This document shows, one piece after another, positions 1 through 64,000 of a stretch of 64,000 bases of DNA. The notes below the pieces were generated by a model. It saw only the letters and a list, made by a program, of their open reading frames with translations, did not search any database and was not told where the DNA came from. The stretch lies in contig CM035355.1 in NCBI GenBank assembly GCA_020137815.1, forward strand, positions 8,184,001 to 8,248,000. The letters run 5' to 3'. Made by a program: the position numbers and the translations under genes. The DNA comes from Hormiphora californensis. Lineage: Eukaryota; Animalia; Ctenophora. Within the stretch, counting starts at the first letter, position 1, and every line of letters starts with the position of its first letter.

Positions 1-255
1 CGGTAACCATGGTTACCATGTGTGTAATGGGGTCAGTTACCATGGTTACCATGTGTGTAATGGGGTCAGTTACCATGGTTACCATGTGTGTAAAGAAGAC
101 GGTTACCATGGTTACCATGTGTGTAATGGGGTCAGTTACCATGGTTACCATGTGTGTAAAGAAGACGGTTACCATGGTTACCATGTGTGTAAAGAAGACG
201 GTTACCATGGTTACCATGTGTGTAACGGGGTCGGTAACCATGGTTACCATGTGTA
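1..255. repeat. 33-bp intronic minisatellite (GGTTACCATGGTTACCATGTGTGTAA + TGGGGTCA/AGAAGAC variants)
   Basis: About 7 tandem units of two variants, lying in the ATXN3 intron downstream of exon 274-432. Confidence 0.9.
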
Positions 256-273
256 TATTATATTCTATATTGC

Positions 274-1047
274 CTGGACAGAGAAGAAGCCGCTGTCATC
301 CATGTTGTTCGAAGGTTGACGTTGCCACTCTTCAATCTCAGCAGCAGTTCCCCCATCCTCGATCCTCCTTCTCTCTTCCCTGTCAAGCTGCAGTGCTAAC
401 TCCCCCAGCTGGATGGCATCAAACACGGGCACCTGAGAGAGCAAATATGTGTGTTGCCCCCCCCCCCCGGTCATTCCACCCTCCCCCGGTCATTCCACCC
501 CTCCCTCGGTCATTCCACCCCTCCCTCGGTCATTCCACCCCTCCCTCGGTCATCCCACCCCTCCCTCGGTCATCCCACCCCTCCCTCGGTCATTCCACCC
601 CTCCCTCGGTCATTCCACCCCTCCCTCTGTCATTCCACCCCTCCCTCGGTCATTCCACCCCTCCTGGTCATTCCACCCCCCTGGTCATTCCACCCCCGGT
701 CATTCCACCCCTCCTTCGGTCATTCCACCCCTCCCTCGGTCATCCCACCCCTCCCTCGGTCATTCCACCCCTCCCTCGGTCATCCCACCCCTCCCTCGGT
801 CATTCCACCCCTCCCTCGGTCATTCCACCCCTCCCTCGGTCATCCCACCCCTCCCTCGGTCATTCCACCCCTCCCTCGGTCATTCCACCCCTCCCCCTGG
901 TCATTCCACCCCCCCCCCCCCCCGATCAATCCACTCCCCCCTCCGATCTATACAATCCTGTTAGCAGTGAATTACCTGTAAAAGCGTGTTTAGGCAGTGC
1001 TTGGCACAAAGTTGTCCCTCCTGAGTCTCATGGTGTATCAGCTCCAT
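274..1047 (-). CDS. ATXN3: Ataxin-3 (Josephin-domain deubiquitinase), first two coding exons: 1047-976 and 432-274; gene continues off the window start
   Basis: Spliced translation MELIHHETQEGQLCAKHCLNTLLQ|VPVFDAIQLGELALQLDREERRRIEDGGTAAEIEEWQRQPSNNMDDSGFFSVQ matches the ataxin-3 N-terminus (human MESIFHEKQEGSLCAQHCLNNLLQ...QPSGNMDDSGFFSIQ), with the catalytic Cys retained. Donor CAG|gtaatt at 975, acceptor ctctcag at 433, phase 0. Confidence 0.93.
469..910. repeat. 20-bp C-rich minisatellite (GGTCATTCCACCCCTCCCTC)n in an ATXN3 intron
   Basis: About 22 tandem units; source of the spurious Pro/Ser/His ORFs. Confidence 0.92.
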
Positions 1048-1055
1048 TACAGCTT

Positions 1056-1690
1056 CATATTCATCTAGTTAAAATAATATATCGGTTACCATGGTAACAT
1101 ATTCATCTAGTTAAAATAATATATCGGTTACCATGGTAACATATTCATCTAGTTAAAATAATATATCGGTTACCATGGTAACATATTCATCTAGTTAAAA
1201 TAATATATCGGTTACCATGGTAACATATTCATCTAGTTAAAATAATATATCGGTTACCATGGTAACATATTCATCTAGTTAAAATAATATATATCGGTTA
1301 CCATGGTTACATATTCATCTAGTTAAAATAATATATCGGTTACCATGGTAACATATTCATCTAGTTAAAATAATATATCGGTTACCATGGTAACATATTC
1401 ATCTAGTTAAAATAATATATCAGTTACCATGGTAACATATTCATCTAGTTAAAATAATATATCGGTTACCATGGTAACATATTCATCTAGTTAAAATAAT
1501 ATATCGGTTACCATGGTAACATATTCATCTAGTTAAAATAATATATCAGTTACCATGGTAACATATTCATCTAGTTAAAATAATATATCGGTTACCATGG
1601 TAACATATTCATCTAGTTAAAATAATATATCGGTTACCATGGCTTCATAACATATTCATCTAGTTAAAATAATATATCGGTTACCATGGT
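1056..1690 (-). repeat. 42-bp tandem array (15 copies) spanning the acceptor upstream of the ATXN3 start exon
   Basis: Minus-strand unit TTACCATGGTAACCGATATATTATTTTAACTAG|ATGAATATG; the copy at 1056 runs into unique exon sequence. Confidence 0.9.
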
Positions 1691-3234
1691 TACCATGGTT
1701 ACCATGGTAACCATGGCAATATATATGGCAATATATATGGTCGGGACGGCGCTGGCAGGTTGGGACCTACTGCCATTCCAAACCATCTAGTTTTAGTTTT
1801 CTAAACACCGGGGAACTTCTGTTGTTTCTTAGTTGTTTTAGTACAGACGTAAGTGTTAATCGCTGATTATAGTCAAACTTTTTTATTTCCCCGCCCGGGT
1901 GAATGCCGAAGGCATTCACCCGGATGCCTTTTGCAAAAAGGCATAGGGGTTTAGAATTCGACAAGATTACATACTAGTGAAGTGTCACGCTTTTTTTGTC
2001 CCGTGACGTAACCCATCCATAGCAACCATCCAGTGCGGAGTGCTCAAAATATCATTTGAAATACTTCACATACGCTCTAATCCAAATTGTCCACGAAGGC
2101 GACGCCCGCAAAGTTATTACAGTGCTGAAATGACGCACTTTCATTAGAACGCGCAGCCCGGCGCCGCGCGCCCCTTCCTGTTTGCAATTCATAACGTTCA
2201 TCGTTCGTCATGTGTTCGTCATTACAATTGCGCTCTGGTATTGTCATTGATTGCATGAGGTTAGTTGAGTGGAGATCACATAGACTAGAATTAAAAGGAG
2301 CCTAATTAGGCAGCTCATATCACCTGCACTGTTCTGTCTCACCTTTCAGAATCTCATTAGGTCATGGACGATGGGATGTAATTAGGAGTGTCACATGCCA
2401 ATGGCGGGGAAATACAGTACTATGGATACATAGTGCAAATATTCTTGTTTTGAAAATTATAGTGTGAGCCGGAATGGCGTCGAGTGCCGCAGTCGCGTTG
2501 AGTATTAGTTCGGACACGGTGGGTACCAGGGTGGGGTAACATGGTAAACGCACACAAAAGACCTTACCCGTCTTCGTGTTATTAGCCATGATGCGCCACC
2601 CTGTATACCCACCCAGATTTGTCCAGTGTGGCTGGTTTTCTTGACATTATATGATTTATTGCGGCGCATGCCACTGTCAGCGGCAGTTTTGATTGATTGA
2701 TTGAGTTTAGATGGCCATGAGGTGTGTTATTACTATTACTATGTTGTTATGCATCACTCACTAGTGAATAAATATGTAGTAGAAAAATGGTGCCAACGCA
2801 CTCTCTAAACTATCACTTTCTCAAGTGTACCCGTTTCCTGGGACATTGGCATACAGGGGTGCGCGTATGAGGGGGCTGCAGCGCATTCCAACCTGGGACA
2901 GTGACCTGCAATCTGCATTCGAGCCAAAGCTCAAATGAGGGGCCTCGGAAACGTTCAGGGTCATGCACATTCGGGTCACGCCAATCACAGCTCAGAACTT
3001 GGCAAACGCTGCTGGCCCCGCGGGATAAGGCAGCGCTTTTCAAGGGAAACAGAACTGAAAAGTTTGGCATGATTAATCACGAAATAGGGATCCCTAAAAA
3101 AGTTCAGTATTTACACAGCAAACGTGTTCCTTTTTTCCTTTTAAGTATTTACACAGCGTTTACACAGTCTTTACACAGTCGTTACACCCAGAGCGCCCGC
3201 GCCGCTCTGGGTGTAAAGACTGCGTCTTTCGCAC

Positions 3235-3456
3235 TAGTGGAAGCTCTTACGGTATTTCCCACGCCCCGTGGGAAAGTTTTTGACCGTGGGAAAGTTTTCA
3301 AACCGTGGGAAAAGAAAGATACATACAATAACATACAAAAAATAATTATTTTTTTAAAGTTATTGTATGTATCTCTCTTTTCCCACGGTTTGAAAACTTT
3401 CCCACGGTCAAAAACTTTCCCACGGGGCGTGGGAAATACCGTAAGAGCTTCCACTA
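3235..3456. mobile_element. Foldback MITE (222 bp), 3-bp TSD CAC
   Basis: Near-perfect palindrome TAGTGGAAGCTC...GAGCTTCCACTA flanked by CAC on both sides. The empty site (TTTCGCACTCGATT) is visible in the inverted partner at about 5590-5605. Confidence 0.88.
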
Positions 3457-3589
3457 CACTCGATTTGCAGCGTTTTCGGAAACTTTTTTCGCCGCAGCGC
3501 TCAATTTACCCAAGAAATATCTTCTTAAAAAAAATTTTGGCGGATATATATATAATAGGGATCCCTAAAAAAGTTCAGTATTTATATTT

Positions 3590-3973
3590 ATGGAGGCATC
3601 CTACCTCGATGTGCGGGTGTTTCACCCTAATGCTCCCTCCTACCAGAAAACATCAATCGCACAGCTACACAGAACTCACCAGAACCAGAAGAAAATGGCC
3701 TATTTGAGGAGGGTTCTAAACGTAGAGCAGGGTAGCTTCACTCCTCTTGTGTTTGCTACTTCAGGAGGCTTCGCACCAGAGGTTAAACGAGTTCTGGAAT
3801 GCGTTGGACACAAAATCTGCTCCAAGCACCAAGAAGGACTCAGTGAGACGATGTCTTTTATAAGACAAAAGCTCAGATTTAGCCTGTTGAGATCAACCTT
3901 AGTAGCATTGAGGGGCACTAAGAGGCGTGTGGTACCATTTATGCCGAGCGAAGTTGATTTCAGAGTGACGTAA
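3590..3973 (+). mobile_element. 3' fragment of a CRE-like non-LTR retrotransposon (restriction-like endonuclease domain)
   Basis: YLDVRVFHPNAPSY...KKMAYLRRVLNVEQGSFTPLVFATSGG...LRFSLLRS..ALRG is the typical C-terminal RLE signature of metazoan CRE-type elements; 5' truncated. Confidence 0.75.
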
Positions 3974-4491
3974 TTTATTCTGTGTTTACTTTTATAAATC
4001 GCTAGGGACGTGCGTGGTGTTTAAGTTTAAGTTTAAGTTTACGCACAATTTATCACAAAGTCACACAATTAATATATAACTTCGTCCCGCTCTTACACCA
4101 TACACTAATAAAGTGATACAAGGCTGAGAGGTGAAAATATACAGTTCACATCAGCGGTTTCCTAAAGCGGTTTAAACAATACTTAGAGACAGTGATACAC
4201 ATCCTAGTAGCATTAGATGCACAAAATACGAGGAACAAGGGGTTATAGAAAACAAGGTAACGAACTAACAAAACAAGCAGACAAACATAAAAACAGATTA
4301 AACAGAATACATAAAGTCACAGACGCAAAACACAACATCAGCAGTCAATACAAAACGGTTAATACAAAAACATACTAACACACGTACAAACACATTCACA
4401 GACAAACAGACAATCACAAACACATACACACAGATTCGGTAATAAATAAATAATAAATTAGCTGTCCTTCAAACACACACTCACTGAAGAG

Positions 4492-4726
4492 TCCTTGACA
4501 AGTTTTTTATCGAGAAAAACGTATTGAGAAAAACGGTATCCTTGACAAGTTTTTTATCGAGAAAAACGTATTGAGAAAAACGGTATCCTTGACAAGTTTT
4601 TTATCGAGAAAAACGTATTGAGAAAAACGGTATCCTTGACAAGTTTTTTATCGAGAAAAACGTATTGAGAAAAACGGTATCCTTGACAAGTTTTTTATCG
4701 AGAAAAACGTATTGAGAAAAACGGTG
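4492..4726. repeat. 47-bp tandem repeat x5
   Basis: Unit TCCTTGACAAGTTTTTTATCGAGAAAAACGTATTGAGAAAAACGGTA. Confidence 0.9.
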
Positions 4727-5677
4727 TGTATGGTCTTCTTTCTTCATTCTTCGGCATAAAACTCAGCCAGTCTGGAACCTCAGCTACTCAAACTCTGCTA
4801 AACAACTCAGAGGCCAGAAAATGTTAACAATTTACACAAAATGCACACACTCAGTCATAGGTGGTCCCTCTACTAAGTCTCAGGTAGATGTAGGAAGGAA
4901 TGGTGTAGAAAGTAGGAAGGGATGTAGGAAGGAATATAGGAAGGAATGGTGCAGAGTAGAGACAGTAGGTCAGGTGGGATGTAAGGAAGCTGGAGAGAGG
5001 GTCTGGAAGAAGAGACAGCACCTAGGACACGGGAAACCCAGGAACGAACCAGGTAAGGACAGGGAGGCAGACTATTTAGTTCCATGGAACTGCAGGAAGA
5101 AATGATGTAGGATTGAGAAAGCAGGTAGGATTGAGAAAGCAGGTCATAGGTGGGATATAGGGGTGTGTACCAGGAGTGGTGAATTATGCAGCCATTCTTT
5201 ATTGTGTCTCTACCTCTTTTCTCCGTGTCCTAACACAATATACCTATGGTACACCCGCACACGTGTTCCTTTATTTTCTGCTTGGTATTTATACAGAGTT
5301 TAAACAGTCTTTAAAGTGCGTTTCAAACGACTTGACCTGAGATTCCTGGAAATTCAGGATTTCCCCTTTGTAAATACACGCGCAATGCGCCAAATTCCAA
5401 GAATTACGGGTCAAGTCGCTTGAAACGGACTTTACACAGTCGTTACACAGTCGTTACGGAAAACGTTAAAATCTGGGTGCCTTCCATTGCTAACATTTCA
5501 TCGATTTTGGGGTTCGAGACGGGTTAGGGCTGTTGTTAGGGTCGGGTTAAATTGAGCGCTGCGGCGAAAAAAGTTTCCGAAAACGCTGCAAATCGAGTGC
5601 GAAAGACGCAGTCTTTACACCGAGAGCGGCGGCCAGCGTTAAAATCTGGGTGTTTTGAGAGTGCTGACAAACGGTTT

Positions 5678-5737
5678 TTTAGGGTTAGGGCTAAAGTAGG
5701 GTTAGGGTTAGGGTTGGGGTTTGGGTTGGGGTTAGGC
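5678..5737 (+). repeat. Degenerate interstitial (TTAGGG)n-like tract inside the TIR element
   Basis: TTTAGGGTTAGGGCTAAAGTAGGGTTAGGGTTAGGGTTGGGG... Confidence 0.7.
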
Positions 5738-5986
5738 ATTGACATTCCCTACCAGATAAACTTTGAATCAGCCAAAACGGTTGAGTGGTTTGGCGGTTAG
5801 AGCCATTTTAGTGAATCAACTTTTTTGGCAGCGCGCACCTGTAAACAGGCCTCCAAACACCCAGATCGTAACGGCGCCCGAGAGCGGCGCGGGCGCTCTG
5901 GGTGTAATGACTGTGTAAAGACTGTGTAAACGCTGTGTAAACGCTGTGTAAACGCTGTGTAAATACTGAACTTTTTTAGGGATCCC

Positions 5987-6816
5987 TATGGTCGGTTAGA
6001 CATCAGTACACGTGATTTCTGGTCTAAAGTGTAAGCGAAACTAAAACGAACCCCCTGTGCGGCTCAAATTGAACGTTTTTGGTCATCCGTCAATTCTTAA
6101 CCAAATCGCTTAAATTTTGGCTCGTTGGAAAGCCCCGAATGTCCTCTTTCTAATGAACCCAGGTTTATGCAATTTGGTCAAGAATTGACGGAGTTATGAC
6201 CAAAAACATACTAAATAGTGCTGAAAAAGTACATTCGGTCGTTTTTGGTCATAACTCCGTCAATTCTTGACCAAATTGCATAAACCTGAGTTCATTAGAA
6301 AGAGGACATTCAGGGCTTTCCAACGAGCCCAAATTTAAGCGATTTGGTTAAGAATTGACGGAGTTATGACCAAAAACGTTCAATTTGAGCCGCACAGGGG
6401 GTTCGTTTTAGTTTCGCTTACACTTTAGTATGGATAACACCTATTTCGATGTGAGGATTTTTTATCCTAGGGTGGCGTCTAACTCTAACCAGTCAATCTC
6501 TAAAGTGTACGAAAAACACGAAAGGGAGAAAAAGACTGGCTACCTTCATCGGGTCATTGAAGTGGAAAAATCTTCATTTACACCTTTGGTCATGTCCACA
6601 ACGGGGGGACTCGGTCGAGAATTCAAAAAGACACTGAAACAGCTAGCCGATAAGAAAGCTAAGACAACGAGATTTTCCTACGAACAATGTATCCGCTATC
6701 TTCGACTCAGACTATCTTTCGCCATGGTGCGATCAATAACCATCTCCATCAGGGGGCATCGGAGGAGATTGAGGGGCGAAGGCAGCAGGGACGAGCAGAT
6801 ATACCAAGTTGGGTAA
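5987..6816 (+). mobile_element. Second CRE-like RLE 3' fragment, interrupted by a MITE
   Basis: Removing 6027-6427 restores the frame GRLDISTRDFWSSMDNTYFDVRIFYPRVASN...HEREKKTGYLHRVIEVEKSSFTPLVMSTTGG...LSFAMVRS..SIRG. Confidence 0.8.
6027..6425. mobile_element. Foldback MITE with TA TSD (Tc1/mariner-type)
   Basis: TA|AAGTGTAAGCGAAAC...GTTTCGCTTACACTT|TA; excision restores the host reading frame. Confidence 0.88.
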
Positions 6817-7039
6817 CTGACTATTTTTATATTTAATTTATTACAGATTTGATTATTATAAGTGTATACACGTATTTATATTCAGGCCGATGTTGGCCGC
6901 CACCCCCCCCCCCCCCCCCGAAAAAGCCGCAAAACGCAGCACGCACCGCTCTGGGTGTAATGACTGTGTAAAGACTGTGTAAACGCTGTGTAAATACTGA
7001 ACTTTTTTAAGGATCCCTAAAAAAGTTCATGCGGCGGAC

Positions 7040-7280
7040 GTATAGATGTACACATAAATTAATGGGACCATACGACTTTTCAAACAGGTGGGTTTTGAGT
7101 CTGGATTTGAAAGTTTCCTCGTCTGAACAGTTGCGAATGTCAATGGGAAGTTGATTCCAGATCCTCGGGCCTGAAACTTGAAATGCACGCTGTGTGGTTT
7201 TGTACTTGGTTGAAAAATCCCTTTCCAAAAGGGTCAGATCACCGTCGTGACGTAGTGATTTTCCTTTCCTCTGACGTTTG
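7040..7280 (-). mobile_element. 3' fragment of a CR1/L2-group LINE ORF2
   Basis: RAFQVSGPRIWNQLPIDIR...FKSRLKTHLF is the typical post-RT C-terminus. Confidence 0.75.
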
Positions 7281-7618
7281 TTTATTAGATTTTGAAGATA
7301 TATAAATATTTTACTGAAAATTCTATTTTTGGGGTGGTTTCCCTATCCAAATGGTCTCAGAAAGTCTTGGCAGCAAAGCTGCCAAGAATTTTTGGGGGTT
7401 GTGCACTGTGCAGTGTGCACCCCCAAAACTGTGCACCCCCCGCATCACCCCCCTGGAGCCAGCCCTGTCTTTAATTTCAAGACGCACTTTTTTGCCAATA
7501 TCTAATCCATGTTCAAAATTTCTAATCTCACCATAATTCATGTTACCCCTCGAAATTTTTAGGTTAAACCCCCCAATTATAATTCATGTTACCCCTCTCT
7601 CCTGTTTTAGGCGACAGT

Positions 7619-9040
7619 ATGGGAGTAGTTGCATCGAGGAGAGAAAGGGACCCTCCAACAGAAGAACAAGATTCCTCCTCACTTCCTCCAGCTGTAGATA
7701 CCCTTGAACTGGAGTTTGAAGCAGCTCCCTTTTTTACACTGTACCTGAACTCCGGAGATGAAATGCAAGTCAGAACAGTTGACTTAGCTCGTGTTAGTCG
7801 GGTTTTCTACCGTATTGCAAAGGGAGTGGACAATGAAAACGCTGGCTATGATCTTTCAGAGTACCATGACCTGGCTGTTCGATCTCTGATTGAGGCAATC
7901 AACTTGGAGGAACGGAGACCCCAAATAACACAAGATTACTTCCGGGACATTCTGAAATTGTCTCTCCACTTGGAAATTGAATGGGCCAGTGATTGCTGCT
8001 ACGATTGGTTTGAGCAACAGATCATGGCTATTGAAAATGTTACAGCTGATACAGTAGGGCCTTGGTTGAAGGAGGCATCTTTTATATGGAAAAAGTTCTC
8101 TAATATGAAACCCCTCAACTTTATAACAAAACGGGTTTACCAACTGGATGCCCGATCTACCTTTGTTGAGCTACTCTGTAAGCGGTACCGGAGTCTCTCC
8201 CAGATTGAACTAAAAGTTCTGCTGGTGTGTTCTGAGTGTGACGGTGACAACTGTATCCTGCTCCCCCCTTTGTTTGATAAAATCAGTCTGGAAATAGCAG
8301 AAGGAAGCTTTCGCCTGTCGGACAATCTCAAATTTCTACTGGAGAATTCTTGTCTCGACAGTCTTGCTACTTCTGACCTGAAACAATTTACCCTGTACTA
8401 CACTAATATTATGGATAGCAATCTGCTGTTAACTCGGGATGATTTTCAGTGGTTATTGGATTTTAGGAAATCGTGTCTTGCAGCAACCGGCGAAGTGTGT
8501 TATTTTAGGTATGAGACAATTCCTGGTGAAACAGCTGACGAAAAGTTTTCTTATTTAATTGACAACAGCACCAAGTTCTATAACTTTTGTAACTTTTTGA
8601 GTGAACTGCAATACCATCATATCGATATTTTCTCTGTTCGTGATTACATACTGCGAATTAATGCAGTCAAGACAGAACGAGGCTGGGGAACTGCACCTGG
8701 TAATTGGTTACGGTGGTGGTTTGAAAGGACACTTCCCAGTGGCATGTGTGTACCGGATGAGTGGTTTAGTGAGGACTGGCAGCGGGCTTATGTAAGACAT
8801 GGTACTTCAGACATTATTCCAATGGAACATAAGAATTGGCCGGTCTGCAACCAGGGAACACGCTGCGGATTTAAAGTGAAGTGTCAGCGCGAGCGAGATG
8901 TACTTGATGTTAACAGTTTCATATGGAGGTGTACACTTGAACCAGCTAAGGGTTACCATTACCATCCGAAACGATACAGAGGTGCTGTCCTAGGTCCGAG
9001 GTTATATTCACCACGTCTCGGTATATTCTTTAAATCTTAA
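7619..9040 (+). CDS. Intronless 473-aa protein with N-terminal MGxxxS myristoylation motif and BTB/POZ-like domain; function unknown
   Basis: Long unique-sequence ORF. A polypyrimidine acceptor (ctctctcctgttttag at 7610) precedes ATG GGA (MGVVAS). FTLYLNSGDEMQV..DLARVSRVF...ITQDYFRDILKLSLHLEIEWASDCC resembles a BTB fold; Cys/His-rich C-terminus. Confidence 0.72.
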   Translation: MGVVASRRERDPPTEEQDSSSLPPAVDTLELEFEAAPFFTLYLNSGDEMQVRTVDLARVSRVFYRIAKGVDNENAGYDLSEYHDLAVRSLIEAINLEERRPQITQDYFRDILKLSLHLEIEWASDCCYDWFEQQIMAIENVTADTVGPWLKEASFIWKKFSNMKPLNFITKRVYQLDARSTFVELLCKRYRSLSQIELKVLLVCSECDGDNCILLPPLFDKISLEIAEGSFRLSDNLKFLLENSCLDSLATSDLKQFTLYYTNIMDSNLLLTRDDFQWLLDFRKSCLAATGEVCYFRYETIPGETADEKFSYLIDNSTKFYNFCNFLSELQYHHIDIFSVRDYILRINAVKTERGWGTAPGNWLRWWFERTLPSGMCVPDEWFSEDWQRAYVRHGTSDIIPMEHKNWPVCNQGTRCGFKVKCQRERDVLDVNSFIWRCTLEPAKGYHYHPKRYRGAVLGPRLYSPRLGIFFKS

Positions 9041-9266
9041 GATAGATCTTCTTGAGGATCTAGTACACAGGGACAGCTCCGGATTGGTAATTGGTGTCCA
9101 GGTGTTCATGGACAACAGAGAGCTAAGGAGACTTTGATTTTTGTTTCTTACATTTTGTACAATATATTGGACAAACATGTTATTGTAAGATTTTGTAAAA
9201 GTTTTTAGTCACTAAATATTAGTATCTCACTGATTTATAATAACTTTCACAGTAAGTTGACTTTAT

Positions 9267-9425
9267 GGTGAGATGTGTTACACAATAGGTGTTGAGCCAC
9301 ACTTTACTGGTGAGATGTGTTACACAATAGGTGTTGAGCCACACTTTACTGGTGAGATGTGTTACACAATAGGTGTTGAGCCACACTTTACTGGTGAGAT
9401 GTTTACACATATAGGTTTTGAGCCA
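9267..9425. repeat. 42-bp tandem repeat x3-4
   Basis: Unit GGTGAGATGTGTTACACAATAGGTGTTGAGCCACACTTTACT. Confidence 0.85.
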
Positions 9426-9679
9426 GCGACTTTACTGGTGATGATTGTTTACCCACCACATTATACACAATATATGTTGATGTTAAATACTGGTGAGATG
9501 TGTTACACAACATGTTGATGATGCATTACGTTGTGTAACATGTTACACATGTTACTCATGTTGATGATGGTTAGATTTTACACAATATGTTAAATACTGG
9601 TTAGTTTTGACATGATATCAGATTTGATACATATGTATTATTTTAGTACTCATTTTCACCATTTTCGTTAATCCCTCAG

Positions 9680-12600
9680 ATTTCAAAGCCTCATCTTTTT
9701 GGGATTGGTCATCGTTTACTGACTACCTACATTGTTTGGTTACCATGGTCACCGTGGTAGCAGGTCTGACATACACATTCCTGGAGTGGCCCTCCTACAT
9801 TGAAGCAATTGGAACACTGTCTCTATGTATTGAGGCGACTCTAGCTCTACCCCAACTTGTGAAGAACTATCAGACTCAGTCTACAGAGGGAATGAGGTAA
9901 TATGGGCCGGGTATTATAAACCACAGCGGGTAAATAGACGTCCGCCCGCTATAAAATAGTAACATACATGTTCTAGATATGTCTTAGGACTTAGATTAGG
10001 TACTATACGTGTAGAACGGGGTAATTTGGTCTCACATGTACAATATATAACAATATATATAACAGGACTTAGATTAGGTACTATACGTGTAGAACGGGGT
10101 AATTTGGTCTCAGTCTCAGATAAGAAGCGGGAGCTAGTGATAACGGTTGATTTCATTACCATGGGCCTTAGATCACTGGCTACAGAACTACTATCATGTG
10201 ATTTCAGAGTCACGTGATAACAGTGCCACTGCAGCTGCTGCAGCCTGAGCCTTCTCTTAGGGGAAACTCTAACTGAATGGCATCCCATTAATGGGATGCC
10301 ATCAACAGTAAAACTCTAACTGATAATGGACCACAGTGATGGTTCTTTCTCTGTATTCTCTCTGTAGGGTGTGTCTCACCAAATTGACACCTCGAGTTTG
10401 GAAATTTTGTACAGGTCCGTAGACCACCTAAACATTGGCCAATTTTGTTAATTTTGGTACCAAACTGTCAGAAAATGTCTGAACTACTGAATTACTAAAT
10501 ATCATGATAATTATGCATCACTGAGCTGAATTATGATGCAAAATATGCCAAAAAAAGCCTTTTTTGGCGTTGACGTAACGACCGTAACGACCGTAACGCA
10601 TTTTTGAACGATCATAGAATCGGTTGTAGTTATCGTACGAAGTTGAAACTGGTACTCAGCGGTAGCTGTGACTGAGTACTTTCTCCTGTCTGAATTCTAA
10701 AGCCTTAGTCCAAAAAGTATGACCGTGGCTGCCTGAACATTCTGGAGATGTAACATTTGTAACGACCGTAACAGCAACCGAAACGTAACGGTCGTTACAA
10801 ATGTAACGACCGAAACGTTACGGTCGTTACATTTGTAACGACCGTAACGTTACGGTCGTTACAAAATACGGTCATTTTAGGTAACGACCGTAACATAACG
10901 GTGGTAAAACGTTACGGTCATTACAAATGTAACGACTGCCTACATAGGCAGTACATCTATGTACTTCCTACAGAGAGAATACAGAGAAAGAACTATAGGA
11001 CATGCCCGGGCGTGGGCGCGCACACAGAGAGAATACAGAGAAAGAACCATAACTGTGGTCCATTATCAGTTAGAGTTTTACTGTTGATGGGATCCCATTA
11101 ATGGGATGCCATTCAGTTAGAGTTTCCCCTTACTGCAGCGGGGGGTCTTCCTCCTATCACTAGTTTTTAGCTAGTAGGTGTGAGGAGTGATGCGCGTTAA
11201 AGTATGCGCGTTTTGACCTGGTATAAACATAAAGCTTATATTCACTTCCCTTTTGAAGCTTTGTCACCAGGGCCCACGACACGGAATTTTTCCGAGGTTA
11301 AACTTTATTCAGGCACGGGGTGCCACCCTGCCCCCCCCCCCCCGGTGTCGTGGGCCCTGGTCACAACTTGAGACAATTGATGTGCAGGCAATGCCGTTCA
11401 CCAATGTACAGTGTTACCATGGTGATGTTACAGTTTCCCTTGTTTCAGTGTTACCATGGTGATGTTACAGTTTCCCTTGTTTCAGTGTTACCATGGTGAT
11501 GTTACAGTTTCCCTTGTTTCAGTGTTACCATGGTGATGTTACAGTTTCCCTTGTTTCAGTGTTACCATGCTGATGTTACAGTTTCCCTTGTTTCAGTGTT
11601 ACCATGGTGATGTTACAGTTTCCCTTGTTTCAGTGTTACCATGGTGATGTTACAGTTTCCCTTGTTTCAGTGTTACCATGGTGATGTTACAGTTTCCCTT
11701 GTTTCAGTGTTACCATGGTGATGTTACAGTTTCCCTTGTTTCAGTGTTACCATGGTGATGTTACAGTTTCCCTTGTTTCAGTGTTACCATGGTGATGTTA
11801 CAGTTTCCCTTGTTTCAGGGTTACCATGGTGATGTTACAGTTTCCCTTGTTTCAGTGTTACCATGGTGATGTTACAGTTTCCCTTGTTTCAGTGTTACCA
11901 TGGTGATGTTACAGTTTCCCTTGTTTCAGTATTACCATGGTGATGTTACATTTTCCCTTGTTTCAGTGTTACCATGGTGATGTTACAGTTTCCCTTGTTT
12001 CAGTGTTACCATGGTGATGTTACAGTTTCCCTTGTTTCAGTGTTACCATGGTGATGTTACAGTTTCCCTTGTTTCAGTGTTACCATGGTGATGTTACAGT
12101 TTCCCTTGTTTCAGTGTTACCATGGTGATGTTACAGTTTTCCTTGTTTCAGTGTTACCATGGTGATGTTACAGTTTCCCTTGTTTCAGTGTTACCATGGT
12201 GATGTTACAGTTTCCCTTGTTTCAGTGTTACCATGCTGATGTTACAGTTTCCCTTGTTTCAGTGTTACCATGGTGATGTTACAGTTTCCCTTGTTTCAGT
12301 GTTACCATGGTGATGTTACAGTTTCCCTTGTTTCAGTGTTACCATGGTGATGTTACAGTTTCCCTTGTTTCAGTGTTACCATGGTGATGTTACAGTTTCC
12401 CTTGTTTCAGTATTACCATGGTGATGTTACATTTTCCCTTGTTTCAGTGTTACCATGGTGATGTTACAGTTTCCCTTGTTTCAGTGTTACCATGGTGATG
12501 TTACAGTTTCCCTTGTTTCAGTGTTACCATGGTGATGTTACAGTTTCCCTTGTTTCAGTGTTACCATGGTGATGTTACAGTTTCCCTTGTTTCAGTGTTA

Positions 12601-12764
12601 CCATGGTGATGTTATGGTTTCTGGGAGACTCTGGGAAAACTCTCTACTTCCTGCTACGACAGTCACCATTCCAGTTTCTTCTTTGCGGGTCGATCCAGAT
12701 CATCATTGATATCATGATACTTTTCCAAGTTGTGAGATACGGGGACCCACACCGGGTGGATTAG
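9680..12764 (+). CDS. PQLC1: PQ-loop repeat-containing protein 1 / SLC66A2-like, last two exons: 9680-9896 and 12596-12764
   Basis: FKASSFWDWSSFTDYLHCLV...EAIGTLSLCIEATLALPQLVKNYQTQSTEGMS|VTMVMLWFLGDSGKTLYFLLRQSPFQFLLCGSIQIIIDIMILFQVVRYGDPHRVD* matches the PQLC1 second PQ loop (FWQWSSF.DY...PQLYRN...STEGMS..MVLMW..GD.FKT.YF). Canonical ag/gt boundaries with compatible phases. Upstream exons not identified. Confidence 0.92.
10260..11129. mobile_element. PIF/Harbinger-type MITE (TIR GGGGAAACTCTAACTGAATGGCATCCC..., TSD TTA) with internal GTAACGACC repeats, in the PQLC1 intron
   Basis: TTA|GGGGAAACTC...GAGTTTCCCC|TTA; about 100-bp inverted ends. Confidence 0.82.
11268..11359. mobile_element. Short MITE, TIR CAGGGCCCACGACAC, flanked by GTCAC direct repeats
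   Basis: GTCAC|CAGGGCCCACGACAC...GTGTCGTGGGCCCTG|GTCAC. Confidence 0.65.
11412..12614 (+). repeat. 37-bp tandem array (32 full units) containing the PQLC1 terminal-exon splice acceptor
   Basis: Unit TGTTACCATGGTGATGTTACAGTTTCCCTTGTTTCAG; the last copy (AG at 12594-12595) opens the real exon. Confidence 0.95.
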
Positions 12765-15700
12765 TTGTGAGATACGGGGACCCACACCGGGTGGATTAGT
12801 TGTGAGATACGGGGACCCACACCGGGTGGATTAGTTGTGAGATACGGGGACCCACACCGGCTGGATTAGTTGTGAGATACGGGGACCCACACCGGCTGGA
12901 TTAGTTGTGAGATACGGGGATCCACACCGGGTGGATTAGTTGTGAGATACGGGGACCCACACCGGGTGGATTAGTTGTGAGATACGGGGACCCACACCGG
13001 CTGGATTAGTTGTGAGATACGGGGACCCACACCGGGTGGATTAGTTGTGAGATACGGGGACCCACACCGGGTGGATTAGTTGTGAGATACGGGGACCCAC
13101 ACCGGGTGGATTAGTTGTGAGATACGGGGACCCACACCGGGTGGATTAGTTGTGAGATACGGGGACCCACACCGGCTGGATTAGTTGTGAGATACGGGGA
13201 CCCACACCGGGTGGATTAGTTGTGAGATACGGGGACCCACACCGGGTGGATTAGTTGTGAGATACGGGGACCCACACCGGGTGGATTAGTTGTGAGATAC
13301 GGGGACCCACACCGGCTGGATTAGTTGTGAGATACGGGGACCCACACCGGGTGGATTAGTTGTGAGATACGGGGACCCACACCGGGTGGATTAGTTGTGA
13401 GATACGGGGACCCACACCGGGTGGATTAGTTGTGAGATACGGGGACCCACACCGGGTGGATTAGTTGTGAGATACGGGGACCCACACCGGGTGGATTAGT
13501 TGTGAGATACGGGGACCCACACCGGGTGGATTAGTTGTGAGATACGGGGACCCACACCGGGTGGATTAGTTGTGAGATACGGGGACCCACACCGGGTGGA
13601 TTAGTTGTGAGATACGGGGACCCACACCGGCTGGATTAGTTGTGAGATACGGGGACCCACACCGGCTGGATTAGTTGTGAGATACGGGGACCCACACCGG
13701 CTGGATTAGTTGTGAGATACGGGGACCCACACCGGGTGGATTAGTTGTGAGATACGGGGACCCACACCGGGTGGATTAGTTGTGAGATACGGGGACCCAC
13801 ACCGGGTGGATTAGTTGTGAGATACGGGGACCCACACCGGGTGGATTAGTTGTGAGATACGGGGACCCACACCGGGTGGATTAGTTGTGAGATACGGGGA
13901 CCCACACCGGGTGGATTAGTTGTGAGATACGGGGACCCACACCGGGTGGATTAGTTGTGAGATACGGGGACCCACACCGGGTGGATTAGTTGTGAGATAC
14001 GGGGACCCACACCGGGTGGATTAGTTGTGAGATACGGGGACCCACACCGGGTGGATTAGTTGTGAGATACGGGGACCCACACCGGGTGGATTAGTTGTGA
14101 GATACGGGGACCCACACCGGGTGGATTAGTTGTGAGATACGGGGACCCACACCGGGTGGATTAGTTGTGAGATACGGGGACCCACACCGGGTGGATTAGT
14201 TGTGAGATACGGGGACCCACACCGGGTGGATTAGTTGTGAGATACGGGGACCCACACCGGGTGGATTAGTTGTGAGATACGGGGACCCACACCGGGTGGA
14301 TTAGTTGTGAGATACGGGGACCCACACCGGGTGGATTAGTTGTGAGATACGGGGACCCACACCGGGTGGATTAGTTGTGAGATACGGGGACCCACACCGG
14401 GTGGATTAGTTGTGAGATACGGGGACCCACACCGGGTGGATTAGTTGTGAGATACGGGGACCCACACCGGGTGGATTAGTTGTGAGATACGGGGACCCAC
14501 ACCGGGTGGATTAGTTGTGAGATACGGGGACCCACACCGGGTGGATTAGTTGTGAGATACGGGGACCCACACCGGGTGGATTAGTTGTGAGATACGGGGA
14601 CCCACACCGGGTGGATTAGTTGTGAGATACGGGGACCCACACCGGGTGGATTAGTTGTGAGATACGGGGACCCACACCGGGTGGATTAGTTGTGAGATAC
14701 GGGGACCCACACCGGGTGGATTAGTTGTGAGATACGGGGACCCACACCGGGTGGATTAGTTGTGAGATACGGGGACCCACACCGGGTGGATTAGTTGTGA
14801 GATACGGGGACCCACACCGGGTGGATTAGTTGTGAGATACGGGGACCCACACCGGGTGGATTAGTTGTGAGATACGGGGACCCACACCGGGTGGATTAGT
14901 TGTGAGATACGGGGACCCACACCGGGTGGATTAGTTGTGAGATACGGGGACCCACACCGGGTGGATTAGTTGTGAGATACGGGGACCCACACCGGGTGGA
15001 TTAGTTGTGAGATACGGGGACCCACACCGGGTGGATTAGTTGTGAGATACGGGGACCCACACCGGGTGGATTAGTTGTGAGATACGGGGACCCACACCGG
15101 GTGGATTAGTTGTGAGATACGGGGACCCACACCGGGTGGATTAGTTGTGAGATACGGGGACCCACACCGGGTGGATTAGTTGTGAGATACGGGGACCCAC
15201 ACCGGGTGGATTAGTTGTGAGATACGGGGACCCACACCGGGTGGATTAGTTGTGAGATACGGGGACCCACACCGGGTGGATTAGTTGTGAGATACGGGGA
15301 CCCACACCGGGTGGATTAGTTGTGAGATACGGGGACCCACACCGGGTGGATTAGTTGTGAGATACGGGGACCCACACCGGGTGGATTAGTTGTGAGATAC
15401 GGGGACCCACACCGGGTGGATTAGTTGTGAGATACGGGGACCCACACCGGGTGGATTAGTTGTGAGATACGGGGACCCACACCGGGTGGATTAGTTGTGA
15501 GATACGGGGACCCACACCGGGTGGATTAGTTGTGAGATACGGGGACCCACACCGGGTGGATTAGTTGTGAGATACGGGGACCCACACCGGGTGGATTAGT
15601 TGTGAGATACGGGGACCCACACCGGGTGGATTAGTTGTGAGATACGGGGACCCACACCGGGTGGATTAGTTGTGAGATACGGGGACCCACACCGGGTGGA

Positions 15701-18700
15701 TTAGTTGTGAGATACGGGGACCCACACCGGGTGGATTAGTTGTGAGATACGGGGACCCACACCGGGTGGATTAGTTGTGAGATACGGGGACCCACACCGG
15801 GTGGATTAGTTGTGAGATACGGGGACCCACACCGGGTGGATTAGTTGTGAGATACGGGGACCCACACCGGGTGGATTAGTTGTGAGATACGGGGACCCAC
15901 ACCGGGTGGATTAGTTGTGAGATACGGGGACCCACACCGGGTGGATTAGTTGTGAGATACGGGGACCCACACCGGGTGGATTAGTTGTGAGATACGGGGA
16001 CCCACACCGGGTGGATTAGTTGTGAGATACGGGGACCCACACCGGGTGGATTAGTTGTGAGATACGGGGACCCACACCGGGTGGATTAGTTGTGAGATAC
16101 GGGGACCCACACCGGGTGGATTAGTTGTGAGATACGGGGACCCACACCGGGTGGATTAGTTGTGAGATACGGGGACCCACACCGGGTGGATTAGTTGTGA
16201 GATACGGGGACCCACACCGGGTGGATTAGTTGTGAGATACGGGGACCCACACCGGGTGGATTAGTTGTGAGATACGGGGACCCACACCGGGTGGATTAGT
16301 TGTGAGATACGGGGACCCACACCGGGTGGATTAGTTGTGAGATACGGGGACCCACACCGGGTGGATTAGTTGTGAGATACGGGGACCCACACCGGGTGGA
16401 TTAGTTGTGAGATACGGGGACCCACACCGGGTGGATTAGTTGTGAGATACGGGGACCCACACCGGGTGGATTAGTTGTGAGATACGGGGACCCACACCGG
16501 GTGGATTAGTTGTGAGATACGGGGACCCACACCGGGTGGATTAGTTGTGAGATACGGGGACCCACACCGGGTGGATTAGTTGTGAGATACGGGGACCCAC
16601 ACCGGGTGGATTAGTTGTGAGATACGGGGACCCACACCGGGTGGATTAGTTGTGAGATACGGGGACCCACACCGGGTGGATTAGTTGTGAGATACGGGGA
16701 CCCACACCGGGTGGATTAGTTGTGAGATACGGGGACCCACACCGGGTGGATTAGTTGTGAGATACGGGGACCCACACCGGGTGGATTAGTTGTGAGATAC
16801 GGGGACCCACACCGGGTGGATTAGTTGTGAGATACGGGGACCCACACCGGGTGGATTAGTTGTGAGATACGGGGACCCACACCGGGTGGATTAGTTGTGA
16901 GATACGGGGACCCACACCGGGTGGATTAGTTGTGAGATACGGGGACCCACACCGGGTGGATTAGTTGTGAGATACGGGGACCCACACCGGGTGGATTAGT
17001 TGTGAGATACGGGGACCCACACCGGGTGGATTAGTTGTGAGATACGGGGACCCACACCGGGTGGATTAGTTGTGAGATACGGGGACCCACACCGGGTGGA
17101 TTAGTTGTGAGATACGGGGACCCACACCGGGTGGATTAGTTGTGAGATACGGGGACCCACACCGGGTGGATTAGTTGTGAGATACGGGGACCCACACCGG
17201 GTGGATTAGTTGTGAGATACGGGGACCCACACCGGGTGGATTAGTTGTGAGATACGGGGACCCACACCGGGTGGATTAGTTGTGAGATACGGGGACCCAC
17301 ACCGGGTGGATTAGTTGTGAGATACGGGGACCCACACCGGGTGGATTAGTTGTGAGATACGGGGACCCACACCGGGTGGATTAGTTGTGAGATACGGGGA
17401 CCCACACCGGGTGGATTAGTTGTGAGATACGGGGACCCACACCGGGTGGATTAGTTGTGAGATACGGGGACCCACACCGGGTGGATTAGTTGTGAGATAC
17501 GGGGACCCACACCGGGTGGATTAGTTGTGAGATACGGGGACCCACACCGGGTGGATTAGTTGTGAGATACGGGGACCCACACCGGGTGGATTAGTTGTGA
17601 GATACGGGGACCCACACCGGGTGGATTAGTTGTGAGATACGGGGACCCACACCGGGTGGATTAGTTGTGAGATACGGGGACCCACACCGGGTGGATTAGT
17701 TGTGAGATACGGGGACCCACACCGGGTGGATTAGTTGTGAGATACGGGGACCCACACCGGGTGGATTAGTTGTGAGATACGGGGACCCACACCGGGTGGA
17801 TTAGTTGTGAGATACGGGGACCCACACCGGGTGGATTAGTTGTGAGATACGGGGACCCACACCGGGTGGATTAGTTGTGAGATACGGGGACCCACACCGG
17901 GTGGATTAGTTGTGAGATACGGGGACCCACACCGGGTGGATTAGTTGTGAGATACGGGGACCCACACCGGGTGGATTAGTTGTGAGATACGGGGACCCAC
18001 ACCGGGTGGATTAGTTGTGAGATACGGGGACCCACACCGGGTGGATTAGTTGTGAGATACGGGGACCCACACCGGGTGGATTAGTTGTGAGATACGGGGA
18101 CCCACACCGGGTGGATTAGTTGTGAGATACGGGGACCCACACCGGGTGGATTAGTTGTGAGATACGGGGACCCACACCGGGTGGATTAGTTGTGAGATAC
18201 GGGGACCCACACCGGGTGGATTAGTTGTGAGATACGGGGACCCACACCGGGTGGATTAGTTGTGAGATACGGGGACCCACACCGGGTGGATTAGTTGTGA
18301 GATACGGGGACCCACACCGGGTGGATTAGTTGTGAGATACGGGGACCCACACCGGGTGGATTAGTTTGTGAGATACGGGGACCCACACCGGGTGGATTAG
18401 TTGTGAGATACGGGGACCCACACCGGGTGGATTAGTTGTGAGATACGGGGACCCACACCGGGTGGATTAGTTGTGAGATACGGGGACCCACACCGGGTGG
18501 ATTAGTTGTGAGATACGGGGACCCACACCGGGTGGATTAGTTGTGAGATACGGGGACCCACACCGGGTGGATTAGTTGTGAGATACGGGGACCCACACCG
18601 GGTGGATTAGTTGTGAGATACGGGGACCCACACCGGGTGGATTAGTTGTGAGATACGGGGACCCACACCGGGTGGATTAGTTGTGAGATACGGGGACCCA

Positions 18701-21550
18701 CACCGGGTGGATTAGTTGTGAGATACGGGGACCCACACCGGGTGGATTAGTTGTGAGATACGGGGACCCACACCGGGTGGATTAGTTGTGAGATACGGGG
18801 ACCCACACCGGGTGGATTAGTTGTGAGATACGGGGACCCACACCGGGTGGATTAGTTGTGAGATACGGGGACCCACACCGGGTGGATTAGTTGTGAGATA
18901 CGGGGACCCACACCGGGTGGATTAGTTGTGAGATACGGGGACCCACACCGGGTGGATTAGTTGTGAGATACGGGGACCCACACCGGGTGGATTAGTTGTG
19001 AGATACGGGGACCCACACCGGGTGGATTAGTTGTGAGATACGGGGACCCACACCGGGTGGATTAGTTGTGAGATACGGGGACCCACACCGGGTGGATTAG
19101 TTGTGAGATACGGGGACCCACACCGGGTGGATTAGTTGTGAGATACGGGGACCCACACCGGGTGGATTAGTTGTGAGATACGGGGACCCACACCGGGTGG
19201 ATTAGTTGTGAGATACGGGGACCCACACCGGGTGGATTAGTTGTGAGATACGGGGACCCACACCGGGTGGATTAGTTGTGAGATACGGGGACCCACACCG
19301 GGTGGATTAGTTGTGAGATACGGGGACCCACACCGGGTGGATTAGTTGTGAGATACGGGGACCCACACCGGGTGGATTAGTTGTGAGATACGGGGACCCA
19401 CACCGGGTGGATTAGTTGTGAGATACGGGGACCCACACCGGGTGGATTAGTTGTGAGATACGGGGACCCACACCGGGTGGATTAGTTGTGAGATACGGGG
19501 ACCCACACCGGGTGGATTAGTTGTGAGATACGGGGACCCACACCGGGTGGATTAGTTGTGAGATACGGGGACCCACACCGGGTGGATTAGTTGTGAGATA
19601 CGGGGACCCACACCGGGTGGATTAGTTGTGAGATACGGGGACCCACACCGGGTGGATTAGTTGTGAGATACGGGGACCCACACCGGGTGGATTAGTTGTG
19701 AGATACGGGGACCCACACCGGGTGGATTAGTTGTGAGATACGGGGACCCACACCGGGTGGATTAGTTGTGAGATACGGGGACCCACACCGGGTGGATTAG
19801 TTGTGAGATACGGGGACCCACACCGGGTGGATTAGTTGTGAGATACGGGGACCCACACCGGGTGGATTAGTTGTGAGATACGGGGACCCACACCGGGTGG
19901 ATTAGTTGTGAGATACGGGGACCCACACCGGGTGGATTAGTTGTGAGATACGGGGACCCACACCGGGTGGATTAGTTGTGAGATACGGGGACCCACACCG
20001 GGTGGATTAGTTGTGAGATACGGGGACCCACACCGGGTGGATTAGTTGTGAGATACGGGGACCCACACCGGGTGGATTAGTTGTGAGATACGGGGACCCA
20101 CACCGGCTGGATTAGTTGTGAGATACGGGGACCCACACCGGGTGGATTAGTTGTGAGATACGGGGACCCACACCGGGTGGATTAGTTGTGAGATACGGGG
20201 ACCCACACCGGGTGGATTAGTTGTGAGATACGGGGACCCACACCGGGTGGATTAGTTGTGAGATACGGGGACCCACACCGGGTGGATTAGTTGTGAGATA
20301 CGGGGACCCACACCGGGTGGATTAGTTGTGAGATACGGGGACCCACACCGGGTGGATTAGTTGTGAGATACGGGGACCCACACCGGGTGGATTAGTTGTG
20401 AGATACGGGGACCCACACCGGGTGGATTAGTTGTGAGATACGGGGACCCACACCGGGTGGATTAGTTGTGAGATACGGGGACCCACACCGGGTGGATTAG
20501 TTGTGAGATACGGGGACCCACACCGGGTGGATTAGTTGTGAGATACGGGGACCCACACCGGGTGGATTAGTTGTGAGATACGGGGACCCACACCGGGTGG
20601 ATTAGTTGTGAGATACGGGGATCCACACCGGGTGGATTAGTTGTGAGATACGGGGACCCACACCGGGTGGATTAGTTGTGAGATACGGGGATCCACACCG
20701 GGTGGATTAGTTGTGAGATACGGGGACCCACACCGAGTGGATTAGTTGTGAGATACGGGGACCCACACCGGGTGGATTAGTTGTGAGATACGGGGACCCA
20801 CACCGGGTGGATTAGTTGTGAGATACGGGGACCCACACCGGGTGGATTAGTTGTGAGATACGGGGACCCACACCGGGTGGATTAGTTGTGAGATACGGGG
20901 ATCCACACCGGGTGGATTAGTTGTGAGATACGGGGACCCACACCGGCTGGATTAGTTGTGAGATACGGGGACCCACACCGGGTGGATTAGTTGTGAGATA
21001 TGGGGACCCACACCGGGTGGATTAGTTGTGAGATACGGGGACCCACACCGGGTGGATTAGTTGTGAGATATGGGGATCCACACCGGGTGGATTAGTTGTG
21101 AGATACGGGGACCCACACCGGGTGGATTAGTTGTGAGATACGGGGACCCACACCGGGTGGATTAGTTGTGAGATACGGGGATCCACACCGGGTGGATTAG
21201 TTGTGAGATACGGGGACCCACACCGGGTGGATTAGTTGTGAGATACGGGGACCCACACCGAGTGGATTAGTTGTGAGATACGGGGACCCACACCGGGTGG
21301 ATTAGTTGTGAGATACGGGGACCCACACCGGGTGGATTAGTTGTGAGATACGGGGACCCACACCGGGTGGATTAGTTGTGAGATACGGGGACCCACACCG
21401 GGTGGATTAGTTGTGAGATACGGGGACCCACACCGGGTGGATTAGTTGTGAGATACGGGGATCCACACCGGGTGGATTAGTTGTGAGATACGGGGACCCA
21501 CACCGGGTGGATTAGTTGTGAGATACGGGGACCCACACCGAGTGGATTAG
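12730..21550 (+). repeat. 35-bp minisatellite, 252 copies (8.8 kb); unit = end of the PQLC1 CDS including the TAG stop
   Basis: Unit TTGTGAGATACGGGGACCCACACCGGGTGGATTAG; 8821 bp = 252x35 plus one inserted T near 18366. The first unit encodes (V)VRYGDPHRVD*. Confidence 0.95.
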
Positions 21551-21834
21551 TGAACTGGTGGACTGTTGGATTAATAGTGTTGTTATGTTCTAATAACCCT
21601 CCTTTACATTTGTTAAGAGGGTCGAGCTAGGCAAGATTAGTAGACTGTAATTTGGAGCCTTCATCTTATGGCCGGTAAAGAGTGTGAGACATTATTATTA
21701 TTATTATTTTGTCAAGCTAAAAGCTTGTTATTGGCTAAATGATATTATCGGTCCTCGCGGTAGTAGGGTGGTTACCATGGTAACCGTGTAGGGTGTATAA
21801 TACCAAGGCTACCGAATGTAAGCTGCAGGAATTG

Positions 21835-21932
21835 ACCGAACCAGGAAATACCGGTCCCTGATTGGCTGATAACCTTTCACGTGACCTAAATAACGAGTTC
21901 TGATTGGTTGTTTACTTGTGTCGGTCGGTTCT
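21835..21932. repeat. Dispersed short repeat (GGTCCCTGATTGGCTGATAACCAGTCACGTGACCTAAATAACGAGTTCTGATTGG); further copies at 22358-22420, 25733-25800 (rc) and 55053-55122 (rc)
   Basis: Four near-identical copies in both orientations; SINE- or MITE-like. Confidence 0.8.
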
Positions 21933-22679
21933 TGGTACGCTGATGAAGTGAATGTTTGCATGTTAAAACTAAGCAGTTTGAATATTTTCTTTATTTGACA
22001 AATGTTATATTTATAGACGATAATTTAATTTTTCCTGGTGAGGTAACTTTATTTATTGTTTACTACACACTTTTTAAATCCCATCAGCTCTCCAACACTT
22101 CTGATACACTCAATATATTATTATATACATAATATTATTATCTTTGGTTGAGTAATTGAGATATTGGTTAAATTATGTAAGGGTTACAACCATTACAACC
22201 AATAAAAATTGTACTGGAGGATAGCTGACACACGCACAAAGACTAGCAACAAAATACACTGTATATTAGTAACATTGTTACACACCCAAATGTCTCCAAA
22301 TGTCACTAAAATGCTCTTCAACCAGATTACACATCATTCACCCTACTGCACTCTATTCCTGGTCCCTGATTGGCTGATAACCAGTCACGTGACCTAAATA
22401 ACGAGTTCTGATTGGTCGGTTCCGGACACGGAGAGATTACGCTGCGAAGACCTTGTTGATCGTATCAAACTGCTTCCGGTAGGAGCTCCGTGGCACAAAC
22501 TTCTCTGATCCGAGGAGTACACTTGTTTTGGGGCGGAGATTGGGTTCCTTAGTGGCCGGTGGGCTAGCAAAATGCTGCGAAGTGGTGGTACCTTCGGCGT
22601 AGCTACACTTATCAAATAATCCTGTGGGTTTGGATTAGTTACGATTGGTGAGGATTGTTAAGGGCTGGGGAGGGGAGGG

Positions 22680-23150
22680 TAAATAATTGGTGAGGATTCG
22701 GTAAATAATTGGTTAGGATTGGTGAGTTTTGGGTAAATAATTGGTTAGGATTGGTGAGGGTTGGGTAAATATTTGGTTAGGATTGGGTAAATATTTGGTT
22801 ATGATTGGTGAGGGTTGGTTAAATAATTGGTTAGGATTGGGTAAATATTTGGTTAGGATTGGGTAAATAATTGGGTAAATAATTGGTTAGGATTGGTGAG
22901 GGTTGGGTAAATAATTGGTGAGGGTTGGGTAAATAATTGGTGAGGGTTGGGTAAATAATTGGTGAGGGTTGGTGAGGGTTGGTTAAATAATTGGTTAGGA
23001 TTGGGTAAATAATTGGTTAGGATTGGGTAAATAATTGGTGAGGCGTGGCTAAATAATTGGTTAGATAATTGGGTAAATAATTCGTTAGGATTGGGTAAAT
23101 ATTTGGTTAGGATTGGTGAGGGTTGGGTAAATAAATGGTTAGGATTGGTG
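22680..23150. repeat. Degenerate GGTTGGGTAAATAATTGGTTAGGATT minisatellite
   Basis: Variable-length tandem units. Confidence 0.8.
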
Positions 23151-23180
23151 TAGTTAGGCAGTACTAATGATGGTAGGGCC

Positions 23181-24133
23181 AAATCTTGGACAAAATTTGT
23201 AACAAGCTAATTTCTTCACCAACTGGCTCAGATGGGTGTCTAGTAATGCCAAAAAAAATCAATGATGATCGGGAGCGCGCAGTGCGCACGCTCCGTAGCG
23301 CGCGAAAATGCTTCACGTGCATTTCTAGCTTAGAACAAAAAATGAAAACCAACTTAGGAAAGGAGTAGAGACAAATCTGAGGGCACTAAAATGTGTAGCG
23401 TCCTCGCATTAGTGGGGGTAGGTGCCGGAATTAAGTCTCTATCTCATCTGGTTAATTAGATAATTGGATAATTAGGTTTGCGCATAACCGTTTTTTGGCT
23501 ATACGGCTATAGCCACTTAGGAATGGTTTAGAGACTTTTCACTGGTGCCATTTTGTTCAGAACAAAATTTTAATCTAAGAGTTGTGGAAAAATTTAGGGC
23601 CTATCTCTTACCGTTTAGGCGTAATTTGCGCTGAAGGGATGCCAAATTAGTCGAAAATGCGAAAAAATGAGTTAATTGGCTTCCTTTCACCGCAAATTAC
23701 GCCTAAACGGTAAGAGATAGGCCCTAAATTTTTCCACAACTCTTAGATTAAAATTTTGTTCTGAACAAAATGGCACCAGTGAAAAGTCTCTAAACCATTC
23801 CTAAGTGGCTATAGCCGTATAGCCAAAAAACGGTTATGCGCAAACCTAATTATCCAATTATCTAATTAACCAGATGAGATAGAGACTTAATTCCGGCACC
23901 TACCCCCACTAATGCGAGGACGCTACACATTTTAGTGCCCTCAGATTTGTCTCTACTCCTTTCCTAAGTTGGTTTTCATTTTTTGTTCTAAGCTAGAAAT
24001 GCACGTGAAGCATTTTCGCGCGCCACGGAGCGTGCGCGCTCCCGATCATCATTGATTTTTTTTGGCATTACTAGACACCCATCTGAGCCAGTTGGTGAAG
24101 AAATTAGCTTGTTACAAATTTTGTCCAAGATTT
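23181..24133. mobile_element. About 950-bp foldback (palindromic) element
   Basis: 23181-23633 is a near-perfect reverse complement of 23690-24133, with a short central spacer. Confidence 0.85.
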
Positions 24134-24316
24134 TCACCAATACTCCCTAATTAGTGAGGGATAGGATTGGTTAGATAATGTTGTGAAATTGGTTGGGATT
24201 GGTTTAATTATCATGTAAACCATGGTATAAAAATTGAAACACTTTTGTGGCAAACATTATATGTTTCATGATGTCAATTAAATGACACCAATTATGGTAT
24301 AATATATAATCAAGTA

Positions 24317-24530
24317 CTAACCGGTGTCTGCAATCCTATTAATTGTAGGACGCCCGTAGTTAAACTTGGAATAATCCCCACTGGTTGAGTTGAATGATTG
24401 GTCTCCAGAGGGTCCCTCCATCTCAGACTTGGGTCGGTATGGTTCACTTCTCCCGGTGGGTTCCCCCGTGTATTGGTAGGAATAGCTGGTTATACCCTGT
24501 TGGGAGGGATAGAGGGATAGAGAGATAGAA

Positions 24531-24607
<77 letters not shown>

Positions 24608-25366
24608 GATAGAGAGGTGACCCATACTTCTAGTTTTCTGGTTGAGTTTTTCATCTGAGTTCTCGGTCGAGTGGGTATGTTAACAGCTTTGGTTGTTTTC
24701 ACAAGTTTCACCCCATCAACAGGAGGCTTCACACCCCCTGATGGGTGGTAGTTCTTCCCGGAGTAGGGTCGGTATGCATCCATCAACGTAGTCGCACCCT
24801 CAACCCTGAGAAATAGTTGTTACCATGGTGATATGTTACAGTCGCACCCTCAACCCTGAGAAATAGTTGTTACCATGGTGATATGTTACAGTCGCACCCT
24901 CAACCCTGAGAAATAGTTGTTACCATGGTGATATGTTACAGTCGCACCCTCAACCCTGAGAAATAGTTGTTACCATGGTGATATGTTACAGTCGCACCCT
25001 CAACCCTGAGAAATAGTATTGCAGAAAATGGAAAATAAAAATGTTTGTTTCTCACACGGCGCGGCGTAGACTTGTAAGTTATTGTTATTACTTAACAAGT
25101 CTATCTGCCTAGCTCCGTCTCGGTCTAAAAGATGGTAGAGACCGTTTCAGACGTGCCGTCTAAACGGGCTTCAGGCACTGTACTAATACTCACTTATCGG
25201 TAGAGAATGTAAGGCAATCTTTGGGGCCAGCTTTTATTATTTTCATCCTCCCGTGACCCACAAAATCAGATCCCACGGTGGAAGACAACTCCCTTTGTCC
25301 CTCAAACAAGTTCAGAGAGTCAGGGAAGGCATATGCGGTGGGACGGTAGTCGGCTAATTTGTTCAT
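24317..25366 (-). CDS. SAXO/FAM154-like axonemal microtubule-stabilising protein, 3 exons: 25366-25194, 24805-24628, 24496-24317 (176 aa)
   Basis: All junctions are GT-AG and in phase. MNKLADYRP...LFEGQRELSSTVGSDF...K|VEGATTLMDAYRPY...KLE|GITSYSYQY...RPTINRIADTG* shows repeated EG.T/S...DY/F motifs like SAXO Mn repeats. The family call is by motif resemblance only. Confidence 0.7.
24791..25016 (-). repeat. 50-bp tandem array (4.5 copies) spanning the exon 2 acceptor of the SAXO-like gene
   Basis: Minus-strand unit TGTAACATATCACCATGGTAACAACTATTTCTCAG|GGTTGAGGGTGCGAC; five identical acceptors spaced 50 bp apart. Confidence 0.92.
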
Positions 25367-25970
25367 AGCTTGTTATATATCGCCTGTGTGTGATTCTGTT
25401 AATCAAAATACCATCACTGGGCAAGTTCAGACCAGGGTAGTAAGATCATCAGAGAGTTTCAATCATGAGACTGATATCGCCATGACAACGCATTGTACAA
25501 AACAGCAGCTTATACAGAATGAATTGCGTACACATATCACACACACACACACACTCTCTCTTTCTCTTTCTCACAATTTATATGAAGCTGAAGGAACTAT
25601 ATATAAAAGTATAGTGAGTTTACTTTAATCAATTAGCAGAAAACTGGAATTTAATCAATCACATTAGTGAGTATTCGTGATAGCATATGTGGACTAAGCG
25701 AACTAAACAAGCTGACAAGCAAAGCATGGTGGTAGGAACCAATCAGAACTCGTTATTTAGGTCACGTGACTGGTTATCAGCCAATCAGGGACCAGTATTC
25801 CATCAGTGATTACTAAGCGAACTGAACGAGCTGGCAAGCAAAGCACGATATGGTAGCAAGGCATGGTGGTTATATAATATATATACTATATATATACTAT
25901 GAGGAACGATAAGGTAGCAAGCAAAAGGAACAATCATTATATGCATTTCTCACTCTCTCTCTGTCTCTCT

Positions 25971-26018
<48 letters not shown>

Positions 26019-26057
26019 GTCTCTGTCTTTCTCTCTTCTTCTGTCTCTGTCTCTTCA

Positions 26058-27282
26058 TCTCGACAAGGTTGATATCCGTCTTCTTCTTGTCAAGATACGG
26101 CGTTACGGTGTGCATCCTCAGATCGTTGACTGGTTAGAGTCCTTTTTGACCGGCCGTAAACAAAAAGTCGTATTGGACGGCTGCCAATCTGAGATTGCAC
26201 TGATCATTAGTGGTGTTCCCCAAGGTACTGTCTTGGGCCCGCTTCTATTCCTGATTTTCATCAATGATCTGGAGAGTGAAGCACTGAATGCTATCCTGAG
26301 CTTCTTTGCGGACGATTCTCGAGTCAGTATGGAAATCACTAATGAGAGTGACACTGTGAAACTACAGCAAGATCTTGATAGAGTAATGCAGTGGTCATCA
26401 AGAAACAACATGGTGCTCAACGAGGACAAATACGAACTAATGGTTCACCATCACCAAAGGGGCGCACTAATCAAGGAGCTCCCTATGACAGGGGTGTTTT
26501 ACTCTACTAGCGGTGATACCTTGTTAGCACCATCGGACCAGCTCAGAGATTTGGGTGTAACTGTGTCCGAGGATCTTTCCTGGAGGCCCCACTATGTGAA
26601 TCTTACGACAAAAGGTCGACGCATGGCTCAGTGGGTGTTTGGCGTATTCAGTAGCAGAGATCCGGAACTCATGGTCAGTCTCTACAAAACCATGGTGAGG
26701 AGCACTATGGAGTACTGTTCTCCGCTTTGGTCCCCCCAGATGGTAGGCGATATCCAGCTCTTGGAGTCTGTGCAGCGCAGGTTTACATCCAAGATTGCCG
26801 GAATGAAGGACTTGGACTATTGGCAACGCCTCAAGTACCTTGGCCTCATGTCGCTCCAGAGGCGAAGAGAGCGGTATGTGATTCTACACGTACACAAAAT
26901 CCTTCACGGGGCAGCTCCAAATGAAGTTGATATTAAGTTTCATCGCACTTCAAGGCACGGTCTAAAAGCAGTCCTGCCAGATCTCTCAAGAGTTAAAAGC
27001 AAGAGGAATTCTACCCTCTATGCCAACTCCTTCGGTACATTTGGACCGAAACTATGGAACTGCATCCCGGCTGACCTCAGAGAGATTGGAGACCTAGCGT
27101 CCTTCAAAGCAAGTTTGGATCTCTTCCTAAGAGAGGTTCCAGATTTGCCACCAACCCCCGGATACCCAGCTAATAACAGAAATTTGTTGACTGAGTGGTG
27201 CGGGGGAATCAGGCGGTTCGGAGAACAACGGATGGCCCTCTAACTTGGAAAACCCTTCATAAGTAATCATAAGTAATCATCT
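26058..27282 (+). mobile_element. 5'-truncated CR1/L2-group LINE (RT domain, ORF 26110-27243) inserted in a CT-rich microsatellite
   Basis: DKVD..LL.K, SGVPQGTVLGPLLFLIFINDL, FADD, RDLGV motifs; 3' tail (ATAAGTAATC)2. Confidence 0.9.
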
Positions 27283-27682
27283 GTCTCTATATCTTTGTCT
27301 CTGCCTCTGTTTCTATATCTCTGTCTCTGTTTCTGTCTCTGTCTCTGTCTCTGTCACTCTGTCTCGTCTCTGTTTCTGTCTCTGTTTCTATATCTCTGTC
27401 TCTGTCTCTGTATCTCTGTCTCTGTATCTCTGTCTCTGTCTGTCTCTATCTCTATCTCTATCTCTATCTCTGTCTCTATCTCTGTCTGTCTCTGTCTCTG
27501 TCTCTGTCTCTGTTTCTGTCTCTATCTTTGTCTCTGTCTGTCTCTCCCTCTCTCTGTCTTCTACTCCAGTTTTTTACATGTTTGTTTCATCTTTTCCTTA
27601 AAATTAAAAAAACTAAATAGTAGAACGTTCTAACTGGTTAGTAAAAAAATGACCTGCCTTCCATATCTTACTAACCCTTCAG

Positions 27683-27821
<139 letters not shown>

Positions 27822-28242
27822 ATCTCTCTCTATATTTTCTCGTCGTCAAGTCAGATCATTGCAAGCAAAATGTTAAACGATTTTACACGGAGCGCCCATA
27901 CATGTGAATTGTAAACTTTAAATTTCTGCTTTTTCTCCTCCTCTTTCCTATTGCTCCTCCTCTTTCCTTTTTCTCCTCTTTTCTCTCCGACCCTGTATTG
28001 CTCAAGTAAGGAATGAAGATACAATAACTCCTCCTCTGCTCACAAACATGATAGTGGGAATAGGAAATAAACCGATTTCTTTGAGTTTATCAAACAATAA
28101 AACATTTTAATTGTACAATTAAACAAACAAATCTGAAACCAAAATCTCGTCAATCAGCTGCCCTGTCAGATTGACCCATGTCCATACAATGATTAATTAA
28201 AAAATATCATTCCCACGTCATTCTCTATATCTCACTCCACAT

Positions 28243-31200
28243 TCAGATCTTGTCCTGTATCAACCTCAATTTCTCATCCTCCTCGCTAGTATCCAGACTG
28301 GAGTCTACCACCTCCCCGGTCTGATTCCTGGTTCTGGCCAGGAACCGTGACAGAAAGGAGTCTTTTCGGGGAGCCCGTCCGAAGATGAGGAGCACGACAG
28401 TGATAATTCCCAGTGAAATGAGGTACGCCACCCAGAAGGAGTAGAGGTTTAACCCAACAATGAGGTCCCCGAGAATCAAGGAGATCACTCCAAGAGGAAT
28501 GCAAAATGTTGACATCACTTTTAGATGGTCTATCATTGGGCAACCTGGCGAGAGGGGGCGTTTCAATCAATCAATCAATTAATGAGAATGAGAATTGTGC
28601 AGTATCTGCTATGAAGGGGTGTGTGTGTATTTATGAAGGAGCAGCTACCTGTAAATAGAACCCCTGCAATTGTGGTATCTGCAATGGGGGAGCAAAGATT
28701 TCCAAAAACAGAGCTGCTGCAAGCGGCAGCGATTGTCTTTAGATAGAGCTCTTCGTCTTCAGTTAGGTGGACAATCACTGGTATTACCAGAGGGAATATG
28801 ATACCTAGAGAGATAGAGAGATAGAGAGATAGAGAGATAGAGATAGAGATAGAGATAGAGATAGAGATAGAGAGATAGAGATAGAGATAGAGATAGAGAG
28901 ATAGAGAGATAGAGAGATAGAGAGATAGAGAGATAGAGAGATAGAGAGATAGAGAGATAGAGAGATAGAGAGATAGAGAGATAGAGAGATAGAGAGATAG
29001 AGAGATAGAGAGATAGAGATAGAGAGATAAATATAACCTTGAGTTCCAAGAGCTGATCCACTGGCATAGGACATTGCGTATCCGATAAGGCAGACGATTG
29101 CAGGGAAGTATTCAACCTTCATACTGTCACCCAGAGCTGAAATATAATTATATATAATTATTGACCTAACCACCATACGGGGGGGGGGGTTCTCAATTGT
29201 TTCACCGTACAGGTGAGACAGGGTCGAACACACAACCACAAATGTAGATTGACTTTATCCCTAAAGATATTATTTTACCTAATGCAATGTATTGGCTGGT
29301 ATGAATATCGTTCATTGCAATACCCAGAGCCCACGCTAGCACCAAGATCATAACGGGTTCTGACATCCCTTTAACTCCCTCTACAAAGTGCTCCAACAAC
29401 TTGGACATGCCCAGGATCCGCTGAGACATCACCATCACCTGAGGAATGTAAAGATGTAACCATGGTAACTATGGTAACCATGGTAACCATGAGATGTAAA
29501 GTTGAATCCTGTAACCATGGTAACCATCACCGTGTTGTCACTGAGAACACGGCGGTGACACTGACAAATGTAGTTGATCCCTTCTTTGTAACTCAGATAA
29601 TGGGAGATTATACAACAGTAGGGGGGGGGTGACACGTAACACTTTGTAACACTTTGTAACATGTGCAGAAAACTTTTTGTGCACGTTACATGTTACAAAG
29701 TGTTACAAAGTGTTACAAAGTGTTACAAAGTGTTACAAAATGTTACAAAGTGTTACAAAATGTTACAAAGTGTTACAAAATGTTACAAAATGGGTATTTT
29801 TTGCAACATTTTGCAACATTTTGCAACATTTTATAACATTTTGTAACACTTTGTAACACTTTGTAACGCTTGTAACACTTTGTAACATGTGCAGAAAATA
29901 TTTTGTGCACGTTACATGTTACAAAGTGTTACAAAGTGTTACGTGTCACCCCCCCCCAACAGTACAACACGGTCCAGTGGTTACCATGGTTACACAATTA
30001 CCATGGTAATGAGAAGAGACACAGTGCAGTTACCATGGTAATGAGAAGAGACACAGTACAGTTACCATGGTAATGAGAAGAGACACAGTACAGTTACCAT
30101 GGTAATAATAAGAGACACAGTGCAGTTACCATGGTATTGATAAGAGACACAGTGCAGTTACCATGGTAATGAGAAGAGACACGGTGCAGTTACCATGGTA
30201 TTGATAAGAGACACAGTGCAGTTACCATGGTAATGAGAAGAGACACAGTACAGTTACCATGGTAATGAGAAGAGACACAGTGCAGTTACCATGGTAATGA
30301 GAAGAGACACGCTGGTTCCAATTATGAGAGAGTTGATGGAGTTGCTGTGGCTCACACAGTTCAGGAAGTTATCAGGCAGTCCACTACCCTCTATTGCCGT
30401 CTTTCCTAATTAGGAGGTAAATAGGAGTTAAGTAGGAGTTAATTGAAAGTCACTATAGATTAATTACCAACAATGTTCATCTAAACGATGAAACTAAACG
30501 CTCGCTCAAGTGTGAAACGCAACCTACTAGTACTACCAAATTAAAAAAGTAATTAATTACCAACTAATTACCAACTAATTACTAACTAATTACTAACTAA
30601 TTACCAACTAATTACCAACTAATTACTAACTAATTACCAACTAATTACTAACTAATTACCAACTAATTACTAACTAATTACTAACTAATTACTAACTAAT
30701 TACTAACTAATTACCAACTAATTACTAACTAATTACTAACTAATTACTAACTAATTACTAACTAGTTACCAACTAATTACTAACTAATTACCAACTAATT
30801 ACTAACTAATTACCAACTAATTACTAACTAATTACCAACTAATTACTAACTAATTACCAACTAATTACTAACTAATTACCAACTAATTACTAACTAATTA
30901 CTAACTAATTACTAACTAATTACTAACTAATTACTAACTAATTACTAACTAATTACTAACTAATTACTAACTAATTACTAACTAATTACTAACTAATTAC
31001 TAACTAATTACTAACTAATTACTAACTAATTACTAACTAATTACTAACTAATTACTAACTAATTACTAACTAATTACCAACTAACTACTAACTAATTACC
31101 AACTAATTACTAATTACTACTTGACCTACCATCAAAGTACATCTGTACAATTGATATAACCACGAGTGCCACAAGGGGTATAATTGCATTGTACCACCGA

Positions 31201-32121
31201 GCTGGTATCTTTTCATGTTTTCTATCCTCATCATCATCTTCCTGGATGTTACCTACTGTCAGTCTCATCCCCTCCTCATACCTTATCATCGGCTCTGGGA
31301 TTGGAGAGAGATTGTTACTTTAACTAGGAGAGAGAGAGAGAGAGATTGTTACTTTAACTAGGAGAGAGAGAGAGAGAGACAGTCTCATCCCCTCCTCATA
31401 CCTTATCATGGGCTCTGTAATGAGTTATAGGGGATTGGAGGGGGGGGGGGGGGGGTATAGAGTGAATATCATCGGCTCTGTATTGGGGGAGTTAGGGAGA
31501 GCTGTTTGTTTGTTTTTTCTACTGTTGGCACGCCAGGCTAGTTTTTTTCGGGAAGGGAAGGGCCAGTGCATGGTGATAGAATGTGTGTAACAACTGACCT
31601 ATGTCTTTGTTAATAAACACATAAATGATCACCCCAAAGAGAGCAGAGAGGACAAAGAAGCGGTAGGGAATGGATTGAACGAGGTAGGCGAATCCAGACA
31701 CTTCTTGACCTGCCAGTGAAAAGGCAGACTCAATGTAGCCGATCTGAAAATGTTAAATGTTAGGACATGGTCCTATCAGAGCATTGGCCCGACCATATTA
31801 TCATTTCTCTCAAATAAGAAACTGTGGTCAGAGCATTGGCCTGACAGACATGGTCCTTTTTAGAACATAAAGGTGGAATTGATTGTTGAGTAAGGAATTG
31901 AAACATATATTATATTTATAGGGTCCTAATAATAATAATAATAGGACTCCTATAATTAGGGGTATAATGGGCACAGTGTACCTGAATTCCGGCCCAACTG
32001 GAGAGAGGGCACAAGCTTGAAACCAGCACAGCCATCATGTGAACTATAAAGGAGAATTTCTGAACACTTAGTCCCAACTGTGCCACGAGATTCTTCAGGC
32101 TTTTACCCGATATCATTATAC
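28243..32121 (-). CDS. NhaC-family (Na+/H+ antiporter) membrane protein, C-terminal 8 exons: 32121-31982, 31743-31599, 31294-31130, 30405-30290, 29438-29279, 29136-29038, 28804-28649, 28544-28243
   Basis: All eight exons splice GT-AG in frame. Motifs SVQKFSFIVH...LCPLSSW, SIPYRFF, PARWYNAIIP, ILVLAWALG, SYASGSALGTQGIIFP and VFGNLCSPIADTT...GCPMIDH parallel NhaC (SREKLAYIVD..PISSW; TGTSWGT; FGDHCSPISDTT..GC.HIDH). N-terminal exons not found. Confidence 0.85.
29621..29957. mobile_element. Palindromic MITE (G9-TGACACGTAAC ... GTTACGTGTCA-C9) with internal 10-bp TGTTACAAAG repeats; TSD (C)AACAGTA
   Basis: Inverted ends and a 7-8 bp direct repeat on both flanks; lies in an NhaC intron. Confidence 0.8.
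29998..30310 (-). repeat. 32-bp tandem array (10 copies) spanning the donor of NhaC exon 30405-30290
   Basis: Minus-strand unit GTGTCTCTTCTCATTACCATG|GTAACTGCACT. Confidence 0.92.
30550..31120. repeat. 11-bp intronic minisatellite (ACTAATTACYA)n
   Basis: About 50 tandem units. Confidence 0.92.
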
Positions 32122-32122
32122 C

Positions 32123-32395
32123 TGGGGTGGGGTGGAGGTAGGGTGGAGGTAGGGTGGATGGGGTGGAGGTAGGGTGGGTGGGGTGGAGGTAGGGTGGATG
32201 GGGTGGAGGTAGGATGGGTGGTGGTAGGGTGGATGGGGTGGAGGTAGGGTGGGTGGGGTGGAGGTAGGGTGGATGGGGTGGAGGTAGGATGGGTGGTGGT
32301 AGGGTGGGTGGGGTGGAGGGTAGGGTGGAGGTAGGGTGGATGGGGGTGAGGTAGGGTGGGTGGAGGTGGTGGTGGGAGGTGGGGTGGAGTGTGGT
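32123..32395. repeat. G-rich repeat (GGGTGGAGGTA/GGGTGGATG) abutting the NhaC exon acceptor; same motif at 34849-34938
   Basis: Direct reading. Confidence 0.85.
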
Positions 32396-33001
32396 GTGCA
32401 CAAGGAATCCAGCAACCTAGGGGGTGGAAGGGGGGGGGGGTTAGCTGATGGAGTCATTGAGAATTGTGATCATCTAATTATTAGATTCTAATAGATGCCA
32501 TCGATAACATTAACTAGCTTGAAAGACAAGCCTATGATGTATGTACTGCGTGTTTTGCTCTTGACATTATCTCGCTAGGCCATGTTCAGACAGTATAATA
32601 ACTATGCGAAGTATTTATTTAAAAGTATAACAACAGGGCGCCTCCATGACCTTTTTAATGTCGCTCACTAGCTTCTCAGTACATTTTTCTAAGCGGTATA
32701 TCAAACATTTCTTTGTTTTGTGTGTTTGTGCTCTCCTTTCTTTGTGATTTGTAGTTAGAAACATCATTAATGACCGGCCCATGTCAGAGTCATGGCTGTC
32801 AGCATTGGTCTAATAGTGGCCTCGTGTAGTGTTCTCCCTTAGAATTCACTATAGTAACATTATAGTAAAAACATCACTCACCTGATCTCTCTTAACCACT
32901 CTACTCATTTGCCTAGTGCAGTTCTAAATGGTTCGCCCCAATGGCACAGTCTAGGTAATAGTATCACAACCTTTACTAAATTACTAATTAGTACAACTCA
33001 C

Positions 33002-33999
33002 CTCCCTTTCTCATGGCGAGAGATCCCTCAGTTCCGAACTTAGGGAACTTCTTTGATGCGGACAGGAAGTGTTTGTATTCGTAGATCTTGAACTTGGCTT
33101 TGCCGTCAATGTTTCGATGGGGGAACATGGCTTCAAAATCAGCCTGCTTGTAGAAGGCATCGATACCAGCTGAAAATAACTTTACTAAAAATCATATCAA
33201 TGCTGAAATTAATTCAACTTTGAACTTTGAGATGTCATGTGGCTGTATTATAATAGTTCTGCATGTAACATCAAAATACAATACTTCTGCTACTAGTTAG
33301 TACATGGCTGACAGTTGTTATATGTATCGATATTATGAATATTGTACCGTTAATAATTGTACGATATGACAGTAGTAATATATTTCTACTGTAGACATAG
33401 TGTAACACTCCAATTGTCACAATGCCACATGTGTGTAGTGTTTAAATATAAATTAACATTGCTCCATGTGTTGTATCTTACTTAATGAAATTAGTATAAT
33501 TTTCATATCAGTTACATAATAATCCTTGCACAGCGAGGACTTTTGTTTTCCATAGTTTTCATTTAGTTTAACCGATATGGAATTGATGATGATATCCGTA
33601 TCGCTTTACTATTAGCACATTAAGGGGTAAAACAGTCGTGCCTGCAAACCTCTTGCTCGGGCCACGGCGATTTTCCACTGAGACCTGAGGTTCAGGCAAG
33701 ACTGTTTTCCCCCTAACTATAATGGTAACTATGGTAACTATGATGGTAACTATGGTAAATATGGTAACTATGGTAACCGACTTACTGCCAGGTTCAGGGG
33801 TAGGAGCGGGTTCTATAATGGTAACTATGGTAACTATGGTAACGGACTTACTGCCAGGTTCAGGGGTAGGGGCGGGTTCTTTGGTAGGCTCTGGCTCCTG
33901 TGTGGGGGGATCCGTGGGAGGGTCAGTAGGGGCCTTGGTTGGTCCGGGGTTGCAGTCAACGTTGGCGGGCCAATCACAGTACTTTGCCACCCAGTTAAA
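33002..33999 (-). CDS. Partial chitinase: CBM14 (peritrophin-A) C-terminal half, Pro/Thr linker and GH19 catalytic-domain N-terminus; exons 33999-33852 and 33169-33002
   Basis: FNWVAKYCDWPANVDC (CBM14 signature)-PGPTKAPTDPP...PEPG|TGIDAFYKQADFEAMFPHRNIDGKAKFKIYEYKHFLSASKKFPKFGTEGSLAMRK, which resembles GH19 (FDQML.HRN...FYTY.AF..AA..FP.FGT.G....RKRE). Phase-1 GT-AG junction. Confidence 0.75.
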
Positions 34000-34014
34000 C
34001 TGAAATGAGAGAGA

Positions 34015-34405
34015 GGTAACTAGTGGTAACCATAATGGTAACTAGTGGTAACCATAGTGGTAATTATATGGTAACTAGAGGTATCTAGTGGTAACCATAA
34101 TGGTAACCATAGTGGTAACTATGGTAACTAGTGGTAACCATAGTGGTAACTAGTGGTAACTAGTGGTAACTAGTGGTAACCATAGTGGTAACTAGTGGTA
34201 ACTAGTGGTGACTAGTGGTAACTACATGGTAACTAGTGGTAACCATAGTGGTAACTAGTGGTAACTAGTGGTAACTAGTGGTAACCATAGTGGTAACTAG
34301 TGGTAACTAGTGGTGAATAGTGGTAAATACATGGTAACTAGTGGTAACCATAGTGGTAACTATGGTAAATAGTGGTAACTAGTATAGTGGTAACTTTGGT
34401 TACTA
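34015..34405. repeat. (GGTAACTAGT/GGTAACCATAGT)n minisatellite in the chitinase intron
   Basis: Direct reading. Confidence 0.85.
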
Positions 34406-34748
34406 TTATGACATCTGGATCATAATTAGAAAATATTTGTACTCTGAGTCAGATACACAACTGATCCTCTCGAATAATTAGTTGTGCAAAACTAAAGATT
34501 ACATATCCGATTGTAAGGATTTCTAATGCACATAATATAATTCCATTGAAAGGAATATATTGAAGTGCTGGCATCATGTTTCCGGTGTTGTGACCTCACC
34601 ACCCTACAATATAGAGAGGCAACAACACAGGCATATCACCATAACAACACCGATTCTTAGAACTCTTTAGAGTCGCCGCTCTTTGAGAGATATGGTGATA
34701 ATATCACATACACGTGTCATGTGCCTAATAATGTTTCATTGTGATAAA

Positions 34749-34848
34749 NNNNNNNNNNNNNNNNNNNNNNNNNNNNNNNNNNNNNNNNNNNNNNNNNNNN
34801 NNNNNNNNNNNNNNNNNNNNNNNNNNNNNNNNNNNNNNNNNNNNNNNN
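34749..34848. other. Assembly gap (100 N)
   Basis: Run of n. Confidence 1.
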
Positions 34849-35687
34849 GGGGTGGAGGTAGGGTGGAGGTAGGGTGGATGGGGTGGAGGTAGGGTGGGTG
34901 GGGTGGAGGTAGGGTGGAGGTGGGGTGGAGGTGGTGGGCGGACTCTAGTGCTAACGGACTCTATATCTAAACCCAAGGAGGACTCTAGTAGTGTAGATTT
35001 AGTGCATCCACGCCAACTTGGTTTAAAACTTAGTGCAACCACGCCAACTTGGTTTAAAACTTAGTGCAACCACGCCAACTTGATTTAAAACTTAGTGCAA
35101 CCACGCCAACTTGTGAGACCATATCAGTCAATCCACGCTAGTGAATTCAGTATGCATGGTTTAACATGTGTTTAAATTATTCCACATGGGACCACAGGTT
35201 CTCCAATAGGATCTGAGTCCGATAGATTTAACCCTGTTCTCGCTTGGAATGTGTAGGGTAATGATAGCAGATGGGTATGGGGTAGAGAGCTATAGAGAGG
35301 GCGAGAGAGAGAGAGAGCGAGAAACAAAATTCAAGAATCCTTACAACTCCACTTCTGTACAGACTTGTATCATTAATCTCTAACAATATACAGCACCATG
35401 CACCACACGATTTAGCTCCCTACAGCTAGCGAGTCTCGTCTGAATTGCAATTAACTACCCAACCCCTACCAAAACAATTGATAGAAAGAGAGAGACTTAG
35501 AATCCCTTGAAACTACTGCGTAATTGCAAATGTCACTTCCACAATTATGAACTATTTCGAGATTACAACAACACTTGTTTGACAGCTGGCTTATTATAGT
35601 GGGTCGCGACAAAAGAGTAATTATCCAACCTACCCCACCCCTAGCCAGAGGACCACCATTACAGGCGTATATGTGGAGGTTATGTGC

Positions 35688-35787
<100 letters not shown>

Positions 35788-36556
35788 AACAAAATTCTGT
35801 CACTCGAGAACCCTTACAACACCACAGCTGTATAACAAACTTAATCTCTAACAATTACAGCAAGTCAGCGAGTCTAGTCTGATAAGCAATTAACCTCCAT
35901 ACTCCATCCATACCAAAACAATTGATAGAAAGAGAGAGACACACACAATTATGAACTAATTCGAGATTCAACACCACAACAACACTTGTTTGACAGGTGA
36001 CTATATTATAGTGGGCCGCGACAAAAGAGTAATTATCCAACCTACCGCACCCCCAGTCAGAGGTCACATGGGCAAGCTTATAAAAACCAAAGAAATTTCT
36101 GACCATTTCACTCCAAGCTGCTCCCCCTTCCATCCCCCAGACTTCAGTCAAGAAGCTACAACACCCTACTGTACCTCTCCAGAATGAACCTCTGTTTGAC
36201 GATGCTTTAAATTCATCTCTCAATTCTTAATGCTGTTTAGTTCTGGAATCTGAATATTTTAGATCTCAGAATTAAATAGCCACTATGAACTGAAAGTTGT
36301 GTTTATGACATGATCAAATTGAAATAAATTCTGAGGGGGTTAGGAAGGATTGTTGTTCGCTTCTACACTCAAGTCTGAGGGATGGAAGGGGGATAGCTTG
36401 TTTGTTTTTGTTATTTGTCTTGATAGGAAATTCAGTCGGATATTTAAAAAAGTTACTCAAATAGAGACCATTAATTTCAAACCCGACTGAATTTTCACTT
36501 GAAATTATATCTGTACCCCTGTTCACTGCAGATGCACTGCATCTCTCTCTCTTCCC

Positions 36557-36588
<32 letters not shown>

Positions 36589-36760
36589 ATTGCACTCAGC
36601 CTACTATCATAATAGACCATCGTAATATGATACCTAGATCTTAGATTCAACCCACAATTCCTGAGTATCATTGTGTAGTAGGCCAAATATTTCAGTCTCT
36701 CTCTCTCTCTTTGTCTTGTAACAAACATCAAGTAAGACTAATTCTTAAATTCTAGCAGTT

Positions 36761-37520
36761 ATGGGTCGCTTGCACCGTGATGGATCTTCTAGAGACAAGA
36801 AATATCCTCTTAAAGTATCTCAATTAGTTGAGACTTCTTCTTCTTCTTCTCAACAAAATAGCAGCACTCCGAAAGATAAAAAGAAGACTGGTCGTAAACC
36901 GCTAAAATTAGGATCATCTGTTAGTTGGGGTATGTTTACTACATCATATTAGCTGCAATATGTGTCACTAGGAGACTTGTTCAAGTAGCTGTTGACTCAA
37001 GTTCCTATATCACCCCTCATCTCAATTTGCAGAAGAACCCAAGCCGAATGATCACCTGAACAATGTGTACAATAATTGCGGTTGGTCTAACACGAAAGAT
37101 AATTGCAGCTACTGCGATAAGGTGAATTGTATTAACTATACTGCAAATTGCTTATTTTGTTGAAATAATTTGTTGCTATATTGTCACATTTAATTCCTTT
37201 TTGTAGATTGATAAATCACTAACTGAACGTGTGATGTTGCTGGAAGATCAGATCGCTATACTACAAGCACGGTTAAATTCCCTAACAGACACTAATTCAA
37301 CTGATTCAATAAACAGTTTTTTAGAAAGCTTGTCAGTATGTGCTCACACCAAGAAAAATTACTAGATATCTGGAGATTTGATATGTCAATAAGTGTGATT
37401 CTTTCTCTCTCTCTCTTTCTCAACAACACGGAATTACACTTAATATACTAATTATGTTATTACTGGATTCCGTTGGGTAAACCCTGTTGATCATCTACTC
37501 TATGCTATCTCGTCTCTCTC

Positions 37521-37568
<48 letters not shown>

Positions 37569-37586
37569 CTTCTCTCTTCTCTCTCT

Positions 37587-37635
<49 letters not shown>

Positions 37636-40600
37636 CTCTCTCTCTCTCCTCTACTCTCTCTCTCTTCTCTCTCTCTCTCTTCTCTCTCGCTATCTCACAT
37701 TATCTCTATCTCTCCGCTCACCATCTCTTGTGTGTCTCTTAGCTCTCTCTCTTCTTCACTCTAATCTCTCGCTCTCGCTCTCTCTATCTCTCTGTCCATC
37801 TATCTCTCTATCTCTCTATTTCTCTCGCTGTCCCATTATCTCTCTCGCTCCATCTCTCTGTGTGTCTCTCTAGCTCTCTCTCCTCCCTCTATCTCTCGCT
37901 CTCGCTCTCTCTCTATCTCTCTGTCCATCTATCTCTCTATCTCTCTTATTCCTCGATGGTCCCATATCTCTATCGTCGTCCATCTTCTGGTGCTCTCCTC
38001 TAGCTCTCCCCCCTCCCCACCCCCCAACTAAAATATGTAACTTTATCAGAATGTTAAGATTCGACTCTACTTTTGATACAACGCTGACTCCCACAACTAA
38101 GTCCAATAAAAAACGCATCGTTGATTTAATGATATGCACGGCTAACATATGAAATCAAAGGTTTACTTTTTTTACTTAGAGCTAATTATCGTATATGGCA
38201 ACTTTCGAGCATCAGAAAACTCTTTTAGATAAATTAAGGTTCAATCATTCCCTAGAAAAAGACAAAGACACATAGAGGCAAGAAGAGTGGTGATAATGAG
38301 TCTAGTGGTCAGGCTGACAAAGTTTGCGAACCAACATCACCAAGCGATAATGAGGTAAGATCAATAATAAACAATGTTTCTTACCACAAACGAACAAGTC
38401 TACCAAGCTTGCCCTCCAACTTGTGATATTGCCTTTTCACACGATAATTGCAATGCCCTCACGGGATGGAGATGTGAATCGACCTTACCGTGAGGGAGCT
38501 GCCTAGTTTTACACGCTATAACTTACCTGCACCACCACCTCTTTTTATAGGACTTACCGAGACTATTGTGGGTCTCTCCTGAGGAGGAAGAGGAGGAAAT
38601 TAGAGAGGCGAATATGGTTAAAAGGATACGGTTACTGTCAAGGAGGGAGATTAGGAAAGAGATACAGATATTGAAAGATGAACTGATAAGGCGTGTGAGA
38701 AGGAGTTGAGGGATCTTCACCAAATCTCATTATGAAGGTTAGCAATCTAATCTTCTTGGCAATTAATATTCTCCCTCTCTTTCTCTCTCTCTCTCTCTCT
38801 CACTCTCTCTCTCTCTCTTTTTTTAAAAACTATTCTGATTGTTATCATCTTTCTCAGAAGCTGCCGAGACACTTGCTGACGACTCCTGTGGCTGTCGTGT
38901 GATAAATAAAATGGACTGAAATTGTTATCTATTTTTAAAGCTGGTTATCATTTCCTATTCTTACCTTACCCTAACCACCACCCACCCACCCCCCCACCCC
39001 TTATCACTCTAAATCTATTATCTCTATTATATAGACTAAAAATGAAAACAAAGTCCACTGTGGCGGGACAGGTGTTAGTGTGTAACAATGAATCAGGACG
39101 AGAGCCCACATCGTAGTAAAAAACACATTAAAGCGCTGCAGAGGGTAAGTTGTCTCCTCACAACTCATTTTGAAATGGAATATTCAGAAAAATCCCCAAC
39201 TCACCCACTCCCCCACACACTACTCCACTTCCTATCATCAAATATATCCCCCCTCAGGACAGCTCGGGGCCTTGACTGAGGAAATGGTATCTGTGATGAG
39301 CCAACCCCCTCCTAAGGGTGCTAATGAAGTACCACAAAGGTTGCCCGAGGACTGGAAGGAAGATATCTAACATGCCACCCAGAGCTAAGGCCGATTTGGC
39401 GACTTCTCATTTTTCAGCACTCGGTATGTATTGTATATGATCGTTTATGACTAATCATAGCTCGTTACAAAATATCGAAAATTGCGGTACTATCAAAATT
39501 GTTTCCTAGGCCTCAACAGGAGGGATGGAGTTGAAGAGAGCAAATGTACCCTTTGTAGTGTGGTGTTTCCGAATACCGTTAGCAGGGACGCGCATCAAGA
39601 TGGAGCCAGACATCTGAAGGCTGTATTAGTTAGCCAAAAAATCATCCCACACCAGGTATTCAGCAGTTAGTCTTTGTGTTATCTAAGTCTATCAAACGGT
39701 TGTGTGTGAACCTCAGGGTTCAGCTATTTTCCACTGAGACCCAGGGTTCAGGTATCGTTACCTCTCCTCTATAGTTTACTTCTATCGAAATATAATACTG
39801 TATCAATCAGGTCTGATACGGAATCTACCGAGACACTTGCTGACGACTCCTGTGGCTGTCGTGTGATAAATAAAATGGACTGAAATTGTTATCTATTTTT
39901 AAAGCTGGTTATCATTTTCGCTATTCTTACACTAACAACCAACCACACCACCCACCCCCACCACCTATCACTCTAAATCTATTATCTCTATTAATAGCAA
40001 TAAAATGACAACAAAGTGCCACATGGGCGGGACAGGTGTTATTGTTACAATGAATCAGGCGAGAGCCCACATCAATAGTAAAAAACACCTAAAGCGGCTG
40101 CAGCAGGGTAAGTTGTCTCCTCACAACTCATTTTTGAAATGAATTCAGAAAATCCCCCCTCCCCCCCTCCCCCCATACTCCATCTCCTATCATCAAATAT
40201 ATCCCCCCTCAGGACAGCTCGGGGCCTTGACTGAGGAAATGGTATCTGTGATGAGCCAACCCCCTCCTAAGGGTGCTAATGAAGTACCACAAAGGTTGCC
40301 CGAGGAAGCTGGAAGGACAGATATCTAACATGCCACCCAGAGCTAAGGCCGATTTGGCGACTTCTCATTTTCTCAGAACTCGGTATGTCATTCTGATCGT
40401 TATGACTAATCATAGCTCGTTACAAAATATCGAAAATTGCGGTACTAATCAAAATTGTTTCCTAGGCCTCAACAGGAGGGATGGAGTTGGAGAGAGCAAA
40501 TGTACCCTTTGTAGTGTGGTGTTTCCGAATACCGTTAGCAGGGACGCGCATCAAGATGGAGCCAGACATCTGAAGGCTGTATTAGTTAGCCACAACAACA

Positions 40601-41814
40601 TGCCACACCCAGGTATCAGCAGTTGAGTCTTGGTGGTTATCTAAGTCTATCAAACGGTTGTGGGTGAACTCGGGTTTCAGCTATTTCCACTGAGACCAGG
40701 GTTCAGGTTCGTTACTCTACTCTTGTTTATCTATCGAAAATGAATACTGTTATCAATCAGGTCTGATACGGAATCTACCGAGACACTCCTGTGGCTGGAA
40801 ATGGACTGGAATTATCATCAAGGGGGTTATGTATAATACACTTTTCGACACGGGACTAAGCAAGGGGGTTGCAGGTCAGGCCTACAGAAGGTGGGGTGTG
40901 ACAGTGATTTCTTATGTACACATGATGAAAATGCAGGACTGGTTAGGGACCGGCCCCGCCCCAAGAGCTTGTTGACATAGCTCAACCAAGGCTAGCGGAG
41001 GGGGATAAGAGCTCAAAACAGGCATACGATGGTGATGTATGACTGTGGTTGAAAGTGAAGTGTTCTTTTTCATGTGAAAAATAGGGTTCAACGTATTAAT
41101 GCAGGAGGGATCTTGTTAGGATGACTGGAATTATTGTTGTTTATATTTATTCAAGCAAACTGGTTTTCATTTCTTATTTCTATACCCCGATAAAATAATA
41201 CTGGCTTTTTGCTTCATTTCCTTTTCACACCCATCCTCCCTCTCTAACATTTTAAACTCTTATAGCAACATGAATGATAGTAACCTCCTACTCCTCGCTG
41301 AGATAGCCAATCAAGTAGATTATTGTATCCATGGAGATAGACAGCAAGCAAACCATGTTAACTTTTATTCTACACAACAAGGTAATCCCCCCCCCCCCCC
41401 TTTGTCTCCCCCCTTACCTCATACCCATCGGCTATCCTGATATATGCATATATTCCCCTCAGGAGAGGATGGAGCTGAGACGACATTGGTTAGGAATGGT
41501 CAGTCTACCCTCCAGCTACAATCTGTGATTTCTCAACTGCAGCGGGGTAAACAAAACTCTCTCTCTCTTTCTCTACCTCTCTCTCCATCTCTCTCTCGCT
41601 CTCTCCCGCTCTCTCTCTCTCCCTCTCTCTCTCCTCTCCCTCTCTACCTCCATACCCATCTGCTATCATGATATATGCATATATCCCCCCCTCAGGAGAG
41701 GATGGAGCTGAGACGACATTGGTAAGGAATGGCCAGTCTACCCTCCAGCTACAATCTGTGATTTCTCAACTGCAGCGGCGGTAGGGTAAACAAAACTCTC
41801 TCTCTCTCTTTCTC

Positions 41815-41873
<59 letters not shown>

Positions 41874-42200
41874 CTCCATACCCATATGCTATCATATATC
41901 CCCCTCAGGAGAGGATGGAGCTGAGACGACAGTGCCTAGGAATGGGTCAGCTACCCTCCAAGCACAATGGCAATCTCTCAACCTGCAAGTGGGGTGGTAA
42001 ATAGAACTCTATCTCTTATTAATTACCACTAGACCTCCGGGACAATCTTTGGAAATAGCTCGTCCGTTCCAGCATTGCCAATATTTAGAACAATCCTCAG
42101 AATTCCTGTATAGTCCCGTGTCTTTGGGACAGGTGAAGGCCAGGGCCAGGGCTGGCAATACAGCCAACAGGGTCAAATACTGCATGATGTCTAGAGATAT
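36761..42200 (+). CDS. Multi-exon gene or pseudogene with matrin/U1-type C2H2 zinc fingers; exon structure blurred by sequence errors and duplications
   Basis: Exon-like pieces KCTLCSVVFPNTVSRDAHQDGARHLKAV (39510-39630 and 40468-40585) and ...AHINSKKHLKRL (40000-40107). Several ag/gt-bounded exons from 36761; many frameshifts. Confidence 0.4.
38860..40790 (+). repeat. About 960-bp tandem duplication (38860-39825 / 39826-40790) of zinc-finger exons
   Basis: Both copies start CCGAGACACTTGCTGACGACTCCTGTGGC and differ mainly by small indels. Confidence 0.8.
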
Positions 42201-43000
42201 TAGGGGGGGGGTTAGGTGCAGGCAATAGGGCCAACAGGGTCAGATACTGCATTGTCTAGATATTGGGGGGGGGGGGGGTTAGGTGCAGGCAACACAGCCA
42301 ACAGGGTTAGGTACTGCATGATGTCTAGATATTGGGGGGGGGGGGGGTTAGGTGCAGGCAACACAGCCAACAGGGTTAGGTACTGCATGATGTCTAGATA
42401 TTGGGGGGGGGGGGGTTAGGTGCTGCAACACAGCCAACAGGGTCAGGTACTGCATGTCTAGATATGGGGGGGGGGTTAGGTACGCAGGCAATACAGCCAA
42501 CAGGGTTAGGTACTGCATGATATCTAGATAATATGAGGGGGGTTAGGTACGCAGGCAATACAGCCAACAGGGTCAGATACTGCATGATGTCTAGATATTG
42601 GGGGGGGGGGGGGGTTAGGTGCAGGCAACACAGCCAACAGGGTCAGATACTGCATGATGTCTAGATATTGGGGGAGGGGGGTTAGGTGCAGGCAATACAG
42701 CCAACAGGGTCAGGTACTGCATGATGTCTAGATATTGGGGGGGGGGGGGTTAGGTGCAGGCAATACAGCCAACAGGGTCAGATACTGCATTGTCTATAGA
42801 TATTGGGGGGGGGGGGGTTAGGTGCAGGCAATACAGCCAACAGGGTCAGATACTGCATGTCTAGATATTGGGGGGGGGGGGTTAGGTGCAGGCAATAGGG
42901 CCAACAGGGTCAGATATACTGCATGTCTAGATATTGGGGGGGGGGGGGGGTTAGGTGCAGGCAATAGGGCCAACAGGGTCAGATATACTGCATTGTCTAT
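42153..43000. repeat. About 62-bp tandem repeat (G-run TTAGGTGCAGGCAATACAGCCAACAGGGTCAGATACTGCATGATGTCTAGATATT), about 14 copies
   Basis: Direct reading. Confidence 0.88.
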
Positions 43001-43451
43001 AAGGAGGGGGTTTAAAGTTGTAGTAGTAGTCCTCAAAATGATAATGCTTTTACATCTAGTTAGTGCGAAAAGATAAGATCTACTGGAATAATAACCAACC
43101 AACACAACAACAACAACAACAACAAAATGGATTTATATACCGACTAAATAGACAAGTACTCTCGATTGGTTCGAAGAGCAATTGCCATTCATAGCGGTTC
43201 TCTCATCCTATCTTGACATATTGGTTGACAAAAGGTCGTAAATGGTAACTCATACTGGTGACTTATAACTGACATATATAGTAGACTTTATTAACTCTCA
43301 ACACTTGGTGACTGTGGGTGACAAGTATAATCAGAAAAAATAATAACAAAAATGATAAACTGAATAGTATCTTAGATTATAAAGAATTATGTGACAGCAG
43401 CAGGGGTGACCGTGTGAGAACGGGGACTAGTGAATAACCGAAAAGAAATTA

Positions 43452-45275
43452 TTAAAGACTGATGTCGAAAACCAAATAAGGTCTTTCAGAGAAGGTAACA
43501 GTAGCATCGAACAGGTAGGTCTTCAGGCGAATACGGAAGGAGTCCTCTGAAGGTGCGTCTCTGAGGTTCTCCGGTAGGTTGTTCCAGACATGGGGGAGAT
43601 ATTGGGATATTCTCCTTTTTCCCAGTTTGCTCACTTTCACATTTCCAGAAAGTAGCTTTAACTTGTAATGGTCTACTTTACAGCTCTGACGAGTAGACTT
43701 CTGCACTGCAGTATTTTCATCATGTTCCACTAGATCCTGAAGGTACTGAGGGGCACTTCCATAATAGATCTTGTACCCTAGTAGACAGATTTTGAAAAAT
43801 ATCCTCTTCTCAATCGTAAGGATATGGGAATCACGGTAGAAGGGGTCCAGATCAACTTTCCTCTCTCTGACTCCATGGATGTACCTTATTACTTGATTCA
43901 TTAGTCCTTTCAGCGGCTTGATGGTAGAGGCCGGTAGGTTGAAATACAGGGCATTGCAATAGTCCACTTTGGATATGACCAGCTGGGAGGCAAGCATCAG
44001 ACGTAGAGGTTTATCAATGAATCGGCGGATCTGCCAGAGGTTCCTCATAGTAACTCCAGCATTCCTCTTGACCATGGAGATTTGACGTTTCATATCCATT
44101 TGTTCATCAAGATAGACACCAAGGGTCTTTCCCGATTTTCCAGCCATGTCCATGGGGGAAATGATGTTCCCATTTAGCTCAAGAGTCAGGTCACTCTCCT
44201 CGCGTACAATATCCATCTTCTTCTTCTTTCCCAGGATAAGAAACTCAGTTTTATCCTCATTAACCATCAGTCTGTTCTCAATCATCCACGTTCTTACCTC
44301 CTCCAAACATTTCTCAATAGTCTCCTTTGAACCTGTCCAGCCTTCTACAGGGCAGAATCCGATGTATATAGTGCTATCATCTGCATAAAGTCGTATTGTG
44401 AGTCCATACTTCTTTACAATAGGTTCTAGTGGTTCCACATACAGGGCAAAGAGGACAGGACCAAGGAGAGAGCCTTGGGGTACTCCATATTTGAGAAAGA
44501 GCCTAGGTGAGAGGGCATCTCCAATTTTAACTTTATAGCTCCTGTCATTGAGATAGCTAGTGAACCATTCGAGTACCGTTGATCCAATTCCAAACCGCTT
44601 CTCCAGTCTCTTCAAAAGCTGAGGGTGGTCAATGGTATCAAATGCAGCCGAAAGATCAATTTGAACGACTGCCACAACATTTCCTCTGTCCATTTCCCCA
44701 AGGACATCATCAACGACTCGCACCATATGTGTCTCACAACTGTGGTGTGTTGATATCAAGGGAACCATCTGTTTGAAGTCAAACTCCTCGATCATCTCCT
44801 GTAGCTTTTTTGGATAAAATTCATCAGGCCTTTCCATGTGAAAGTTGAAGTCTCCCATGATTAATGGTGTCCCGACTTTACAGTTTAGTTCCTCAAGGTA
44901 TCCCTTGAATTCATCCAGGAAGTGGCTCTGGGTATGAGGTGCCTTCTTCGAGTACGGTGGCCTATAGATGTTTACTAGCCGGTACATCTCACTAGCATTT
45001 CCAATAGTAGTCTCTGTACACTCAAAGGTCTTGAAACACTTGGTAGGTCCAGATTTAACACCCAGGTCCGCTCTGTATACCATTGCTACTCCACCACCAA
45101 TCCTCTGCTTCCTCGGTGCCGAGTGGATTTCCCATCCTCTTTCCTTTATCTCATGATGTTTAGCATTGTCACCTTTCCTCAGGTAGGTCTCTTGAAGAAG
45201 ACAGATATCAACAAGCTGGTCCTCAAGGTGTTCCAGTACACCAGCAGTCTTATTGACAAGGGAGTTGCAGTTCAA
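43452..45275 (-). CDS. LINE ORF2: APE endonuclease fused in frame to a partial RT (internal deletion)
   Basis: NCNSL, LQET, GGGVA, NIYRPP, GDFNFH (APE), then directly HSCET, DLSAAFDTIDH, GVPQGSLLGP, YADD (RT). Only 607 aa. Confidence 0.85.
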   Translation of the reverse strand: MNCNSLVNKTAGVLEHLEDQLVDICLLQETYLRKGDNAKHHEIKERGWEIHSAPRKQRIGGGVAMVYRADLGVKSGPTKCFKTFECTETTIGNASEMYRLVNIYRPPYSKKAPHTQSHFLDEFKGYLEELNCKVGTPLIMGDFNFHMERPDEFYPKKLQEMIEEFDFKQMVPLISTHHSCETHMVRVVDDVLGEMDRGNVVAVVQIDLSAAFDTIDHPQLLKRLEKRFGIGSTVLEWFTSYLNDRSYKVKIGDALSPRLFLKYGVPQGSLLGPVLFALYVEPLEPIVKKYGLTIRLYADDSTIYIGFCPVEGWTGSKETIEKCLEEVRTWMIENRLMVNEDKTEFLILGKKKKMDIVREESDLTLELNGNIISPMDMAGKSGKTLGVYLDEQMDMKRQISMVKRNAGVTMRNLWQIRRFIDKPLRLMLASQLVISKVDYCNALYFNLPASTIKPLKGLMNQVIRYIHGVRERKVDLDPFYRDSHILTIEKRIFFKICLLGYKIYYGSAPQYLQDLVEHDENTAVQKSTRQSCKVDHYKLKLLSGNVKVSKLGKRRISQYLPHVWNNLPENLRDAPSEDSFRIRLKTYLFDATVTFSERPYLVFDISL

Positions 45276-45286
45276 TGTTCCAACTC

Positions 45287-46504
45287 TTAGTGAGTTCTCC
45301 TTCTTTCCAAGAAGTCTCGTGCCTTCCGACTGTACTCGTTTTTTAACATCTCAGCTCCGGCTGTTCTACTCATCAATCTCTCCTTCTCCATGATAAAGAA
45401 GGGACATTGGAAACTGTTCGCTGTGTGGGTGGTGGCATTGAGCTGATCGATCTTGCTTCGGCTACTTTTGCAGTTTGCACAGCATCTGGAGTCAACTTTT
45501 CTATCCTTCTTCACTTGACAATCCTTGAACCGATGATTTCCAGCACAGTAGGTACAAACTGGATCACCGCTGTCTCTCCTGGGGCACATCACTGAGTCTG
45601 ATTTGTGACCATAGCGTTGACACTTGAAACATTGAACGATATGGAATCGATCCTTCACAATGTGGATTTGAAAATCAAGGTTAATTCTGTCATTCCTTTT
45701 GCGAACAATCTCCCGTATCTTTTTTGACATCTGGACAACTGCATATCGATCCTCCTTATGAAGAAAGATGACTTTCAGTTCCTCTTGGTGACTTTCAACC
45801 TGCTCTTTGATTTCCTCATTTTTCCTCAGTATTTCACTGTACACTTCCTCGGCAGTGGTAATTTCTCCAGCAATGTCTGAGATTGTAACTTTGGGATTGA
45901 GCTTCTTGGTGGTCAGAGTGGCTGTTGAAGTATCAAATTCAGATTTCAGCAGTTCTTCAGCTTTGTCTCGTTGAGACTTGTCCTTGAAAACTAGATTGGT
46001 ATCCTCTTCATTCGAGCTGGTTCCATCAACTGGGATTGACTGCAGAGTCTTTCGTACCTTCGCCTTTACAACTTTCCACTTTTCCAGTCCAACTTTCTCA
46101 AGTTTGAGGGTGTGCTTCTGTGGTGTCTTCTTGGGGCTGGGGTTGAGCAACTTTCCAGTATCATCAGTCTTCTCCTTGCCGTTTATCGCCTTCTGTATCA
46201 TGTCTGGTATGTTTGCAAAACACTCCCGCATAGCCTCAAGCTCCTTGAGAACCTGTTCAGACCTATCCTGTCCCACTACTGCTCCTTCTTCTGACTTGGT
46301 CTTCACAAGGTCTTCCTGCTGCTTGTCCACCATTCTCAATAGGTTAATAGCAAAATTCCATAGAATATCTTTAGTGATACCCGCTGGGGGAGCTTTTTTA
46401 CCTTGCAAGATTGGGTCCATATCCACAGGTAGATTATCTTTCATAAACGTGTCCAAATCTTTCCTCGTCCATAACTTTAGCGGGATTGCCTTCAATGTCA
46501 TCAC
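45287..46504 (-). CDS. LINE ORF1 (gag-like) with three CCHC zinc knuckles
   Basis: QCFKCQRYGH...C, CTYCAGNH...C, CANC...H.A....C; coiled-coil N-terminal region. Confidence 0.85.
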   Translation of the reverse strand: MMTLKAIPLKLWTRKDLDTFMKDNLPVDMDPILQGKKAPPAGITKDILWNFAINLLRMVDKQQEDLVKTKSEEGAVVGQDRSEQVLKELEAMRECFANIPDMIQKAINGKEKTDDTGKLLNPSPKKTPQKHTLKLEKVGLEKWKVVKAKVRKTLQSIPVDGTSSNEEDTNLVFKDKSQRDKAEELLKSEFDTSTATLTTKKLNPKVTISDIAGEITTAEEVYSEILRKNEEIKEQVESHQEELKVIFLHKEDRYAVVQMSKKIREIVRKRNDRINLDFQIHIVKDRFHIVQCFKCQRYGHKSDSVMCPRRDSGDPVCTYCAGNHRFKDCQVKKDRKVDSRCCANCKSSRSKIDQLNATTHTANSFQCPFFIMEKERLMSRTAGAEMLKNEYSRKARDFLERRRTH

Positions 46505-48835
46505 TAGCTACGATCTGCAGGATAAATTCAAGGCCTCGCCTAACGACAACTAGTGTCAATCCTCCGGGTCAGATCCGGTCTTCTCTTGTCTTAGGCCTTG
46601 TCTTTCTCACACAGAAACTGTTACCAGTCTCTGATAAACCCAGAAAAGACAAAACAGAAAAGTATAAAGAGCCGAATATATACCAAAGAACTTAGCGAAT
46701 TGGAAAAACGAAACCTCAAATTAATTTGTTTAAAGTAGTGTTGAAAAGTTTGACACATATATGTTTGTAATTAATGTTATATTAATAACGGTGCATACAC
46801 CGCGAGAGTTATTGTCAGAATTGTATTGAGTGTATGTGATATTATAGTCATAATCTGATGTTTGCGTCTGTCAAATATGAATTATTGGGTCTTGAACTAT
46901 TTACTTTTTTGCATTGCTTCAAATCTTGTTCGCTCAATTGCCATGCTATTATAGTCTATAGATAATGGAACTTCATAATTCCTTCGCTTTCTTAGGGTCA
47001 GCACACACCAAAGTTTAAATTAAAATTTTAAACCCGCACACACCAGCGCTGATAAAATTTCTCTCCCCCATTCTATAAGTAACAATCTCGCGCACCATTT
47101 TAACGGTCGCGTTGGATGACAAAATCATTTTATCATCCAACGCGATCGTCAAAATCGCGTCTCGGTTACGGTCCATCATTCTGTTTTTTTCTACAAAATT
47201 AAATTTTAATTTGGCACAAGACCGGGTAACCACCGTTTATCTTGGTATTTTTAGAGCAATCACTTACACACTATCATGGCTTGGTATACGGAGGTATTCC
47301 AGGAAGAAGAACAGGGGAAGAGAGAAGTGAGAAAGATATGAAGTTGAAGAAGAGAGAGATGTGAAGTGGGAGAAGAGAGAGAGAGATATATTGAGAAGCG
47401 AAAATGGAAGTAAAAAGTGATCATGTGTGGACCTCGATAGATGATCAGAAAGGAGATTGGGAGAAAGGGGAAGAGAGAGATAGAAGGAGAGAAACAGAAG
47501 GAGAGAGAGATAGAAGGAGAGAGATAGAAGGAGAGAGATAGAAAGAGAGAGATAGAAGGAGAGAGAGAGATAGAAGGAGAGAGAGATAGCCGTTTAGGAA
47601 GACCAATTTTGACTCGCTTTTGCGTTCATGGTGGTACGGGAATAATCACGCACCTGATCTTCTCCCAATCTTTATCTCACTTTTTATCTTTAATCGTGCA
47701 CATTTGTGCAATTTGAAAATTTGTTGGCAGTGGAAAGGAGATAATCAATGCTTAAATTTTATTTCTGTGGCCCTTAATTTCACTTATTTTTTTCTCTAGT
47801 AAGTAGAAATAGGTATGGCACACTTACTGTTATCTCACAGATAGAGAATTTAAAGCATAATTCCACTAAAATACTATGTATGTGATATAGAATTAAGTAA
47901 TAGTAGTTTACTAAAATACTATGTGATATAGAATTAAGTAATAGTAGTTTACATCAGTCTAACAGACATGTGTGAAAAACGAAGCATATATTGAGACAAA
48001 GAATTTCTTCTTAGTGGTTTTATATCCAGTCCGCCAGCCCCTGCCTGATTAAATCTGTATTGTCTCCCACTCTAAGGTGGATTAAACTAAACCTATTTAG
48101 CACGTAGTATAATAGTTTAAAATACTTAACACACTTTAACTCAGTCTAGATCACCACACACCTGGTGGTGTTGTAATCTACTTTACAGTTCTCTGAGCTC
48201 AAGAAATCTAAAATCCCTCTTTAAATGAACATATAATATCACGTTTAGGGCATATTAATAACAATAATAATAATAATAATAATATAAGTTTTTGTATACC
48301 GCCCAGGCAAAACAGGGCCAGCAAACTGAATTTTGACTGACACTGCTCAGCGTCAGAGCGGTATACCTAAATTATAACACCTTCCTTACTTATGACAGGC
48401 AATTTTGCATTTGCGGGCATCGCACTATAGACGCAGTACCCACGTACTATAGACGCATTATAAACGCATTATAAACGCATTATAAACGCATTATAGACAC
48501 ACGCAATATAGACGCAATTTCGTAAGCAGCACTATAGACGCAATATAGACGCATTATAACAGCAATATAAACGCATTTTTATAGACGCGACGCAGTATAG
48601 CCGCATTATAGGCGCACTACCCACCCCAAAATCACCTTATAGACGCACTATAGACGCATTATAGACTGACTATAGCAGCACCATAAACGCTACATAGACC
48701 CATATAGACGCATGATAGCAGCATTATAGACGCAAATCGCTTTTTATAGACGCCGCGTCTATAAAAAACGTGCTTTTTTAAGAAGCACTATAGACGTACT
48801 TCAGGCTACAGTGCGATATTTGAGGCGCAGTTGGG

Positions 48836-49495
48836 CGTTTTATAAACGCATTTTGTCGCATATAAAAGGAAGCAGTATAGACGCATTATAGACGCATTAT
48901 AGCCGCATGTGTGCGAAATCGATAAAGACGCAATATAGACGCAAAATAAGAAGGAGAGGGAGGGAGAGGGAAGGAGGGAGGGAGAGGGAAGGAGAGGGAA
49001 AGAGAGGGAGGGACTGAGGGAGGAATACAGGGACAGAAACAGAGACAGACGGATAAAGACCTGAGACAGAAGGACAGAGTAAGATGGAAAGAGAGTAAGA
49101 TGGAAAGAGAGTGATATATAGGGACGGAGTGAGACAGAAAAAGACAGAGATGGAAACAAACGGACAGAGACAGACGGACGGACAAACACGCGCTTACTAT
49201 CTCCCTCTCTGTCTCACTCTCTCTCTCTCCATCTTAATCTCTCTCCATCTTACTCTGTCCGTCTGTCTCAGATCTGTGTCCATCTGTCTCTGTCTGATCT
49301 GTCTCTGTATCCCTCCCTCTTTCCCTCTCCTTCCCTCTCCCTCCCTCCCTCCCTCCATCCCTCTAGTCTCTCTCCCTCTCCTTCTTATTTTGCGTCTATA
49401 TTGCGTCTTTATCGATTTCGCACACATGCGGCTATAATGCGTCTATAATGCGTCTATACTGCTTCCTTTTATATGCGACAAAAATGCGTTTATAG
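48836..49495. repeat. Long imperfect inverted repeat centred near 49192, embedded in TATAGACGCA repeats (48420-49735)
   Basis: 48836-48960 is the reverse complement of about 49375-49495; a GA-rich arm mirrors a CT-rich arm. Confidence 0.85.
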
Positions 49496-49735
49496 TTCGC
49501 AAGCCCAAATGCGGGTCAACTCATAGTGCTCTTAAAAAGCAGTTTTGTGGGCGTCTATGCGTTTGCTCTATATGCTGCTATATGCGTCTATAGTGCTGCT
49601 TTAAAAAAATGGCAACGTTTTTTTTTTAGAAAAGCGCTATCTGGTCCGTCTATAAAAAGCGATATTGCTGTTATGAGCTCTATATTGCGTCTATAGCTGC
49701 TCAATTTCGTCTATATGGGTCTATGTACGGTTTGG

Positions 49736-52154
49736 AAAAAAAAAAAAGGGGGGGGGGGGGGGCCCAAAAAGGGGTTTCCCCCCCTTTTTAAAAAAATTTC
49801 CTTTTTGGGGGTTTTTCCCAAATTTTTTTGGGTTTTTTTTTAAAGGGGGTTTTAAAAAAATTTTTTTTAAAAAAAAAAAGGGGGGGAAAAAAAAAAAAAC
49901 CCAAAAAAAAAAACCCCCCCAAAAAAATTTTTAAAAAAAAAATTTTTTTTATTAAAAAATTTTTTTAAAAAAAAAAAAGGGGAAAAAAAAAAATTAAAAA
50001 AAAAAAACCCAAAAAACCGGGAAAAAATTTTTTTTTGGTTTCCCAAAAAAAAAGGCCCCAAAAAAAAAAAGGGGGGGGGAAATTTTTTTTTTTTTCCCCC
50101 GGGAAAAACCCCCAAAAAACCCCCCAAAAAAAAAGGGTTTTTTAAGGCCCCCCCCCCCCCCGGGGCCCTTTTTAAAAAAAGGTTTTTAAATTTTTTGGGG
50201 GGAAAATTTTTAAGCTCCAAAAGGGGGGGGCCTTTCCCCCCCCGGGGGGGGGGCCCCCCCTTTTTGGGGGGGGCCCCCGGAAATTTTATTTTTTTTTTGG
50301 GGGGGGGAAAAAAATTTTGGGGGGGGGGGGTTTTTTTGGGGGGGGGTTTTTTTTTTGGGGGCCCCCCAAACTTGGGGCCCCCTTAAAAAACCCCTTTTTT
50401 TGGGGTTTTTTTTTCCCCTTTTTTTTTTTTCCCCGGGTTTTTTTGGGGGCCCCTTCTTTTCCCCAAAAAATTTTTTTTTTTTTAAAAAAGGGGAAAAAAA
50501 TTTTGGGTTTTTAAAAAATTTTAAAAAAATTTTTTTTTTAAAATTTTCCCCAAAACCCCCCCCCCCCCCCCAAAAAAATTTCCCCCAGCACCCAAAATTT
50601 TTTTAAAAAAAATTTTTTTTTTTTTCCCCCTTTTTTTTGGGGGGGGAAAAAGGCCCCCCAAAAAAACAACCCCCCCCCAAATTTTTAAAAAAAAAAAACC
50701 CCCCCCTTAAAAAAAAAACCCTTTTTTCCCCTTTTGGTTTTTTTAAAAAAAACCCCCAAAAAAACCCCCCCCTTTTTTCCCCCCCTTTGGGGGTTTTTTA
50801 AGTTTTAAAAAAAAAATTTTAAAACCCAGGGGAAAAAAAAAACCCCAGAAAAAAAAACCCAAAAAAGGGGGCCCCGGGGGGTCCCAAAAGGGGGGGGGCC
50901 CCTTTTTCCCCCCCCCCCCCCCCCCCCAAAAAAAAACCCCCCCCCCCCAAAAAAAAACCCCCCCCCCCCCCTTTTCCCCCCAAAAAACCCCCCCCCCCAA
51001 AAGGGGGGGGGGAAGGGGGGGGAAAAACCCCCAAAAAAAAAATTTAAAAAACCCCCCCCCCCCGGGTTTAAAATTTTTTTCTTAAAAATTTTTTAAAAAC
51101 CCCCCCCAAAATTTTTTTAAAAAATTTTTAAACCCCCGGGGGAAAAAAATTTTTTTTGGGGGTTTTTTTTGGGAAAAATTTTTTTTTTTTTTAAGGGGGT
51201 GTGAAAGGGTTTGGGGGGGTTTTTTTTGGGGCCTTTTTCCCCCCCCCCAGGTTTGGGGGGGTTTTAAAAATTTTCCCTTTTTTTTCCCCCCCCAAAAAAA
51301 ATTTTAAAAAAATTTTAAAAAGAAGGGGGCCCCCTTTTTTTTTTTTTCCCCCTTTTTTAAAAAAGGCCAAAACCAAAAAAAGGGGGTTTGGGGGAAACCC
51401 CCCAAAAATTTTTTAAAAGGGGGGAAAAACCCCTTTCCCCCCCCCCCCCAACCAACCTTTTTCCCCCCTTTTTTTTCCCCCCCCCCCTTTTTTCCCCCCC
51501 CCCCCTTTTTTTTTCGGTTTTTTTTTTTTAAAAAAAAATTCCCTTTTGCCCCCCCCCAAACCCCCGGGCCCCCCCCCCCAAAAAAAACCTTTTTTCCCCC
51601 CCTTTTAAAAATTTCCCCCCAAACCCCCCTCCCTTTTTTCCCCCAAAACCCCCCCCTTTTTTCCCCCCAAAAAAGGGGGGGGAAAAACCCCCGGGGGAAA
51701 AAAAAAAGGGGGGGGAAAAAAAAAAAAAAAGGTTTTTCCCCCCCCCCCCCTTTTCCCCCCCCTTCCCCAACCAAAAAGGGGGGTAAAAAAAGGGTTTTAA
51801 GGGTTTTTTTAATTTTTAAACCCCCCCAAAATTGGGGCCCCCTCCTTGGGGCCTTTTTTTTGGAATTCCCCCGTTAAAAAAAAAAAAGGCCCTTTTAAAA
51901 TTTTTTTGGGGGGGAAAAAAATTTTTAAAGGTTTTGGGGGCCCAAAAAAATAACCAAAAAAACCCCCCAAAAAAAAAAACCAAACCCCGAAAAAATTTTT
52001 TAAAAAACCCCCCTTTTCCCCCAAAAGGGAAAAACCCCCCGGGGGCCCCCCCAAAAAAATTTTTTAAACCCCCCTTTTTTTTTAAAAAAAAAACCCCCCC
52101 CCCCCAAGAAAACCCCCCCCCCCCCTTTTTTTTCCCCAAAAAAATTTTAAACCC

Positions 52155-52188
<34 letters not shown>

Positions 52189-54560
52189 GGGGGCCCCTTT
52201 TTCCCCCTTTCCCAAAGGGAAAAGGGGGGGTTTTTTTTTCCCCCCCCAAAGGGGGGCCCAAAAAAAAGCCGAGGGCCCCCCCCTTTTTTTTTTTTAAAAA
52301 AAGGGGAAAAAAACTCCAAAATTTTTTTTTGGAAATTGGCCCCCCGGGGGAAAAAAAACCCGGGGCCCCCTTTTTTTTTTTTCCCCCCCTTTTTTTTACC
52401 CCAAAAAAAAAAAGGGGTTTTTGGGGTTTTTTTTAAAAGGGGAAATTTTTACAAGGGCCCCCCACGGCCCCCCTAAAAGGGGGGGCCCCTTCAAAAAAAA
52501 ATTTTCCCTTTTAAAAAAAAATTTTTAAAATTTTTAAACTTGGGAAAAAAAACCCTTTTTAAAAAAAAAGGGGTTTTAAAAACCCCTTTTTTCCCCCCTT
52601 TTTTTTTTTTCCCCAATTTCCCCCTTTTTTCCCAAAAAGGCCCTTTTCCCTTCCCCCCCCTTTTAAAAATTTTTTCCAAAAAAACTGGGCCCCCCCCGGG
52701 GGGGGGGGTTTTTTTTTTTTTAAAAATTTTTAAAAAGGGGAAATTTTTTTAAAAAATTTTGGGGGGGGCCCCCCGGGGGGGGAAAAAAAGGGGGGAAAAA
52801 AACCCCCTGGGGGAAACCCCCGAAAACCCTTTTTCCCCCCAAAAAAAAAACCCCGGGCCCCGGTTCCCAAAACCCCCCTTTCCCAAAACCCCCCCCTTTT
52901 TTTAAAAAACCCCCCCCCCCCCAAAAAAAAAAACTTTTTTCAAAATTTCCCTTAAACCCCAAAACCCCCCCAAATTTTTTGGGGGGGTTTTCCCCCCCCC
53001 TTTTTTTCCGGGGGGGGTTAAAAATAATTAAAAAACCCCCCCCCCCGGGGGGGTTTTTTTCTGAAAAAAAGGGGGGGGCCCCCCCCCCAAAAAAAAAAAC
53101 CCCCCCTTTTTAAAAAAATTTTTAAACCCCCCCTCCCCAATTTGGAATTTAAAAAAAATTTTTTAAAAAAAACCCAAAAATTTACAAAAAATTTTCCCCA
53201 AAAAAAATTTTTTTTAAAAAAACCCCCGGGTTTTTTTTAAAAAAAAAATTTTTTTCCCAAAAAAAACCCCCCCCTTAAAATTTTTTTTAAAAAAGGGGTT
53301 GGGGGGAAAAAACCCCCCCAAAAAAAAACTTCCCCTTTTTTTCCCCCCCCCAAAACCCCCAAAATTAAAAAACCCCAAAAAAAATTTAAACCCCCCCCCC
53401 CTTAAAAAAATTTTCCCCCCCCCCCCCCAAAAGGGGAAAAACCTTTTTTAAAAAATTTCCCGAAATTTTCCCCCCCAATCCCCCCCCCCCCCCGAAAACC
53501 CCCCAAAAAATTCCCCCTTCCCCTTTCCCCCCCCCCCCCGGGAAAAAAACCTTTTTCCCCCTTTTTTTCCCCCCGGGGGGGTTTTTTTTTTTAAAAAAAA
53601 AAAAAAAATTTTTTTTTTTTTTTTTTTTCCCCTTTTTTTTTTTTTTAAAAAGGCCACCGGGCCCCCCCCAATTTTAAACCTCGGGGGGGTTTTGGGGGGG
53701 GAAAACCCCCCCCCCCCCCCCCTTTTTTAAAAAAAAAAAGGGGGGGAAAAAAAAAAAAAAAAAATTTAAATTTTTTCCCCCCCCCCCCCCCCCCCCCCCT
53801 TCCCCCTTTTTCCCCCCCCCCCCCCCCCTTTCCCCCCAAACCCCCCCCCCCCCCCCCCCCTTTTTTTCCCCCCCCCCCCCCCCCCCCCCTTTCCCCCCCC
53901 CCCCCCCCCCCCCCCCCCTTTTTTTTCCCCCCCCCCCCCCCCCCCAAAAAAACCCCAAAAACCCCCCCCCTCCCCAAAAAAAACCCCCCCCCCTTTTTTT
54001 TTTGGGGGGTTTTCCCCGGGCCCCCCTTTTTCCCCCCCCCGGGTTTTTTCCCCCCCCCCAAATGGGCCCCCCCCTTTTTTTCACCCCCCGGCCCCTTTTT
54101 TGGGTTTCCCCCCCTTTCCCCCCCCCCCTTCCCCCCCCCCTTTCCCCCCTTTTTTTTTTTTATTTCCCCCCCCCTTCCCCCCTTTTTTCCTTTTTTTTTT
54201 TTTTCCCCCCGGGCCCCCCCCCCAAACCCCCTTTTTTCCCCCCCCCCCCCCCCCCCCCCCACCCCCCCCCCGCCCCCCCCCCCCCCGGCCCCAACCGGGG
54301 TCCCCCCCCCCCCAATTTGGGGGTTTCCTTCCCCCTTTCCCCCCTTTTTTAAAAACCCCCCCGGAAAAAAAAAAATTTTTCCCCCCCAAAAAAAAAACCC
54401 CAAAAAACCCCCCCCCAAAACCCCCCGGGGCCCTTTCCCCCCCCCCCGGGTTTTTTAAAAAAAACCCCCCCCCCCCTTTTAAAGGGGGGGAAAAAACCCC
54501 GGGGGGCCCCCCCCCCCCCCTTTTTTCCCCCCCAAAAAAACCCATTTAGGGGGGGCATGA
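49736..54560. other. Homopolymer-run low-complexity tract, probable long-read base-calling artefact
   Basis: 4.8 kb of A/C/G/T runs with no periodic unit, starting as the second arm of the inverted repeat degrades. Confidence 0.8.
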
Positions 54561-55234
54561 TTATCCCGTGATTTCTAACTACCAAATCCCTTCACAATTA
54601 TGCAATTTTATAGGGGCATTACATCCACACCATTCTTATCATCCTAAGGAACCATCAAAAATCTTGGACTCTTTTGAATTTCTCCCCCTCCCCCACTCTT
54701 CTTTCCCTACCCTCCCCCCCCCCCCCCCTCTCCCTCCCCTCTCCCCCTCCTCCACCCCCCCCATTTCACCCCGCCCCCCCACCCCACCCCCCACTCCCCA
54801 CCATATTAATAAAAAAAATCCCTTAACCCACATAGAGACTACATATTCCACCACCAACCAACGGGAAAAAAGATAAAAGGAACAAAAATTACTCCCCGCC
54901 AATCCATTCCACTCAATCATAACGCTCCCAGAAAAAATCCCCAAACCTCTAAAATTTAAACTCCTTCCTAGACTCCACAATTATAAACTCAGCGAGTAAA
55001 TTCAGTTTAGGAGGGATTTAAACTCGAGGAGACATGAACAATCAGTAAACATCAGGAACCAATCAGAGCTCGTTATTTAGGGCACGTGACTGGTTATCAG
55101 CCAATCAGGGACCAGTATTTCCTGATTTAAACTCGAGACATGAACAATCAGTAAACAATAAAACGTGTCTTTTGGCACAAAACCTGCATCCCTGTATTTG
55201 TATTGCAGCTGGCAGCTGGCAGCATTTCTGTGGG

Positions 55235-55328
<94 letters not shown>

Positions 55329-55339
55329 TCACTCGCTAT

Positions 55340-55422
<83 letters not shown>

Positions 55423-55431
55423 ACTCGCTAT

Positions 55432-55478
<47 letters not shown>

Positions 55479-55532
55479 GGCGGGATGCAAAATGCCAGTA
55501 TAGCTTCAATCAAATTCGTTTTAGTAAATTCA

Positions 55533-56190
55533 ACTTCAGGTCATCTTATAGTTATTTTAACTCTACTTCAGGTCATCTTATAGTTATTTTAACTCTACTT
55601 CAGGTCATCTTATAGTTATTTTAACTCTACTTCAGGTCATCTTATAGTTATTTTAACTCTACTTCAGGTCATCTTATAGTTATTTTAACTCTACTTCAGG
55701 TCATCTTATAGTTATTTTAACTCTACTTCAGGTCATCTTATAGTTATTTTAACTCTACTTCAGGTCATCTTATAGTTATTTTAACTCTACTTCAGGTCAT
55801 CTTATAGTTATTTTAACTCTACTTCAGGTCATCTTATAGTTATTTTAACTCTACTTCAGGTCATCTTATAGTTATTTTAACTCTACTTCAGGTCATCTTA
55901 TAGTTATTTTAACTCTACTTCAGGTCATCTTATAGTTATTTTAACTCTACTTCAGGTCATCTTATAGTTATTTTAACTCTACTTCAGCTGTCATCTTATA
56001 GTTATTTTAACTCTACTTCAGGTCATCTTATAGTTATTTTAACTCTACTTCAGGTCATCTTATAGTTATTTTAACTCTACTTCAGCTGTCATCTTATAGT
56101 TATTTTAACTCTACTTCAGGTCATCTTATAGTTATTTTAACTCTACTTCAGGTCATCTTATAGTTATTTTAACTCTACTTCAGGTCATCT
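55533..56190 (+). repeat. 32-bp tandem array (about 20 copies), unit TATAGTTATTTTAACTCTACTTCAG|GTCATCT
   Basis: The unit contains an acceptor-like TTTTAAC..YYYCAG. Confidence 0.92.
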
Positions 56191-56246
56191 CTACTTCTAT
56201 AACAGTAGAGAGAAATTAATATTCCATACAGCGACGAGAATTATAT

Positions 56247-57090
56247 TATCACATTTACCAATAATTTGTTTGGAATTCTTGTAGAACTCTTATCAGCTGT
56301 CTTATAGTTCATATCGTTACTTCTTATCTACCTCACAACTAACTGGTGTTATATCACATTTACCAATAATTTGTTTGGAATTCTTGTAGAACTCTTATCA
56401 GCTGTCTTATAGTTCATATCGTTACTTCTTATCTACCTCACAACTAACTGGTGTTATATCACATTTACCAATAATTTGTTTGGAATTCTTGTAGAACTCT
56501 TATCAGCTGTCTTATAGTTCATATCGTTACTTCTTATCTACCTCACAACTAACTGGTGTTATATCACATTTACCAATAATTTGTTTGGAATTCTTGTAGA
56601 ACTCTTATCAGCTGTCTTATAGTTCATATCGTTACTTCTTATCTACCTCACAACTAACTGGTGTTATATCACATTTACCAATAATTTGTTTGGAATTCTT
56701 GTAGAACTCTTATCAGCTGTCTTATAGTTCATATCGTTACTTCTTATCTACCTCACAACTAACTGGTGTTATATCACATTTACCAATAATTTGTTTGGAA
56801 TTCTTGTAGAACTCTTATCAGCTGTCTTATAGTTCATATCGTTACTTCTTATCTACCTCACAACTAACTGGTGTTATATCACATTTACCAATAATTTGTT
56901 TGGAATTCTTGTAGAACTCTTATCAGCTGTCTTATAGTTCATATCGTTACTTCTTATCTACCTCACAACTAACTGGTGTTATATCACATTTACCAATAAT
57001 TTGTTTGGAATTCTTGTAGAACTCTTATCAGCTGTCTTATAGTTCATATCGTTACTTCTTATCTACCTCACAACTAACTGGTGTTATATC
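56247..57090 (+). repeat. 105-bp tandem repeat x8
   Basis: Identical units starting TATCACATTTACCAATAATTTG at 56247, 56352, 56457 and onward. Confidence 0.93.
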
Positions 57091-57750
57091 AATTATGCGA
57101 ATATTTAAATTGTCCGAGTTATATCGTGTCCGGTTGTAATTCAGCCACCATCCTTTGCTATAAATATATCATTTCGCACACATGGAATAGTATTATAGCT
57201 GGGTCAGAACTTGAAAATAGTTCATATTGCAGCTCATATTTCATTGCAGCTCATATAATAATGTTGATCAGCACCTGGCGGATAGTCAGTTGAAGCCACG
57301 TAGCAGCGTATACTGTGCGATGATAAATATTCCATATTTCCATTACTGCTCTAGTTTCGGAAACTATCTATCACTCTTCCAGGTGGAAATGTGTATGACG
57401 GACTCTCTACACATCTCTCTTTCTCTCTCTCTTTCTCCCTCCCTCCCTCTCTCTCTCGCCATCCCTCTTCTCTCTATCTTTCTCTGATCTCGCAAATCTA
57501 CATATCGATTATCGCCCTTGAAGTTGGTTCCGCAATGTTATAATATTCCGAAGAGCGTGAAACCACAAAGCGGCCTGCGATTTGTTGATTCAGCTCGATT
57601 CAATGTAGAATTGTAGGAACATACCCCCTAATGTGGCACTAGTGTCTTAATATTTCTCAGAGGAGGTCCAACACTTTCATTCGCTCTCAGTGCTTGGAAA
57701 CTTTATGAAAAGTTCTTTAATCTACATGGAGGGTTCGCACCATTGGCATA

Positions 57751-59221
57751 CACGGTGCCCCTGAAGGAAGTTCCACCTCGACCGAGTCCCCCAGCAAAAC
57801 GAACGGTTGTGTGACCTAAAGGGGACCTCTGGGAACTACGGAGGACCGTGGGGGAAAAGATTTAAAAGTAGCCTAAAAAATTACAACGATAGAAAGATAG
57901 CTATCGTTTTTTTCACTTTGAAAATACGACGTTTCTTTAACAAAATCCTTGATCAGGAAGATGCAAGTGTCTCCCACCTATTTTGTGACGTAGAATCGAA
58001 TGCCGTTGAAGTCAAATCTCTAAAATGTTAGTAAAATGGTGAAAATCGCGTTTTTAGGTGTTTTTTGGTGAAAAAAGCGTTCAAACTGGTACTAGATGAT
58101 GAGATAGAGTCCCAAAAGTATGACAAATCGCTTTTTTGGGACCTTTTCGCCCTAGAAGCAGATTTTTATGAAAATCTGGTTCAGCGCCTATTCTCTGTAT
58201 ACTTTCAAAGAAGGTGAATATTGCTCTTATTTAGCCAATTTTGAAGAAAAGTCATCCAAAACAGTACTAGATGATGAGATAGTGGCCCAAAAATATAACT
58301 AATCGATTTTTTGGGTCTTTTCCGTCCTAGAAACAAATTTGCATGGCGGTCGGATGATACGTTTCCTCTCGGTAGGCCTCGATGAAGTAGGTGGAAATAG
58401 CCAAAATATAGCGATTGCGGCAAATGAATGTGGATAAACGTTGACCAAACCCACTTTAGCATCATGTATGACCTATCTCTGGGCTACTGGACTATGCAAG
58501 AGCCATACATGATGATGAAGTGGGTTTGGTAAACGTTTATCCACATTCATTTGCCGTAATCGCTATATTTTGGCTATTTCCACCTACTTCAGAGGCCTAC
58601 CGAGAGGAAACGCATCATCCGACCGCCGTGCAAATTTGTTCCTAGGACGGAAAAGACCCAAAAAATCGATTAGTTATATTTTTGGGCCACTATCTCATCA
58701 TCTAGTATTGTTTTGGATGACTTTTCTTCAAAATTGGCTAAATTAGAGCAATATTCACCTTCTTTGAAAGTATACAGAGAATAGGTGCTGAACCAGATTT
58801 TCATAAAAATCTGCTTCTAGGGCGAAAAGGTCCCAGAAAAGCGATTTGTCATACTTTTGGGACTCTATCTCATCATCTAGTACCAGTTTGAACGCTTTTT
58901 TCACCAAAAAACACCTAAAAACGCGATTTTCACCATTTTACTAACATTTTAGAGATTTGACTTCAACGGCATTCGATTCTACGTCACAAAATAGGTGGGA
59001 GACACTTGCATCTTCCTGATCAAGGATTTTGTTAAAGAAACGTCGTATTTTCAAAGTGAAAAAAACGATAGCTATCTTTCTATCGTTTTAATTTTTTAGG
59101 CTACTTTTAAATCTTTTCCCCCACGGTCCTCCGTAGTTCCCAGAGGTCCCCTTTAGGTCACACAACCGTTCGTTTTGCTGGGGGACTCGGTCGAGGTGGA
59201 ACTTCCTTCAGGGGCACCGTG
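57751..59221. mobile_element. 1471-bp foldback non-autonomous transposon, Chapaev-like (CAC...GTG termini, 4-bp TSD CATA)
   Basis: CATA|CACGGTGCCCCTGAAGG...CCTTCAGGGGCACCGTG|CATA; arms of about 710 bp, near-perfect. Confidence 0.82.
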
Positions 59222-59690
59222 CATATCTCGCACATCTCGGTCTACATCTAGCATGCCGGAACGTTCCATCACATCTGTAGCGCCCAATCTATATTATTAT
59301 AGAAGACCCTCTATTGCATGCTGGAATTTTGTAGATGCCGCGGATTCTAAATCTAGGATAATTTGTTGATGCATTTCCTGATCCGTAGTTTATGCTAATT
59401 TATTATTATCTATTACTATTTTTACCATACTATTAATATGTTATCTGCCCATCTTCACCGAACGACTAATTTCCTCAGAAACTTGCTAGACCTCTAGCAT
59501 CCCAACTATATTATAGCCTAAATTTGACTCTCACTATAATTCCCTTCTTATTAATTATTGCAGCTTGAGTTTGTGTGGTGGGAAGGTACCCCATACTGCA
59601 CAGCAGGGTACACCTGATCTGAGAAAGTTCCCCATCTCGCAACATCTGATCTGATATCTGATATATCATCATGTTCTGGTATTATTATAG

Positions 59691-59893
59691 GCTGCTGAGA
59701 GGTGCTGCAGATCGGGAGCGAGGAGGAAAAGGAGGAAAACACACTTTACGAGATATGATCAACTCTCCTGGAAGCGGCACTTATAAAAGTAGCAGTTCGG
59801 TGATCAATTTACCAGGTACTTACAAAAGTAGCAGTTCAGTAATTAATTTACCAGGTACTTATAAAAGTAGCAGTTCAGTGATCAATTTACCAG
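59691..59893 (+). other. Putative exon of an unidentified gene with a triplicated 39-bp donor segment
   Basis: Acceptor tattattatag at 59690; CCAG|GT donors after 59815, 59854 and 59893; open frame ...GTYKSSSSVINLP x3. Confidence 0.45.
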
Positions 59894-59930
59894 GTAATTT
59901 TGAAGTTACAAAGTTGATTATTATGTAGTA

Positions 59931-60087
59931 CAGTCGGACCCCGATTTACCGGAACCCCGATTTACCGGGAGGATAATCTTCCCCCGAAATAGGAAATTAA
60001 CAGTATTTGAACCCGATATACCGGGCACCCCGATTTACCGGGCAAAACCCTTTCCCCCGAGCAACCCGGTAAATCGGGGTCCGACTG
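59931..60087. mobile_element. Tc1/mariner-type MITE (TIR CAGTCGGACCCCGATTTACCGG, TA TSD); related copy at about 61830-61992
   Basis: TA|CAGTCGGACC...GGTCCGACTG|TA. Confidence 0.88.
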
Positions 60088-63000
60088 TACATAGTTTTAA
60101 TGTAATTTAATTATTATATACTCAATATACTTTCGTTAAATATTGACGCTGTTATAGAGTTCATGTGTTGTCACGCTTGATACTCATCTTCAGTAGTGTT
60201 GAAAAGTTTCAAACTTTTCAACACTACTTTAAACAAATTAATTTGAGCAGCCTGATGAAACCGTCGTGTAATTTATTTCCTGCAATAAAATCATTGTCTC
60301 AGTTGTCCATATAGGTACTGCTATCAACTACTATTGACGTTGTATCAGGATTAAGTCGTATCGTTTGTTTAGTGTACACGTCAACAGGATATCGCCTGAT
60401 CTGATGAGTGTGTCTGAAAAACCTGATTTTATTTTCAACACTTCCGGGTCCACTGCAATTTCAATGTCACATTTGCTCTCCTTATTGCTCTCTGATCGTG
60501 AATATGTTTTCTTAGGAATTTGGAACTGGAAAACTCTCTCTCTCTCTTATGATTATATTGGTCCTGTACGTAGTGAAATGCATAGATCGCTGGTTATATT
60601 AGACTACCGGCCTCTATGATAATAGCTTCACTGCACTGTTTACTACGATCTTAATTTTTTCCACCTGCCAGCCACCTGCGATCCTTAGCCGCCGCTCCTT
60701 TATCAATAAAATTAAGCGAATACTCCTTTATCAAGCGAATAAGTCCGAACTTATTCGCTTGATAAAGGAGTATTCGCTTAATTTTCTTGATAAAGGAGTA
60801 TTCGTATAGGCCTACACGGTAATTTAGTTATTTGACCTACATTGGTGGACAGCTGATAATAAAATAAGGGTGGTAACCACGTGTTTCCGCTCTGAAACAT
60901 CCTGTTTTGGTAAGTGGTAATTAGCTAATTATCTAATCTGGTCACGACATATCAGAAGATATATTCAAAATTATCGTAATTAGAGTGTTTATTCTCCATG
61001 TGTACTACCACATGGTAGAGTCTTTGTCAATAAATTACCTCATAGTTACATATAGCAGGGTATAACTGCACATGTTTATGTCACACACACAACAAAAGTT
61101 GTCCTGTGTGTCTTTGGGCGGGTTTTATGTTTTGTGATCTCATATCCCTTTTTCTCCCGTGTGTGTCGTGAAACACCAAAAACTATTGACTGTGTTGCTT
61201 GTTACACATCCTGCTTTTACATTCTATCCAGTAGTATTATAATGCCCTGTGCACCTGTTATACCCCTCAAGCAATGGCAATATAAGCCTGAGTTTGTCTT
61301 GTTCAATTGGCTTAACTCCTCGGCTCCACACGTTTACATATAGACGATGGGCGCAAAATATCTTTTTTGAAGGAGCACTTAAGTGCTCCTTCAAAAAAGT
61401 GCACTTTTGCATCAAAAATATTTCGACAGTCGACACGGGGTTTCCAGCTCAAGTTAATTCGATTGTGGAAAACTGTGCAGCAGTACATAATAGATCACTA
61501 TGGTTACGCTATATTACACGTGCCCCCCCCCCCATGGCATTACCTAGTTGTATTACCAATGGTAATAGATAGGTAATAGCACGGTGGGGGGGGCTAATTT
61601 GCCATGATACGCTTTAATCTCATTAATGGGGTTGATATATCTGACCTAGCCACAAATAAACTGTATTTTTGGGTTTTTGTTTTTGTTGTGTGTGTAATAT
61701 TGCTTGGGTTCCAAATAGCAAGATATGGGGATTTTAGATTTTTTCAGAATTTACCGAATCTACCGACAGGGTAAGTTAATTAACTTTTAAGTTAATTAAA
61801 TTTTATTAATTTACTTGTGTACTACTGCAGTGTCAGACCCCGATTTACCAGGATGTTCGCGGGGGAAGTGTTTTGCACGGTATATCGGGGACCACCGTGC
61901 AAAACACCGATTACCGGGAACTGGAACCCTGATTCGAGGTTCCGGTTCCCGGTAATCGGTGTATTGGGGGCCGGTAAATCAGGGTCCGACTGTATTTATT
62001 TTTAGTGATGAACACACAAGAAGAACTAGAAACATTACTTATTTAATTACTAATTAGTCAAGAATGATAAATAACCATGGTCATAGTACGCTATTATAAT
62101 TACAATTGCTATATATTCATTCCGTTTACCAGGATCCTCATATTCTGTTTACTATAGTTAATTGGAGCAGCTTCCGGTTACTGATCTGTTTACGCGAGAC
62201 TATGTTCCTACCTGTTTCTATACACATTATAATCACTATTCACTGTATAATACTGCAGTATATACAGTGCAATTATTCCATTTGACACGCGTTCTCACAT
62301 TACACATGTACCGCTTTGATTAATTTGTGTTTCATATTTTACACGTGTTACATTTTTTGAATTCTTGCTATAGAATTAGAGTTAAACTTCTTGCTAGGTA
62401 GACATAGTATTAGCATTTTCACTTGGCAGTTGGCATACATACAGGGGCAGAGAGAGAGGGGAGGGGGCACACACACATATGGGCAGGGGGGGGGGTATGA
62501 TAATTTCATGGCTTGATTAATGTTTCAGAAGTGCTAATAATTGGCTAATTAGCAGTAGCTGTATTTCCCTTTGGCCCATTACCTAAACACACATACCTTC
62601 ACACACAGATCACCTTGGGCCTATATCTGTTAATCTGATATCGTAGTGTACGAATTCAGTTAAATCATGTGCTTGTCGTTTAAATTTAGCACTTTTCAAT
62701 TCAACTGCACTATATCTGGGGCCAAATTCCATAGTACGGTGTATTCTTAATTAGGAAGATAATTAGTTAATTACCTTCGCAATTAACTCTTTCCCCACAT
62801 GAGACAAATTCCTGAGACATTTTCCCACATTTCGCGTCATTTCTCTAGTAGTAAATGCTTAGTTGCAGTACTTTTAGTAGTAAATGACTTGGAACTTCTA
62901 TAAGAATTCACCTCTGGGGGAGAACGGGAGAGAGATCGTAGAGAGAGGAGAGATGGAGAGAGAGAGAGAGAGAGAGACGACAGATCGTAGCATCCCCGAC

Positions 63001-63477
63001 GAGAGATATACTCGACTAGATAGAGAGATAGAGCGATATAGAGTAGAGTGCGAGAGATAGAGGGGATGATCTCATAGAGAGATATATCGCCAGAGCGCGT
63101 CTTCTCTCCGCTGATTGTTGTGGATCGGTCTTATGGCGCCATACCCCATTTGATTCTCACACACACAGTGCGCTCAGATGGGTCGCGGCGCCAGACAGGA
63201 ATCGATAGGGTCTACTGGAGCACTTGCTCGCGATTGCGTCTAGCGCGCGGTGAAAGTGAAAATTGTTAGCATTTAGCACGCGCGTGCACTTTTGAGCCGA
63301 TTTTCGGTTCACGTGGTGCACGCGAAATTTCAAAAAAACGAATTTTTTTCTTTTTTTTTCAGTTTTTCTTTTTTTTCTTTTTCATTTTTTCTTTTTTTTC
63401 AATTTTTCTTTATTTTCTTTTTCATTTTTTCTTTTTTTGTTAAAAAATTCATCGTGCACTCATGCACCGCCATACAG

Positions 63478-63720
63478 GTGACTTGTTATAGACACTGGGC
63501 GATAGTTCACAGGTTTCGATTTAGCCCCCTTCTTGAATAATGGTGTTATGAACTGTTGCTTTAAGCAACTAGGGACAGATCCGTCTTCAAATGACCTGTT
63601 CCACAACATCCAAATCGGGTATGCCAGGCTACTGCTGCACTGTTTCAGAACAAAAGAAGGAATGCAGTCAGGAGGGGATGCTGAGTGTGTCCAAACTACA
63701 AAACAGAAAGTTCTAATTTT
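63478..63720 (-). mobile_element. CR1-group LINE RT fragment
   Basis: Minus-strand SASPPDCIPSFVLKQCSSSLAYPIWMLWNRSF..G.VP..LKQQFITPLFKKG...PVNYRPVSITSH. Confidence 0.75.
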
Positions 63721-64000
63721 TTGAACATACCGAGGAAATTGTCTGAGCTACCATTACATACCGGAATTTTTCGATATTTTGGCCATTAACACTGTTTTTG
63801 TTTTTGGAAAACTATGAAGATGCTGGAATTTGGCTACAAAAACCTTCAGAAATGTGCAAAATGCCATTCCAAAGGTATTAGAGGTGGATTCATTGATAAC
63901 TAAGCTATAGTCGAGTCAGAAAAAATTCCACAAGATTGGAATTTTATGCCCATATATACCCTGCTAACTTAAATAACCCGCCAGCGGCAATTTCTGATTT

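What the first reader, a model, noticed from the sequence alone, without database searches (positions are those of the whole stretch)
1056..59893. Tandem arrays are built from exon boundaries in several unrelated genes (splice-site and stop-codon amplification)
Seen: array units are exact copies of a gene boundary. These are the ATXN3 acceptor x15 (1056-1690), PQLC1 acceptor x32 (11412-12614), PQLC1 stop x252 (12730-21550), SAXO-like acceptor x5 (24791-25016), NhaC donor x10 (29998-30310), NhaC acceptor x3 (31261-31480), chitinase donor x2 (33780-33880) and the donor of a putative exon x3 (59779-59893). In PQLC1, SAXO-like and NhaC, using any copy other than the exon-proximal one gives a frameshift or premature stop. 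Inference: this genome has a mutational process that repeatedly duplicates exon/intron junctions, and a spliceosome that ignores dozens of identical decoy sites (strict exon definition or NMD clean-up). Alternatively the arrays may tune expression. I do not know of this being described as a genome-wide system.
Basis: partly seen in the sequence, partly recalled or inferred. Interest (0 to 1): 0.85.

Follow-up and report, generated by a model that had tools for sequence, protein, structure and literature searches.

The report
Comb-jelly "mirage" repeats at exon edges
In this comb-jelly genome at least seven short DNA repeats are stacked copies of the edge of a real gene piece (splice site, leader-attachment site or stop codon), a repeat type already known as "mirages" in lancelets and from human genes; they likely arise as repair slips near exon edges and likely survive because the cell keeps using the innermost copy.

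Summary
All arrays are present, and 6 of the 8 listed are tandem arrays on supported exon edges. The NhaC acceptor x3 is dispersed and imperfect, and the 59.7-kb exon is unverified. There an mRNA contig is joined to a ctenophore spliced leader at the innermost AG. The same mRNA uses the innermost chitinase donor. Both chitinase repeats occur in a second sample's DNA; the 67-bp array appears absent in a related organism. Edge-crossing is enriched: 7 of 16 against about 1 expected over the window, 7 of 9 against 2.5 in gene space, and 7 of 19 against 3.4 with short units included (post hoc, one window). The pattern is a described kind: amphioxus "mirages" and the human F7 VNTR, where ordinary splicing ignores the decoys. 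This scan has noted it in at least 9 other genomes. No special spliceosome is needed. Modestly new: the ctenophore lineage, a trans-splice-acceptor version, a stop-codon array of 252 units (length unverified), and a shared palindromic motif.

The parts
274..432 (-). ATXN3 (Josephin) exon 2, GC donor
   Evidence: Pfam PF02099 1.2e-7; splice ends
976..1064 (-). ATXN3 first coding exon (ATG at 1047); acceptor at 1064, probably trans-spliced (inferred)
   Evidence: Pfam Josephin 3e-4
1056..1690 (-). 42-bp x15 acceptor mirage, 9 exon nt per unit, holds the palindromic motif
9680..9896 (+). PQLC1-like (PQ-loop) penultimate exon
   Evidence: Pfam PF04193 6e-8
11409..12614 (+). 37-bp x32.8 acceptor mirage in the last intron, 19 exon nt per unit, motif inside the coding part
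12596..12764 (+). PQLC1-like last coding exon with stop
   Evidence: Pfam PQ-loop 1e-3; open joined frame
12728..21551 (+). 35-bp x252 array of the last 11 codons plus stop; 3-nt overlap at its ends; copy number not verified in reads
22437..25383 (-). Four-exon gene of an unnamed ctenophore protein of about 240 aa ('SAXO-like' not confirmed): exons 25383-25194, 24805-24628, 24496-24322, 22621-22437
   Evidence: homologues P0002, L001, L002
24790..25017 (-). 50-bp x4.6 acceptor mirage: 28-nt junction block plus 22-nt motif-bearing filler
28243..32121 (-). NhaC-type Na+/H+ antiporter gene, eight exons in one open frame; 5' part missing at a misjoin
   Evidence: Pfam PF03553
29998..30310 (-). 32-bp x9.8 donor mirage (real donor after 30290), 21 exon nt per unit; the GT lies within the motif
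31261..31490 (-). Dispersed imperfect copies of the NhaC acceptor (sites 31294 real, 31414, 31477)
   Evidence: no RNA or homologue check of this junction
32401..33999 (-). GH19 chitinase exons 33999-33852, 33169-33002 and the start of one at 32416 (cut by a misjoin)
   Evidence: Pfam PF00182; spliced RNA contig 25 of X9
33752..33880 (-). 66-bp x2 donor duplication, in frame; the RNA uses the inner donor (33852)
   Evidence: joint 33169-33852; X5 records 15 and 16
42027..42190 (-). Chitinase first exon (signal-peptide-like start); spliced leader joined at 42190
   Evidence: loose end; leader sequence in PMC8527503
42154..42999 (-).
59691..59896 (+). Putative exon with 39-bp x3 in-frame repeat over a possible donor; exon unverified
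   Evidence: no hit
60205..60247 (+). Genomic copy of the ctenophore spliced leader (43 of 44 nt), not followed by a GT; fixes the lineage

Best explanation
These are 'mirage' minisatellites: tandem arrays whose 32-67-bp unit is a copy of a real exon edge, likely born as small local duplications during break repair or slippage near exon edges, likely kept only when the innermost copy leaves the exon intact, and likely lengthened by unequal exchange. Shown: the unit anatomy; decoy use would break the frame in 47 of 48 cases; two repeats are in independent reads; one mRNA uses the innermost donor and the innermost trans-splice acceptor. Inferred, step by step: (1) Birth. 8 of 11 arrays read as a duplicated block plus a 1-22-nt filler and 3 of 11 as a 1-5-nt overlap, as expected of end-joining duplications. 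(2) Site bias. Introns are short once arrays and inverted-repeat elements are removed (25-606 nt, 7 of 14 under 200 nt). Arrays of all unit sizes hug exon edges, and an abundant 14-nt palindrome lies in 5 of 7 crossing units, so units of 32 nt or more often reach across. (3) Filter. Wholly exonic duplications are purged. An edge-crossing one is harmless because ordinary site choice takes the copy with the whole exon behind it, and a stop-spanning one rebuilds the stop in its first copy. (4) The arrays are mostly neutral passengers.
For: Unit anatomy and counts. Frame test. RNA joint at the inner donor and leader joined at the inner AG. Array present in S1 and S2, with organism B running from the acceptor into flank-like sequence, which fits recent birth from single-copy DNA. 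Recurrent variant units and diverged end units. Junction structure. Collapsed intron sizes and enrichment. Edge clustering of non-crossing arrays, 10 of 12 within 30 nt against 27%. Precedents: PMC3087553 passages, PMC3902484 passage, PMC1557585 abstract and discussion; small duplications from breaks, PMC8355091 passages.
Against: Short introns plus purging explain only a third to a half of the crossings (7 observed against 2.5-3.4 expected, p 0.003-0.03), so an extra edge bias is needed and its cause is not shown. The RNA evidence is one contig from a mixed environmental library, about 6% divergent from the window. Its source animals are not shown to carry the arrays, and contigs drop rare forms. 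'Block plus filler' could equally be trimming of the outermost copy. No read test exists for the ATXN3, PQLC1, NhaC or four-exon-gene arrays. An 8.8-kb array before the first AATAAA (22201) is hard to call free of cost.
Confidence: 0.7

Rival explanations
1. A junction-directed process: breaks or template switches are actively aimed at exon edges, through the palindromic motif (a protein-binding site or hairpin) or a splicing- or transcription-coupled lesion, and motif-bearing filler is pasted in from other arrays.
For: Residual enrichment. Motif clusters 15 against 3 expected; 9 of 15 within 60 nt of an edge against 18%. Motif in 5 of 7 crossing and 1 of 9 other arrays (Fisher p 0.035). Units of two unrelated genes share 23 of 25 aligned nt. 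Summed contig depth over the motif stretch is about 200 times the flank in X1, so the motif family is abundant genome-wide.
Against: Motif and array set were chosen after seeing the data, in a window picked for this pattern. 2 of 7 crossing arrays lack the motif, and 8 of 16 complex arrays cross no known edge. The same pattern occurs in lancelets and humans with no such motif reported in the passages read.
Confidence: 0.2
2. The arrays are functional dials: copy number tunes expression through decoy splicing, upstream ATGs after leader addition, or 3' UTR length.
For: Decoy use at the two 5' arrays would add upstream out-of-frame or short ORFs. The chitinase decoy donor gives an open +22-aa linker. 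The stop array would add 8.8 kb of 3' UTR.
Against: The 67-bp array seems absent in organism B. The one mRNA shows no decoy use. The genes are unrelated. Folding shows no consistent accessibility difference between real and decoy sites.
Confidence: 0.05
3. The arrays, or their lengths, are assembly artefacts.
For: The window has two misjoins, a 2-base error and about 5 kb of junk. About 183 central units of the x252 array hold only one variant.
Against: 2 of 2 repeats tested appear in read contigs of a second sample. Variant units recur at separate positions in the arrays. For the exact length of the x252 array alone I put inflation or over-polishing at about 0.3.
Confidence: 0.05

Closest known systems
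Amphioxus 'mirages' (Adh3, globins BflGb6 and BflGb9, troponin C, PGBD5); PMC3087553 passages, PMC3902484 passage
   Same: [quoted passage not shown] Units carry AG/GT signals, regular splicing is reported as undisturbed, and end units escape homogenisation.
   Different: A ctenophore. Includes a spliced-leader trans-splice acceptor with the ATG (shown for chitinase, inferred for ATXN3) and a stop-codon array. Up to 32 splice-site copies and 252 stop copies against 3-6 in BflGb6. A shared palindromic motif is not mentioned in the passages read.
Human F7 intron 7 37-bp VNTR; PMC1557585 abstract and discussion
   Same: The first unit spans the exon-intron junction, 5-9 identical donors follow, and only the exon-proximal one is used, by the constitutive machinery.
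   Different: One donor-side locus, with decoys shown by mutation to be functional but outcompeted. Here acceptors, donors and a stop are involved, and no such experiment exists.
Small tandem duplications from break repair (NHEJ/TMEJ); PMC8355091 passages
   Same: Duplications under 100 bp next to their source, with microhomology or additional changes at the junction.
   Different: Those are single duplications in mammalian cells. The pathway in ctenophores is untested, and expansion to arrays is a later step.

Membership tests
mirage minisatellite | Tandem repeat whose unit spans an exon-intron boundary | tested here: met
   6 splice-site arrays on supported exons; the stop array is an extension of the definition
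mirage minisatellite | Extra copies keep AG/GT splice signals | tested here: met
   31, 4, 9, 14 and 1 extra sites with intact signals in five arrays
mirage minisatellite | Normal splicing is not disturbed (authentic site used) | tested here: inconclusive
   2 of 2 junctions seen use the inner site, but in one contig of a mixed library whose animals are not shown to carry the arrays
mirage minisatellite | Length variation between haplotypes or individuals | tested here: inconclusive
   Presence in S1 and S2 and apparent absence in organism B; contigs give no copy number
mirage minisatellite | Homogenised interior with diverged end units | tested here: met
   variants cluster at the ends of the x252 and ATXN3 arrays (polishing could add to this); the PQLC1 acceptor array has scattered variants
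mirage minisatellite | Somatic instability (reported for Adh3) | not testable with these tools
   needs single-molecule typing of tissues
F7-type junction VNTR | Decoy sites become active when the inner site is mutated | not testable with these tools
   needs minigene tests
   0 Pfam families for the four exons and for full-length P0002

The most novel reading that the evidence does not exclude
Ctenophore genomes carry an abundant 14-nt palindrome that sits preferentially at exon edges and acts as a break or template-switch hotspot. It drives genome-wide amplification of splice, trans-splice and stop junctions, with motif-bearing filler copied between genes. This would be a sequence-directed engine for mirages and a natural test bed for how spliced-leader trans-splicing picks one of a dozen acceptors with no upstream donor.
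Probability: 0.2. Interest if true: 0.65.

Novelty: new member of a known kind. Interest (0 to 1): 0.3.

Why it matters
The class is known, but its origin is called unclear in PMC3087553. This window offers a dense set (7 supported arrays in 5 genes), with a present/absent contrast between related organisms and readable birth junctions. A genome-wide test could separate mutational bias from survival. The trans-splice version asks how a leader is added at the innermost of about 12 acceptors, which F7-type donor scanning does not cover. Practically, such arrays will mislead gene prediction and assembly in ctenophores.

Tried and rejected
No whole genome is held, so no genome-wide test was possible. 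The homologue search with a PQLC1 exon found nothing at E<=0.001, nor did the metagenome scan with its last exon (0 of 450 candidates). The Atlas could not read the putative exon; Pfam and PDB gave it no hit. Metagenome loci L001 and L002 are spliced transcripts, so they give no intron comparison. RNA structure masking of decoys was rejected: no consistent difference in unpaired probability. NMD as the general filter was rejected on gene geometry. Reading the x252 unit as a donor array was considered and set aside because the frame runs on to tandem stops and aligns weakly, E 0.79, to the end of a PQ-loop/SWEET-fold chain; this remains untested by RNA. Uncovered stretches in X7 prove nothing alone; absence in organism B rests on one contig (depth 11) with a flank-like loose end. 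Left out of the 16-array count: the 233-bp whole-exon repeat, low-complexity and composite arrays, the junk region, and the dispersed NhaC acceptor copies. Paper searches finding no ctenophore report or genome-wide test: 12 of 13 listed, titles and abstract starts only; 0 papers; motif strings, unrelated papers; 2 papers. The library lacks most subscription journals, and the original Adh3 mirage paper was not read. No supplements were opened.
Full report
What the window is. It is animal DNA from a ctenophore. It holds 43 of the 44 bases of the spliced leader printed for Hormiphora californensis in PMC8527503 (passages; window 60205-60247). Homologues of one of its genes are leader-capped transcripts. 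I did not determine the species. No whole genome is held, so all statistics rest on this window. The assembly is imperfect: reads leave the window's sequence at about 32400 and 42022, a chitinase exon is two bases short of the reads, and 49.7-54.9 kb looks like homopolymer junk.

The observation. TRF finds all the tandem arrays named. Exon-by-exon Pfam gives Josephin, PQ-loop, Na+/H+ antiporter and GH19 (some single exons score under the curated cut-off), and the exon models join in open frames. The 'SAXO-like' gene matches no family, but three full-length relatives read straight across the junction under the x5 array. Junction copies number 15, 32, 251, 5, 10 and 2. Using a decoy breaks the protein in 47 of 48 cases; the exception is the chitinase donor, in frame and 22 residues longer (in that script one downstream exon end of the four-exon gene was off by one base, which does not affect stops at residues 80-81). 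The NhaC acceptor x3 is three scattered imperfect copies, and the exon at 59.7 kb is unsupported.

Reads. I laid 4 of the 13 listed runs on two stretches. One RNA contig of 1147 nt from a mixed aquatic library is the chitinase mRNA. It joins 33852 to 33169, the inner donor. Its 5' end leaves the genome at the innermost AG of the 67-bp array, and 19 of its 24 loose letters plus the shared AG match the leader's 3' end. DNA contigs of sample S2 cover both copies of the 66-bp repeat, and S1 and S2 both cross unit junctions of the 67-bp array. In organism B one contig runs from the acceptor into flank-like sequence with no second unit. Limits: a single contig, about 6% divergent (10 of 166; X1's second haplotype differs at 8 of 137). 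It shares more alleles with S2 than with B at the sites listed, but its animals are not shown to carry the arrays, and contigs hide rare isoforms and copy number.

Is it more than chance? With arrays collapsed (40,366 nt, 65 exon edges, nested-gene exons set by eye), 7 of 16 complex arrays cross a supported edge against 1.0-1.2 expected (p 2e-5 to 5e-5). Within gene space with exonic placements purged it is 7 of 10 against 2.0 (p 9e-4). With inverted-repeat elements removed it is 7 of 9 against 2.5 (p 0.003). Adding the ten short-unit arrays, none of which crosses, gives 7 of 19 against 3.4 (p 0.03). Of the 12 arrays that do not cross, 10 end within 30 nt of an edge, where 27% of non-exonic gene-space bases lie; this comparison is rough because arrays have two ends. 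So repeats of all kinds crowd exon edges and the longer units reach across. Cut-offs were set after seeing the data, in a window chosen for this pattern, so the p values are optimistic.

How it most likely works. Birth (inferred): 8 of 11 arrays show the same block at both outer ends with 1-22 nt between copies, and 3 of 11 show a 1-5-nt overlap. This fits duplication during break repair, as for small duplications in mammalian cells (PMC8355091, passages), though trimming of the outer copy fits too. Bias (partly shown): stripped introns are 25-606 nt. A palindromic motif forms 15 clusters against 3 expected, 9 of them within 60 nt of an edge, and lies in 5 of 7 crossing units against 1 of 9 others. 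Two units from different genes share 23 of 25 aligned bases. The motif's likeness to an RFX X-box is recalled, not tested. Filter (inferred): only duplications that leave a complete exon behind the innermost site, or rebuild the stop in the first copy, are tolerated. Growth (inferred): unequal exchange, with recurrent variants and diverged ends. Site choice needs nothing special: in human F7 five to nine identical donors compete and only the first is used by the constitutive machinery (PMC1557585, abstract and discussion). NMD cannot be the general answer because PQLC1's decoys are in the last intron (from the standard EJC rule). RNA folding does not single out the real sites.

What is known. 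[quoted passage not shown] PMC3902484 (passage) adds PGBD5 and troponin C. I reached the term through this scan's earlier notes (22 findings in at least 9 genomes) and checked it in those papers.

Verdict. The arrays are real and well observed, and the pattern is a new member of a known kind. The additions are the lineage, a leader-acceptor mirage, a very long stop-codon array whose length and presence in mRNA are open (first AATAAA at 22201), and a motif-linked edge bias worth a genome-wide test. Interest 0.3.

Noticed in passing
window 32396-32401 and 42011-42023: Reads of X1 and X9, and of X1 and X5, continue with other sequence than the window: two likely misjoins (or a large insertion allele at the second). 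The chitinase loses its 3' half and the NhaC gene its 5' part.
   Followed up: partly
window 12728-22206: If the first AATAAA (22201) is used, the PQLC1 3' UTR would be about 9.4 kb, nearly all array; unexplained.
   Followed up: partly
window 41415-41997: 233-bp x2.5 repeat holding a whole exon-like segment with both splice signals, three times, on the + strand; real exon duplication or assembly redundancy.
   Followed up: no
window 37200-40800: Exon-like pieces of a + strand gene with a zinc-finger-like segment, about 970 bp of it present twice with indels.
   Followed up: partly
window 55533-56190 and 56247-57091: 32-bp x20 and 105-bp x8 arrays with acceptor-like AG contexts but no recognised exon; they share a short word.
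   Followed up: partly
window 28805-29037 and 24497-24627: Introns that shrink to about 25 and 41 nt when their simple repeats are collapsed; the repeat is the pyrimidine tract.
   Followed up: partly
window 9740-9757 and 12598-12614: The palindromic motif occurs twice inside PQLC1 coding sequence.
   Followed up: partly
window 60205-60247: Genomic spliced-leader copy without a following GT, perhaps a reverse-transcribed copy.
   Followed up: partly
window 7583-9040: 485-codon open frame with no convincing Pfam family, between transposon debris and PQLC1.
   Followed up: no
window 23181-24133, 57748-59224, 10259-11130, 3084-7019: Long near-perfect inverted-repeat (foldback or MITE-like) elements, some nested.
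   Followed up: no
window 25918-27243 and 43452-46507: Two non-LTR retroelement frames (RVT_1; the second with endonuclease and an upstream frame).
   Followed up: no
window 28243-32121: An intron-containing NhaC-type antiporter, a family I recall as mainly prokaryotic; origin not examined.
   Followed up: no
window 49700-54900: Homopolymer-run sequence that looks like a base-calling artefact.
   Followed up: no
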